Both the position numbers and the translations under genes were made by a program. A stretch of 25,597 bases of DNA from positions 120,494 to 146,090 of IMG/VR virus record IMGVR_UViG_3300035208_001055; one strand, 5' to 3'. Below are positions 1 through 25,597 of this stretch, one piece after another. The number at the start of each line of letters is the position of its first letter. Positions within the stretch are counted from its first letter, which is position 1. This DNA comes from a virus. Its lineage: Duplodnaviria; Heunggongvirae; Uroviricota; Caudoviricetes. A model generated the notes under the pieces. It ran no database searches. It was not told the origin of the DNA and was given only the letters and a program-made list of their open reading frames with translations.

Positions 1-380
1 ACGCCTGCCGACCGCATAGCACCTAGCTCGTCATACGGAATGTGAATTGTCTCCATCAAAAAGATTGTGAGTCGTTCATTTTCAGTTGGATACAGTGGGC
101 GATAGAGTGGATAGTGATACACCTTTCCACCGTAGTCTCTTACCACGTCCTCCAAAACATGAGCCTGCGTCCCATTGAATGGCTCGCCCGTAATAACGCA
201 CGGTAACGGGTCCATCGTCGTTGATTCAAACAACAACAGGCGACCGCAATCATCGTTCGCCATTATTCCAACATGACTGATCCCATAAAAAGGAATCCCA
301 CCTGTCACTACATTGATGAATGAACTAAGTCCAGTCTTGCCGGAAAATCCGATGACATCACCCGTCTTAATGACGGTCAT
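1..380 (-). CDS. Permuted papain-like amidase (YiiX/YaeF-type NlpC/P60), 5' part; runs off window
   Basis: Not in ORF track; manual translation from ATG at 380: MTVIKTGDVIGFSG...GISHVGIM...LLLFEST...IPYDELGAMRSAG. GD-x-I-x-F, SHVGI, LFES and PYD motifs fit the permuted family, whose catalytic Cys would lie further C-terminal, outside the window. Overlaps the upstream ORF stop by 14 nt. Confidence 0.75.
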   Translation of the reverse strand, partial: MTVIKTGDVIGFSGKTGLSSFINVVTGGIPFYGISHVGIMANDDCGRLLLFESTTMDPLPCVITGEPFNGTQAHVLEDVVRDYGGKVYHYPLYRPLYPTENERLTIFLMETIHIPYDELGAMRSAG

Positions 381-573
381 GTCCAACACGAGTGTTTTTG
401 GTTTTCGCTGGAACATCGTCTATTTCCGCTAATTCAATCTTGGCACGCCGTGTCACATATCCGTTATACCGTGCCTGATCGACCGCCCAGCAGTCTTCGC
501 ATCTACCATCACAAGTCGCCAATCGACCACATCGGCACAGTCCTCTCCGCATAGCTATGTTTCGTTTTTCCAC
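367..573 (-). CDS. Small Cys-rich (putative Zn-binding) hypothetical protein
   Basis: CRCGRLATCDGRCEDC; GTG start; stop overlaps the start of the next gene. Confidence 0.6.
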   Translation of the reverse strand: MEKRNIAMRRGLCRCGRLATCDGRCEDCWAVDQARYNGYVTRRAKIELAEIDDVPAKTKNTRVGHDRH

Positions 574-589
574 GTGTTCTTAGCTACAA

Positions 590-1204
590 TTATTCTTGCG
601 TAATCAACCTTCCACTACGCACCTGTTCAGGATTCTTTGCATCTCGTATCACGATCCCGCAGCGTTGTTTTATGCTGTCCATCGCCTCATTGCCACCGGG
701 TAGCGCCCGCACTTCCTCATTGACAATCTGCAACACCTTATTGACAATATCGCGTACTAACGACCGGTGAAAAAGAAGACCTGAGTTTTGTTCCAATATC
801 TGCGAGCGTGTCGATAACTTCTCCAATGTCACCATGCAACTCTGGATGTATTCCAACAGTTTTCCGGTGCCTAGTCTCGCCTGTCCATCAGGTCCCCCGT
901 CCATCGCATTCGTCGCATCGTTGTAGACCCTCTCAAACAGGATACGCAGCAAAAGGACCTCTCTCTTCAACGAGTAGCCTTCGTCCTCACGCTTCAACTC
1001 TTCGTAACGTTCGGCGAACTTCGGGTTCGTCAGAACGTAATCAGCGCGACTGCGTTCGGCGACAACATCTTGGGTGCCCCGCAAGCATCGTGGGCAGTAA
1101 CGAGACCCCTCCATAGCAACATACCAACATTGCCCAGAAGTGGTATTTCCTTGGCAGCGGCGCGGATCATCAACATCGTTTACACACTCAAGTTGATAAG
1201 CCAT
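590..1204 (-). CDS. Zn-finger + helical protein, possible terminase small subunit-like
   Basis: Start moved to MAYQLE (AGGAG SD upstream). RCQGNTTSGQC...GSRYCPRC finger followed by YSLKREVLLLRILFE helix, a layout recalled from phage small-terminase-like proteins. Function is a weak inference. Confidence 0.55.
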   Translation of the reverse strand: MAYQLECVNDVDDPRRCQGNTTSGQCWYVAMEGSRYCPRCLRGTQDVVAERSRADYVLTNPKFAERYEELKREDEGYSLKREVLLLRILFERVYNDATNAMDGGPDGQARLGTGKLLEYIQSCMVTLEKLSTRSQILEQNSGLLFHRSLVRDIVNKVLQIVNEEVRALPGGNEAMDSIKQRCGIVIRDAKNPEQVRSGRLITQE

Positions 1205-1413
1205 GCGCACTACTCCTCTCCTACCATACTGTCGAACAAGGAGACTATTTTGTCCCATAAAATCCATAAAATCATCAGAATCGTAACCTGAAGAAGGAAA
1301 AGAAGTTACGACACGTCTTATAACGACGCGGAAGTCAAGAAAATGGCCACCGAAGGGAATGGCCGTAAAAATGCCACCAGAGAAGGTAGCACTTATCCCA
1401 GAAATGGGTAGAA

Positions 1414-1905
1414 TTAGGCGACTTCAGCCAAGACCGTTGACTGAATCACCCCGCCGCGAACGAAGTCCAATAGGTCCCACTCCCCCACAAGACGTATCCG
1501 CTCGGCAGGAACCTCACTCACAAGCAACTCGACGCCCTCGCCCCAATGATCGAACGGGCCATCAGGTTCGTGAAGTTCAAGATTGTGCGTGAGAAAGCGC
1601 CGGTCCTCGTCACCCCGCGCAAGCGCCGCGAGGTTCGCCAGATTCGCTGCCGCTTCCCACGACTCATACTCGACCTCCAAGCACACAAGATGCGAACAGC
1701 GATGACGTGCGGCAACATAGAGCAACATGCCGATCAACTTGTTGTCCGACTGAAACTTCTTGTAAAGCCAGATGCAACCGTCCTCGACAAACTCCAAAAT
1801 GAACCAGAATGCCTTATGGTGTCGTTTCTCAAGTGGCGACAACTTCAGACCATCACGTTGAATATCATGCCACGCGGTCCACGTTGTGTAATGGTAGCCG
1901 ATCAT
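1414..1905 (-). CDS. Putative ADP-ribosyltransferase-fold (H-x-T, Tpt1/PARP-like) protein
   Basis: Start moved to MIGYHYT because the upstream ORF extension overlaps the tRNA-like element. GYHYT...IQRDGL, aromatic strand IWLY and VELLVSEVPAERIRLV resemble ART-fold strands. Confidence 0.5.
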   Translation of the reverse strand: MIGYHYTTWTAWHDIQRDGLKLSPLEKRHHKAFWFILEFVEDGCIWLYKKFQSDNKLIGMLLYVAARHRCSHLVCLEVEYESWEAAANLANLAALARGDEDRRFLTHNLELHEPDGPFDHWGEGVELLVSEVPAERIRLVGEWDLLDFVRGGVIQSTVLAEVA

Positions 1906-1910
1906 TATTT

Positions 1911-1985
1911 TGGAGGCTCCCGGTGGGAGTCGAACCCACACGTTCCTTCCCTTGTCGGGCGGTCTCTGATTGGACTACGGAAGCC
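1911..1985 (-). tRNA. tRNA-like element / pseudo-tRNA with 8-bp acceptor stem, canonical T arm, U discriminator + CCA, aberrant anticodon arm
   Basis: Minus strand: GGCTTCCG TA GTC CAATCAGA GAC CGCCCGACAAGGGAAGG AACGT GTGGG TTCGACT CCCAC CGGGAGCC T CCA. Acceptor and T arms pair fully; there is no D-loop GG, no U33 and no 5-bp/7-nt anticodon arm. Confidence 0.75.
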
Positions 1986-1992
1986 ACATACG

Positions 1993-2145
1993 TTACAGAT
2001 CACACTTAACAGCGTCGATCAATGATTGCACATGATCCCGCAGGCACTCCAACGCCTCCACCGTCATCTCTTTCGAGATCGACGTGTCGCCCATAAGACG
2101 GTCGGCTGCGTCACATGCGTAGTTGTACAAATCATTAGCGTCCAT
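1993..2145 (-). CDS. Hypothetical protein (50 aa)
   Basis: Manual: MDANDLYNYACDAADRLMGDTSISKEMTVEALECLRDHVQSLIDAVKCDL; GGAG SD; overlaps the GHKL gene stop. Confidence 0.7.
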   Translation of the reverse strand: MDANDLYNYACDAADRLMGDTSISKEMTVEALECLRDHVQSLIDAVKCDL

Positions 2146-3586
2146 CGACTGTCTCCAAGTCTCGGGTCTTCATGTTCACAACCATGTCAACCAAGTAGTT
2201 CTGAATGTCACGAGTATTGTCACCGGCCCCCGTCACATGATGAACACATTCCTCCAATGCGGTCTTCAACAGGTACTTGTTATTACCTGAAGCGATGTCC
2301 TCACGTAAGTAAACTGTCCCATCCTCGTAGTAACCCATGCAGTCCGTCTCGCCATTTGTAATATCACGATAGCAGGCGACTTTTGGCTTTGACTTTCCTT
2401 GAGTCATTCCCAATGAAGCAATCCACTCCCAGACCATTACAACAGACTGTTCGGCGCACAATGATGCACTGCACGGCTCACGTCCCTTTGACTCGGCGGC
2501 GCTTAACACGGTCGTAGCTGTTGGGATACCGAATCGTTCAGCAGCACGTACCCACGTCGATGACTGAATTGTCTTCGGCATATAACCCTTGCGTTGAACC
2601 AACTCGACCTGATGTGCCGTCGATTCACACATAACCGAAGTCCCGGCGACCGCCTCCCACGCCCGCTTGAATGCGTCCTTTTGTTCCTGCTTTGGCGTCT
2701 CCCACGAGGGACAAAGATAGTGGTCGTCCAACCCTGCCTCAAACGTCTTTTCCATCTCAGTCAAGCTGCGAAGGATCGGTACGAGTTCATCAGTCGTCGC
2801 CTTGCGTAACAACTGAGCGCACCCGGCTCGGATCGCATACTCACTGCTGTTTCGGCATTCGTCAATCTGAAGTTCGTCTGTCTGAAAGTTGTAGTCGTAA
2901 ACCGATGGTGTCGGGTACTCTTGCAACTCTCGGACAAAGACACCGGCGCGGTATATCATTGCGCTTCCATTCGCACTCCGATTTGCCTTCGGAAGAAATC
3001 GTCTCTTCACGTCACCGGGCGTGTCGGAAAAATGAAGAAAACGCTTGGACAACTCGGCAAGATATTTCTCCACCTCATCATTTATTCCAACGTACACGCG
3101 GGTGTATCCATCCTTTGCCCGCACCTCGGCGTCGGGAACCTTTCGCACGGCGAGTCGGCCTTCTCGGATCGCGGCCTCAAACTGCCCGCACTCCTCACGC
3201 AACGTTCGATCAATAGCATTGCTAACAAACTCACGCAGTGCCATCCCAAGTCGAGTCCAGTCAATGGCCCCGAAGTCCAACACCCAGCCGAGATCAACCT
3301 TCTTCGTACTCGTCCCGCCAAACTGCACGTAGACTTGCTTCACTGTCTTTGTCGTAAGGCCATCATTCACTTGCGCCTCGCGGGTAAGGAAGTCCAACTT
3401 CGTCTTCCCACAATAAACCGTAACCGGCAAGCCAGCGCGCAACAACACATTGATAGCGTGCTTGGTGCCCGAGCCAAATTGTCCGATCACACCTTCCACA
3501 CCACAGCCACGAGTGGTACTGACGCCAAGAAGTGTGAAGCCTTCAACTGGTGATACACCTGGATTTTGAATCAGTAGAAGCGACAT
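2135..3586 (-). CDS. GHKL (HATPase_c) ATPase with permuted motif order and C-terminal zincin-like EExxH motif
   Basis: QNPGV (G1-like), IGQFGSGTK (G2), LREFVSNAID (N-box) and TALEECVHHVTG near the C-terminus. Confidence 0.8.
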   Translation of the reverse strand: MSLLLIQNPGVSPVEGFTLLGVSTTRGCGVEGVIGQFGSGTKHAINVLLRAGLPVTVYCGKTKLDFLTREAQVNDGLTTKTVKQVYVQFGGTSTKKVDLGWVLDFGAIDWTRLGMALREFVSNAIDRTLREECGQFEAAIREGRLAVRKVPDAEVRAKDGYTRVYVGINDEVEKYLAELSKRFLHFSDTPGDVKRRFLPKANRSANGSAMIYRAGVFVRELQEYPTPSVYDYNFQTDELQIDECRNSSEYAIRAGCAQLLRKATTDELVPILRSLTEMEKTFEAGLDDHYLCPSWETPKQEQKDAFKRAWEAVAGTSVMCESTAHQVELVQRKGYMPKTIQSSTWVRAAERFGIPTATTVLSAAESKGREPCSASLCAEQSVVMVWEWIASLGMTQGKSKPKVACYRDITNGETDCMGYYEDGTVYLREDIASGNNKYLLKTALEECVHHVTGAGDNTRDIQNYLVDMVVNMKTRDLETVDGR

Positions 3587-3595
3587 CAGTTTCTC

Positions 3596-3799
3596 CTAGC
3601 AATAGATATGGTTACTATTTCCATCGTGTGGTTCACCGAATGGCGGCTCCACTTCCCCCTGTTGCAATTCGCGGTGCGTCCATCTTCCCTCACGGTAGCC
3701 GCAATCACACCGCCACTCACTCACACCGTCGTAGTGATCTGGGTTATCAATGCTGTATTCAACAGCCGACATCTGCTTACCGCACCGTGGACAGGTCAT
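3596..3799 (-). CDS. Zn-ribbon small protein
   Basis: Start moved to MTCPRCGKQM (GGAG SD, ATGA overlap with upstream stop); CPRC...WRCDCG. Confidence 0.7.
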   Translation of the reverse strand: MTCPRCGKQMSAVEYSIDNPDHYDGVSEWRCDCGYREGRWTHRELQQGEVEPPFGEPHDGNSNHIYC

Positions 3800-4032
3800 G
3801 GTTGTTTCTCCTGAAATCCCATCGCAATCAACTGAACCTCTGTATGCGGCCAACACGGTCCACACTGGGGAAACTGTTTCTCATGGGCACGGGCGCACTC
3901 AGCGCAGGGATGCTCCCAGAATCCATTGTCATCCAAGTGACCGGTGCCGAACGTGAGAAAGTCATGGATGCCCGTGCTCACATGGCACGTGTGTCCTTCG
4001 GGACGTACAAACGGTTTAATCTCGTCGATCAT
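3796..4032 (-). CDS. Hypothetical Cys/His-rich protein
   Basis: ORF fits the operon tiling; HTCH, CAEC and CGPCWPH motifs. Confidence 0.65.
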   Translation of the reverse strand: MIDEIKPFVRPEGHTCHVSTGIHDFLTFGTGHLDDNGFWEHPCAECARAHEKQFPQCGPCWPHTEVQLIAMGFQEKQP

Positions 4033-4210
4033 ACTCTGCTTCCTCTCGGGCTAACTCTAAAAATGCCTCTCGCTCATTTCCATCAATGTCAACACGCCAC
4101 ATCGACATGAGCCGACAGTCACAGTTGATCCCCAGGGCTTTAGACGCCGCCATAACACCGATCCTGGCCCGGCCAAAGTCGTCGTGTACCTCACTCGGGC
4201 GAATCATCAT
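4016..4210 (-). CDS. Hypothetical protein
   Basis: Fills the gap between SprT and the next gene; start chosen by GAGGA SD spacing. Confidence 0.55.
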   Translation of the reverse strand: MMIRPSEVHDDFGRARIGVMAASKALGINCDCRLMSMWRVDIDGNEREAFLELAREEAEYDRRD

Positions 4211-4802
4211 CGTCGTCATCCTCGTCAGGTATCTCAGCCTTCATCTTCTCGCCGCACGGACAAGTAGGCACACCAACCTCAATCCATTTCTTGGTGGTAC
4301 GAACTTGATACTCACACTTGGGGCACTTTATCAAAATCATTCGTGTCCCTTGTTTCTTCGGGCCGCTACTATGTACCAAACGTGCGTGCGGATACGGTCC
4401 CAACTCTTCAATCAACTTCGTTAGTTTTACCTTCAGAGCCTCACCCGCCGTGGTCGCGGTCATTGGTCCTTCTAGGCCCATTGCTTTTGCCACTATCGTA
4501 AAGGGTTTTCGATGCCCGTTCTTCACGCCGACCGCCACATGGCAAAGTTCATGCACCTCCACCGCCGCGACTTCCAATGCGTCAGAAATCATTGGCGACA
4601 CAAACGTCTCATAATGCTGATCTTCACTCCGGTCGTCTGCCCATGCCTCTCCGATGCTTCGTTTCTTTGAGGCAAGTGCGCCCCTCGACGGAAATCCGCA
4701 TGACGCTCGTATTTTTCCGGGCAGTGGAAAATCAACAGCCTGAAAACTATCTCGGAGTTTCTGGGTCAACTCAGTGAGCCATGCTTCGCGTGTCTCGATC
4801 AT
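4191..4802 (-). CDS. SprT-like zinc metalloprotease with C-terminal Zn ribbon and acidic tail
   Basis: REAWL...IRASCGFP...VHELCH...GHRKPF...GLEGPMTAT...LGPYPHARL...CPKC...CPC. Confidence 0.85.
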   Translation of the reverse strand: MIETREAWLTELTQKLRDSFQAVDFPLPGKIRASCGFPSRGALASKKRSIGEAWADDRSEDQHYETFVSPMISDALEVAAVEVHELCHVAVGVKNGHRKPFTIVAKAMGLEGPMTATTAGEALKVKLTKLIEELGPYPHARLVHSSGPKKQGTRMILIKCPKCEYQVRTTKKWIEVGVPTCPCGEKMKAEIPDEDDDDDDSPE

Positions 4803-4942
4803 TTATCACCTCGCCATAGTTTCAACAAGACCGGATGAAGACAAAAGAAACCATCCCGTTGGAAACTCTTGCCAAAGTAACCATTCACTCCAAGATACCA
4901 GACAAGACCGGCAACGGCAGCAATCCAGAATACCCGACTCAT
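4799..4942 (-). CDS. Small membrane protein (47 aa)
   Basis: Manual: MSRVFWIAAVAGLVWYLGVNGYFGKSFQRDGFFCLHPVLLKLWRGDK; GGGAG SD; stop overlaps the SprT ATG (ATGA). Confidence 0.65.
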   Translation of the reverse strand: MSRVFWIAAVAGLVWYLGVNGYFGKSFQRDGFFCLHPVLLKLWRGDK

Positions 4943-4961
4943 GTGTTCTCCCATATCGTAA

Positions 4962-5621
4962 TCATACACCACAAACGGGAAAAGTCAAGCGGGGTTCAAA
5001 AATTCCGGTGCCATTCTCCATCGCGGCAGTGTTACGACCATGATAATCTGAGAAACCATTATAAACCGTCCATCGACCGAGCCAGTCATAAAGGTCCAGC
5101 ACCTCCAACGGGTAAGAAAGAAGCGAGACGCTATCCTCAAGCCACCCCGGACTAAGACAAACGCCAATCGCAACAATCCTATCCCACGGCAAGCGAGTTA
5201 ATCCACATATTTTTGACGTGTGTTTCCAACCAGACACTTCTCTACGTTCAAATGGGTTCACTCGTCGGTGGCAGTATCCCCCAGACCCCTCGCCCCACCG
5301 CAGACACTCTGGTATCGGATACCGCCAAATAAAGTTGCCGTCGCCACGGAAGTGAATGAAATTCGCCCATGTTCCCTCGTCGAACTCCAATCTGTCCCAG
5401 CCTTTCAAGTCTTCGTCGGCCAAATCCGAGTGATAATCAACGTTGATAACAGTGTCTAACTCCGCCGCTCTCGCATTGATGTCCTTAACCAAATGATGAT
5501 GGTGTAAGGCCACCGTAATTGGAAGCCTGAGCGCAAATACCTTTTTGAAGAAGTTCACCACTGGCTTCGGTTTCGACGACGCCCGCCAGTAGTCCAAATC
5601 CACCGAAAGATACGCTTTCAT
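4962..5621 (-). CDS. UPF0489-like / arginase-deacetylase-fold metal-dependent hydrolase
   Basis: LSVDLDYW, HHHHL, VINVDYHSDL and a late CLSP motif. Confidence 0.65.
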   Translation of the reverse strand: MKAYLSVDLDYWRASSKPKPVVNFFKKVFALRLPITVALHHHHLVKDINARAAELDTVINVDYHSDLADEDLKGWDRLEFDEGTWANFIHFRGDGNFIWRYPIPECLRWGEGSGGYCHRRVNPFERREVSGWKHTSKICGLTRLPWDRIVAIGVCLSPGWLEDSVSLLSYPLEVLDLYDWLGRWTVYNGFSDYHGRNTAAMENGTGIFEPRLTFPVCGV

Positions 5622-5654
5622 TACGTAGTGAACCTTTCGTTCTCAGTGAATCTA

Positions 5655-6980
5655 CTAAGTTTTCCAGTACAGAGACAGTGCCTTGCGTGTACAGCGCTCT
5701 TGAAACTGGGCACCTGTTTCCCCGGCTCCATACAAGATCGTATCGTGCCACACACCGGGCCACTCTTTTAAGATTCGCTCGCAAAGAAGTTGACGACCTT
5801 CCTGTGACAACTCTTTCATTTCAAGGATGCGGTCAATGCGACCTGGACGGGTTGAGACATCGCCGTCAGGAATACCGAGTGCTGAGTCGAGTTTTTCAAG
5901 ACAATTCGTTGTGACGATAAGTAGCACACCATCCGCCCGTTCCACGCCGTCAAGACAATTCAGCAAGCAGTCAAACGATAGGTGCCCACCGGCTGTGTTC
6001 TCTCGTCCATTGAACACGTTATCAATGTCCTCGATCAACGCAATACATGGTACGTTGGCGAGCATATTCTTCCACGCTGCTTGCATTTCATTGTTGTAGA
6101 GCGTAGAAAGATTGTAGACGAAAATTGGCAAGTCGAAATCCTCGGCGACAGCACGGATAGTCGCCGTCTTTCCGGTTCCTGGTTTTCCGTGTAAAAGCCA
6201 ACTACGTCTCCACGGGATACCACGATCTTTGTACCAGTCTTCACTTGTCTTCCAGCGGCGAACTTCTTCCACCATCATCAACGCATCGGAATCGAGTGCG
6301 AGGTATGAAAGCGCGTTGCCATGATTGATGCGGCCTTCACCTAGATCACGTTCGTGCCAACGAAGCAATCGGTGTTGTGAGTGCAACTCACGAGACGAAC
6401 TACCACCGCCACACGCAGCTAACGTTGCTTCGCTGTCATTATTCGTGCTTGCTGGTTTTCCAGCAGTGCCGAAAATATGTCTGATGAAATAACGTGGATT
6501 CGCGGCCGTGTCGATTGTCGTGTGAAATTGGTTGTAGCTATCAGCCGATTCCTGAACCAGTTGGTCAATATCAAAAGTTCCACGGAAAAACGTCAACTGC
6601 ACACCTGTTTGTATGCAAGTGTCCGTTGTTCGTAGCTGCGCTTCTTCCTTATTCGATATGCGTGAAATCCAAATTGGACGCCACCCGTACCAGTAAAGTT
6701 TTGTCGTATTTCCAATCACTTCCATCGGAACGACTTGTCGGCGTTTTACCGGACGAACATACTCCCACCAACCAATATAACAACGAAGACCGAGGGGCGA
6801 AGTCTTGAAACTATGCCAAAAATGAAATGTCACGGCGTCCGAAAGAGAGCCGCGAACTTCACTCGATACGATGGCAAAACTAGCAATGGATTGCCAGAAA
6901 CCCTTTACATAACCCCAAAAAGCACCAAGAAAACCTGTAGCCGCAGCGCCACCAGCAACAATCCAGGCCCAGTCACTCAT
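5655..6980 (-). CDS. BCS1-like AAA+ ATPase with N-terminal transmembrane anchor
   Basis: Walker A LLHGKPGTGKT, Walker B LIEDID, LLNCLDGV, sensor-1 TTN, RPGRID Arg finger; WYKDRGIPWRR; hydrophobic N-terminus. Confidence 0.9.
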   Translation of the reverse strand: MSDWAWIVAGGAAATGFLGAFWGYVKGFWQSIASFAIVSSEVRGSLSDAVTFHFWHSFKTSPLGLRCYIGWWEYVRPVKRRQVVPMEVIGNTTKLYWYGWRPIWISRISNKEEAQLRTTDTCIQTGVQLTFFRGTFDIDQLVQESADSYNQFHTTIDTAANPRYFIRHIFGTAGKPASTNNDSEATLAACGGGSSSRELHSQHRLLRWHERDLGEGRINHGNALSYLALDSDALMMVEEVRRWKTSEDWYKDRGIPWRRSWLLHGKPGTGKTATIRAVAEDFDLPIFVYNLSTLYNNEMQAAWKNMLANVPCIALIEDIDNVFNGRENTAGGHLSFDCLLNCLDGVERADGVLLIVTTNCLEKLDSALGIPDGDVSTRPGRIDRILEMKELSQEGRQLLCERILKEWPGVWHDTILYGAGETGAQFQERCTRKALSLYWKT

Positions 6981-7353
6981 GGTTTTTCTCCTTGGATTCC
7001 GGTTTCTCTTTTTTCTTGTGCCACGGCGGCAATGCTAACGCCATCTCAGCGCAATACAATGCAAACTTCCTACTATAGTCAACGTGACCAGTGGCAGGAA
7101 TTTCGGCTCTCTCAATGTCCGCCAGCGTCACGAGATCAAGACCACGCTTCAATCGTTCAGCATTCACGGCGTCGAGCATGACGCCACGTTCATAGAGCAT
7201 CCACTCTAACGAGTCGCCAATCCAAACCATCTTTGTCGGACGCAGCACTTGGGCTGCTGCTAAAATCTTCAAAAATTCAGTGGCGAGACCGGGTAGAGCG
7301 AGCGCGGCTGCGGTTGTTGCAACAATTTCGAGCATTATTCCTCCGTTGACCAC
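6973..7353 (-). CDS. Hypothetical protein, hydrophobic N-terminus
   Basis: ORF tiles between the cyclophilin and AAA genes; exact start uncertain. Confidence 0.65.
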
Positions 7354-7757
7354 TCATTGATCGTGACTTTTTCTATCACGTCACCCTGCACGATGGAACG
7401 AACAACATCCATTCCCTCGATCACCTGTCCAAAAACAGAGTGTTTTCCATCTAGCCACGGACAGGCAACGTGTGTAATGAAAAATTGCGAGCTATTTGTA
7501 TTAGGACCCGCATTCGCCATCGACAAAGTACCCGGACCATAGTGCCGAAGCGTCGAGTGAAATTCATCCTCGAACATGTAACCAACATCGCCAGCGCCAG
7601 TTTGAGCCATGAAATTCGGGATCACACGATGGAACGGTTTTCCATCGTAAAAGCCAGTCCGCGCCAATCTCACAAAGTTCTTCACAGTCTTCGGTGCTCG
7701 CTCCGAAAGATAGGCGTAAATAAGACCGCGATTAGTACGGATTGTCACTGTCTTCAT
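7335..7757 (-). CDS. Cyclophilin-type peptidyl-prolyl cis-trans isomerase
   Basis: APKTVKNF...[17 protein letters not shown]...[19 protein letters not shown]...[15 protein letters not shown]; start moved to MKTVT (TGATG coupling). Confidence 0.95.
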
Positions 7758-8650
7758 CAAATGTCCTCCACAATCTCGTCCCACTTTTCAGAAACAGAAG
7801 TCAACTGGTCACGAGCAAGTTGCTGTTGTTCGACAGCCACGTCCCATGCTGCCATGTTCATCAGTCTCCGAAGATGATCGCTAATCAACCCGACAATTGT
7901 ACTCGGTTCCAGGGCGTCCAATTCCCAACTCTCGTCGCCGTACAACTCGCGGTAAGACTCATAGCGAGCGTCCGTCGCCTTCGCAAAATTAGGCGGCGGT
8001 TGATACTTGTCGATTTGAGATTTCAAGAGTGCGATCCGGTTAATCTCAACCGACGAGCCGAATAAGGAAAGACGGTCCTGAATATCGCGCGTCATGTCAA
8101 TGCCGCTGGGGTCGTGATCGCCAAGATGCAGGATCACGGTGTGTTTCCCGCACTTCTCCCGCTCAAGAAAACGTTGAGCCGCTGCCCACATCTCACTCTG
8201 ACTCGTGTAACCACGACACGCAAAGTAAGGCACGTCCATCTCGGCACAGACGCCTTCGATCACGCCAACAAGAGCGTCCTTCTCAATCCAGCACTCTACA
8301 TAGCAATCTTGTGTGTCCCACAAGTTGTGCCGAAATTGCTGGGCACACGCCCGCACAATATCACCAGGAGAATCCCAATGTGCATTCTCACGCATGTTAC
8401 GTGTGCGATCTTCAATCGCAAGCCAGTCGATCATACCGGCCAAACGGCCGTCATTGACAATGCTGCCAATGTTTTTGTACGACTGTTGCGTATTCGGAAC
8501 CAAGTCACGGCTGACAAACTGGTAATACAGTTGCCGCAAGGTCAACTTGTACCCCTGTTGCCAGTATTCCGTGATAATCTTGTTCGCTTGGTCGATGACG
8601 GCCAGCGAGTCGCTGCGAAAACGCTTCTTCACGTAACATCGTTTAGGCAT
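7757..8650 (-). CDS. TopoVI-A/Spo11/Mini-A-like protein (winged helix with Tyr + TOPRIM domain)
   Basis: LTLRQLYYQ (candidate catalytic Tyr), [10 protein letters not shown] (TOPRIM Glu), [15 protein letters not shown] (DxD), RIAL, WELDAL; start moved to MPKR with GGAG SD. Confidence 0.8.
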
Positions 8651-8660
8651 CTCAACACTC

Positions 8661-8915
8661 CTAGTCAACAAGTTCCAACAGAACACGAGCCGACATATTC
8701 GACTCCCAGAAAATCTCACGCACCTTGCAAGGTCCAAACGATGTGGAGACCGTATCGTTCAGCCGAAATTCTCGCCCGCGAACATCGGGTCGATCCGTCC
8801 GACCTTTCACTCGAAAGATGTAACGAATTTCCTGTCGCACTCTCTCCACACGTTCCTCCCGATCTTTCCTCGGTTGACGGGCATCACGCGGTCGCTTCGA
8901 TTGCTTGTCTGACAT
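8661..8915 (-). CDS. Basic hypothetical protein
   Basis: Start moved to MSDKQ (GGAG SD); Arg-rich N-terminus. Confidence 0.65.
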   Translation of the reverse strand: MSDKQSKRPRDARQPRKDREERVERVRQEIRYIFRVKGRTDRPDVRGREFRLNDTVSTSFGPCKVREIFWESNMSARVLLELVD

Positions 8916-8928
8916 CACTACTGCTCCA

Positions 8929-8963
8929 AAAAAGGGTACAAACAGACTCAAAAAGGGTACAAA
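8929..8963. repeat. 14-bp direct repeat AAAAAGGGTACAAA x2, 21-bp period
   Basis: Copies at 8929-8942 and 8950-8963, filling the intergenic gap. Confidence 0.85.
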
Positions 8964-8964
8964 G

Positions 8965-9606
8965 TCACGTCGTTAGCTTGAAAAAGGCGTCCCAACACTG
9001 GGTTCTCACCAGTGTATAACCATGCGGCTCCATGATCCAGCGAAGTCGCGCCAAAACTTCAGCGTCCTCCCGGTACTCCACAGAGATACGGTTGATGATA
9101 CGATTCGGAAATCGAAAGTATTCTTCGAGAACAGGCACTTCAGCGCCTTCAATATCGAGACTCAAGTAGTCGATCTGAGGTGGAGTAGTCTCTTCAAGAA
9201 TCTCCTGAAGAGTCTTAACAGGGACATAGATGCTAGTGACACCCAGACGTGCGGCCTCATCCTGCCAAGCTGGCGGGAGATAAACTGATAGCCCGCCCCA
9301 CATCCCATTCCGAGTGAACCGCCATTTCTCCCCCAGCCAATTAGACTGTGGCGCTACAGCGCCATTCCATGCCGCGCACCCCGGTCGATTCTTCGCAACT
9401 TGTTCAAATAGACATGGATCAGCTTCGACAAGAAGCCCCTTCCAACCAAAATATCTCTCCAAAGTCAATGTATTGCTATGTTGGACACCATCAAAAGCGC
9501 CAATTTCAACAAAGAAACCGTCTCGCGCACCCTGCGAATCTTCAACTACCCACCGATCTTGTTGCGTTGCGGGTTGTGAGTAGTAGATAATGTCGTCAGT
9601 CGTCAT
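8965..9606 (-). CDS. FkbM family (Methyltransf_21) SAM-dependent methyltransferase
   Basis: YSQ...QD, FFVEIGAFDG...SNTLTLE...WKGLLVEADP, IDYLSLDIEGAE; start moved to MTTDD (ATGA overlap). Confidence 0.9.
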   Translation of the reverse strand: MTTDDIIYYSQPATQQDRWVVEDSQGARDGFFVEIGAFDGVQHSNTLTLERYFGWKGLLVEADPCLFEQVAKNRPGCAAWNGAVAPQSNWLGEKWRFTRNGMWGGLSVYLPPAWQDEAARLGVTSIYVPVKTLQEILEETTPPQIDYLSLDIEGAEVPVLEEYFRFPNRIINRISVEYREDAEVLARLRWIMEPHGYTLVRTQCWDAFFKLTT

Positions 9607-10394
9607 ACGCCAACCTCCTGCAAAACCGGGCACGTAGGAATAACTCGTGGCGTGAGTTGTCCCAAGTAGCTGTCACCAAGGTATCGTTTAATGAGACGGT
9701 GAACGGTGCCTTTCGTCCAAGCGAATCCTCGACGGGTCACATAGCCTCGCTTGTTTAAGTGTTCGGTGATTTCTTGAAGCGTGCAACCCGAGTCTCGAAG
9801 TTCCCGTATCCACGGAATAATCGGCTCGTACCGTCTCATCATTGCGTCCTTGACATTCTTGTGAGCGATTTCTCGACCATGTTGGCAGCCCTGTCGGCGA
9901 CGTTCAGTACGTAGGAACATCCCATCTTTCGTCATTCCGTCCCAGTGGCCAGGACGAGCGGAACCAAGTGGAATGCCTTGAGCCTTCAATTCCGCTAATG
10001 CCTCCTTCGTTCGCTTCGAGATCAATCGGGCCTCTTCCTCGGCGACAGCAGCAAGAACATGAATCGTGATTCGATTGGCCGTAGGAACATCACACGCAAC
10101 AAACTCCAACCCGCTCTCCATCAACGTCGAAACAAAAGCGACATTACGAGCCAACCGATCAAGTTTGGCAATCACGAGAACAGCCCCCGCCGCATTCGCG
10201 TGCGCTATCGCTTTTTGCAACTCGGGCCGCTTCTTAGCCGACTTACCGGTTTCCGTCTCCGCATACTCTCCAATCACCTCTCCCGGTTTCCGAGTCGTGT
10301 AATCAGCAATCGCTCTGTGCTGAGCATCAAGACCGAGGCCGGACTCTTCTTGTTTTCGCGTAGAAACTCGGTAATAGTGGACATACTTTGTCAT
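9603..10394 (-). CDS. Serine recombinase (resolvase/invertase catalytic domain + C-terminal DNA-binding domain)
   Basis: YYRVST (catalytic Ser), GLGLDAQ, RPELQKA, AKLDRLARN, EARLISKRTKEAL. Confidence 0.92.
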   Translation of the reverse strand: MTKYVHYYRVSTRKQEESGLGLDAQHRAIADYTTRKPGEVIGEYAETETGKSAKKRPELQKAIAHANAAGAVLVIAKLDRLARNVAFVSTLMESGLEFVACDVPTANRITIHVLAAVAEEEARLISKRTKEALAELKAQGIPLGSARPGHWDGMTKDGMFLRTERRRQGCQHGREIAHKNVKDAMMRRYEPIIPWIRELRDSGCTLQEITEHLNKRGYVTRRGFAWTKGTVHRLIKRYLGDSYLGQLTPRVIPTCPVLQEVGV

Positions 10395-10621
10395 TCTTCC
10401 ACCTTTCTCAACAGGTCACGAATGGGTATGAGCATTTGTTCGCTGCCATCGAAGCAAGGACGAACCCACACTTGGTCAAATATGAGACAACAAATACCGT
10501 TGTCAACAATCTCCACCGGAATAACAAATCCTTTTACGGTGTTGCGATTCGTCGAACGGACCACCTCAATGTAGAAGATGTCGCCTAGACGTATCTCCGG
10601 CATGAATGATTGTAGCTTCAT
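10391..10621 (-). CDS. Small KOW/SH3-like protein
   Basis: IRLGDIFYIEV; similar to the adjacent gene; start moved to MKLQS (ATGA overlap). Confidence 0.65.
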   Translation of the reverse strand: MKLQSFMPEIRLGDIFYIEVVRSTNRNTVKGFVIPVEIVDNGICCLIFDQVWVRPCFDGSEQMLIPIRDLLRKVEE

Positions 10622-10839
10622 CGCTTCACCCGCTCCCACAACAGAGAAGGTGGGACCCAGATGACTGAAGAGTCACCAGCCACCGGCATCACTTCAACAG
10701 CGCTCCTTTGTGCCGTGAGATCGGTGACTTCGACCAACACGTAGACACTAAACGAATGGTTGCCATCGGCGGGCATCATCTTCAGATAGAGGATGTCGCC
10801 AATATGCAGGTCAGACTTGTTGCGTTTGTACTCGATCAT
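10618..10839 (-). CDS. Small KOW/SH3-like protein
   Basis: LHIGDILYLK...VEVTD...VWVPPSLL. Confidence 0.65.
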   Translation of the reverse strand: MIEYKRNKSDLHIGDILYLKMMPADGNHSFSVYVLVEVTDLTAQRSAVEVMPVAGDSSVIWVPPSLLWERVKR

Positions 10840-10854
10840 CCCGTCACTTACCTG

Positions 10855-11043
10855 TTACTTATGGCGCGAGATGCGTTTCAGCGTGTCAGCGATGAAGTTT
10901 GCCGTCTCGCGGTCGTGGCAAGAATTAAACCACACGCACCGCACGGGCCTCGTGCAATTTGTTTCGATCTCTTCAACCGTCATATCCGGGCCACCTGACT
11001 TCAACCTCACAATGTCGCCAATCCTAAACTGTCCATCTGTCAT
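10855..11043 (-). CDS. YodC/DUF2158-family small protein
   Basis: FRIGDIVRLKSGGPDMTV...VRCVWF signature. Confidence 0.85.
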   Translation of the reverse strand: MTDGQFRIGDIVRLKSGGPDMTVEEIETNCTRPVRCVWFNSCHDRETANFIADTLKRISRHK

Positions 11044-11047
11044 CGGT

Positions 11048-11266
11048 TCACCTCAACGGTTCAATTACAAAGTGACACAACCCAGCCGTAACTAAGGCTC
11101 GAAGCGAAGTCGAACATCCCTCACCGTCCCAAAGTTTACGGCTACACTCGCCACACAAACAGAGAACATTGTGCGGACGGCCTGCCTCATACGCAGCGTA
11201 CAAACCATACGTGATCTTTCGATCAGCCTTACGCACACTCCCCGGTAGACACATCTCGCACTGCAT
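11048..11266 (-). CDS. Small Zn-binding hypothetical protein
   Basis: Start moved to MQCEMC (GGAGG SD); CEMC...CGEC. Confidence 0.65.
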   Translation of the reverse strand: MQCEMCLPGSVRKADRKITYGLYAAYEAGRPHNVLCLCGECSRKLWDGEGCSTSLRALVTAGLCHFVIEPLR

Positions 11267-11630
11267 AGGTGTCCTCCACTCGGTTCGTCTCTTCAAGTAT
11301 AGCATCAATTCCTGAAAAGTCAACCCCAGTGCGACGGATTTCTTCGTTTTTCTGTGGGTTCCACGGGAAACACTCGCAAACAGGGCACCACAACTCGTCC
11401 TTGTGAGCGTCAAAGAAGCTGGTCGTCAGCCGCGCATCCCGACAATCCGGTGCGACCTCTTCAACCCGCGTCTTGAGATAGTTCGGTCCACCTATTCCCC
11501 GTTCCAACAATGGAAACGGATGCTTGCACTCTCGGTGCAGCATTCGATTCACTTCGCGGTGGTATTGCACCTCCGTGAGTCCCGGCGTCCTCTGTCGTAC
11601 TTCAAAGTATGTGCGGAAAAAGTCAAGCAT
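11229..11630 (-). CDS. Hypothetical protein
   Basis: 133-aa ORF in operon orientation; CPVC motif. Confidence 0.65.
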   Translation of the reverse strand: MLDFFRTYFEVRQRTPGLTEVQYHREVNRMLHRECKHPFPLLERGIGGPNYLKTRVEEVAPDCRDARLTTSFFDAHKDELWCPVCECFPWNPQKNEEIRRTGVDFSGIDAILEETNRVEDTYAVRDVSTGECA

Positions 11631-11632
11631 GA

Positions 11633-12013
11633 TTAGTCCTCACTCTTGAACTCGTGAATATAGCGATACAATCGCTTGTAAAGTCGATGCCATTTATTGG
11701 TTGGATCGTGCCATGCAACAACATACTTCAAGTCGTGCCCGCACTTCACCCAAAGCCACCGCATAAATGACCGAAACAACCAGACCTTAAACCGTATTCG
11801 CAGCCAAACAAACTGACGCCAGCGATACCCGAGATACCAGGACCACGTATTGAATCCGTGCTTATGTATCCCGCACTTCGCGCATGGCGGATTGTCGCCG
11901 TAGTAGAATTGCCCAGTGCGCCCATACCACTTCTCCGAATCAGTCCAATCCGATTGATCCAAGTAGCGGTGGCCAAAAATAAGGCACCATTCTAATCGTC
12001 GATACCTCACCAT
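11633..12013 (-). CDS. Hypothetical Trp/Arg-rich protein
   Basis: Start moved to MVRYRR (GGAG SD, overlaps upstream stop); WCLIFGH...CAKCG. Confidence 0.6.
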   Translation of the reverse strand: MVRYRRLEWCLIFGHRYLDQSDWTDSEKWYGRTGQFYYGDNPPCAKCGIHKHGFNTWSWYLGYRWRQFVWLRIRFKVWLFRSFMRWLWVKCGHDLKYVVAWHDPTNKWHRLYKRLYRYIHEFKSED

Positions 12014-12153
12014 ATAAGCACTCTCCACACATTTCCACACTTCGGACATTGATATACGTTGGCGAGATAAGCCCCGGCCTTAATAGACTTTGGTTTGCAA
12101 TCTGCTTCCTTCATCTGTTGCTTGCACTTGGGGCAAGTCACAAGACGTACCAT
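12007..12153 (-). CDS. Zn-ribbon mini-protein (48 aa)
   Basis: Manual: MVRLVTCPKCKQQMKEADCKPKSIKAGAYLANVYQCPKCGNVWRVLIW; paired CPKC. Confidence 0.7.
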   Translation of the reverse strand: MVRLVTCPKCKQQMKEADCKPKSIKAGAYLANVYQCPKCGNVWRVLIW

Positions 12154-12174
12154 AATCAAATCCTCTCGACCAAA

Positions 12175-12756
12175 TCAAAGATGTGCTGAGTTCATGGCGT
12201 CAGCTTTGTTTTTCAAATCTCGACGCGCTGCTACCCGTCGTTCTCGCTCTATCGCCGCCCGAGTCTGAATCCGTTTTTTCTCCGCGATGAATTGGTCTCG
12301 TATCGCCGTCAACGCTTCGTCACTCAAGTTGCAGAACCAAGAGGAGCTAACGGGAAAGACGTAAGAGTAATTGCCGTTGTTGTCAATGTAGCATGTGTCG
12401 GGTGAAACCCCGATTTCGATACCGTCAATGCACAAGGTTGCGACGACTTCAGAATGTGTCCCCAGATCGGCACCGAATATGTAACTGGTGCCTCGCGGGT
12501 CGCGGAAACTGATCGACAGGCGATTATTATGATCCTTCGGTTCCGGCGTCTTTGGATTCGCCAGCGACAACAGGCGGCGTCGAGTCGATTCCCACGGCTC
12601 ATTCGCAACACCGTGTCCGTTGTCTCGTCCATCGAGAATCTGGTTTATCAATTGACAAAGTGAAGCAACAGCTTGATCGCTCCCCCGCCAGTACGCCGGA
12701 TGAGCGAATGGTGTGCCATCTAACTCAACATCGTCAGCCGGTTTGTCCGTCGCCAT
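12175..12756 (-). CDS. Hypothetical protein
   Basis: Start moved to MATDK; C-terminal coiled-coil-like basic helix. Confidence 0.65.
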   Translation of the reverse strand: MATDKPADDVELDGTPFAHPAYWRGSDQAVASLCQLINQILDGRDNGHGVANEPWESTRRRLLSLANPKTPEPKDHNNRLSISFRDPRGTSYIFGADLGTHSEVVATLCIDGIEIGVSPDTCYIDNNGNYSYVFPVSSSWFCNLSDEALTAIRDQFIAEKKRIQTRAAIERERRVAARRDLKNKADAMNSAHL

Positions 12757-13087
12757 AAAGCCACCTGTGGTCAAAGTTGTCAGCCGCCATCTCCGGCGTA
12801 TCACCCGTTGCGCTCACGTCACCACACGCCGCGACCCACTGCCCGGTCCCGACATCAAAAGTCATTGAAGCCTGCACCATGCGAAACGGACGTTGATACT
12901 CGCGGCTCTGTTCAATCCATCGTTTCTTCGCATCCCGCTCAAGTTCAGCGGCTTCACGCCGCGCTATGGCCTCCAAGACCTGTTGCTGGCCAACCGCCTC
13001 AGCCGTCAGACATTCCGACTCCGCTTTCCGTTTGTAGGACTCGGACATCTGAATCTGCATGTCTTCAATTCGTTCCTGATGTGTCAT
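12734..13087 (-). CDS. Coiled-coil + HicB-like C-terminal domain protein
   Basis: WVAACGDVSATGDTPEMAADNF resembles the HicB N-terminal signature (G.T.EEA..N); start moved to MTHQ. Confidence 0.55.
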   Translation of the reverse strand: MTHQERIEDMQIQMSESYKRKAESECLTAEAVGQQQVLEAIARREAAELERDAKKRWIEQSREYQRPFRMVQASMTFDVGTGQWVAACGDVSATGDTPEMAADNFDHRWLYGDGQTG

Positions 13088-13088
13088 A

Positions 13089-13463
13089 TCAACGTGGCTG
13101 CGCTTGTGGCGCTGTCCCTCCGAGAAGTTGTAGGTTCGTAAGCATCGTTGCAAACTGGGAAAGTCGCACGGCGTGTTTGTCAATCAACTCATTCCGAGTA
13201 AATTCGTTCCCGACCAACTCTTCCGACTTGCTAACAATCTCCTCAGTGAGGTCTGTGAGCCACTGATTGTAGACCTTATTCAGTGTCTCGGCCGCTTCTC
13301 GGCAAGACCGGGCGAGAAACGGATTCGCCTTCTGCCACTGTGCAGCCGCGCTCGGTTGTGAGTCAGTTGTTCCAGTTACGTGCCGATGTATAGACCGTAT
13401 TAACTCAAGCTGCTGCGTCTGCAATGTCAAGAAGTTCTGTGCCAATTGTTCAAAGGATGCCAT
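13089..13463 (-). CDS. Helical hypothetical protein resembling a conserved Planctomycete protein
   Basis: WQKANPFLARSCREAAETL...GNEFTRNELIDK; resemblance recalled, not searched. Confidence 0.65.
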   Translation of the reverse strand: MASFEQLAQNFLTLQTQQLELIRSIHRHVTGTTDSQPSAAAQWQKANPFLARSCREAAETLNKVYNQWLTDLTEEIVSKSEELVGNEFTRNELIDKHAVRLSQFATMLTNLQLLGGTAPQAQPR

Positions 13464-13477
13464 TCTAATCGTCCTCG

Positions 13478-13756
13478 CTAATTGAAATCACTAGGATCGA
13501 CAGCGTGCATGTGCTCACACGTGCATTCGTCGTTCAAATTAAACAATGCTCGACGGACAGAACCTTCATGTTGTCCCCAAATCGGGCCAACTACGCAACC
13601 TGTCTCAAGACACTCTGCAAAGACGCAGGGTACTTCCTTTCCAAAGTCGCCAACTTCCTCGGTGTAAATGATCTTCGCAAGCGGCTTCTTTGGAGTGCTC
13701 TCTACGTCCCCGAACAAATAGTCCATCATCTCCTCGGCCGTCATGTCGTCGTTCAT
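13478..13756 (-). CDS. Acidic Cys-containing hypothetical protein
   Basis: Start moved to MNDD (GGAGG SD). Confidence 0.7.
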   Translation of the reverse strand: MNDDMTAEEMMDYLFGDVESTPKKPLAKIIYTEEVGDFGKEVPCVFAECLETGCVVGPIWGQHEGSVRRALFNLNDECTCEHMHAVDPSDFN

Positions 13757-13760
13757 GCTA

Positions 13761-13958
13761 CTACCTCCGAGCAATTTCCGTGCCATCATCCTCAACATAC
13801 TCGTGCTCTTTGCACCACTCGCAGAGTTCGTCGATCACTTCCAACGCGATCTCACCGAGACTCACTGCGGCAAGAGACAACAAGGCAAGCGTTATCCAAA
13901 CCGGACAGCCACACAGCCACAAGCGCCACCGCCACGGGTTCTTGAGTTGGAATTTCAT
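13761..13958 (-). CDS. Small membrane protein
   Basis: Start moved to MKFQL (ATGA overlap, GGAGG SD); hydrophobic segment VWITLALLSLAAVSL. Confidence 0.65.
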   Translation of the reverse strand: MKFQLKNPWRWRLWLCGCPVWITLALLSLAAVSLGEIALEVIDELCEWCKEHEYVEDDGTEIARR

Positions 13959-14302
13959 ACGGCCTCCCTCTCTTGGGTGTTCACTTTTGGCAACGCCACG
14001 TTGCCGTCTGTTGCATCGTTTACACGCGGTTCCAGACCGAGTTCCACCAGCAGCCTCACCAACACGTCCCCGTGGCACGCCAGGGGCTTGCAGTGGCACC
14101 CCAGACGCTTGCCAACGAGTTGCGGCAGAGCGGCCAGGAGTTCAGGCGACTGCCGCACATGCGCCTCGTACAACGCAATAGCCTTCTCACGAGTGATCCT
14201 CTGGTATGGGTCGATGTGGTGCGGATTGCCCCAGATTGAGCCTCGACCGATGTAAACATCGAATCCACCAGGGTCACGAACATTTACGACGATTGTTTCC
14301 AC
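13955..14302 (-). CDS. DUF4326 domain protein
   Basis: DVYIGRGSIWGNP...REKAIALYE...LVGKRLGCHCKPLACHGDVL. Confidence 0.9.
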   Translation of the reverse strand: METIVVNVRDPGGFDVYIGRGSIWGNPHHIDPYQRITREKAIALYEAHVRQSPELLAALPQLVGKRLGCHCKPLACHGDVLVRLLVELGLEPRVNDATDGNVALPKVNTQEREAV

Positions 14303-14711
14303 GTCCCCTCCCGAGTTCCCGCTTGATCTTCCGCTTCAACTCCTTGAAAATGAGGCCAGAGACCAAACACAACATCTCCTCAAAGTCACGTTTGAGCCAA
14401 CGGGATTTATTGTCATACTTCCGCAGGTAGTCGGCTATCGACCACGCCATGTGAATTGACTCGTGCAGCAACGTCTCATCCCGAAGAAAATCTTCAGAAA
14501 ATAAAACACAGCCGAGCCACTGTGTATTTTTCTGTGGTTTATAGGCTATCACGCAGGCTTTAGACTGGCCCTTACTGTTACCTCTGAAGTTCCCTAATTT
14601 CAAACGATATAACTCGCCACGACGTTGCTGTCGATGATTCTTAAAGACAACAACGTCCCACCGAAAATTCTCGCCAGACCGGCCCAATCCGATGTTAAAC
14701 TTTATTGCCAC
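14274..14711 (-). CDS. Zincin-like metallopeptidase (HExxH) #1 of tandem trio
   Basis: LLHESIH ... FEEMLC (third-ligand Glu candidate). Confidence 0.7.
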   Translation of the reverse strand: MAIKFNIGLGRSGENFRWDVVVFKNHRQQRRGELYRLKLGNFRGNSKGQSKACVIAYKPQKNTQWLGCVLFSEDFLRDETLLHESIHMAWSIADYLRKYDNKSRWLKRDFEEMLCLVSGLIFKELKRKIKRELGRGRGNNRRKCS

Positions 14712-14722
14712 GATGTTACCCG

Positions 14723-15136
14723 TCAGTCATTTTGATATTTCTCGTGAAAATCATCTCTAAACTTCCGAGCCAACGAATAGGCACGTCGTTCCACGTTTCG
14801 GTGCCCAGGAGACTTCTTATCGCGGTACTGTTCGTAGTGACAAAACTCGTGCATTATTGTGACAATAAATTCATCGAGTCGTTGTTGAAACGTGAGTCCG
14901 CGAAACTTCTTGTGAAAATGTTGAACAAGAATGATGCAATGAACCGGAACAAAATAACCTACCTGATCGTCGTGTCCATTCCACAGTACGCTTCCGGGTT
15001 GTTCCTTTGTCACAAAAATAAGGAGATTATGTTTGATCTTCTGGGTGTCACGTAACCATTTGCCAACAGCAATCGCAAATCCGTGGTATGTCGGATCGAC
15101 GCCGGGCTGAAACCGTGCTTCGACAACCTTTCTCAC
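14723..15136 (-). CDS. Zincin-like metallopeptidase (HExxH) #2 of tandem trio
   Basis: GYF...TIMHEFCHYEQ...VERRAY. Confidence 0.7.
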   Translation of the reverse strand: MRKVVEARFQPGVDPTYHGFAIAVGKWLRDTQKIKHNLLIFVTKEQPGSVLWNGHDDQVGYFVPVHCIILVQHFHKKFRGLTFQQRLDEFIVTIMHEFCHYEQYRDKKSPGHRNVERRAYSLARKFRDDFHEKYQND

Positions 15137-15158
15137 CTCGTGAATCTCTCCGACTTCA

Positions 15159-15545
15159 TCATGTTAGACCCCTACAATAGAAGATCAACTCCTGCAAAGT
15201 TTTACCGACAGCCCACGCCAGCATCTCCTCGTCCTTTGACTTTCGTATCCGTTTCACGTAGTGGACGGCCGCGTGAGTTGCCTCGTGTGCCAGTATTTCG
15301 TAGTCAATGTGTTCCATCGAAAGCAAAATATACCCGAGAAAAGGATCGGTTGAACGCTTCCCTTTGTCAAATCGTTCAATCTGACGGGGCATCACAATAG
15401 CAGCAAAATCACACCGCTCTTTCCCTTCTGAGCGGCGTTTATAGCCATTGTACATCTTCAGGTGTGATGGATACACTATCACTTTATAGTAGCGATATTG
15501 CTTACCACGGACACCGCCTGGATACACACGAAAAGACACTGCCAT
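15159..15545 (-). CDS. Zincin-like metallopeptidase (HExxH) #3 of tandem trio
   Basis: ILAHEATH...DEEMLAW; aligns with #1. Confidence 0.7.
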   Translation of the reverse strand: MAVSFRVYPGGVRGKQYRYYKVIVYPSHLKMYNGYKRRSEGKERCDFAAIVMPRQIERFDKGKRSTDPFLGYILLSMEHIDYEILAHEATHAAVHYVKRIRKSKDEEMLAWAVGKTLQELIFYCRGLT

Positions 15546-16132
15546 TAACGTGCTCTCTCCTGCGCCCGTTCCCGATGAACTGCCTCAAGGCGATTGAACT
15601 TCTTGACCACCCCGCCGAACCCGAGTCCCCACCAGTCAACGACCGGCCACGTCCAACTCATAGGCGCACCGTCCGGCCGGTGACTCCCGTATTCCAACAC
15701 GCGGAAGTCATGCCACGCACCGGGGCGCAACTTAGCGGAGAGAAAACTCCGCACGTACTTGGAGGCCGTGGACAGCCAGATTGTCTTCGGTATCTCGAAA
15801 TGCCGGGCCACGGCTGAATCTAATTCCAACTCGTAGCTACTGGCGATATATCGCTCACCGTTCGACCGTGTTGGAGTGTAGGTCGCCGTCTTTATCACGG
15901 TCTCTTCCGTGTTGCCCGTGAACCGTGCCTCGAAGTGCGGGCCAAGATTGAAGTCTCGCTTCCCCTCGGGAACCATGTAGACCAACACGTAGTTCCCGTA
16001 GTTTGGATCACCCTGCCGGGTGACGAGCCGCAATGTCGGCCGGGTCATGGCGCTCTCGGGCGTCCCGTACTTCAACTCAATGTGGTTGCACCGGTCAAAC
16101 AACTCGTTCTGTGTCTCTTCGATCTGTCCCAC
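15545..16132 (-). CDS. Hypothetical protein
   Basis: 195-aa ORF, GTG start with GAGGTG SD, stop coupled to the next start. Confidence 0.7.
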   Translation of the reverse strand: MGQIEETQNELFDRCNHIELKYGTPESAMTRPTLRLVTRQGDPNYGNYVLVYMVPEGKRDFNLGPHFEARFTGNTEETVIKTATYTPTRSNGERYIASSYELELDSAVARHFEIPKTIWLSTASKYVRSFLSAKLRPGAWHDFRVLEYGSHRPDGAPMSWTWPVVDWWGLGFGGVVKKFNRLEAVHRERAQERAR

Positions 16133-16146
16133 GGTTCACCTCTCAA

Positions 16147-16356
16147 TCAACATCTTTGGCTGTGTGTTCGCACTGTTGAACGCGAAGGTCCCACCGGCTC
16201 CAAACCGAAGGTCTTGGCGATCTTGTTTCCGACCTCTATCTCGTCCTGTATCAGGTATCCCCTGCCGAAAAAGCACATCAGGAACCTATGGATCGTTCTC
16301 GCCTCATCCTCACTGAGGATCATAATAGGCGAGCCATCTATGTCGGTGCTGGGCAT
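16147..16356 (-). CDS. Hypothetical protein
   Basis: Start moved to MPSTD (AGGAG SD). Confidence 0.6.
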   Translation of the reverse strand: MPSTDIDGSPIMILSEDEARTIHRFLMCFFGRGYLIQDEIEVGNKIAKTFGLEPVGPSRSTVRTHSQRC

Positions 16357-16364
16357 GTCGGCTC

Positions 16365-16550
16365 CTATTGTATTTCCTTGTTGATCTTGCGTATCAAAAA
16401 GGTGACTGCTTCCATGTTCCACTCGTCGGGTGTCCCTTCCAGCAGAAACACCTCCATGATCTCCTCTCGCATCCACTGTGGTAGTGTCTCAGCGTGCCGG
16501 TGCCACATCAGTTGCAACTTCGTCATCGCCTGTTGTCGTTTCGACATCAT
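16365..16550 (-). CDS. Hypothetical protein
   Basis: GGAG SD, helical 61 aa. Confidence 0.65.
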   Translation of the reverse strand: MMSKRQQAMTKLQLMWHRHAETLPQWMREEIMEVFLLEGTPDEWNMEAVTFLIRKINKEIQ

Positions 16551-16580
16551 TGGTCTCCTAACTTTCTCCCAACCTTCTCC

Positions 16581-16772
16581 TCAAATGGAAAGGATCACCA
16601 CGTGGCCGGTTTTACGTCTCATGTTCGTCCTCAATTGTACGGCGAGACATCCCACGTCGATGATCGTATTCCAATCCCCGGCGTCTACTTCAATAAACAC
16701 ATCGAGTTCCAGCAGGTCGGGGTCTGTTTTGACAGCCCGATTCAGTTTCTCTACAAAGTCGGCCAACTTCAT
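16581..16772 (-). CDS. Hypothetical protein, first gene of the leftward run
   Basis: Start moved to MKLADF (GAGGAG SD). Confidence 0.65.
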   Translation of the reverse strand: MKLADFVEKLNRAVKTDPDLLELDVFIEVDAGDWNTIIDVGCLAVQLRTNMRRKTGHVVILSI

Positions 16773-16900
16773 TGCTCTCTCCTCTGCTTTATCTCCTACC
16801 CGCGAGGTGCGGTGTATCAACATCCCACGACACAATCCCCGCAGTGTTTACCCACAGTCGCCCTCGGAACACTATCGGAATCACCCGCGAGATGCGTTGT

Positions 16901-16929
16901 ATCGTAAACGTAAGGTCCTATGCTGTCAA
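16901..16929 (-). promoter_or_regulatory. sigma70-type promoter for the leftward arm
   Basis: TTGACA (16929-16924), 17-nt spacer, TACGAT (16906-16901). Confidence 0.75.
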
Positions 16930-17255
16930 GGGTTACGGACATGATTCTATGCGTATTGTACTCTTGCGCCTCGCGGGTGCGTCACCTAACCCCAGTCAGC
17001 GAGCCAAGTTCCGTCAAAACACGTGTTCTTTCGTGTGTAACACTGGCACCCTTAACTCACGTGCCTGCTTAGTGTTACGGCCAACGGAAACTGTTTCTAT
17101 ACAAACCTGGCTTATTACCTATATTGTTTTTATTTAGCCCTATTTGATTTACTATAGGGGATAATCAGACTATGTATACAAACGCTCCCTGGGAGTCGTA
17201 AGTTCGTATGCAGTCACGTGTTAAGTGCTGCGTTTTACTCCCAGACATGACATGA

Positions 17256-18152
17256 CTAATTTACACGTCTTGACGCAACTCCTTGTGTCACAACGTCTTC
17301 AGTGGGATAAACTAGCCCCAACGCACTGAGTTTCCGATCATACAGCGCCCAGAACGCCGGGTCCCCTGTTGAGCGGTCATTTGGGTCGCGGATGGGGATG
17401 TCGTGTTCTTTCATCAACTTGCGGTCCTCGCGGGACCAGCGGAGGCGAAAGGCTTTTCGTGCGGGCGGGGCGTTTGGATAGCGGGTGCCGTTTAATAGAA
17501 CGCCCTCCCGCCCCGTGGCCCGTGTGAATTTCCCTGATTGTCCAAGTTGTGAGCGATACTCTTGGGCTTTTTTTCGGGCCTCTACCCGGTCGAAAATGTT
17601 GTCCTCTAAGATTTGCAGGATAGGTTCACGACCACTTTTGTAGATGTCGGTGAGCCATTGTTGGTATGGAGTAATTGGCTCTAGTTTCCCTTCGTGTTGT
17701 TTAATGCGGTTCCACTGTCGAAGGGCAGATCGCTTGTAGCCGTAGCCAATATAACCTATTGACTGTGTGTGGGTATCTGTTAGCTTAAAGACACATAGTG
17801 CCGGGTCATAGAGTGACCGCTTAGGAGGTTGCCTACGGGAGCTTGTGGGGCCTGTGCAGTCAATTCCAGTGGACTTTGTATCTCGGATCAACTCGTGGAC
17901 CTTCAACTTCGCCTCTTCCTCACTGAGATTCGTGTAGAGAACTTCGATGAAAGGTTCCATCTTCATTGAGATAAGAGCCTGTTGACAGACCTCTACTGGA
18001 TCGTTCCAGTCGGGTTTCTTTAGATGGAGTTTGCTGGCATTCCATCTGCGAGCATGTCGTCCCGAGAAGCAGTAGTCGATATAGTACGGGTCGTGGCTTC
18101 TACGCGGATCGAGATACCAGAACACGTCGTAGGTTTTTTGCTTTCGCGCCAT
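17256..18152 (-). CDS. Protein with two tandem, degenerate GIY-YIG-like domains
   Basis: Domain 1 YDVFWYLDPR..DPYYIDY...EVLYTNLSEEEAKLKVHELI; domain 2 CVFKLTD...IGYIGYG...QILEDNIFDRVEARKKAQEY. Confidence 0.65.
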   Translation of the reverse strand: MARKQKTYDVFWYLDPRRSHDPYYIDYCFSGRHARRWNASKLHLKKPDWNDPVEVCQQALISMKMEPFIEVLYTNLSEEEAKLKVHELIRDTKSTGIDCTGPTSSRRQPPKRSLYDPALCVFKLTDTHTQSIGYIGYGYKRSALRQWNRIKQHEGKLEPITPYQQWLTDIYKSGREPILQILEDNIFDRVEARKKAQEYRSQLGQSGKFTRATGREGVLLNGTRYPNAPPARKAFRLRWSREDRKLMKEHDIPIRDPNDRSTGDPAFWALYDRKLSALGLVYPTEDVVTQGVASRRVN

Positions 18153-18407
18153 CGGTTGGCCTCCTATCTTATCTAACGGCAGAACCGGGGGACATTTCCA
18201 CCTAAATCTTGAAAATTCTCTGGATTTCTCCGTGACGCGGCAGAGTCCCTGGATTCGGCCAGAAATCCGCGACCGGCTCCCGTGCGCCCTGTGTTACCGA
18301 TCAAAAACGTTTACACGCAATTGACCCCGCCGTCGAGTTGGAGATCAGCGTCAGGGGAGCACCCCCACTGACGGGGGAGGCGGGATACCGTCAAGCGGGG
18401 CACAATT

Positions 18408-18431
18408 GACCCTCCCCTCCCCCGGAGGGTC
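18408..18431. repeat. GC-rich inverted repeat at the compositional boundary
   Basis: GACCCTCC-8nt-GGAGGGTC; CAATTGACCC direct repeat at 18318 and 18403. Confidence 0.7.
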
Positions 18432-18641
18432 GGCCGGAGGGTTGCCACCCCCTTATAAGCCCATTTATTCGCTATAATCAGCACATTTTGCATTAGTTGC
18501 GCTTGCATTGTTGCCCAACAATGGGGCGCAACCCGCTAGGCGCGTGGATAGAGGGCGGGGCAGGGGGCAGCATAGGGGCTATGACGTAAGGTGTTATGGT
18601 TGTAGCAGTTACGACGACTGCCTACTTTATAGGCATTGTGC

Positions 18642-19197
18642 GACTGCCAAATTGGCAGTCTCAAGCGGCGACCGGAAAATCGTTAAAAATGGCGCAACCG
18701 CGCGCGTCGTTTCGGGTAGCCAGTAGAGGGGATTAGTCACTAATCTAGTGAACATTGCTTACGTCATACATTCGCTACATAAGTCATTACCCGCGAGGTA
18801 CTTAGAACTATAACCATTGCCATAACCATCATAGATTACAGCCCTATCATGCCATAGTTTAGTCATTTAGTAATCATTAGTTTTGCTTATGCTATCCCGA
18901 CACAAGATAAGGGACGATGATACACACGGACTATTCGTTACTGCCTACTTATTGAGCATGACCCTAAAGGTAGGGATAGGCAGCATAGACCTAACTACTA
19001 GCATAGTCAGTAGTTACGCTCTATTGCATACTGCCTACTTATTGAGCATATCCGTTAGCACTAGCAAGGGAGGGAGGGCGATAGTAGACTGCCATAATGG
19101 CAGTTAGAAACACCCCTCTATCTGTAGGGTAGACTGCCATAATGGCAGTCGATAAGCGTTAAACTGCCATTATGGCAGTCGTAACCTGATAGAGGGG
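18642..19197. repeat. Array of 19-bp palindromes GACTGCCA-N3-TGGCAGTC (4 copies) with nested inverted and direct repeats
   Basis: Copies at 18642-18660, 19087-19105, 19132-19150 and 19162-19180; CCCCTCTATC/GATAGAGGGG inverted repeat encloses copies 3-4; TACTGCCTACTTATTGAGCAT at 18939 and 19029. Confidence 0.9.
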
Positions 19198-19361
19198 CTT
19201 CTATTTTCGGTTCGCCTTGCGGGGCAAGTAGAGGGCAGGGTATTCTAGGCCGATTGCCACCTTAGAACGCAAGGGGCGCAAAGCTAGACCTATCGTGATT
19301 ATCGGGGTTGTAGCGATTAGGTAAGTTAGGCAAGATGCGCCTATTGATAGCCTACCATTTG

Positions 19362-19485
19362 CTTGCACAATACCATTTCGGGTGGTATCGTGCAAGAGCG
19401 GGGTGCATATCGGACCACGGGCAGGGCGCGCAATGGGAAGCGCAAAGGGAACCACCCGCTAGTGTGGATACACTAACGGGTGGTT
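19362..19485 (-). ncRNA. Candidate structured RNA segment: two long hairpins
   Basis: 14-bp stem (19362-19396) and 16-bp stem (19450-19485); each has one internal pair that is C-A on plus but G-U on minus. Confidence 0.4.
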
Positions 19486-19555
19486 AAGGGAGGGGCAATC
19501 CCTACTGAATGAATTGTGCTGATTGTAGCGATTGTGCCGATTAGTTAGGCTTGGA

Positions 19556-19753
19556 TTAGGCTTGCAATCCACGGGCCGTCATTTCCCCTAGAATCGCTAC
19601 AATCGTCGTGGCCATTGTGGGCCATACAAACCGCAATGTCCGCAAGTCTATCCCAAACGACATACCCCCATTTAAGCGCTCTTCCATGCGCTTCCAGACT
19701 TGTCGGTACAATCGGCATAACTGGCCATCCGTCAATCTTGACAGACTCGGCAT
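19556..19753 (-). CDS. Hypothetical protein (65 aa), lone leftward gene in the CAG-depleted region
   Basis: MPSLSRLTDGQLCRLYRQVW...; GGAGGT SD; own promoter upstream. Confidence 0.7.
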   Translation of the reverse strand: MPSLSRLTDGQLCRLYRQVWKRMEERLNGGMSFGIDLRTLRFVWPTMATTIVAILGEMTARGLQA

Positions 19754-19797
19754 AATCGTTACCTCCGTTGTTGTCGTTGCAATCGCATTGTTCGTCA

Positions 19798-19991
19798 CCA
19801 CCCCGCCCGTGGTCAATTCCGGGCGGGGTGGGCAGGGATGTACTATCCCCGTGGTATTCCAGAACATACCCACCTATCGGCCATTATCCGATGGCGTGTT
19901 TTCCATGCGCCTATTAGTGGATATGCCCGGTTTCCTCTTGACCCCTCTTGTATCGTTGCCCCGCCCCCTACTGACACAATAGGGGGCGGGG
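19798..19991. repeat. Two perfect 12-bp GC-rich inverted repeats in the leader of the leftward transcript
   Basis: CCACCCCGCCCG-10nt-CGGGCGGGGTGG (19798-19831); CCCCGCCCCCTA-9nt-TAGGGGGCGGGG (19959-19991). Confidence 0.85.
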
Positions 19992-20065
19992 GCTTTTCAC
20001 TAGGGCAGGGGTGCTACCTCTTCGCCAACTAGGCGGGGGTTGCCCTCTTCTGCCCGAACTATTCA

Positions 20066-20093
20066 AGCATACCACGGATTTGGGCGGGGTCAA
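20066..20093 (-). promoter_or_regulatory. sigma70-type promoter with extended -10
   Basis: TTGACC, 16-nt spacer, TGn-TATGCT. Confidence 0.6.
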
Positions 20094-20370
20094 GCAAAAT
20101 TCACGGCGCGCCGTCAGAAAGTAGAATCGGCGCGCCGGAATAATCGGAACTATGCACCACCCGCGAGGCGCAAATATACAATACACAAGAGGTTATGTCA
20201 TTTTATGGTGGAGGTTAGCGGCCGTTATCTTAGCTCTTGCTTAGGTAGGGTTGCGACGATTGTTCAAGATGCAACGATAATTAGTGTCACGCGGGTGGTT
20301 GCAGACGGAATATGCCGATTGTAGGGTTGTGGTAAACCACGCTATCCTAGAAAGATTTTGGGATTTCCAT

Positions 20371-20398
20371 TTGACAAGCTACGGGATAGAGCTAGATT
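20371..20398 (+). promoter_or_regulatory. sigma70-type early promoter PR1
   Basis: TTGACA-N16-TAGATT, followed by AAGTAGAAG and a strong SD. Confidence 0.7.
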
Positions 20399-20423
20399 TC
20401 AAGTAGAAGAGGAGGGGAGAACA

Positions 20424-20579
20424 ATGGAAGGGATGATAACCAAAAAAGACTTGTTTTTTCACCCGCTCTTGATTATCGGGCTTTTCGGGTTGCGGGTTTA
20501 CTTGCGGGGTTGTGCGGCCGGTTTGATCGGCCGGAAAACTACTTTCCTTGCAATCGCATTTGACACTAGGAGGGCTTGA
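20424..20579 (+). CDS. Small hydrophobic protein (51 aa)
   Basis: Start moved to MEGMIT (GAGGAGG SD, downstream of PR1). Confidence 0.65.
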   Translation: MEGMITKKDLFFHPLLIIGLFGLRVYLRGCAAGLIGRKTTFLAIAFDTRRA

Positions 20580-20581
20580 CA

Positions 20582-21116
20582 ATGGCGACGTTAGACATAC
20601 ACCCATTTGAGAAGCGCGGGCTAGGGGTTGCCCCCTTCCGGTTTGTTGGAATGTCCGAAAAAGTCTACTGCGCTTGTCCGGGCGCGCCAGAGCAACCGGG
20701 CGGGTGTTGCGATTTTTGCGGCAACGGGATTAGGTATTGCTTCCATATCCATAGCGCCGACGGGAAAGATTTTATTGTCGGTTGTGAATGCGTCAAGCGG
20801 ACGGATAAGGCTTGCCTAGTGAATGCTACGGAATTTGATAGGGCTGTTGCGGCACACAAGCGCAAACTAGCGGCCGACCGGCGCGCCGTTGTGGTTGCGC
20901 GTGAAGAGAAGAGAATCGGGGAAGCGCTTGCCCTCTATCCTACGGTTAGGGATGAAATGGCGAAACAGCCCCACCCCGCAAGCTAAACCGGGCGGATGGT
21001 TTGATGGTAAGACTCTTGCCGATTATGTCGATTGGATGATTGTACGGGCAGGGCATAGCGGCCGGTTGCAGATAGCCCGCAAAATCGAACAATTCACGGG
21101 GAAAAGGGAGGGCTAG
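20582..21116 (+). CDS. Cys-rich Zn-binding phage protein, split by a +1 frameshift near 20975
   Basis: HPFEKRGLGVAPFRF...GGCCDFCG...VGCEC...PHP ends at TAA 20986; +1 frame continues PQAKPGGWFDGKTLADYVDWM to TAG 21116 with no SD/start of its own. Confidence 0.65.
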
Positions 21117-21120
21117 AGCT

Positions 21121-21327
21121 ATGGCAAAGTTACCGCAATTCGAGATATGCGACCACCCCACAAGCGCGAACCATTGCCTAGTGAAAGCGCGCTATCGGGG
21201 GCGGGTGTATGCCATATCATGGGCTTTGCCGATTTCAAGCCCGGATATAGAAGAGGTCAAGCGGATTTGGTTGGAAGAGCGCGGGGCATTTCGCCCGTAT
21301 GATGAAAGTGGGGCGCGGTATCTGTAG
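21121..21327 (+). CDS. Hypothetical early protein
   Basis: AAGGGAGGG SD; 68 aa. Confidence 0.75.
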   Translation: MAKLPQFEICDHPTSANHCLVKARYRGRVYAISWALPISSPDIEEVKRIWLEERGAFRPYDESGARYL

Positions 21328-21375
21328 GGTATCTGTAGGGACCGACAAGGGGACCGACAAGGGAGGGCTAGGGCT

Positions 21376-21957
21376 ATGGCAACGGACACAACGAAAACGG
21401 CAGAAGGGGAAAGCATAGAGTGGGAGAATCGGACTACCTGCCCGGATTCTCTTCTAGTGCCGATATTCCGCCATTGTGCGGATTGTGTAGGGGTCGATTT
21501 GGCCCCTTGTGAAAGCTACCCCGATAGATTGCGGGTTAAGGTTACAAGGGGCAGGGCGCGCAATGGGCGCATATCGGGGCTTGCAAGCGCTTGGAGTAAC
21601 CACGGGCCATTTGAGTGTAAAGTGGTGTTGCCCCGCGCTTGCGGGTGGGATGTATTGGATTTGGTAAGGGAGTTTTGGCGGGTTGCAATCCACGAAATGG
21701 CCCATATTCTCGATTATCAGAATCGGGCGCGTGGTTACAAGGTAGACTTTAATAGCTACTCTAGCCCCTATTCCATGCGCAGAATCCGCCATGATGATAG
21801 ACCACAAGAGAAGCGCGCCGACGATACGGTCAAGCGCGTGGAAGCGCAGATAAGCGCGGGGGCTTTGCCCTCTTGTGAAAGCGCGCTAGTCGATTTGGCC
21901 GTTTGGCTAGAATCGGAAAAACTGGATCGACCGTTAAATCGCACAATCGTTGCCTAA
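21376..21957 (+). CDS. Zincin-like (HExxH) protein
   Basis: VAIHEMAHILDYQ...QEKRAD; AAGGGAGGG SD. Confidence 0.7.
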   Translation: MATDTTKTAEGESIEWENRTTCPDSLLVPIFRHCADCVGVDLAPCESYPDRLRVKVTRGRARNGRISGLASAWSNHGPFECKVVLPRACGWDVLDLVREFWRVAIHEMAHILDYQNRARGYKVDFNSYSSPYSMRRIRHDDRPQEKRADDTVKRVEAQISAGALPSCESALVDLAVWLESEKLDRPLNRTIVA

Positions 21958-21999
21958 CTATTCACAACCCCTTCTTCACTCACAATTAGGAATTTCAGA

Positions 22000-22260
22000 A
22001 TGATCGACACAATTGAAAGAATCGAGCAACCCGAAACGGTCGATATGACCGTTGCAAACAGCCTACCCAATGGTGCGCAGATACTCCGCCGACATAATGC
22101 GGGAATGGGGCGTTATGTCGTCCTATGCGTATGGCGTGGGGCGCAACCCTACGTTACATGGGCAACGGACAATCAGGGGCGCGCCTATTGGGGCCACTAC
22201 TTCACAAGGTTGGATTGTGCCGAAAATGACTATTGCAAGAGGGTAGAGCGGGGATTCTAG
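22000..22260 (+). CDS. Conserved small phage protein (YVTW...YWGHYF motif)
   Basis: Motif recalled from phage/MGE hypothetical proteins; AGGA SD. Confidence 0.7.
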   Translation: MIDTIERIEQPETVDMTVANSLPNGAQILRRHNAGMGRYVVLCVWRGAQPYVTWATDNQGRAYWGHYFTRLDCAENDYCKRVERGF

Positions 22261-22291
22261 GGAAAATCTTTCCATTTTGCTTGACAACAAT

Positions 22292-22319
22292 TTGACAATC
22301 GGCGGGGGCGAAGTAAGGT
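22292..22319 (+). promoter_or_regulatory. sigma70-type early promoter PR2
   Basis: TTGACA-N16-TAAGGT followed by AAGTAGAAG; second TTGACA at 22281. Confidence 0.7.
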
Positions 22320-22344
22320 TAAGTAGAAGGGAAGGGAAAACGCC

Positions 22345-22458
22345 ATGAAAACGAAAAAGCAAATTTTCCGAGTGAAAACCCCGCGCGGCCTAGTGCAAGT
22401 TACCGTAGCGCGGGACGTTTCGGGGGTTGTGGTCTATCGGCTATACCATCGGGTGTAG
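22345..22458 (+). CDS. Basic mini-protein (37 aa)
   Basis: Manual: MKTKKQIFRVKTPRGLVQVTVARDVSGVVVYRLYHRV; purine-rich SD directly after PR2. Confidence 0.6.
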   Translation: MKTKKQIFRVKTPRGLVQVTVARDVSGVVVYRLYHRV

Positions 22459-22511
22459 GCAACGGACCACGGACCACGGGCAGGGCAACCGAACAAAGGG
22501 AGGGCTATCAA

Positions 22512-22682
22512 ATGGCAATCCGACACAATGGCGCGCTAGTGGCGGAAAACGTCCGTCAATTCGACGTTATCCCCGCCATATTGGGCTTGCCACAATCGGG
22601 GCTTTTCCAAGTGGAAATCTTGCCCCTTGTGGTTGTGGCGACATACCGCAAGGAAAACGGGGAATTGACAAGGGAGGGCTAG
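22512..22682 (+). CDS. Mini-protein (56 aa)
   Basis: Manual: MAIRHNGALVAENVRQFDVIPAILGLPQSGLFQVEILPLVVVATYRKENGELTREG; AAGGGAGGG SD. Confidence 0.65.
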   Translation: MAIRHNGALVAENVRQFDVIPAILGLPQSGLFQVEILPLVVVATYRKENGELTREG

Positions 22683-22685
22683 GCT

Positions 22686-22976
22686 ATGGTAAATGCGAAA
22701 GTGGCCGTTATCGTGAAACTGCGCGGCCTTATCCACAATACGGAAACCTTGCTAGGGCAACCCCGTATATGGGCGCAATCGCCCCTTGCGTACAATGCGC
22801 GGCGTTTGCTGATTGCCCAATTGCACTATGGGGAACAAACCCTAGCTTGTGCGGAAGAGGGCGGGGATTATTCCGCCCTCTACAATGAGCTAGACATAAC
22901 GGTTAGGGCAGGGGTTGCGGCGTTAGGCATGTTGCGCGCCGCTTGGCCAGAAATCCAACATAGAGGGGGAGTGTAA
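22686..22976 (+). CDS. Hypothetical early protein
   Basis: AAGGGAGGG SD; TAATG coupling to the next gene. Confidence 0.7.
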   Translation: MVNAKVAVIVKLRGLIHNTETLLGQPRIWAQSPLAYNARRLLIAQLHYGEQTLACAEEGGDYSALYNELDITVRAGVAALGMLRAAWPEIQHRGGV

Positions 22977-23548
22977 TGGCAAGTGAAAACGAAAACCGGA
23001 TAACGGAAACCCTCACGGCCGACGGGTGGGGCTTGCATATCGTTTGCAAGGATAGCGGGGGCTATGATCGGCAAAGCAAATGGAAAGCTACCCTAACGCG
23101 CAACGGGGTAAGCTATGCCGTTACGTTTCGGCAAGGTAGCGGGTTGCGGGTTTGGAAAAAGGGGCCGTTAGGGTGCTATGCGCCAGTAGGCGCGGAGTAT
23201 TGGGCGCATTATCGGCAACCGGGGAAGCGCGTTAGCTCTTTTCTCCCCCGGTTGCGCGCCGCAAAGGATTGCGCTTGCCCCGATTCGCAACGGCGCATTA
23301 TCGACGCATTTGACGGGCTAACCACTCCCGAAACCCCTACCCTTGCCGATATTCTGTATTGTATCGTTTCTGACGTTTCATCCGTCCGTTACGGTCAAGA
23401 CTTTTCGGCATGGTGTAGCGAATTTGGCGAAAATGTCGATTCTCGCAAAGCCCATAGGGTTTACAAGGCTTGCGTGAAAGAGTGGCGGGGGCTTGTCCGA
23501 TTAGGGGCGGATTTCGACCGGCTGGAAGCGCTCTTCCAAGATTTCTAG
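22976..23548 (+). CDS. Hypothetical early protein
   Basis: 190-aa ORF; C-terminal LADILYCIVSD...FSAWCSEFG...DSRKA resembles recurrent phage hypotheticals. Confidence 0.75.
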   Translation: MASENENRITETLTADGWGLHIVCKDSGGYDRQSKWKATLTRNGVSYAVTFRQGSGLRVWKKGPLGCYAPVGAEYWAHYRQPGKRVSSFLPRLRAAKDCACPDSQRRIIDAFDGLTTPETPTLADILYCIVSDVSSVRYGQDFSAWCSEFGENVDSRKAHRVYKACVKEWRGLVRLGADFDRLEALFQDF

Positions 23549-23580
23549 GCAACGGACCACAAGGGACACAAGGGGCCACA

Positions 23581-23979
23581 ATGGCGACACAACAAACGAT
23601 AGGCGCGCTTGATAGTTTCACCCTAGCTTATCTGGAATGCGCCTTATGGGCGGAAGAGGATAGGCTAGAAACGGAATTAGGGATGGTTCCCCAAATATCG
23701 GACATTGCCCCGCATTGCCTAGCCGACATTGCGGAACAATGCCAGAATTTCCAATTCGATAACCGGGCGGATTTGGACGGGGCAAATTATCCCTTGCACC
23801 CGTCCTATGGCCCTACCGAAATGGCGGGGCATGATTTCTATCTAACGCGCAACCATCATGGGGCGGGTTATTGGGATAGGGGCTTAGGCGCAATCGGGGA
23901 CCGATTGACCGACAAGGCGCATGAGTGGGGCGAATCGTCCCCCTATGTCGGGGACGACAAGCGGATTTACTTTTCCTAA
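23581..23979 (+). CDS. Conserved phage protein (GHDF-LTRN-HG-G-WDR motif)
   Basis: AGHDFYLTRNHHGAGYWDRG...YVGDDKRIY; start moved to MATQQ. Confidence 0.8.
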   Translation: MATQQTIGALDSFTLAYLECALWAEEDRLETELGMVPQISDIAPHCLADIAEQCQNFQFDNRADLDGANYPLHPSYGPTEMAGHDFYLTRNHHGAGYWDRGLGAIGDRLTDKAHEWGESSPYVGDDKRIYFS

Positions 23980-24011
23980 CGACAATGCCAACAATGGCGG
24001 AGGTAACGACA

Positions 24012-24371
24012 ATGACGACGGCAACGAAAAAAGTGGTACTAGGGGATTTCACGGTCGAATACTTGGGTTGTGAATACCCCGACTATTTTCAAGGATACGG
24101 GGTAGCTTTTTCCCGTTACGACAATTGCGCCTATGGTATCGGTGACACCATAGCTGAGGCGCTTGACGATTGTATCGAAATGTTCGCGCAATCGTCTGAT
24201 ATTGATTGTACGGAAGAGGTGGAAGCAAGGATTCGCGCAGACTTTGGCGAATATGACGCCGATGCAACGGTTTCCGATGTACTCGGAATTGACGAAAATG
24301 AGGACAACGACGGTTGTGGGGAAAGCGCCTACTTCCATGTTGGTATCAAATGGAACGAAATCGCCGAATAG
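24012..24371 (+). CDS. Highly acidic small protein (DNA-mimic candidate)
   Basis: Start moved to MTTAT (GGAGGT SD); hand count 28 D/E vs 6 K/R in 119 aa. Confidence 0.7.
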   Translation: MTTATKKVVLGDFTVEYLGCEYPDYFQGYGVAFSRYDNCAYGIGDTIAEALDDCIEMFAQSSDIDCTEEVEARIRADFGEYDADATVSDVLGIDENEDNDGCGESAYFHVGIKWNEIAE

Positions 24372-24420
24372 TTCGGCGGTAGTGAGTAGGCAACGGGAAA
24401 CAATTGGGAGGGTCATAACG

Positions 24421-24609
24421 ATGGTAGTGAGAATAGAGTTTGATACCGACAATGACGCATTTGTCGGTCGGCGCAAAGACGAGATTTGTAAGGTACTGCG
24501 CGATTGTATCAAAGGTGTCAAAGAGGGGAAACATAACAGGGATGGCGAATTTTCCTTACGTGACACTAACGGCAATCGTATCGGTTTTTTGATCTACACC
24601 GACAAGTAG
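24421..24609 (+). CDS. Conserved small phage protein (TDNxAF...DxNGNxxG motif)
   Basis: EFDTDNDAF...EICKVLR...LRDTNGNRIG; GGAGG SD. Confidence 0.75.
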   Translation: MVVRIEFDTDNDAFVGRRKDEICKVLRDCIKGVKEGKHNRDGEFSLRDTNGNRIGFLIYTDK

Positions 24610-24624
24610 GGAAGGGAGGGTTGT

Positions 24625-24987
24625 ATGCGACGTATCAAGATTTCCTATCAAACCGTTACACCCGAATCGGCCGAAGATGGCGATTATGCCGATCATGGGT
24701 GGATTGACGAGGATGGCGTTTGTATCGAACCTGACGATTGCGACGTAGAAGATTACGGTAGCGAATCTGACGCCGTTATCGCTCTTGCCGCGAAAACCAT
24801 TCGTGACGATTGTGGCGGAGTTGAGGCGAGTGATTATCCTAAGTGTTATCCGGGTCATACGTGGTATACCCAGATTGACGCCGACAAGGATTATTCTGAT
24901 GGTAGCGAAACCACCCGCTCTTACCATCTTGACGGATTTTCCGTTAGTGAAGAGTTGGGGATTTATGCCGAGTTGACCGGCAGATAG
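24625..24987 (+). CDS. Highly acidic small protein (DNA-mimic candidate)
   Basis: VTPESAEDGD motif; hand count 29 D/E vs 9 K/R in 120 aa; AAGGGAGGG SD. Confidence 0.75.
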   Translation: MRRIKISYQTVTPESAEDGDYADHGWIDEDGVCIEPDDCDVEDYGSESDAVIALAAKTIRDDCGGVEASDYPKCYPGHTWYTQIDADKDYSDGSETTRSYHLDGFSVSEELGIYAELTGR

Positions 24988-24997
24988 GGTTGCAACG

Positions 24998-25210
24998 ATG
25001 GTAGTGGCAAGGTGGGAAAGTAGCGGTGGTAAACATTGGGCCGAGTTGCACGATAATGGGGACGGTAGTTTCTCTTATCGTGGCAACGGTTGCGGGGGCT
25101 TTATGGGCGCAATGTCCCAAGCGCTTGCGATTGCCGAACTAGAGCGCAAAGTAGGGGATGGATACTTTCTGCCGGATGTAGCGAAAACTCCAATGAAAAG
25201 GGTCAAGTAG
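24998..25210 (+). CDS. Hypothetical early protein
   Basis: Tiles between neighbouring genes; 70 aa. Confidence 0.65.
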   Translation: MVVARWESSGGKHWAELHDNGDGSFSYRGNGCGGFMGAMSQALAIAELERKVGDGYFLPDVAKTPMKRVK

Positions 25211-25211
25211 T

Positions 25212-25532
25212 ATGGCAAAGGTTGAAACGGTTGAAACGGTTGCGACAATCAAGCGGAAAGCGCCTACTCGTGAGGCATTTGCTGGTTGTAGCACAAATGG
25301 TGTGAGTGTCGATTATTACGAAACTAAGGGTCATGCCGTTAGCGCGTTCAATGCCGTATTGGAACGTGATAACCTTTGTTTCGATCTTGACGATTGCGGG
25401 GAAATGGACGGCGATAGCGGCCGTAAGACAATCCCCGTTATTGACGAATACCACAATTGTGTGGCATTTGCCTATCTTTCGTGGTATCGTATGCCTAGCG
25501 GCCGTTACGAGGTAACGGGCTATCTTGGATAG
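25212..25532 (+). CDS. Conserved phage protein (LSWYRMPSGRYE motif)
   Basis: C-terminal LSWYRMPSGRYEVTGY recalled from phage hypotheticals. Confidence 0.75.
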   Translation: MAKVETVETVATIKRKAPTREAFAGCSTNGVSVDYYETKGHAVSAFNAVLERDNLCFDLDDCGEMDGDSGRKTIPVIDEYHNCVAFAYLSWYRMPSGRYEVTGYLG

Positions 25533-25541
25533 ACCACGGGC

Positions 25542-25597
25542 GCAACGGCGGGGCAACGGCGGGGCAACGGCGGGGCAACGGCGGGGCAACGGCGGGG
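25542..25597. repeat. 11-bp tandem repeat (GCAACGGCGGG) x5+, runs off window
   Basis: Five perfect units 25542-25596. Confidence 0.95.

Follow-up and report, generated by a model that had tools for sequence, protein, structure and literature searches.

The window, by which we mean the whole 25.6-kb stretch of DNA analyzed here, forms the end of the 146,090-base record of a 146-kb phage. A tRNA-like RNA gene lies at positions 1911..1985 on its minus strand and was assigned, based on covariation and a family model (R1), to the 3-bp subfamily of a family of RNAs that share a GACAA loop. The element scored 77.6 bits under R1, compared with 32 bits or less for the ordinary tRNAs of the same genome. 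All parts of the RNA are encoded on the minus strand. Its acceptor helix comprises eight base pairs between a 5' strand (1978..1985, the first base being position -1 in standard numbering) and a 3' strand (1915..1922), with 1985-1978 pairing with 1922-1915 according to fold and covariation. The D arm (1962..1975) is of the tRNA-Leu type, having a 3-bp stem, A14 A15 and G21 A22, and its loop has neither G18 nor G19 (i.e., GG is absent). In place of the anticodon stem-loop, a 3-bp hairpin (1949..1959) without U33 closes the invariant GACAA pentaloop (1956-1952). The linker or variable region (1940..1948) ends in the invariant U48 of the A15:U48 pair and contains a G at 1945 that is able to pair with C26 at 1961; the equivalent pair is formed in 16 of 19 scorable sequences, six of them with a change on both sides. 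A T arm of five base pairs with a canonical 7-nt loop (1923..1939), 100% paired across 39 homologs, and a U-CCA found in this copy only (1911..1914) complete the element. An earlier sequence-only reading had listed the 8-bp acceptor helix, U-CCA, short D arm without GG, perfect T arm and missing U33, and all of these are indeed present on the minus strand.

Upstream of the RNA and syntenic with it, a 483-aa gene product with an Hsp90/GHKL-like ATPase fold is encoded at 2135..3586 (minus strand). This protein has ATP-site motifs in permuted order, a zincin-like motif near its C end and over 700 relatives, and it has no Pfam match. The downstream neighbor is a 163-aa ORF (1414..1905, minus strand) whose language-model features, and nothing else, mark it as ADP-ribosyltransferase-like. 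AAA ATPase, topoisomerase-family, FkbM methyltransferase and serine recombinase genes lie further upstream in the same direction (5655-10394, minus strand), and a long inverted repeat at 19112-19198, near the point at 17-20 kb where GC skew and gene direction change, is a possible origin or control region.

When the element was scored with standard programs, Rfam's tRNA model (RF00005) gave a marginal 29.5 bits (cut-off 29) with the anticodon arm left unaligned, but ARAGORN, which had been proposed as a check alongside it, made no call at the element. No Rfam family besides this marginal tRNA match was recovered, and no sigma-70 promoter above chance was detected near the gene. Single-sequence folding was no better than for shuffles (z = -0.87), so the case against chance rests on comparative evidence. 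Contigs X9 (1837-2046) and X7 (1935-2084) from an independent study carry identical letters over the element, which excludes the assembly error that had been raised as an alternative. Short contigs from two runs labelled RNA-Seq also cover the element; these are possibly DNA and show neither ends nor strand, and were left out as evidence of expression.

The encoded U-CCA, in which C73 is followed by U and then CCA, is probably incidental. The U-CCA letters are absent from a co-occurring strain, CCA is likewise absent from the closest relative (L026), and among the matches listed for the 3-bp subfamily an encoded CCA was present in 1 of 40, the frequency expected by chance. The meaning that had been attached to CCA and U73 consequently does not extend to the family. 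The rest of this genome encodes seven ordinary tRNAs, none with an encoded CCA, and a tmRNA; a search of the phage genome for a PolyA_pol-type CCA enzyme found none.

Syntenic relatives were retrieved through the upstream 483-aa gene, i.e., without using the RNA sequence. At 54%, 71%, 80% and 94% protein identity (L002, L028, L027 and L026, respectively), the same RNA was present at the same position; the GACAA loop was kept in 4/4, on stems that differ and are all paired. A normal tRNA such as Val-GAC, which had been suggested as a possible occupant of this locus in close relatives, was looked for and not found, as the unusual arm recurs in all four relatives. In a fifth (L029), the RNA lies on the opposite side of the 483-aa gene, is shorter and lacks the hairpin, indicating that decay does occur, but as an exception. 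HNH/AP2-type homing endonuclease genes are inserted directly 5' of the RNA at L002:6407-6913, L026:2840-3349, L028:11443-11928 and L029:9363-9848, which resembles their behavior at real tRNA genes.

Viral, metagenome and genome collections were scanned with a pattern that fixed the loop and left the stems unconstrained, which identified 39 distinct sequences. Covariation in homologs, another check that had been proposed, was strong: 92% of the cells in the alignment were paired and 19 of 22 pairs showed changes on both sides, whereas 0/500 shuffles were as high and slid controls were only 31-44% paired. The stem beneath GACAA was paired in 39/39 sequences, with both-side changes at 3/3 pairs, and the anticodon arm, previously described as disrupted, is instead the most conserved part of the family. 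Since the loop had been fixed in these first scans, they were repeated with the loop free and only U33 excluded. Among the matches listed, 40 of 62 non-canonical matches had GACAA (23 on a 3-bp stem and 17 on a 4-bp stem), two to four had GAAAA and the remainder were scattered. The sequences with 4-bp stems (at least 17) form a separate subfamily that also covaries, and covariation supports all four helices in both subfamilies. The family thus amounts to at least 57 distinct GACAA sequences in at least 30 groups at 85% identity, found in unrelated phages and with a mean pairwise similarity of 0.63. Eight triplet types and four quartet types of closing stem were present among the matches listed, with the loop unchanged throughout. 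Covariation and loop invariance together bear out the proposal of a conserved, non-decoding tRNA mimic as opposed to random decay. The search patterns fixed D-arm and T-loop letters, meaning that invariance at these sites is partly imposed and that members with other D arms were missed.

Among 185,579 prokaryotic genomes scanned, about five real matches were obtained, mostly on short contigs of assembled genomes, and this near-absence indicates that the family is essentially viral. When three members were used as BLAST queries, the 50,697 records of cultured phages returned only tRNA-Leu and unrelated tRNA-like RNAs, and hence no carrier in that set. Scanning viral contigs for the exact sequence produced nothing useful (a match on L001 was due to chance), and a loose pattern applied to 301 Planctomycetota genomes gave matches at chance level, the same as the control. 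No published description of such an RNA was found in the literature searched, the coverage of which was incomplete. ARAGORN annotates several members as tRNA-Cys(ACA) or His and misses others.

To which tRNA the scaffold is related can be read from its D arm. Among the matches listed, 91 canonical tRNAs share this D arm, and all but one of them (90) carry a Leu anticodon. The canonical tRNAs that the family model scores highest (40-45 bits) are of the short-arm tRNA-Leu kind; on this comparison of sequences, the scaffold is derived from a short-variable-arm (type I) phage tRNA-Leu, and not from tRNA-Val(GAC) as had been supposed. Parentage from tRNA-Val(GAC), tRNA-Cys, tRNA-His and tRNA-Sec was rejected. 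The core has been kept in the family (U8, A14, A15:U48 and a T loop with U54-A58 and C56), although the invariance of A15:U48 and of the Leu-type D arm in alignment A1 is partly imposed by the search pattern. The D stem to T stem length is also near canonical (20-23 nt). Other features changed: among the matches listed, A73 is present in 89/91 canonical tRNAs vs 9/57 family members, CCA follows position 73 in 34/91 vs 0/57, and G19 is retained in 50/57 members, GG in 13/57, with G18 mostly lost. No synthetase identity is conserved at 73, 1:72 or 3:70. The eighth acceptor pair (-1:73) emphasized in the sequence-only reading is present in this copy and, among the matches listed, in 29 of 40 members of the 3-bp subfamily (17.6 expected on shuffling), where it is formed by four pair types, but in only 1 of 17 members of the 4-bp subfamily. 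Many phage short-arm tRNA-Leu genes (L085-L225, a pattern-selected set) have C rather than U at position 33, and a separate set of RNAs resembling tRNA-Leu, in which the arm is shortened and the loop reads AAUA or GAUA, was seen in L086, L095, L096, L103, L105, L110 and L113.

The RNA was present as one copy per record in the records tested, and in 6 of 12 complete phage records it was the single tRNA-like gene detected. A partner gene was sought and not found, as no protein neighbor is fixed across loci. At 12 loci, all in this phage clade, the RNA is preceded by the GHKL-like gene, which does not precede it in other clades; in several loci the RNA begins about 6 nt past the stop codon of this gene. 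Source names place this GHKL-linked clade near Planctomycetota, which is weak evidence of the host. In other clades the RNA follows AAA ATPase, ribonucleotide reductase or tail-region genes, or stands head to tail in Lys-UUU, Leu-UAA, Arg-UCU and Ile-UAU tRNA arrays beside T7-like replication genes. A functional link to the ADP-ribosyltransferase-like ORF was rejected as incidental, since this ORF adjoins the RNA in only about four loci of the 3-bp subfamily. Ro60 was likewise rejected as a partner: its gene was found in 2 of 23 carrier records, including this genome (about 60 kb away), and the other 21 show none. An abiF RNA was detected in 5 of 44 records, spanning both subfamilies, and in all five it ends 2-4 nt upstream of the element (L054:4943-4979, L174:4864-4901, L222:2855-2892, L124 and L126). 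In the abiF system, the RNA serves as a type III-like antitoxin against a HEPN nuclease (bioRxiv 10.1101/2025.04.15.648962). No Abi_2 gene was seen in these five records, which are 9-38% complete, making the absence of the toxin gene weak evidence, and the abiF RNAs beside the GACAA RNA are candidate orphan antitoxin RNAs in phages. The genome of this window has no abiF RNA. Three further structured sequences recur in the 60 bases 5' of members from different phage groups (L138/L189/L203/L212, L052/L060/L079 and L042/L062), none of which matched Rfam at gathering score.

Additional tRNA-like RNAs were observed in this phage record outside the window. The one at 29433-29534 (minus strand) has a similar D arm and a long closed hairpin replacing the anticodon loop, and its tRNA body is the second-best match of the family model in this genome (47 bits). 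Two tRNA-shaped RNAs with large anticodon-arm inserts (61206-61325 and 61527-61664, minus strand) lie just upstream of the Ro60 (TROVE) gene at about 59.6-60.6 kb, and an isolated tRNA-like unit at 81470-81560 (minus strand) has a T arm and a 7-8 bp acceptor, but its D region does not fold; a T run comes after the unit. In cultured phages, an unannotated tRNA-like RNA of Streptomyces phage Karimac (86163-86242; L229:1471-1550) lies between tRNA-Val and tRNA-Leu; it lacks a D arm and consists of an acceptor, a T arm and a long hairpin that carries GACAA close to its tip, and similar BLAST matches occur in about 20 related Streptomyces phages. Another is common to Xanthomonas phage Xoo-sp13 and Klebsiella phage KP13-26 (L227:1170-1245 and L228:1170-1245).

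Compared with known RNAs, the family shares the acceptor, D and T helices and the core (U8, A14, U54-A58, C56) with decoding tRNAs (RF00005), but has a 3-bp stem and a closed 5-nt loop (39/39) where these have a 5-bp anticodon stem, a 7-nt loop and U33. It shares its D-arm signature, A15:U48, short variable region and T arm with the type I tRNA-Leu of phages (e.g., Gordonia phage Sixama tRNA-Leu(UAG)) and Streptomyces (PMC6614811), and differs from it by the lack of an anticodon and of the 5-bp stem with 7-nt loop, the loss of A73 and mostly of G18, and the frequent extra -1:73 pair. The tRNA-His combination of G-1:C73, then CCA, and a GUG anticodon is not seen in the family, where among the matches listed G-1:C73 occurs in only 14/40 and no GUG anticodon is present. 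The acceptor stem of tRNA-Sec and allo-tRNAs has 8 or 9 bp, and an 8-bp acceptor occurs in this copy and in most of the 3-bp subfamily but hardly in the 4-bp subfamily; tRNA-Sec and allo-tRNAs have long variable arms, long D stems and intact arms with real anticodons, with allo-tRNAs arranged as 8/4 or 9/3 (PMC5389517), whereas the family is 8/5 or 7/5 with a short variable region and no anticodon. Given these long variable arms and the absence of the eighth pair from the 4-bp subfamily, that pair is no link to them, and the comparison, initially drawn for this copy, fails across the family.

The GACAA letters on a short stem recall the boxB RNA of phage P22, a likeness of sequence alone. In P22, the pentaloop adopts a GNRA-like fold from which the C is extruded, and a protein recognizes it (PDB 1A4T, described in PMC12550061). 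P22 boxB, however, is a stand-alone cis element of the nut site, whereas here the loop sits on a full tRNA body in several unrelated phage groups. Among phage tRNA mimics, T4 species 1 and 2 (rnaC and rnaD) are likewise non-decoding, have a T arm and lie within a tRNA cluster, but are 120-140 nt long with long inserts and no GACAA hairpin, and the family model found no match when run on them. YrlA-type Y RNAs (PMC4201824) are also tRNA mimics with D and T arms that are found in phages, yet have a permuted layout and a Ro60-binding stem; the GACAA RNA follows the ordinary tRNA order and matched no Rfam Y RNA. Judged by these features, the GACAA RNA resembles other phage tRNA mimics and belongs to none of their groups. 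Plant mitochondrial t-elements (PMC1920247) and mascRNA similarly place a tRNA-like unit with a reduced anticodon arm, a plausible RNase P/Z substrate, at transcript junctions; these are eukaryotic with no loop motif conserved across lineages, unlike the GACAA RNA with its invariant loop and its behavior as a mobile single-copy gene.

A widespread, conserved virus family argues for a working non-decoding RNA rather than a broken tRNA, and we regard such a function for the GACAA-loop element as highly likely. How it would act is less certain, and we give slightly less than even chances to a trans-acting ligand or decoy, i.e., an uncharged tRNA mimic with a protein-read loop. The gene would make a small independent RNA, taken from a short-variable-arm phage tRNA-Leu and folding into the tRNA L-shape, for which covariation provides the evidence. 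Host RNase P and 3' nucleases would cut this RNA out of the phage transcript; that host enzymes process it as they do tRNAs is suggested by the kept core and the place in tRNA arrays. The free discriminator and the closed 5-nt loop without U33 suggest that the RNA is probably neither charged as a specific tRNA nor used in decoding, although the loss of A73 does not exclude charging because the LeuRS of Streptomyces charges without it. The working part would probably be the fixed GACAA loop, likely in a GNRA-like fold, held at the anticodon position. As the flanking stems have been fully turned over with the loop unchanged, we infer that the loop is recognized by some factor, which would be a protein that binds tRNA-shaped RNA.

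The likeliest kind of reader, at the level of a guess, would be a host anti-phage nuclease or toxin that targets tRNA and is occupied by an uncleavable decoy. A decoy for host tRNA-targeting defense is favored by the tRNA-array and abiF contexts and by the use of phage tRNAs against defenses, as these are known counter-defenses (PMC11555353, PMC11464382). Against this stands that the known counter-defense tRNAs replace cut host tRNAs and are not decoys, that a decoy of a nuclease would be expected to look more like the target anticodon loop, and that this genome lacks an abiF RNA. We consider it doubtful, if worth stating, that these RNAs represent a phage-wide, RNA-only anti-defense class that offers a boxB-like loop to an immune nuclease of the host that targets tRNA, or to another reader of the anticodon arm, sometimes with co-transcribed orphan abiF RNAs that they would help release.

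The alternative with the most in its favor, a minority possibility in our view, is a cis-acting processing signal resembling t-elements and mascRNA, at which RNase P and 3' nuclease cuts would set the ends of neighboring mRNAs or small RNAs (e.g., the abiF RNA) and the loop would only stabilize the fold. The core and elbow are kept while the discriminator and CCA are free, the element hugs stop codons or sits within a few bases of structured RNAs or tRNAs, and the abiF RNA ends 2-4 nt ahead of it in five records, as such a signal would have it. However, to our knowledge neither RNase P nor RNase Z reads the anticodon arm, which leaves a loop invariant across at least 57 sequences unexplained when ordinary stable tetraloops would serve, and the element moves as a unit between unrelated gene contexts.

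Charging with Leu by an anticodon-blind LeuRS for non-ribosomal use (L/F-transferase, or tying up LeuRS or EF-Tu) appears unlikely. The kept U8-A14, A15:U48, T loop and short variable region are features used in Streptomyces, where LeuRS charges short-arm tRNA-Leu without A73 (PMC6614811), and short-arm tRNA-Leu genes are the best canonical matches of the family model. Yet A73, kept in 89 of the 91 canonical phage tRNA-Leu among the matches listed, is not kept in the family, the -1:73 pair and the loss of G18 alter the acceptor end and the elbow, and the fixed loop is not explained.

Very unlikely, in our estimate, is a boxB-like antitermination site on a tRNA scaffold to which an N-like phage peptide would bind. 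The loop of P22 boxB reads GACAA, and the GAAAA variants match that of lambda boxB, which we take to fit the same GNRA-like class. No boxA-like neighbor was seen by eye, however, boxB needs no whole tRNA body, and no common phage gene was found near the RNA among carriers. A marginally smaller likelihood still attaches to an unusual decoding tRNA, reading UGU with ACA or UUG with a remnant CAA, as ARAGORN's tRNA-Cys(ACA) and His calls, the near-canonical D stem to T stem length and the tRNA arrays might suggest. Against it, a 7-nt loop would require the opening of a pair that exists in 39/39 sequences, with three pair types, U33 is missing, and no identity is conserved at 73, 1:72 or 3:70. A decaying tRNA pseudogene, integration remnant or assembly error, in line with the marginal Rfam score and the loss of both D-loop guanines in this copy, is refuted by family-wide covariation, loop invariance and the same letters in independent contigs.

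Phage "pseudo-tRNAs" are usually discarded or misnamed (by ARAGORN as Cys-ACA or His, or missed), and annotators should be warned that phage tRNAs seemingly bearing an ACA anticodon are artefacts. One such class is now seen to be under strong selection for structure and loop sequence across unrelated phages, even tRNA-less ones. It also offers a sharp and cheap experimental handle, as the RNA is 73 nt long and has a single invariant loop of five bases, whose reader is open to pull-down. If that reader were an anti-phage nuclease, the GACAA RNA would represent a decoy route of counter-defense distinct from tRNA replacement.

Follow-up and report, generated by a model that had tools for sequence, protein, structure and literature searches.

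A 13-bp word dispersed through a large phage genome, possibly the operators of a repressor derived from a disarmed GIY-YIG nuclease

Introduction

Cluster A mycobacteriophages carry more than 20 asymmetric 13-mers (stoperators) throughout their genomes, at promoters and elsewhere, and their repressor (L5 gp71, the TipsytheTRex repressor) is a monomer with two DNA-binding domains (PMC9283540). Repression by nucleases of the GIY-YIG family, or by their descendants, has also been described: I-TevI of phage T4 acts as a repressor, cutting inefficiently, at an operator that overlaps a promoter close to the I-TevI gene (PMC2988022), and CapR, a repressor of the Vibrio satellite PLE, probably descends from homing endonucleases with links to the GIY-YIG superfamily (PMC8096241). 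T4 EndoII, Eco29kI and Cfr42I probably have no DNA-binding domain apart from the nuclease fold; the latter two recognize CCGCGG, and in EndoII a Glu-to-Ala substitution abolishes catalysis and allows stable binding (PMC2764454).

Private dispersed words are also noted frequently in phage genomes, but their readers can rarely be identified. We analyzed such a word in a window of 25,597 nucleotides, that is, positions 120,494 to 146,090 of IMG/VR record IMGVR_UViG_3300035208_001055, and in the whole 146-kb phage genome to which the window belongs (G000). Positions refer to the window unless genome positions are specified. An earlier note on the window, made from the sequence, had described a recurrent 9-mer that flanks divergent promoters and recurs inside genes, and had proposed that it is the binding site of a phage regulator or of a nucleoid or packaging protein, a recombinase accessory site, or a Chi-like signal.

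Results

The seven copies of the 9-mer are all located where they had been placed, and the 15-mer that contains it is identical at 3371-3385 (−), 16964-16978 (−) and 20159-20173 (+), the first of these being in frame and encoding T-R-E-A-Q. The suspected over-representation extends to the whole genome: the 9-mer occurs 20 times, compared with 0.95-1.3 expected from Markov models of orders 1-4 and 2.8 from order 5, with ten copies on each strand (no strand bias). The repeated unit is real, but it was drawn differently in the earlier note: the GCGCAA tail is dispensable, and the consensus is a 13-bp asymmetric word with 11 specified bases, ACCCGCGAG-N-N-R-C. Position 12 is a purine in 19 of the 20 copies of the 9-mer and position 13 is C in 19; both are found together in 18 copies, compared with a background of 14% (P = 5e-14). 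Because positions 12 and 13 were not selected on, the copies in coding sequence are real sites, too. The genome contains 18 perfect copies (123 per Mb) and nine sites with one mismatch, so 27 sites have at most one mismatch. Copies are both intragenic and intergenic, with 9 of the 20 9-mers within predicted genes of 159 aa or more; coding copies number eight in the sense and seven in the antisense orientation, compared with 0.77 and 0.72 in synonymous shuffles, which rules out codon chance as their source.

The flanking columns contain no conserved dyad, and the site is not palindromic. Sites of the parS/KorB ParB type are palindromic, which the word does not match. A CRISPR I-C repeat or hairpin was dropped because the upstream columns are unconserved (Rfam returned sub-threshold hairpin matches only), and MITE ends were dropped because no target duplication was seen by eye. 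The hairpin at 19451..19484, a perfect inverted repeat in the relative L190, has an 8-mer of the word as both of its arms, as had been noted; the arms (19454/19484) are related in sequence, but they are half-sites that lack R-C and are at best degenerate copies, so the membership of the hairpin in the motif is doubtful.

In comparisons with relatives that share 76-92% identity, the non-coding copies retain 118 of 120 fixed bases, compared with 467 of 550 (85%) in their flanks (P = 6e-6); the R position is changed in 4 of 12 non-coding comparisons, three of these being A/G exchanges. The motif is under selection, that is, its non-coding copies outlast their surroundings. Coding copies turn over among relatives, and the conservation check suggested for two of them gave a divided answer: the sense site at 12488..12500 (−), within a gene of approximately 200 aa, is kept in L188, L190 and L191 (with an A-to-G exchange at R in L191), but the sense site at 3373..3385 (−), in frame in a 483-aa gene, is lost in L138 (84% nucleotide identity), the single relative available, where T-R-E becomes T-K-D. 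The 483-aa gene, called GHKL in the earlier note, has no Pfam match. In L188, a variant site is also present 87 bp upstream of the counterpart of 12488..12500.

In ten distant phages, the word is not enriched. They have zero or one copy each and no homolog of the candidate reader described below; these phages are mutually related and four are less than 75% complete, so they represent about one independent absence. Among the phages that lack both motif and gene are complete distant relatives that share the polymerase and terminase. The motif is lineage-restricted. No nucleotide match to this phage was found among GenBank phages, and a scan of IMG/VR with the 15-mer yielded 54 single matches, a chance-like result. 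Scans for facing pairs yielded zero and eight matches, the eight being GC-rich contigs with one or two perfect copies and no homolog of the candidate reader; five of six metagenome pattern matches were rejected for lack of similarity to this phage.

A word that is dispersed, position-flexible, present in coding DNA and found on both strands could be a host signal mimicked by the phage (Chi-like, uptake-sequence-like or a nucleoid-protein site). The host of this large uncultured phage group is probably a member of the Planctomycetota, and none of 301 Planctomycetota genomes has more than about 13 copies per Mb, with counts that track those of a reversed-pattern control; as the host phylum is itself inferred, this comparison is indirect. 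The distant relatives that lack the word also argue against a host signal, and the lack of strand bias and the 11 specified bases do not fit the Chi-like signal first proposed. We consider a host signal highly improbable.

Within the genome, the sites have a distinctive layout. Four pairs face each other at distances of 64-206 bp; for this number of pairs within 250 bp, P is about 0.01 with the site positions fixed. The first is formed by perfect sites at 16883..16895 (+) and 16966..16978 (−). Between them lies a predicted leftward promoter at 16901..16929 (−), which matches the sigma70 consensus (TTGACA-17-TACGAT); the antisense 16883 site would cover its start (about +1 to +12), and the 16978 site, which is sense, ends 37 bp upstream of its −35. 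Another perfect site, 16798..16810 (+), is antisense to the left operon and adjoins a ribosome-binding sequence 26 bp before the first start codon of the operon (16772). L188 and L190 each retain the 16798 site with a single change, and a reverse site before a ribosome-binding site is found twice in the more distant contig L193. Both members of the facing pair are kept in L188, L190 and L193, with spans of 96 bp in G000, 118 bp in L188, 96 bp in L190 and 92 bp in L193. The −35 is kept in L188 and L190 and has one change in L193; the −10 is good only in G000 and L190, yet the sites are kept in all four loci.

The second pair is located between divergent predicted promoters of the sigma70 type, one leftward (20066..20093 (−), TTGACC-16-TATGCT with an extended −10; both hexamers are kept in L190) and the other rightward toward the right-arm genes (20371..20398 (+), TTGACA-16-TAGATT). 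Its members are the perfect site at 20159..20171 (+), 66 bp from the −35 of the leftward promoter, and a site at 20284..20296 (−) with one mismatch (position 8, T instead of A), which lies 75 bp upstream of the rightward −35; the latter contains the near copy (20288-20296) that had been noted to face the former. In L190 the 20159 site has an A-to-C change at position 8, and the 20296 site is identical. Two further sites of the cluster are a one-mismatch site at 18531..18543 (+; position 7, T instead of G), which lies upstream of the gene for the candidate reader, is unchanged in L188 and L190 and is not recognizable in L193, and a perfect site at 18789..18801 (+) in a non-coding block, kept in L190, with R broken in L188 and degenerate at the edge of L193. 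The pair at genome positions 62542/62748 is wholly within one coding sequence with no promoter in view.

With respect to transcription, 16 of the 27 sites are sense and 11 antisense, the latter being mostly members of facing pairs. All seven lone sites in this set are sense (permutation P = 0.013), as are five of six when perfect copies alone are considered. Most of the strong sigma70-type promoters of the phage have no site within 300 bp.

Facing orientation, together with a resolvase-family gene in the window (9603-10394), might suggest an accessory or crossover site for that serine recombinase, as had been proposed. Homologs of the recombinase that are 47-48% identical are encoded by G001 and G002, each with one copy of the motif; the nearest copy in the window is about 2 kb from the recombinase gene; the DNA between facing pairs has the same orientation in all relatives examined; and no dyad is present in the asymmetric site, nor was a target duplication seen. 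We give this explanation almost no credence.

The word could instead be a promoter element or an activator box that resembles the T4 MotA box, read by one of the two sigma-like proteins of the phage (genome 33568-34113 and 62819-63493) or by a ParB-like protein; the phage encodes both sigma region 4 and ParB domains, and one facing pair is located just downstream of the 62819 sigma-like gene. A TANNNT hexamer follows the motif by 4-5 bp in 7 of the 27 sites (P = 5e-7), and one of these is TATAGT in relatives. However, four of the seven are antisense, the hexamer after the 16978 site becomes TGCATT and AACAGT in relatives while the motif is unchanged, and that at the 16883 site is simply the −10 of the predicted leftward promoter read on the opposite strand. 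This does not fit a middle promoter of the MotA-box type, in which a conserved −10 points at genes from a fixed distance, and the sequences of the relatives weaken any promoter box linked to a −10. Also, nearly half of the sites point against genes, and diverged homologs of both the ParB genes and the sigma-like gene at 62819 are found in the distant phages that lack the motif (their specificity could have drifted). A promoter or activator box is in our judgment quite unlikely.

The gene that lies mid-way in the densest motif cluster (17256..18152 (−)) encodes a 298-aa protein that is missed by sequence searches of Pfam, PHROGs and the PDB; Pfam thus returned no match to NUMOD or HTH, the separate C-terminal DNA-binding modules of Seg-like homing endonucleases. 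Its predicted structure contains two domains that are modelled with the GIY-YIG fold: domain 1 (model pLDDT 89.7) matches PD-T4-3 (Z 9.2) and I-TevI (Z 7.6, rmsd 3.1, 87 residues aligned), and domain 2 matches PD-T4-3 (Z 9.8) and I-TevI (Z 8.8, rmsd 2.4, 85 residues aligned); residues 238-278 are modelled at low confidence. The position of the catalytic metal-binding Glu is V, A or T in six aligned domains and E in the controls (P0107 and the L098 ORF); GIY-YIG active sites vary, so the absence of Glu from an alignment should not be equated with loss of activity.

In the GIY-YIG domains, Tyr and Arg are partly kept at their positions, and an active, atypical nickase might use the word as its target, giving programmed nicks or breaks, that is, T5-type interruptions or SegB-type recombination and amplification. 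Known virion nicks are located on one strand, in contrast to the 10:10 distribution of the sites, although facing sites would place nicks on both strands. There is a precedent in SegB, which acts on the genome of its own phage (PMC13096335). With Glu absent from all six domains, and with 18 selected cut sites, some in core genes, likely to be costly, we regard a nickase as very unlikely.

The distribution of the 298-aa protein parallels that of the motif. Its two close homologs (79% identity) are both in loci that keep the cluster; no homolog was found in IMG/VR or in 401 Planctomycetota genomes (the latter in a search without a positive control). The one distant homolog, P0105 (33% identity), is encoded by L193, a 36%-GC contig, upstream of three perfect copies of the motif (0.0004 expected); the first two face each other in the same layout as in G000. 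A search with P0105 itself gave no protein match. Its gene is the only one on L193 with a clear homolog in G000, but L193 is only 3.1 kb, so further common genes are possible. P0105 lacks the last 60 residues of the 298-aa protein, so reading of the word would fall to the two GIY-YIG domains. The distant co-occurrence of gene and motif comes from this one contig and is confounded: L193 is syntenic and shares even the conserved non-coding block that precedes the gene, so everything in the locus travels together. Taken together, we think it somewhat probable that the 298-aa protein binds the motif.

The densest cluster adjoins a non-coding block of 2.2 kb. At this block GC skew, which follows gene direction, changes sign, and an arm that is poor in CAG/CTG begins.

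Discussion

The binding site of a phage regulator, one of the possibilities raised in the earlier note, fits these results, as does that of a nucleoid or packaging protein, and the GIY-YIG-like protein, which that note had singled out for binding assays, is the best candidate for the reader. We tentatively favor, with somewhat less than even confidence, the explanation that the 13-bp word provides the operators for a repressor derived from a disarmed GIY-YIG nuclease. The 298-aa protein would be a former endonuclease in which the domain was duplicated and the metal-binding Glu lost from both copies; the resulting one-chain pseudo-dimer would read an asymmetric site, most likely to repress. The leftward promoter would be bracketed by two copies, the upstream one sense and the one at its start site antisense, with a further antisense copy ahead of the first ribosome-binding site; the second facing pair is located between the divergent promoters at 20093 and 20371, and facing sites might be joined by looping. 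The scattered coding copies, which when alone mostly follow transcription, may be secondary roadblock or sink sites.

The same site, probably with the same reader, might instead have a role in DNA handling, that is, the genome would be marked or organized for replication, packaging or staged injection, with the cluster belonging to an origin or a genome end and the copies elsewhere serving as secondary loading points. The cluster borders the 2.2-kb block, conserved even in L193, where the skew changes sign and the CAG/CTG-poor arm begins; coding copies are able to move; and sites are kept where the −10 is not. Also, the spacing between clusters of perfect sites is fairly even, with typical distances of 10-17 kb (CV 0.41, P = 0.017). 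However, the even spacing is gone when one-mismatch sites are included (P = 0.27), and both it and the helical phasing of indels (+22, −11 and +23 bp) are only suggestive. The skew tracks gene direction, the copies are not tandem iterons, those that adjoin ribosome-binding sites and start sites, in G000 as in L193, seem to be connected with expression, and the complete distant relatives share polymerase and terminase without motif or gene. We regard a role in DNA handling as unlikely.

The broader proposition, of which repression is one form, is that a homing-type GIY-YIG nuclease has become a non-cutting, one-chain, two-domain reader, its word written genome-wide, both in facing pairs on either side of promoters and in single sense copies within genes; for this our confidence is evenly balanced. 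In the literature searched, we found no description of a genome-wide control or organizing system built on a nuclease fold. If correct, this would be a clear case of a GIY-YIG nuclease domesticated into a sequence-specific regulator via duplication and loss of Glu, and it would give an initial view of how genes are controlled in a large group of uncultured phages. The proposition is directly testable, as it involves a single small gene, a consensus for which natural variants exist, and a two-site layout that is conserved.

Among known systems, the stoperators are similar in that 18-27 asymmetric 13-mers are accompanied by a candidate two-domain reader. Stoperators follow the direction of transcription, whereas here only the lone sites uniformly do; stoperators are located in promoters or short intergenic spaces, whereas many sites here are deep in coding sequence; and the stoperator reader, which when bound halts the initiation or elongation of transcription, is composed of an HTH plus a Stoperator domain, whereas the candidate here is composed of GIY-YIG domains. 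EndoII, Eco29kI and Cfr42I are active oligomeric nucleases directed against host or foreign DNA; the CCGCGG read by the latter two is one base from the motif core, but Eco29kI is only a weak structural match (Z 3.5), and the CCGC in common is no more than a lead. What CapR shares with the homing endonucleases is their N-terminal DNA-binding region, which depends on cysteines, and its target is one promoter of another phage (PMC8096241); the 298-aa protein, by contrast, retains two copies of the nuclease fold, and the sites belong to the genome that encodes it. I-TevI cuts DNA as a homing endonuclease and binds a single operator through separate C-terminal modules; the 298-aa protein consists of two GIY-YIG domains, neither of which has the Glu, and copies of the site occur genome-wide.

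Definition and conservation of the motif

The phage record is 146,090 bp long (51% GC), and the window spans its bases 120494-146090. No GenBank phage matches it closely. Its genes encode a family A polymerase, a gpA-type terminase, a P22-type coat protein, two ParB-like proteins, two DNA methylases and two sigma-like proteins. A TadE-like gene may point to a host in the Planctomycetota; a search returned mixed taxa, with Pirellulaceae at 2 of 37 loci.

The earlier note placed a 9-mer at seven or more positions in the window; all the coordinates that it gave were correct on re-checking. The whole record contains 20 copies, well above expectation (~1; 2.8 at Markov order 5), with 10 copies per strand, that is, with no strand bias. 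Alignment of the 20 copies identified two additional conserved columns, so that the unit is ACCCGCGAG-N-N-R-C; R-C is complete in 18 of the copies (background 14%, P = 5e-14), and nine further sites differ by one base. Predicted coding sequence contains eight sense and seven antisense copies, where synonymous shuffling expects 0.77 and 0.72, so these copies are not a by-product of codon usage. Position 8 is A, C or T and never G, because the record wholly lacks CCGCGG (0 vs 32 expected). This is one of 39 of the 64 palindromic 6-mers that are absent from the 146 kb (ATCGAT, 0 vs 54, is another), and many are also missing from the distant related phages G001, G002 and G004; this is extreme restriction-site avoidance.

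Contigs from close relatives (76-92% nucleotide identity) cover seven non-coding sites, all of which are kept: 118 of 120 fixed bases are unchanged vs 467 of 550 in the flanks (P = 6e-6), with changes confined to the two N positions, R (mostly A/G exchanges) and position 8. Coding copies are less fixed (111/120 vs 479/559 in flanks, P = 0.05). Among them, the facing pair at genome 62542/62748 is retained in two lineages, where only N, R and bases just outside have changed. The two coding copies singled out in the earlier note had different fates, that at 12492 being retained in three contigs and that at 3377 being lost in contig L138; genome site 28916 is retained in L184 and lost in L139 through third-position changes, and L188 has one additional site. 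Selection thus acts on the word, whose copies stay in place in the control region and come and go within genes. More distantly related phages of the group, ten in number and with polymerases 47-63% identical, have 0-1 copies each, some owning different motifs, and counts in 301 Planctomycetota genomes are at background. We are confident that the motif is a protein-binding site; readings as a Chi-like signal or a recombinase site, both offered in the earlier note, found no support.

Arrangement of the sites and predicted promoters

Four adjacent pairs of sites face each other (span 64-206 bp; P about 0.01 given the positions). A fifth, 20159/20296, includes a variant site and is located between divergent predicted promoters, whose -35 boxes are 66 and 75 bp away. 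Isolated sites (no neighbor within 1.6 kb) are oriented along transcription in 7/7 cases (permutation P = 0.013), or in 5/6 if only perfect sites are counted. Facing sites 16978 and 16883 enclose a predicted leftward promoter of sigma70 type (16929-16901, -), and site 16883 overlaps its predicted start; a third site is immediately ahead of the first ribosome-binding site. Most of the other strong promoters have no site nearby. The clusters are spaced roughly 15 kb apart, a spacing that is not robust. That the motif is itself a promoter box has some support, in that TANNNT follows 7 of 27 sites, but this reading fails wherever the relatives allow a test.

A candidate reader for the motif

The gene for a 298-aa protein (17256-18152, -) is located between site clusters. 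The protein is an internal duplication, each half of which folds as a GIY-YIG domain in structure models. An alignment that included two GIY-YIG proteins of intact appearance showed V, A or T in place of the catalytic Glu in all six domains examined. Among 1.8 billion representative and 5.8 billion clustered proteins, searches identified just three homologs, two with 79% identity and a third with 33%; the ten distant phages have none, and the literature searched describes no tandem inactive GIY-YIG reader. We reject the reading of protein and motif as an active homing endonuclease and the site that it cuts.

The distant homolog (P0105, 33%) is encoded by a 3.1-kb contig (L193; 36% GC). Between 0.7 and 1.1 kb past the gene's end, this contig has three perfect motif copies, where 0.0004 would be expected; the exact 15-mer is among them. 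The first two copies face each other, 92 bp apart with TTGATA between, and both reverse copies are 20-30 bp ahead of a start codon. The downstream genes differ from those of our phage. The co-occurrence of gene and motif is the strongest evidence for the reader; however, non-coding DNA upstream of the gene is also shared, that is, one control region was inherited as a block, so co-inheritance is established rather than binding. We slightly favor the 298-aa protein as the reader.

In the simplest model, a disarmed nuclease would serve as an operator-binding repressor: its single chain, with two unequal domains, would read the asymmetric site, and facing sites would bracket or cover promoters. 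Published work supports each step separately: T4 EndoII with Glu changed to Ala loses activity and forms stable complexes with DNA, while Eco29kI/Cfr42I recognize CCGCGG, probably with no more than the nuclease fold (PMC2764454); I-TevI acts as a repressor at the promoter of its own gene (PMC2988022); the repressor CapR probably originated from homing endonucleases (PMC8096241); and 13-bp stoperators are read by a two-domain monomer (PMC9283540). The complete repressor model is tentative, at a little under even probability. Its main rival retains site and reader but has them act in replication, packaging or injection; the grounds for it are that the sites outlast the promoter -10 in L188 and L193 and adjoin a conserved non-coding block.

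Other repeats and elements

The non-coding block 5' of the GIY-YIG-like gene (18150-18900, with an ACTGCC...GGCAG palindrome) is kept in L188, L190 and L193 (36% GC), and may be a signal for replication origin, packaging or injection. Another dispersed word, GTGTAAACG, has seven copies in our phage (18308-18316, retained in L193 with one change, and six other sites) and eight in G002. Directly 3' of the P0105 gene (L193:1467-1681), a 68-bp inverted repeat (82%) surrounds an AT-rich 10-bp tandem repeat. In L188 and L190, about 62-74 bp directly 5' of the GIY-YIG-like gene (and, in L189, an internal stretch) match intergenic genome 62168-62240, after an NT5C-like gene, a short repeat common to two distant places (window ~17675-17750, approximate position). 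The close relative L098 has an intact-looking GIY-YIG gene (4466-5070, Glu present) inserted where our phage has none.

Genome-wide, GGGCAGGG has 17 copies on + and 0 on -; GGGNAGGG has an 18:2 strand ratio in the arm comprising window 18500-25597 and genome 1-15400, which is CAG/CTG-poor (7-16 per kb vs 25). Six copies of this strand-biased word form a tandem repeat where the record starts; the word fits the KOPS consensus for FtsK.

An intergenic block, ATTTTATGGGACAAA followed by a second conserved stretch ahead of the ribosome-binding site, is common to window 1185-1290 (5' of a 204-aa gene) and genome 83303-83466 (the ParB/primase divergent spacer), and is a candidate phage-specific promoter. 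G002 (contigs L106-L111) and the distant phage G003 (L119-L122) each have their own bipartite motif resembling a phage-specific promoter, with 11 and 6 copies, respectively, mostly in one orientation; the matching genes of our phage have no counterpart. A 203-aa gene (4191-4802), SprT-like by eye, has homologs in G001 and G002. In G001, seven copies of a 36-bp repeat, separated by unique spacers and mostly 63-66 bp apart from start to start, make up a CRISPR-like array (L103:4560-5070, G001 84560-85070); a lone copy is at 116430.

Comparison with known systems

The word was rejected as a stoperator system because it differs from one in the orientation and location of its sites and in the fold of its candidate reader; in its working, however, it would resemble a dispersed operator or stoperator network.

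Follow-up and report, generated by a model that had tools for sequence, protein, structure and literature searches.

The DNA analysed here (the window, 25,597 nucleotides) comprises the last 25.6 kb of the 146,090-bp record of an uncultured phage. CWG stands for CAG or CTG, and positions are those of the window unless the record is named. The locus contains the following features:

18153..19607, no strand: untranslated region of ~1.45 kb between – strand DNA-metabolism genes and a + strand early block.
18639..19181, no strand: a 19-bp palindrome in four copies (half-site ACTGCC ... GGCAGT) and a 20-nt direct repeat in three, from a repeat search.
19210..25597, + strand: section of the CWG-poor early block lying within the window, with small ORFs, 8.7 CWG/kb, no CCWGG and frequent CTAG.
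19413..19431, + strand: block-specific intergenic element GGACCACGGGCAGGGC..., recognised by its sequence copies.
20371..20398, + strand: sigma-70-type promoter-like site (TTGACA, 16 nt, TAGATT), of a strong-site series confined to the block.
Record 892, 2309, 4049, 5582, 7096, 8525 and 9894, + strand: seven further promoter-like sites (TTGACA-N16-TAnnnT).
25537..25597, + strand: 11-bp tandem array of 5.5 copies (Tandem Repeats Finder), where the record end is an assembly break.

The untranslated region was repeat-rich and of normal CWG density; no DnaA boxes were found in it, and an Rfam search of it returned no match. Its repeat array lies just upstream of the purged block and is a candidate operator or protein-binding array. 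Among the DNA examined, the palindrome pattern occurred only in three loci overlapping this part of the window. Other copies of the GGACCACGGGCAGGGC element were located at 22465–22490 and 25532, as well as in a 19-mer tandem array at record 1–110, and window ~22469–22505 matched record 15–89. The strong + strand TTGACA-N16-TAnnnT sites numbered eight (window 20371 and the seven from record 892 to 9894), and the + strand genes past 10.8 kb carried none; the strong host-type promoters identified on this strand in the + strand early region all fall inside the block.

The block runs from record 139,750 to 146,090 and on from record 1 to 10,825, covering ~17 kb with ~40 small + strand genes at 10.2 CWG/kb, versus 26.7 CWG/kb elsewhere in the genome. 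Codon score and GC skew confirmed + strand coding in its window part. Both edges were sharp: the left edge was confined to within ~150 bp (19,208–19,358, maximum-likelihood change point, LLR 106), and the right edge, at record 10,825, coincided with a junction of overlapping genes. The first-pass annotation had instead placed a sharp switch at ~18.4–18.5 kb, but 18,480–19,250, ahead of the block, still held 27 CWG/kb, and the change point fell in 19,210–19,360; the strand switch itself is located at ~18.2–18.5 kb. The same annotation had put the depleted arm at the genome end, which turned out to be an artefact because the record was cut inside tandem repeats. Specifically, depletion continued beyond the window end, over 10.8 kb from the opposite end of the record, and an 80-nt unitig bridged the window-end array and sequence resembling the left-end array. 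Three assemblies broke in tandem repeats at the record ends (as judged from contigs), and Logan contigs of two runs ended at 25,571. The record ends thereby mark a break in the assembly within the block rather than a demonstrated physical end.

The earlier hand counts of CAG+CTG were reproduced exactly (3 in 20341–20940, 4 in 22981–23580 and 19 in 9001–9600). CCWGG, described as absent on the right and plentiful on the left, occurred 18 times in 1–18479 versus 0 times in 18480–25597, while CTAG, estimated at ~13 and ~35 in these two stretches, was counted 13 and 37 times. CAG/CTG was the most under-represented trinucleotide of the block (z = –11.4), with a CWG O/E of 0.31 versus 0.85–0.91 in the rest of the phage and in Planctomycetota host-like DNA. 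For CTAG, the corresponding O/E values were 0.88 versus 0.16–0.21. The odd compartment is the block, not the backbone.

Codon-shuffled controls agreed with the earlier view that this was no simple codon choice. Block genes contained 134 CWG versus 347 ± 14.5 expected from recoding their proteins with rest-of-genome codon usage, and 81 off-frame CWG versus 227 ± 11.5 expected after synonymous-codon permutation within the block; off-frame CWG in the rest of the genome showed no deficit (1482 versus 1517 ± 26 expected). CWG was depleted 2–4-fold in each of the three reading frames, block spacers held 11.7 CWG/kb, and nearly all of the ~40 block genes were CWG-poor. As originally noted, both the triplet and its complement were missing, with off-frame z-scores on the coding strand of –8.5 for CAG and –8.6 for CTG, and their one-transition products were raised off-frame (CAA z = +8.1, TTG z = +8.3). 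The reported shift of Leu and Gln codons to TTG/CTA/CAA was likewise present, and extended off-frame. The depletion was thereby shown to be independent of coding, and to reflect neither codon choice nor amino-acid composition. Since all frames and the spacers are affected and both strands behave alike, the cause acts on duplex DNA. With ~170 CWG still left in the block, cleavage at CWG as such cannot be lethal. A fitting of the early genes' codon set to host tRNAs, before phage tRNAs appear, would accord with codon usage differing for many amino acids and with the phage encoding tRNAs of its own, including tRNA-Gln(UUG). However, the equal strength of the depletion off-frame and in spacers already contradicts such tuning, and block codons were less host-like than those of the backbone (r = 0.80 versus 0.90), making it extremely improbable.

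The depletion was graded by flanking bases, ranging from CCWGG (0 found, 21 expected) to TCWGA (14 found, 15 expected), and was heterogeneous across contexts (P = 1.6e-6). In the count of five-base quasi-palindromes, CCWGG (0 found/36.5 expected), ACWGT (6/30) and GCWGC (9/36.5) were among those depleted. Further words purged from the block were GAGCC, CAGTC, CTSAG (2/34), CASTG (4/34), GASTC (6/34) and GATC (27 versus 64 expected), and CACGTG, AACGTT, ACCGGT and ACATGT were absent from it, where their frequency in the rest of the genome would predict 16 sites. In that rest, the same five-base quasi-palindromes stood at 0.5–1.1 of expectation, their purge being restricted to the block. CTAG and AGCT were rarer in the backbone than in the block, which is therefore not simply the backbone with more avoidance added. 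As to the earlier proposal of either an unusually short motif or a stack of defences, the heterogeneity fits a stack of CWG-core targets better than a pure three-base motif.

Loss of CWG by C-to-T transitions in a heavily transcribed region, through methyl-cytosine deamination or transcription-linked damage and with no selection on words, would explain why the rising words are exactly one-transition products (CAA/TTG z = +12.4, CTA/TAG +3.6). It would also suit the top enriched 4-mers (GCAA, CAAG, ACAA, CAAT and their complements) and the rise of CTAG as CCAG/CTGG fell. Nevertheless, no C5-cytosine methyltransferase was found in the genome, a methylase acting on phage DNA would hit the whole genome, and the pattern is strand-symmetric, unlike transcription-linked damage. 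The strong context dependence (TCWGA untouched, CCWGG gone), the purge of GATC, GAGCC and AACGTT, which do not fit CWG decay, and the sharpness of both block edges further make such a bias very unlikely.

Six-base palindromes were avoided throughout: 39 of the 64 were missing from the entire 146 kb, and their O/E of 0.26 was even along the genome; the mirror-repeat control was normal. This is far beyond the T5 control, in which 4 hexamer palindromes were absent from 61 kb; Planctomycetota host-like DNA was also short of them (O/E 0.41). The genome is plainly shaped by restriction-site avoidance. Block and backbone lacked one common set of ~40 hexamer palindromes and have therefore been under the same pressure, which argues against import of the block from a phage lineage that was CWG-poor genome-wide and whose composition has not yet drifted. 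Phage early regions are known as mosaic, and such an import would match the distinct dialect of the block (codon fractions correlating at 0.85 with the rest, and a preference for GGG, CCC, CGG and ATA), its right edge at a gene junction, and its proteins, which, except for a 319-residue family, were orphans in the scans run against Pfam, PHROG and Atlas. On the other hand, in relatives that have both backbone and block genes in common with this phage, the CWG-poor island is local and the genome otherwise normal, and no genome-wide CWG-poor relative was found among the relatives searched. Synonymous sites are saturated at 33–72% protein identity, so that a donor signature would decay unless selected. 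With CWG poverty also reaching nearly every block gene, and with contigs of two studies spanning the backbone/block junction, we regard a mosaic origin as distinctly unlikely.

Four related phages (orthologues 33–72% identical) contained a 3–4 kb + strand operon in which CAG/CTG was again the most depleted trinucleotide (log2 –0.78 to –0.99). Pooled over these operons, GAGCC was found 0 times for 39 expected, CAGTC 3 for 29 and CTSAG 5 for 29, and GATC stood at 0.41 of expectation. One block gene (record 4245–4724) had orthologues outside the operon in two relatives, with 28–36 CWG/kb versus 8–9 here. This comparison suggests that the purge is maintained by selection and tied to position. Because the same words are purged in relatives of other G+C (59–61% versus 51% here), the factor behind the purge could be one of the phage family rather than of the host, which we infer to be Planctomycetota from the homologues of one protein. 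The word reader might then be the family's own, either an early nuclease destroying host DNA or a DNA-binding regulator, with the early block kept site-free and the rest protected otherwise or arriving later. The purge of the CWG core, GAGCC, CAGTC, CTSAG and GATC in the matching operon of these four relatives favours such a reader, as does the purge of the same word set in some Planctomycetota genomic islands carrying the 319-residue protein gene. T5, moreover, degrades host DNA with only its first-step-transfer DNA inside the cell (10.1101/866236; T5 annotation). Yet islands L033, L036 and L037 carry the gene with no depletion (z about 0), no nuclease was recognised among the block proteins scanned (Pfam, PHROGs), and related hosts with conserved restriction systems would explain shared words equally well. 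Given also the ~170 CWG persisting in the block, we consider a phage-family reader possible but unlikely.

Regarding the earlier suggestion that products of this arm disarm host defence, scans of block proteins (20 with Pfam, 10 with PHROGs and 2 with Atlas) recognised no anti-restriction protein, nor any of the A1/A2 or Ocr type. Two acidic block proteins (pI 4.1) yielded no lead in Atlas. The 319-residue protein is widespread, and its confidently predicted fold matched no known structure.

In T5 and Murciavirus, the first-step-transfer DNA and the first-injected region, respectively, decide restriction sensitivity (PMC12455610; 10.1101/866236; T5 annotation). For T5 and other Tequintavirus, targets in the first-step-transfer DNA are decisive and sites elsewhere immaterial (10.1101/866236; PMC12455610; see also PMC10644984). 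Like that DNA, the block consists of ~10–17 kb of small early genes behind host-type promoters, lacks restriction targets, and borders on an untranslated region of >1 kb that is rich in repeats and palindromes. The T5 injection-stop region, at the inner edge of first-step-transfer DNA located in a long terminal repeat, is likewise untranslated, with repeats, palindromes and 8 DnaA boxes, whereas the 1.45-kb region here has no DnaA-box-like sites and no sequence likeness to T5. Unlike in T5, no dmp, A1 or A2 homologue was recognised (20 block proteins against Pfam, 10 against PHROGs), and the terminase is only ~24% like that of any cultured phage. T5's own first-step DNA, in turn, is not purged of hexamer palindromes, and the trinucleotide most depleted in it is AGA/TCT (log2 –1.0).

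In Autographiviridae (T7 with its class I genes and Ocr, and Murciavirus with the Mme2I type I system), restriction depends solely on motifs in the leading region, which is expressed first, is variable and carries counter-defence genes (PMC12455610). At stake in those cases is a single long bipartite motif in a podovirus of 40 kb, versus, here, a three-base core and about a dozen 4–6-base words avoided in 17 kb of a 146-kb phage that bears a tape measure; unlike in T7, no Ocr-like DNA mimic was recognised among the block proteins scanned. SPO1-like host-takeover modules lie in the terminal redundancy and consist of many small orphan genes in one direction with repeated strong host-type promoters. 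The block shares the small orphan genes, repeated host-type promoters and single direction, and the nearest cultured relatives of the phage's large terminase are mostly Herelleviridae (~24% identity). To our knowledge, word avoidance confined to such a module has not been described for SPO1. The purge resembles the classic palindrome avoidance of phages and bacteria in being strand-symmetric and beyond codon effects; the classic form is genome-wide, whereas here a second, local tier of shorter words occupies one block.

Our preferred reading, to which we give about even chances, is a two-tier avoidance of restriction words in which short words are purged only from the earliest-acting DNA. The 17-kb block would be an early module driven by host RNA polymerase, in which selection on duplex DNA may have rewritten the CAG/CTG core in most contexts (CCWGG wholly), and stripped GAGCC, CAGTC, CASTG, CTSAG, GASTC, GATC and four extra hexamer palindromes. 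Six-base palindromes, as the first tier, would be few enough for removal everywhere, while four- and five-base words, with hundreds in 146 kb, would be purged only where DNA acts earliest; this DNA would have to survive and be transcribed before the phage disarms host nucleases. The readers would be host restriction-type nucleases, probably of Planctomycetota, and the block may be the first or only DNA exposed, owing to an entry that is staged, or slow and polar, as in T5 or T7. Such a purge would be useless unless the rest of the genome gains protection later. Several points count against this two-tier reading: the right edge at the gene junction, where a mosaic joint would lie; the ~170 CWG persisting in the block; the scans of block proteins that recognised no anti-restriction protein; the greater rarity of CTAG and AGCT in the backbone; and the recurrence of the purged words in relatives of other G+C. 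The pre-early, defence-evading segment proposed in the first-pass annotation is thus retained in its avoidance and its match to early genes with host-type promoters, but not in its genome-end location, and the pattern suggests a layered evasion of host defences that cut DNA. More doubtful, and rather unlikely, is one duplex-DNA reader with a three-base CWG core modulated by flanks, acting on incoming DNA in Planctomycetota or in the phage family and escaped only by rewriting the small first-exposed part; such a reader might be a defence with a very short motif, or a phage nuclease serving host shutoff.

That first-acting DNA can locally avoid restriction targets is known, for single motifs only, from T5 and a few podoviruses. 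Here, a large phage whose host group is uncultured has lost hexamer palindromes everywhere and 3–5-base words only from a 17-kb early block, and the same words are missing from the matching operon of diverged relatives. For uncultured phages this would offer a sequence-only handle on which DNA is exposed before counter-defence, and on which short words are read by defences or by a phage nuclease, both of which are difficult to learn by other means. The ~40 orphan early proteins and the widespread 319-residue protein are flagged as counter-defence candidates. If the single CWG reader were true, two-tier avoidance in the sequences of uncultured phages would directly reveal both which DNA is exposed first and which words unknown defences recognise.

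Counting bore out the contrast described in the first-pass annotation, a right arm purged of CAG and CTG: its hand counts of these triplets in three 600-base samples (3, 4 and 19) were exact, CCWGG occurred 18 times in the left arm and never in the right, and CTAG 13 and 37 times, respectively. CAG/CTG (CWG, where W is A or T) showed the strongest depletion of any trinucleotide in the block, the CWG-poor run of early + strand genes, relative to the rest of the genome (170 observed vs 444 expected, log2 –1.38). Amino-acid composition was ruled out as the cause by recoding the block proteins with backbone codon usage, which predicted 347 ± 14.5 CWG where 134 were observed, and codon choice was ruled out by permuting synonymous codons within the block, which predicted 227 ± 11.5 off-frame CWG where 81 were observed. 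Under the same permutation the backbone revealed no deficit (1482 observed vs 1517 ± 26). Codons tuned to the host were rejected as well, the block being less host-like than the backbone. CWG was reduced 2–4-fold in each of the three reading frames of the block, and its density in the block spacers was 11.7/kb.

The edges of the block were placed by a maximum-likelihood two-state fit (LLR 106). The left edge fell at window 19,210–19,360 (150-bp support range) and followed a strand switch and then 0.8 kb of normal CWG density, corresponding to an untranslated region. The right edge was fitted at record position ~10,660 and refined by per-gene counts to 10,825, the junction of two overlapping genes (8.5 CWG/kb before, 27/kb after). 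The + strand gene run itself reaches ~15.5 kb, about 4.7 kb past this edge. Direct repeats flanking both block edges were looked for and were absent. The block thus spans ~17 kb and wraps round the ends of the record, so that its supposed location at a genome end was not supported. The record ends in an 11-mer tandem array on the right (5.5 copies) and a related 19-mer on the left (6 copies), independent Logan assemblies of two runs break at these same arrays, and an 80-nt unitig connects the right array to sequence resembling the left one, indicating that the apparent terminal position is a product of the record's cut site. In run X2, a metagenome with near-identical DNA, contig depth was 13–15.5 in the block vs 16–20 outside, values that do not suggest a collapsed terminal repeat, although depth per contig is too crude a measure to serve as evidence. 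A block-specific intergenic element, GGACCACGGGCAGGGCAAC, precedes ribosome-binding sites (window 19413, 22465 and 25532; record 1–110) and is expanded into tandem arrays where all assemblies break.

The 146,090-bp record, of which the window forms the final 25.6 kb (120,494–146,090), was rated complete by CheckV, and encodes a large terminase, a portal, a major head protein, a 1,239-residue tape-measure protein, a DNA polymerase and a primase, together with eight tRNAs and one tmRNA. The latter (L007:14221–14576, record 34,221–34,576; tag peptide AKPSFAMAA) lies beside tRNA-Glu, with the other seven tRNAs elsewhere. In the window, the first 18 kb is occupied by DNA-metabolism genes on the – strand (topoisomerase, AAA ATPase, serine recombinase and FkbM methyltransferase). 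Neither window arm had a megablast match among 50,697 records of cultured phages. The terminase shared ~24% identity with its counterparts in Herelleviridae and a few others, and its relatives were pieces of structural regions in which CWG was at normal levels. Metagenomes from landfill and groundwater contain near-identical DNA.

On the coding strand, off-frame CAG and CTG were equally depleted (z = –8.5 and –8.6), and their one-transition products were equally enriched (CAA +8.1, TTG +8.3, CTA +3.8 and TAG +2.1). This strand symmetry of loss and gain points to a cause that acts as a reader of duplex DNA, and makes an RNA-level reader, translation and strand-biased damage linked to transcription less likely as causes. 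That the enriched words are one-transition products might in turn suggest a transition bias without selection on words, although the same symmetry, the dependence of the loss on context, and the purging of words that lack CWG (both detailed below) speak against it, as does the gene content: no C5-cytosine methyltransferase was found in the genome, leading us to reject CWG decay driven by such a phage enzyme. No Dam-type (D12 class) enzyme was found either. The following DNA methyltransferase genes lie in the backbone, outside the block:

Record 77,166–77,780, – strand: CcrM-like N6/N4 DNA methyltransferase.
Record 40,794–41,426, – strand: CcrM-like N6/N4 DNA methyltransferase.

CWG depletion depended strongly on the flanking bases (heterogeneity chi-square 55, P = 1.6e-6). 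The contexts lost most strongly (observed/expected) were CCWGG (0/20.8), ACAGG (1/14.6), ACWGT (4/23.6) and GCWGC (6/22.6), with TCWGA (14/15) and CCAGC (20/24.7) barely touched; 13 of the 16 contexts were at least halved, and CWG was contained in 8 of the 11 most purged 5-mers. The purge extended to GAGCC/GGCTC (0 observed vs 24 expected), AGTCA (3 vs 38), GASTC (S being C or G; 6 vs 34) and GATC (27 vs 64). Neither a site of three bases alone nor a handful of separate 5-mers accounts fully for this pattern. It could reflect a stack of targets with a common CWG core or, alternatively, a single reader with context preferences; a search of the literature turned up no relevant record of a bacterial methylase or restriction enzyme specific for CWG.

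Six-base palindromes were affected differently, with 39 of 64 being absent from the whole 146 kb (~30–35 sites expected each). Their overall observed/expected ratio (O/E) was 0.26, uniform along the genome, and a mirror-repeat control was normal (2175 vs 1999). The ratio was 0.33–0.72 in related phages and 0.41 in Planctomycetota chromosomal DNA, which thus display the same tendency in weaker form, and 0.80 in T5, which lacks it. The palindromes missing from the backbone were also missing from the block, which additionally lacked CACGTG, AACGTT, ACCGGT and ACATGT (0 seen vs 16 expected from backbone density). Absence of hexamers everywhere and loss of short words in the block define two tiers: six-base targets are gone genome-wide, and shorter words, which number hundreds of sites in 146 kb, are gone only in the block.

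The block encodes ~40 small products. A Pfam scan of 20 of its proteins and an NCBIfam search gave no match, the only PHROGs hits were three families without known function, two acidic proteins looked up in the Atlas returned nothing, and no relatives emerged when viral contigs were searched with three block proteins and the neighbouring 298-aa protein. The region does carry the following sequence features:

Record 892, 2309, 4049, 5582, 7096, 8525 and 9894, and window 20371, + strand: strong promoter-like sites matching TTGACA-16-TAnnnT.
Window 18639–19181, no strand assigned: 19-bp palindrome (ACTGCC..GGCAGT; four copies) and 20-nt repeat (three copies), both in the 1.45-kb untranslated region.

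All of these strong + strand promoter-like sites lie within the block, and the + strand genes farther on have none. The block resembles a host-takeover module that the host polymerase transcribes. The repeats in the untranslated region look like a candidate operator array; their 19-bp palindrome was not found in the relatives, and an Rfam scan of the window gave no match. In T5 the injection-stop region likewise adjoins the first-step DNA, as this repeat-rich region adjoins the block, but the region here differs from that of T5 in having no DnaA boxes and no sequence likeness. T5 first-step DNA, used as a control, is depleted of a word set of its own and shows no purge of hexamer palindromes.

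Among the block proteins the largest, of 319 aa (L006:7174–8133, in record positions; inside the block and outside the window), has 920 homologues and belongs to no Pfam or NCBIfam family. Its fold, predicted with confidence (pLDDT 92.9), consists of two domains connected by long helices, and comparison with the PDB and AlphaFold clusters yielded no named fold match. The protein occurs in related phages and, beside serine recombinases, in islands of Planctomycetota and Acidobacteriota, and its operon is often CWG-poor. Four contigs of related phages (L024, of 139 kb, and L026, L027 and L029; range 80–139 kb) have backbone and block genes in common with the record at 33–72% identity. In each, CAG/CTG was the most depleted triplet (log2 –0.78 to –0.99) in a 3–4 kb + strand operon with the 319-aa homologue. 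As in the block, CTA/TAG and ATA/TAT were enriched in 4/4 of these operons and CCC/GGG in 3/4, and the pooled operons were purged of GAGCC (0/39), CAGTC (3/29) and CTSAG (5/29), with reduced ratios for GCWGC (0.36) and GATC (0.41). At such divergence, the depletion would be kept only by continuing selection or continuing bias. This common word set may also suggest that the phage family itself encodes the reader.

The host-like DNA and the backbone share one signature (CWG O/E 0.85–0.91, CTAG 0.16–0.21, GATC 1.0–1.3), from which the block differs (0.31, 0.88 and 0.43, respectively). Both CTAG and AGCT are under strong avoidance in the former two (CTAG O/E ~0.2), whereas in the block they are close to the expected numbers or less far below them; the block is therefore not simply backbone with added avoidance. 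This distinct dialect, and an edge at a gene junction, might suggest mosaic import of the block. However, block and backbone have the hexamer purge in common, the relatives have local CWG-poor islands of their own, and orthologues of block gene 4245–4724 that lie outside the operon in two relatives carry 28–36 CWG/kb vs 8–9 here, indicating that depletion tracks position in the early unit rather than gene history.

Among cellular genomes, the nearest homologues of the 319-aa protein (46–59% identity) were in Thermoguttaceae and Planctomycetaceae, followed by those in Acidobacteriota. The gene itself was CWG-poor beyond what its protein sequence dictates in several of the islands that carry it (z –2.7 to –3.8) and not in others. 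Judged from these sequences, the host of the phage group may be Planctomycetota (loci L031–L038 and L046), which agrees with the landfill and groundwater origin of the phage DNA.

Local avoidance in first-acting DNA is already known; as far as we searched, the literature describes neither a layout in two tiers nor an avoided core of three bases, an extent of 17 kb or a word set conserved across relatives. The best-supported explanation is selection against duplex-DNA targets, with the short-word tier limited to the host-transcribed early module. Phage and host group would then be under very heavy restriction pressure, with short-word targets removed only from the early module read by the host polymerase. 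Since a local purge would be of benefit only if the rest of the genome were protected later, the block would naturally be expected to enter by staged or slow polar DNA entry, by analogy with T5, T7 and Murciavirus (10.1101/866236; PMC12455610).

Follow-up and report, generated by a model that had tools for sequence, protein, structure and literature searches.

A palindromic site at the divergent strand switch of an uncultured 146-kb phage genome recurs in unrelated virus lineages

Four short palindromes clustered at one locus of an uncultured tailed-phage genome are, in the reading that we tentatively favour, putative operator-type sites recognised as double-stranded DNA by a dimeric, sequence-specific DNA-binding protein. 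Because the same word stands beside replication genes or early promoters in at least five lineages, the palindrome is most likely a docking site for such a protein rather than a hairpin signal. The sites are unique within the genome, their core is kept in a diverged relative, and they recur in at least five unrelated lineages, where their positions are promoter-proximal or initiator-proximal. From this pattern we infer protein binding, a dimeric binder, cooperativity or looping between sites, and a regulatory outcome. The window analysed here covers the final 25.6 kb of an IMG/VR virus record of 146,090 bp, the whole genome being labelled G000; coordinates are those of the window unless stated otherwise, and comparisons within the region refer to one relative, L008, which was found by metagenome scan.

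A palindrome cluster between opposed gene blocks

The palindromes, their companion motifs and the surrounding features are as follows.

17256–18152, minus strand: gene for a 298-aa protein of tandem GIY-YIG-like appearance, the first in the leftward block
18153–20580, no strand: noncoding region of about 2.4 kb, whose listed open reading frames lack codon-phase bias
18617–18636, plus strand: motif 2a, ACTGCCTACTTTATAGGCAT, containing the 17-bp dyad TGCCTA-CTTTA-TAGGCA (18619–18635) and having an ACTGCC half-site
18642–18660, no strand: palindrome copy 1, GACTGCCAAATTGGCAGTC, inside the highly conserved left block, 8 nt past motif 2a
18730–18880, no strand: moderately AT-rich block, 33–43% GC against 51% for the genome, more than 95% identical in L008
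18880–19390, no strand: fast-evolving spacer with motifs 2b and 2c and palindrome copies 2–4, in which L008 aligns at the motifs only
18940–18959, plus strand: motif 2b, ACTGCCTACTTATTGAGCAT
19030–19049, plus strand: motif 2c, ACTGCCTACTTATTGAGCAT, 90 bp after motif 2b
19087–19105, no strand: palindrome copy 2, GACTGCCATAATGGCAGTT, exact reverse complement of copy 4
19113–19197, no strand: 85-bp inverted repeat with outer arms CCCCTCTATC/GATAGAGGGG, enclosing copies 3 and 4; phage-specific
19132–19150, no strand: palindrome copy 3, GACTGCCATAATGGCAGTC, 45 bp from copy 2
19162–19180, no strand: palindrome copy 4, AACTGCCATTATGGCAGTC, 30 bp from copy 3
20371–20398, plus strand: sigma-70-type promoter (TTGACA-16-TAGATT), the first in the rightward early arm

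The palindrome cluster is real and non-random. ACTGCCA-WWW-TGGCAGT occurs four times in the window, at 18642, 19087, 19132 and 19162, just where an earlier note on this DNA had placed four palindromes; copies 1 and 3 are exact matches to GACTGCCA-N3-TGGCAGTC, and copies 2 and 4 carry one end mismatch each (copy 2 ends in GTT, copy 4 starts with AACT) and are, as that note had also described, exact reverse complements of each other over 19 nt. None of 100 dinucleotide shuffles yielded any match to GACTGCCA-N3-TGGCAGTC, and the genome-wide search that the note had proposed returned, with up to one mismatch allowed, only the window's four copies in 146,090 bp; the core TGCCA-N3-TGGCA is likewise present four times in the genome against 0.14 expected. 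Since the centre is A/T in every copy, a 17-bp dyad with a single W in the middle is the most fitting description of the palindrome. Both orientations are represented, copies 2 and 3 being inverted relative to copy 4, and a literature search for the motif strings returned unrelated primer matches only.

Alongside the four palindromes stand three ACTGCC half-site motifs on the same strand, so that the half-site is found in direct as well as inverted orientation. Each of motifs 2a–2c combines one good ACTGCC half-site with a weaker partner at wider spacing, and the three probably serve the palindrome system as accessory sites. Three further descriptions in the earlier note held up, namely the TGCCTA-CTTTA-TAGGCA dyad near 18619, the repetition of ACTGCCTACTTATTGAGCAT 90 bp apart (18940 and 19030), and the bracketing of copies 3 and 4 by CCCCTCTATC at 19113–19122 and GATAGAGGGG at 19188–19197. 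As single-stranded DNA, the inverted repeat that holds copies 3 and 4 together (19113–19197) is predicted to form a long hairpin (−34 kcal/mol, z = −10), and Rfam returned only spurious miRNA-precursor matches to these 85 bp.

Minus-strand genes run from about 138.6 kb of the genome down to 20 kb, and plus-strand genes from about 140.9 kb via the contig end to 20 kb, which places the palindromes at the genome's sole divergent strand switch. The cumulative GC-skew minimum coincides with the palindrome region, a coincidence confounded by the strand switch itself, and DnaA boxes are not enriched. Between the two gene blocks, the reading frames listed from 18153 to about 20580 show no phase bias and differ from L008 by 3–11% substitutions, against 15–27% in the neighbouring genes, and real genes show a strong third-position excess in the codon-phase test (for example, 119/21/39); the region is therefore noncoding and strongly constrained. 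The first real rightward gene (20582–20986), for a Cys-rich protein of 134 aa, lies behind the 20371 promoter, and all eight sigma-70-type promoters of the early arm are without palindromes. No convincing, conserved promoter adjoining the palindromes was found in the window, and tRNA and Rfam scans of the window gave nothing relevant. The moderately AT-rich block separates copy 1 from copies 2–4, and the most AT-rich stretch of the genome, at 17088–17178, lies outside the palindrome region.

From about 19200, via the contig end and into genome positions 1–12,000, CAG/CTG is depleted (ratio 0.25–0.49), with GACTG/CAGTC observed 3 times against 43 expected; this arm of about 18 kb carries the eight early promoters. 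The DNA left of the palindromes shows no such depletion, so the palindromes lie at the edge of the depleted arm and not within it. The earlier note's proposal that they keep CTG/CAG in a region that has otherwise lost it is thus right about the depletion and wrong about the position, which is at the boundary, the depletion starting right of copy 4.

L008 is syntenic to the window over 12176–20426, and its copy of the neighbouring 298-aa protein is 79% identical. The noncoding flanks at 18300–18880 and 19395–19620 are 95–100% identical in L008, and the centre between them (18880–19390) is scrambled and cannot be aligned. Copy 1 is kept with one left-arm change, and the scrambled centre holds two sites with the core CTGCCA-WWW-TGGCAGTC, 23 bp apart, so that the CTGCCA-N3-TGGCAG core is kept at three L008 sites in total. 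The ACTGCC...GGCA pattern of motif 2 is also kept three times, motif 2a being conserved, TACTGCC...GGCAT being retained at the position of motif 2b and GCATACTGCC...GGCA at that of motif 2c. The L008 sites have AAA/TTT centres and their outer pairs are broken without compensation, and the outer, nested inverted-repeat scaffold is absent. We conclude from this comparison that selection maintains the core word but not the nested scaffold. The earlier note had named a lack of conservation in related genomes as the result that would speak against its reading; in L008 the core palindrome is conserved, and the scaffold that the note had counted as part of the element is not. No relatives of the region were found in the annotated phage collection, and none in viral contigs via the neighbouring proteins or via an exact conserved 20-mer.

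Recurrence in unrelated lineages

Palindrome scans covered IMG/VR and one genome per species. The palindrome is over-represented in at least five further virus lineages that have essentially no proteins in common with G000 or with each other and, with G000, span a GC content of 38% to 67%.

Lineage B: G004 (80 kb) and L006
Lineage C: G005 (88 kb)
Lineage D: L005/L007, integrative element with an integrated example (L014) in a metagenome-assembled genome (MAG) labelled Deltaproteobacteria
Lineage E: L070
Lineage F: L079/G007

The sites abut a replication-initiator-type gene in lineages B, D, E and F. In L070, a core of roughly 60 bp consisting purely of A/T is flanked by mirror-image half-site arrays and two full palindromes, and the gene for a PriCT-2/D5_N/DUF5906 primase-helicase follows immediately downstream. 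Three sites lie just downstream of the Prim-Pol/D5 helicase gene in G004/L006, and G004 carries 8 strict sites (at most one mismatch) in successive intergenic gaps of that same operon, the full count being 8–11 sites over 7–15 kb. L079 shows the order palindrome, two direct GACTGCCACTTTGTCC repeats, palindrome, within a low-GC gap that follows immediately on an HTH_36-type winged-helix gene; a lambda-O-style intragenic origin was ruled out there by third-position GC. In L005, three sites fall between an HTH_17 gene and a gene for a 274-aa protein with Rep-like atlas neighbours. Half-sites thus occur as direct repeats in both L079 and L070.

Lineage C has a different arrangement. The G005 genome carries 24–26 sites within 2.5–12.7 kb, and 12 of its 13 perfect TTGACA-16/17-TATAAT sigma-70 promoters, all of them leftward, have one or two sites 15–108 bp upstream of the −35 element. 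Canonical intrinsic terminators occur beyond or beside these sites, and the related second dyad, TGCYYA-N5-TRRGCA, which is the window's motif 2, adjoins the palindromes here too.

A host regulon, such as one built on a LexA-like box, was considered and rejected, since in a 3.1-Mb MAG the motif lies inside the integrated element only and in 400 genomes of that phylum it is no more frequent than in controls.

Recognition of the site and the search for its binder

Each window copy can fold into a hairpin with 7–8 bp of stem and 3 nt of loop (−6.8 to −8.6 kcal/mol, z of about −6), and the earlier note had accordingly stressed hairpins and cruciforms. In a logo of 49 sites from six lineages, the TGCCA-N3-TGGCA core does not vary, ±7 is C in 92% of sites and the centre consists of W only. 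Complementarity at ±1, ±8, ±9 and ±10 is 26, 24, 26 and 17 of 49, the level expected of independent half-sites, and in L008 and in G005 variants the outer pairs change uncompensated. Selection is on half-site sequence, not on base pairing, with the exception of three extended hairpins in G004. Recognition as double-stranded DNA is favoured by this independent-level complementarity and the uncompensated changes, together with the AAA/TTT centres, the half-sites in direct repeat and the lack of a T-run; the emphasis on hairpins and cruciforms did not survive, given the pairing at variable positions, the broken outer pairs of L008 and direct-repeat half-sites that are unable to fold. An intrinsic terminator was also rejected, no T-run following any of the four copies and none being called terminator-like.

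The geometry has a counterpart in five Mycobacterium genomes (L009–L013), in which a TetR-family regulator has a divergent operator built from the same half-site and spacing, evidence that this geometry suits a helix–turn–helix dimer. These EthR-like operators resemble the phage sites in their ACTGCCA/TGGCAGT halves, their 3-bp centre, the presence of two copies 33–34 bp apart and the divergent promoters, but their centre contains G/C, whereas that of the phage sites is A/T. Since neither G000 nor the other viral contigs encode a TetR protein, the likeness is most likely convergence.

The search for a protein that could bind the sites covered both this genome and the lineages as a set. G000 has no TetR, HTH_17 or sigma-factor (Sigma70_r2) match, and no TetR is encoded in the other viral contigs; none of TetR, HTH_17, Sigma70_r2, ParB_N and HTH_36 is common to the palindrome-bearing lineages, and all-against-all BLASTP and phmmer comparisons returned no protein family common to three or more of them. 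The genes neighbouring the window palindromes gave no matches to DNA-binding families. The adjacent 298-aa protein shows a tandem beta-beta-alpha-alpha-beta-alpha pattern in a low-confidence model (pLDDT 44, too poor for fold search), and on that model it looks like a GIY-YIG nuclease and not a repressor; it is nearly an orphan, a profile search having given one remote homologue among 1.8 billion representatives. A ParB/parS-type centromere was set aside, since ParB_N proteins were confined to G000, which has two (at 68 kb and 83 kb); G004, G005, G006 and G007 have none. G000 encodes its own DNA polymerase and an SF3/DUF5906 helicase (genome positions 83466–86150), the latter 53 kb from the palindromes; the SF3 helicases of G000, G004 and L070 belong to one Pfam family without specific similarity. 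A 77-aa HTH-like early protein (genome positions 5678–5911), far from the sites, is a weak candidate for the binder.

Possible functions of the locus

On the operator reading, the recognised word would be the 17-bp dyad (G/T)ACTGCCA-WWW-TGGCAGT(C/A), each monomer reading CTGCCA. The protein would bind copies 2–4, spaced by 45 and 30 bp, cooperatively, and a loop across the AT-rich block may join them to copy 1 at a distance of 445 bp; this occupancy would set the balance or timing of leftward (middle/late) against rightward (early) expression, and replication could possibly be licensed from the same region. A comparable layout is the central control region of phage phi29, where p4 sites lie between divergent early and late promoters. 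The likeness consists in several imperfect inverted-repeat sites, one dimeric regulator and a single divergent intergenic region between opposed blocks; here, however, no p4-like protein was found, the site sequence is unrelated and the site recurs in unrelated phages, and no promoter was located beside the sites in the window. The stoperators of mycobacteriophage L5, bound by gp71, and the KorB operators of IncP plasmids are systems in which many copies of one site are spread through a genome, and they are matched by the one short site found in most intergenic gaps of a gene block in G005 (24–26 sites) and in G004 (8–11 sites). L5 sites differ in being asymmetric and orientation-dependent, and G000 differs in having its sites at one locus and no gp71- or KorB-like protein that we could find.

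Identical sites in unrelated phages without a common binder are unusual for operator–repressor pairs. The unusual point of the present case is that one exact site, with its companion motif, is common to six unrelated lineages without a detectable common binder. We also consider, as an unlikely but broader proposal, that CTGCCA-W3-TGGCAG with TGCYYA-N5-TRRGCA is a cis-element used across lineages of phages and mobile elements, whose reader is not co-inherited with it. That reader could be a conserved host protein without a chromosomal regulon, for example a defence or nucleoid component, or else a single site may have been arrived at independently by initiators or regulators that are not homologous. 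In either case the site would serve unrelated phages in firing or insulating their early promoters and replication modules. Knowing the binder would separate a common host factor from the exchange of a very small regulator module and from convergence. If the operator reading is right, the locus would be a master switch, perhaps also an origin, of an uncultured 146-kb phage, and the motif would be a handle, as a 19-bp duplex could fish out the controlling protein. G005, with its sites upstream of 12 of 13 perfect promoters, would be a directly testable system.

The main rival to the operator reading, with which it could coexist, is a replication origin, which we regard as possible, if rather doubtful: the palindromes and the direct ACTGCC half-sites would be iterons for a phage initiator, for example an SF3/D5-type primase-helicase, which would assemble on the inverted sites flanking the AT-rich block and melt it. 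The comparative evidence that supports an operator array among the interpretations listed by the earlier note also supports an origin, and does not support that note's hairpins and cruciforms. An initiator-type gene abuts the sites in four of six lineages (L070, G004/L006, L079 and L005), G000 has an SF3 helicase and a DNA polymerase of its own, and the sites flank the 33–43% GC block at the cumulative GC-skew minimum. Iteron origins that have an inverted-repeat operator bound by a dimer (plasmid Rep, lambda O/ori, P4 alpha ori/crr and SF3-helicase viral origins) likewise use half-sites in direct and inverted orientation, and the likeness is strongest in L070 and L079, where half-sites lie by an initiator gene and an AT-rich stretch; it is loosened by L079 sites that follow a winged-helix gene and by the window, where the initiator gene lies at a distance, the AT-richness of the block is moderate and the highest AT content of the genome is found elsewhere. 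The 24–26 sites spread over 10 kb near promoters in G005, and the 8–11 over 7–15 kb in G004, are not origin-like, however, and the SF3 helicase of G000, 53 kb off, does not specifically resemble its counterparts in lineages B and E, so that one specificity would have to be common to non-homologous initiators. The skew switch, moreover, is confounded by the strand switch, and DnaA boxes are not enriched.

Three readings that take the cluster as a structure or a boundary fare less well. It seems very improbable that the cluster is a T5-like injection stop or terminal structure, marking either where a defence-evading segment that enters first would end or the physical genome end: the CAG/CTG-depleted arm with its early promoters does start immediately right of copy 4, and the cluster does lie in a large, repeat-rich noncoding region, but that boundary equally fits the start of an early transcription unit, the contig ends, some 6.4 kb off, consist of tandem arrays, the depletion was not seen in the other palindrome-bearing phages, and the palindrome elsewhere lies beside initiator genes or promoters, including those of an integrative element. 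Hairpin promoters of the N4 type, read by an RNA polymerase carried in the virion, had been raised by the earlier note and are scarcely credible. A short stem with a 3-nt loop in few copies near the early region would suit them, but palindromes are absent from the early promoters, which are of the conventional sigma-70 type, the copies point in both directions, it is the half-site sequence and not the hairpin that is conserved, and G000 encodes no giant virion RNA polymerase, as its largest open reading frame has 1239 aa and is tape-measure-like. We also consider it improbable that the sites act as RNA or single-stranded DNA hairpins, either as protein-bound transcript stem-loops (for processing, antitermination or stabilisation) or as decoys of CRISPR repeats. 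Each copy folds, the sites are intergenic within operons in G005 and G004, and a host target would explain a common site without a common phage protein; the invariant stem CUGCC/GGCAG preceded by A equals the stem of the type I-F repeat. Against this, pairing at variable positions is not in excess and outer pairs are broken uncompensated in L008 and G005, direct-repeat half-sites cannot fold, and there is no T-run, true terminators standing beside the sites in G005. Rfam, which includes CRISPR-DR families, gave no family, CRISPR-DR included, at E ≤ 10 for the window or E ≤ 5 for G005, spurious miRNA, tRNA and leader matches apart. The likeness to the I-F repeat is confined to the 5-bp stem, and the MAG that carries the L005 element (G003) has no array-like ACTGCC-N5-GGCAG cluster, MAGs often being without arrays. 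Solitary CRISPR repeat units act as anti-CRISPR RNAs, with the stem base essential for Cas6f binding (PMC10651486), and they share with the sites described here the form of short, conserved intergenic stem-loops in unrelated viruses that need no phage-encoded partner, but the phage sites are alike in the 5-bp stem only, and their direct half-sites and uncompensated changes argue for recognition at the DNA level. Three G004 sites do lie inside longer hairpins with covarying flanks and arms of 15–17 bp, a hint that in lineage B they have a structural role.

The slowly evolving noncoding region and the adjacent gene

Compared with L008, the sole relative retrieved, the ~2.4 kb of noncoding sequence that holds all four palindromes (window 18153-20580) carries 3-11% substitutions versus 15-27% in the adjacent genes, a pace of change 3-6 times slower than that of its flanks. 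Searches against Rfam families returned no match in this noncoding region, where structured RNAs not yet described, or densely packed control elements, may reside. One hairpin in it, with a 16-bp stem, is perfect in L008, and two short words recur here: TAGAGGG, with 5 of its 12 whole-genome occurrences in one 1.5-kb stretch (window 18549, 18724, 19114, 19190 and 19229), and TTGTAGCGATT, with three of four (window 19308, 19523 and 19592).

Features of the region and its neighbour:
window 19450-19485: hairpin, 16-bp stem
window 17256-18152, minus strand: gene for a 298-aa protein

On the basis of motif and predicted secondary structure, the 298-aa protein would comprise two GIY-YIG-like units in tandem. 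A single remote homologue was found among 1.8 billion representatives. A weak 30-aa match links the protein to a small open reading frame of G004, an unrelated 80-kb viral genome, that is likewise located after palindromes. Just downstream of the gene, an interval showing no coding signal (window 16794-17255) contains the most AT-rich 60-mers of the genome (27-28% GC; window 17088-17178).

Palindrome settings in other lineages

In G005, an unrelated 88-kb viral genome, the early region (locus L104, 2000-13500) is built from a regular unit repeated about a dozen times, consisting of an intrinsic terminator, then one or two palindromes placed about a G/C-rich spacer of 12 nt, next a perfect sigma-70 promoter and lastly a small accessory gene or tRNA. 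In another viral lineage (L070, 11135-11420), an inverted repeat of ~300 bp, with arms bearing GACTGCC half-sites and a full palindrome, surrounds a pure AT core of ~60 bp; a sigma-70-like gene lies on one side of the repeat and an SF3 primase-helicase gene on the other, and the whole has the look of a textbook replication origin. Five Mycobacterium loci (L009-L013) carry paired TTACTGCCA-N3-TGGCAGTAA sites, 33-34 bp apart, with a TetR(EthR-like) gene on one side and a DUF4383 gene on the other; the pairs are probably the operator of this TetR(EthR-like) regulator.

Within the phage genome itself (G000), a further candidate replication locus is a small divergent pair at 82398-86150, formed by a minus-strand ParB_N-domain gene and an SF3 primase-helicase gene, the sole plus-strand gene within the long minus block.

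Probable early promoters, the CAG/CTG-poor arm and the contig ends

Eight promoters on the plus strand have a common form, TTGACA-16-TAnAcT with TGTAGAG or TGAATAG after it, and look like early promoters for the host RNA polymerase. Several are preceded by short tandem repeats, each with its own (for example, CAGAAATCTTTG x3).

Promoters and terminal arrays:
G000 892, 2309, 4049, 5582, 7096, 8525 and 9894, and window 20371, plus strand: eight early-type promoters
G000 1-110: tandem array at the left contig end, 19-nt unit CCACGGGCAGGGCAACGGA present six times
window 25540-25597: tandem array at the right contig end, 11-12-nt unit GGGGCAACGGC

CAG/CTG is scarce (ratio 0.25-0.49) across an ~18-kb arm comprising window ~19200-25597 and G000 1-12000, where the most strongly lost words are ACAGG, GAGCC, CCAGG and CAGTC/GACTG, the last observed 3 times versus 43 expected. 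Because this depletion runs unbroken across the contig ends, the contig is probably broken within a repeat rather than at a genuine terminus. The core of the left-end 19-nt unit, CCACGGGCAGGG, is found again at window 19415.
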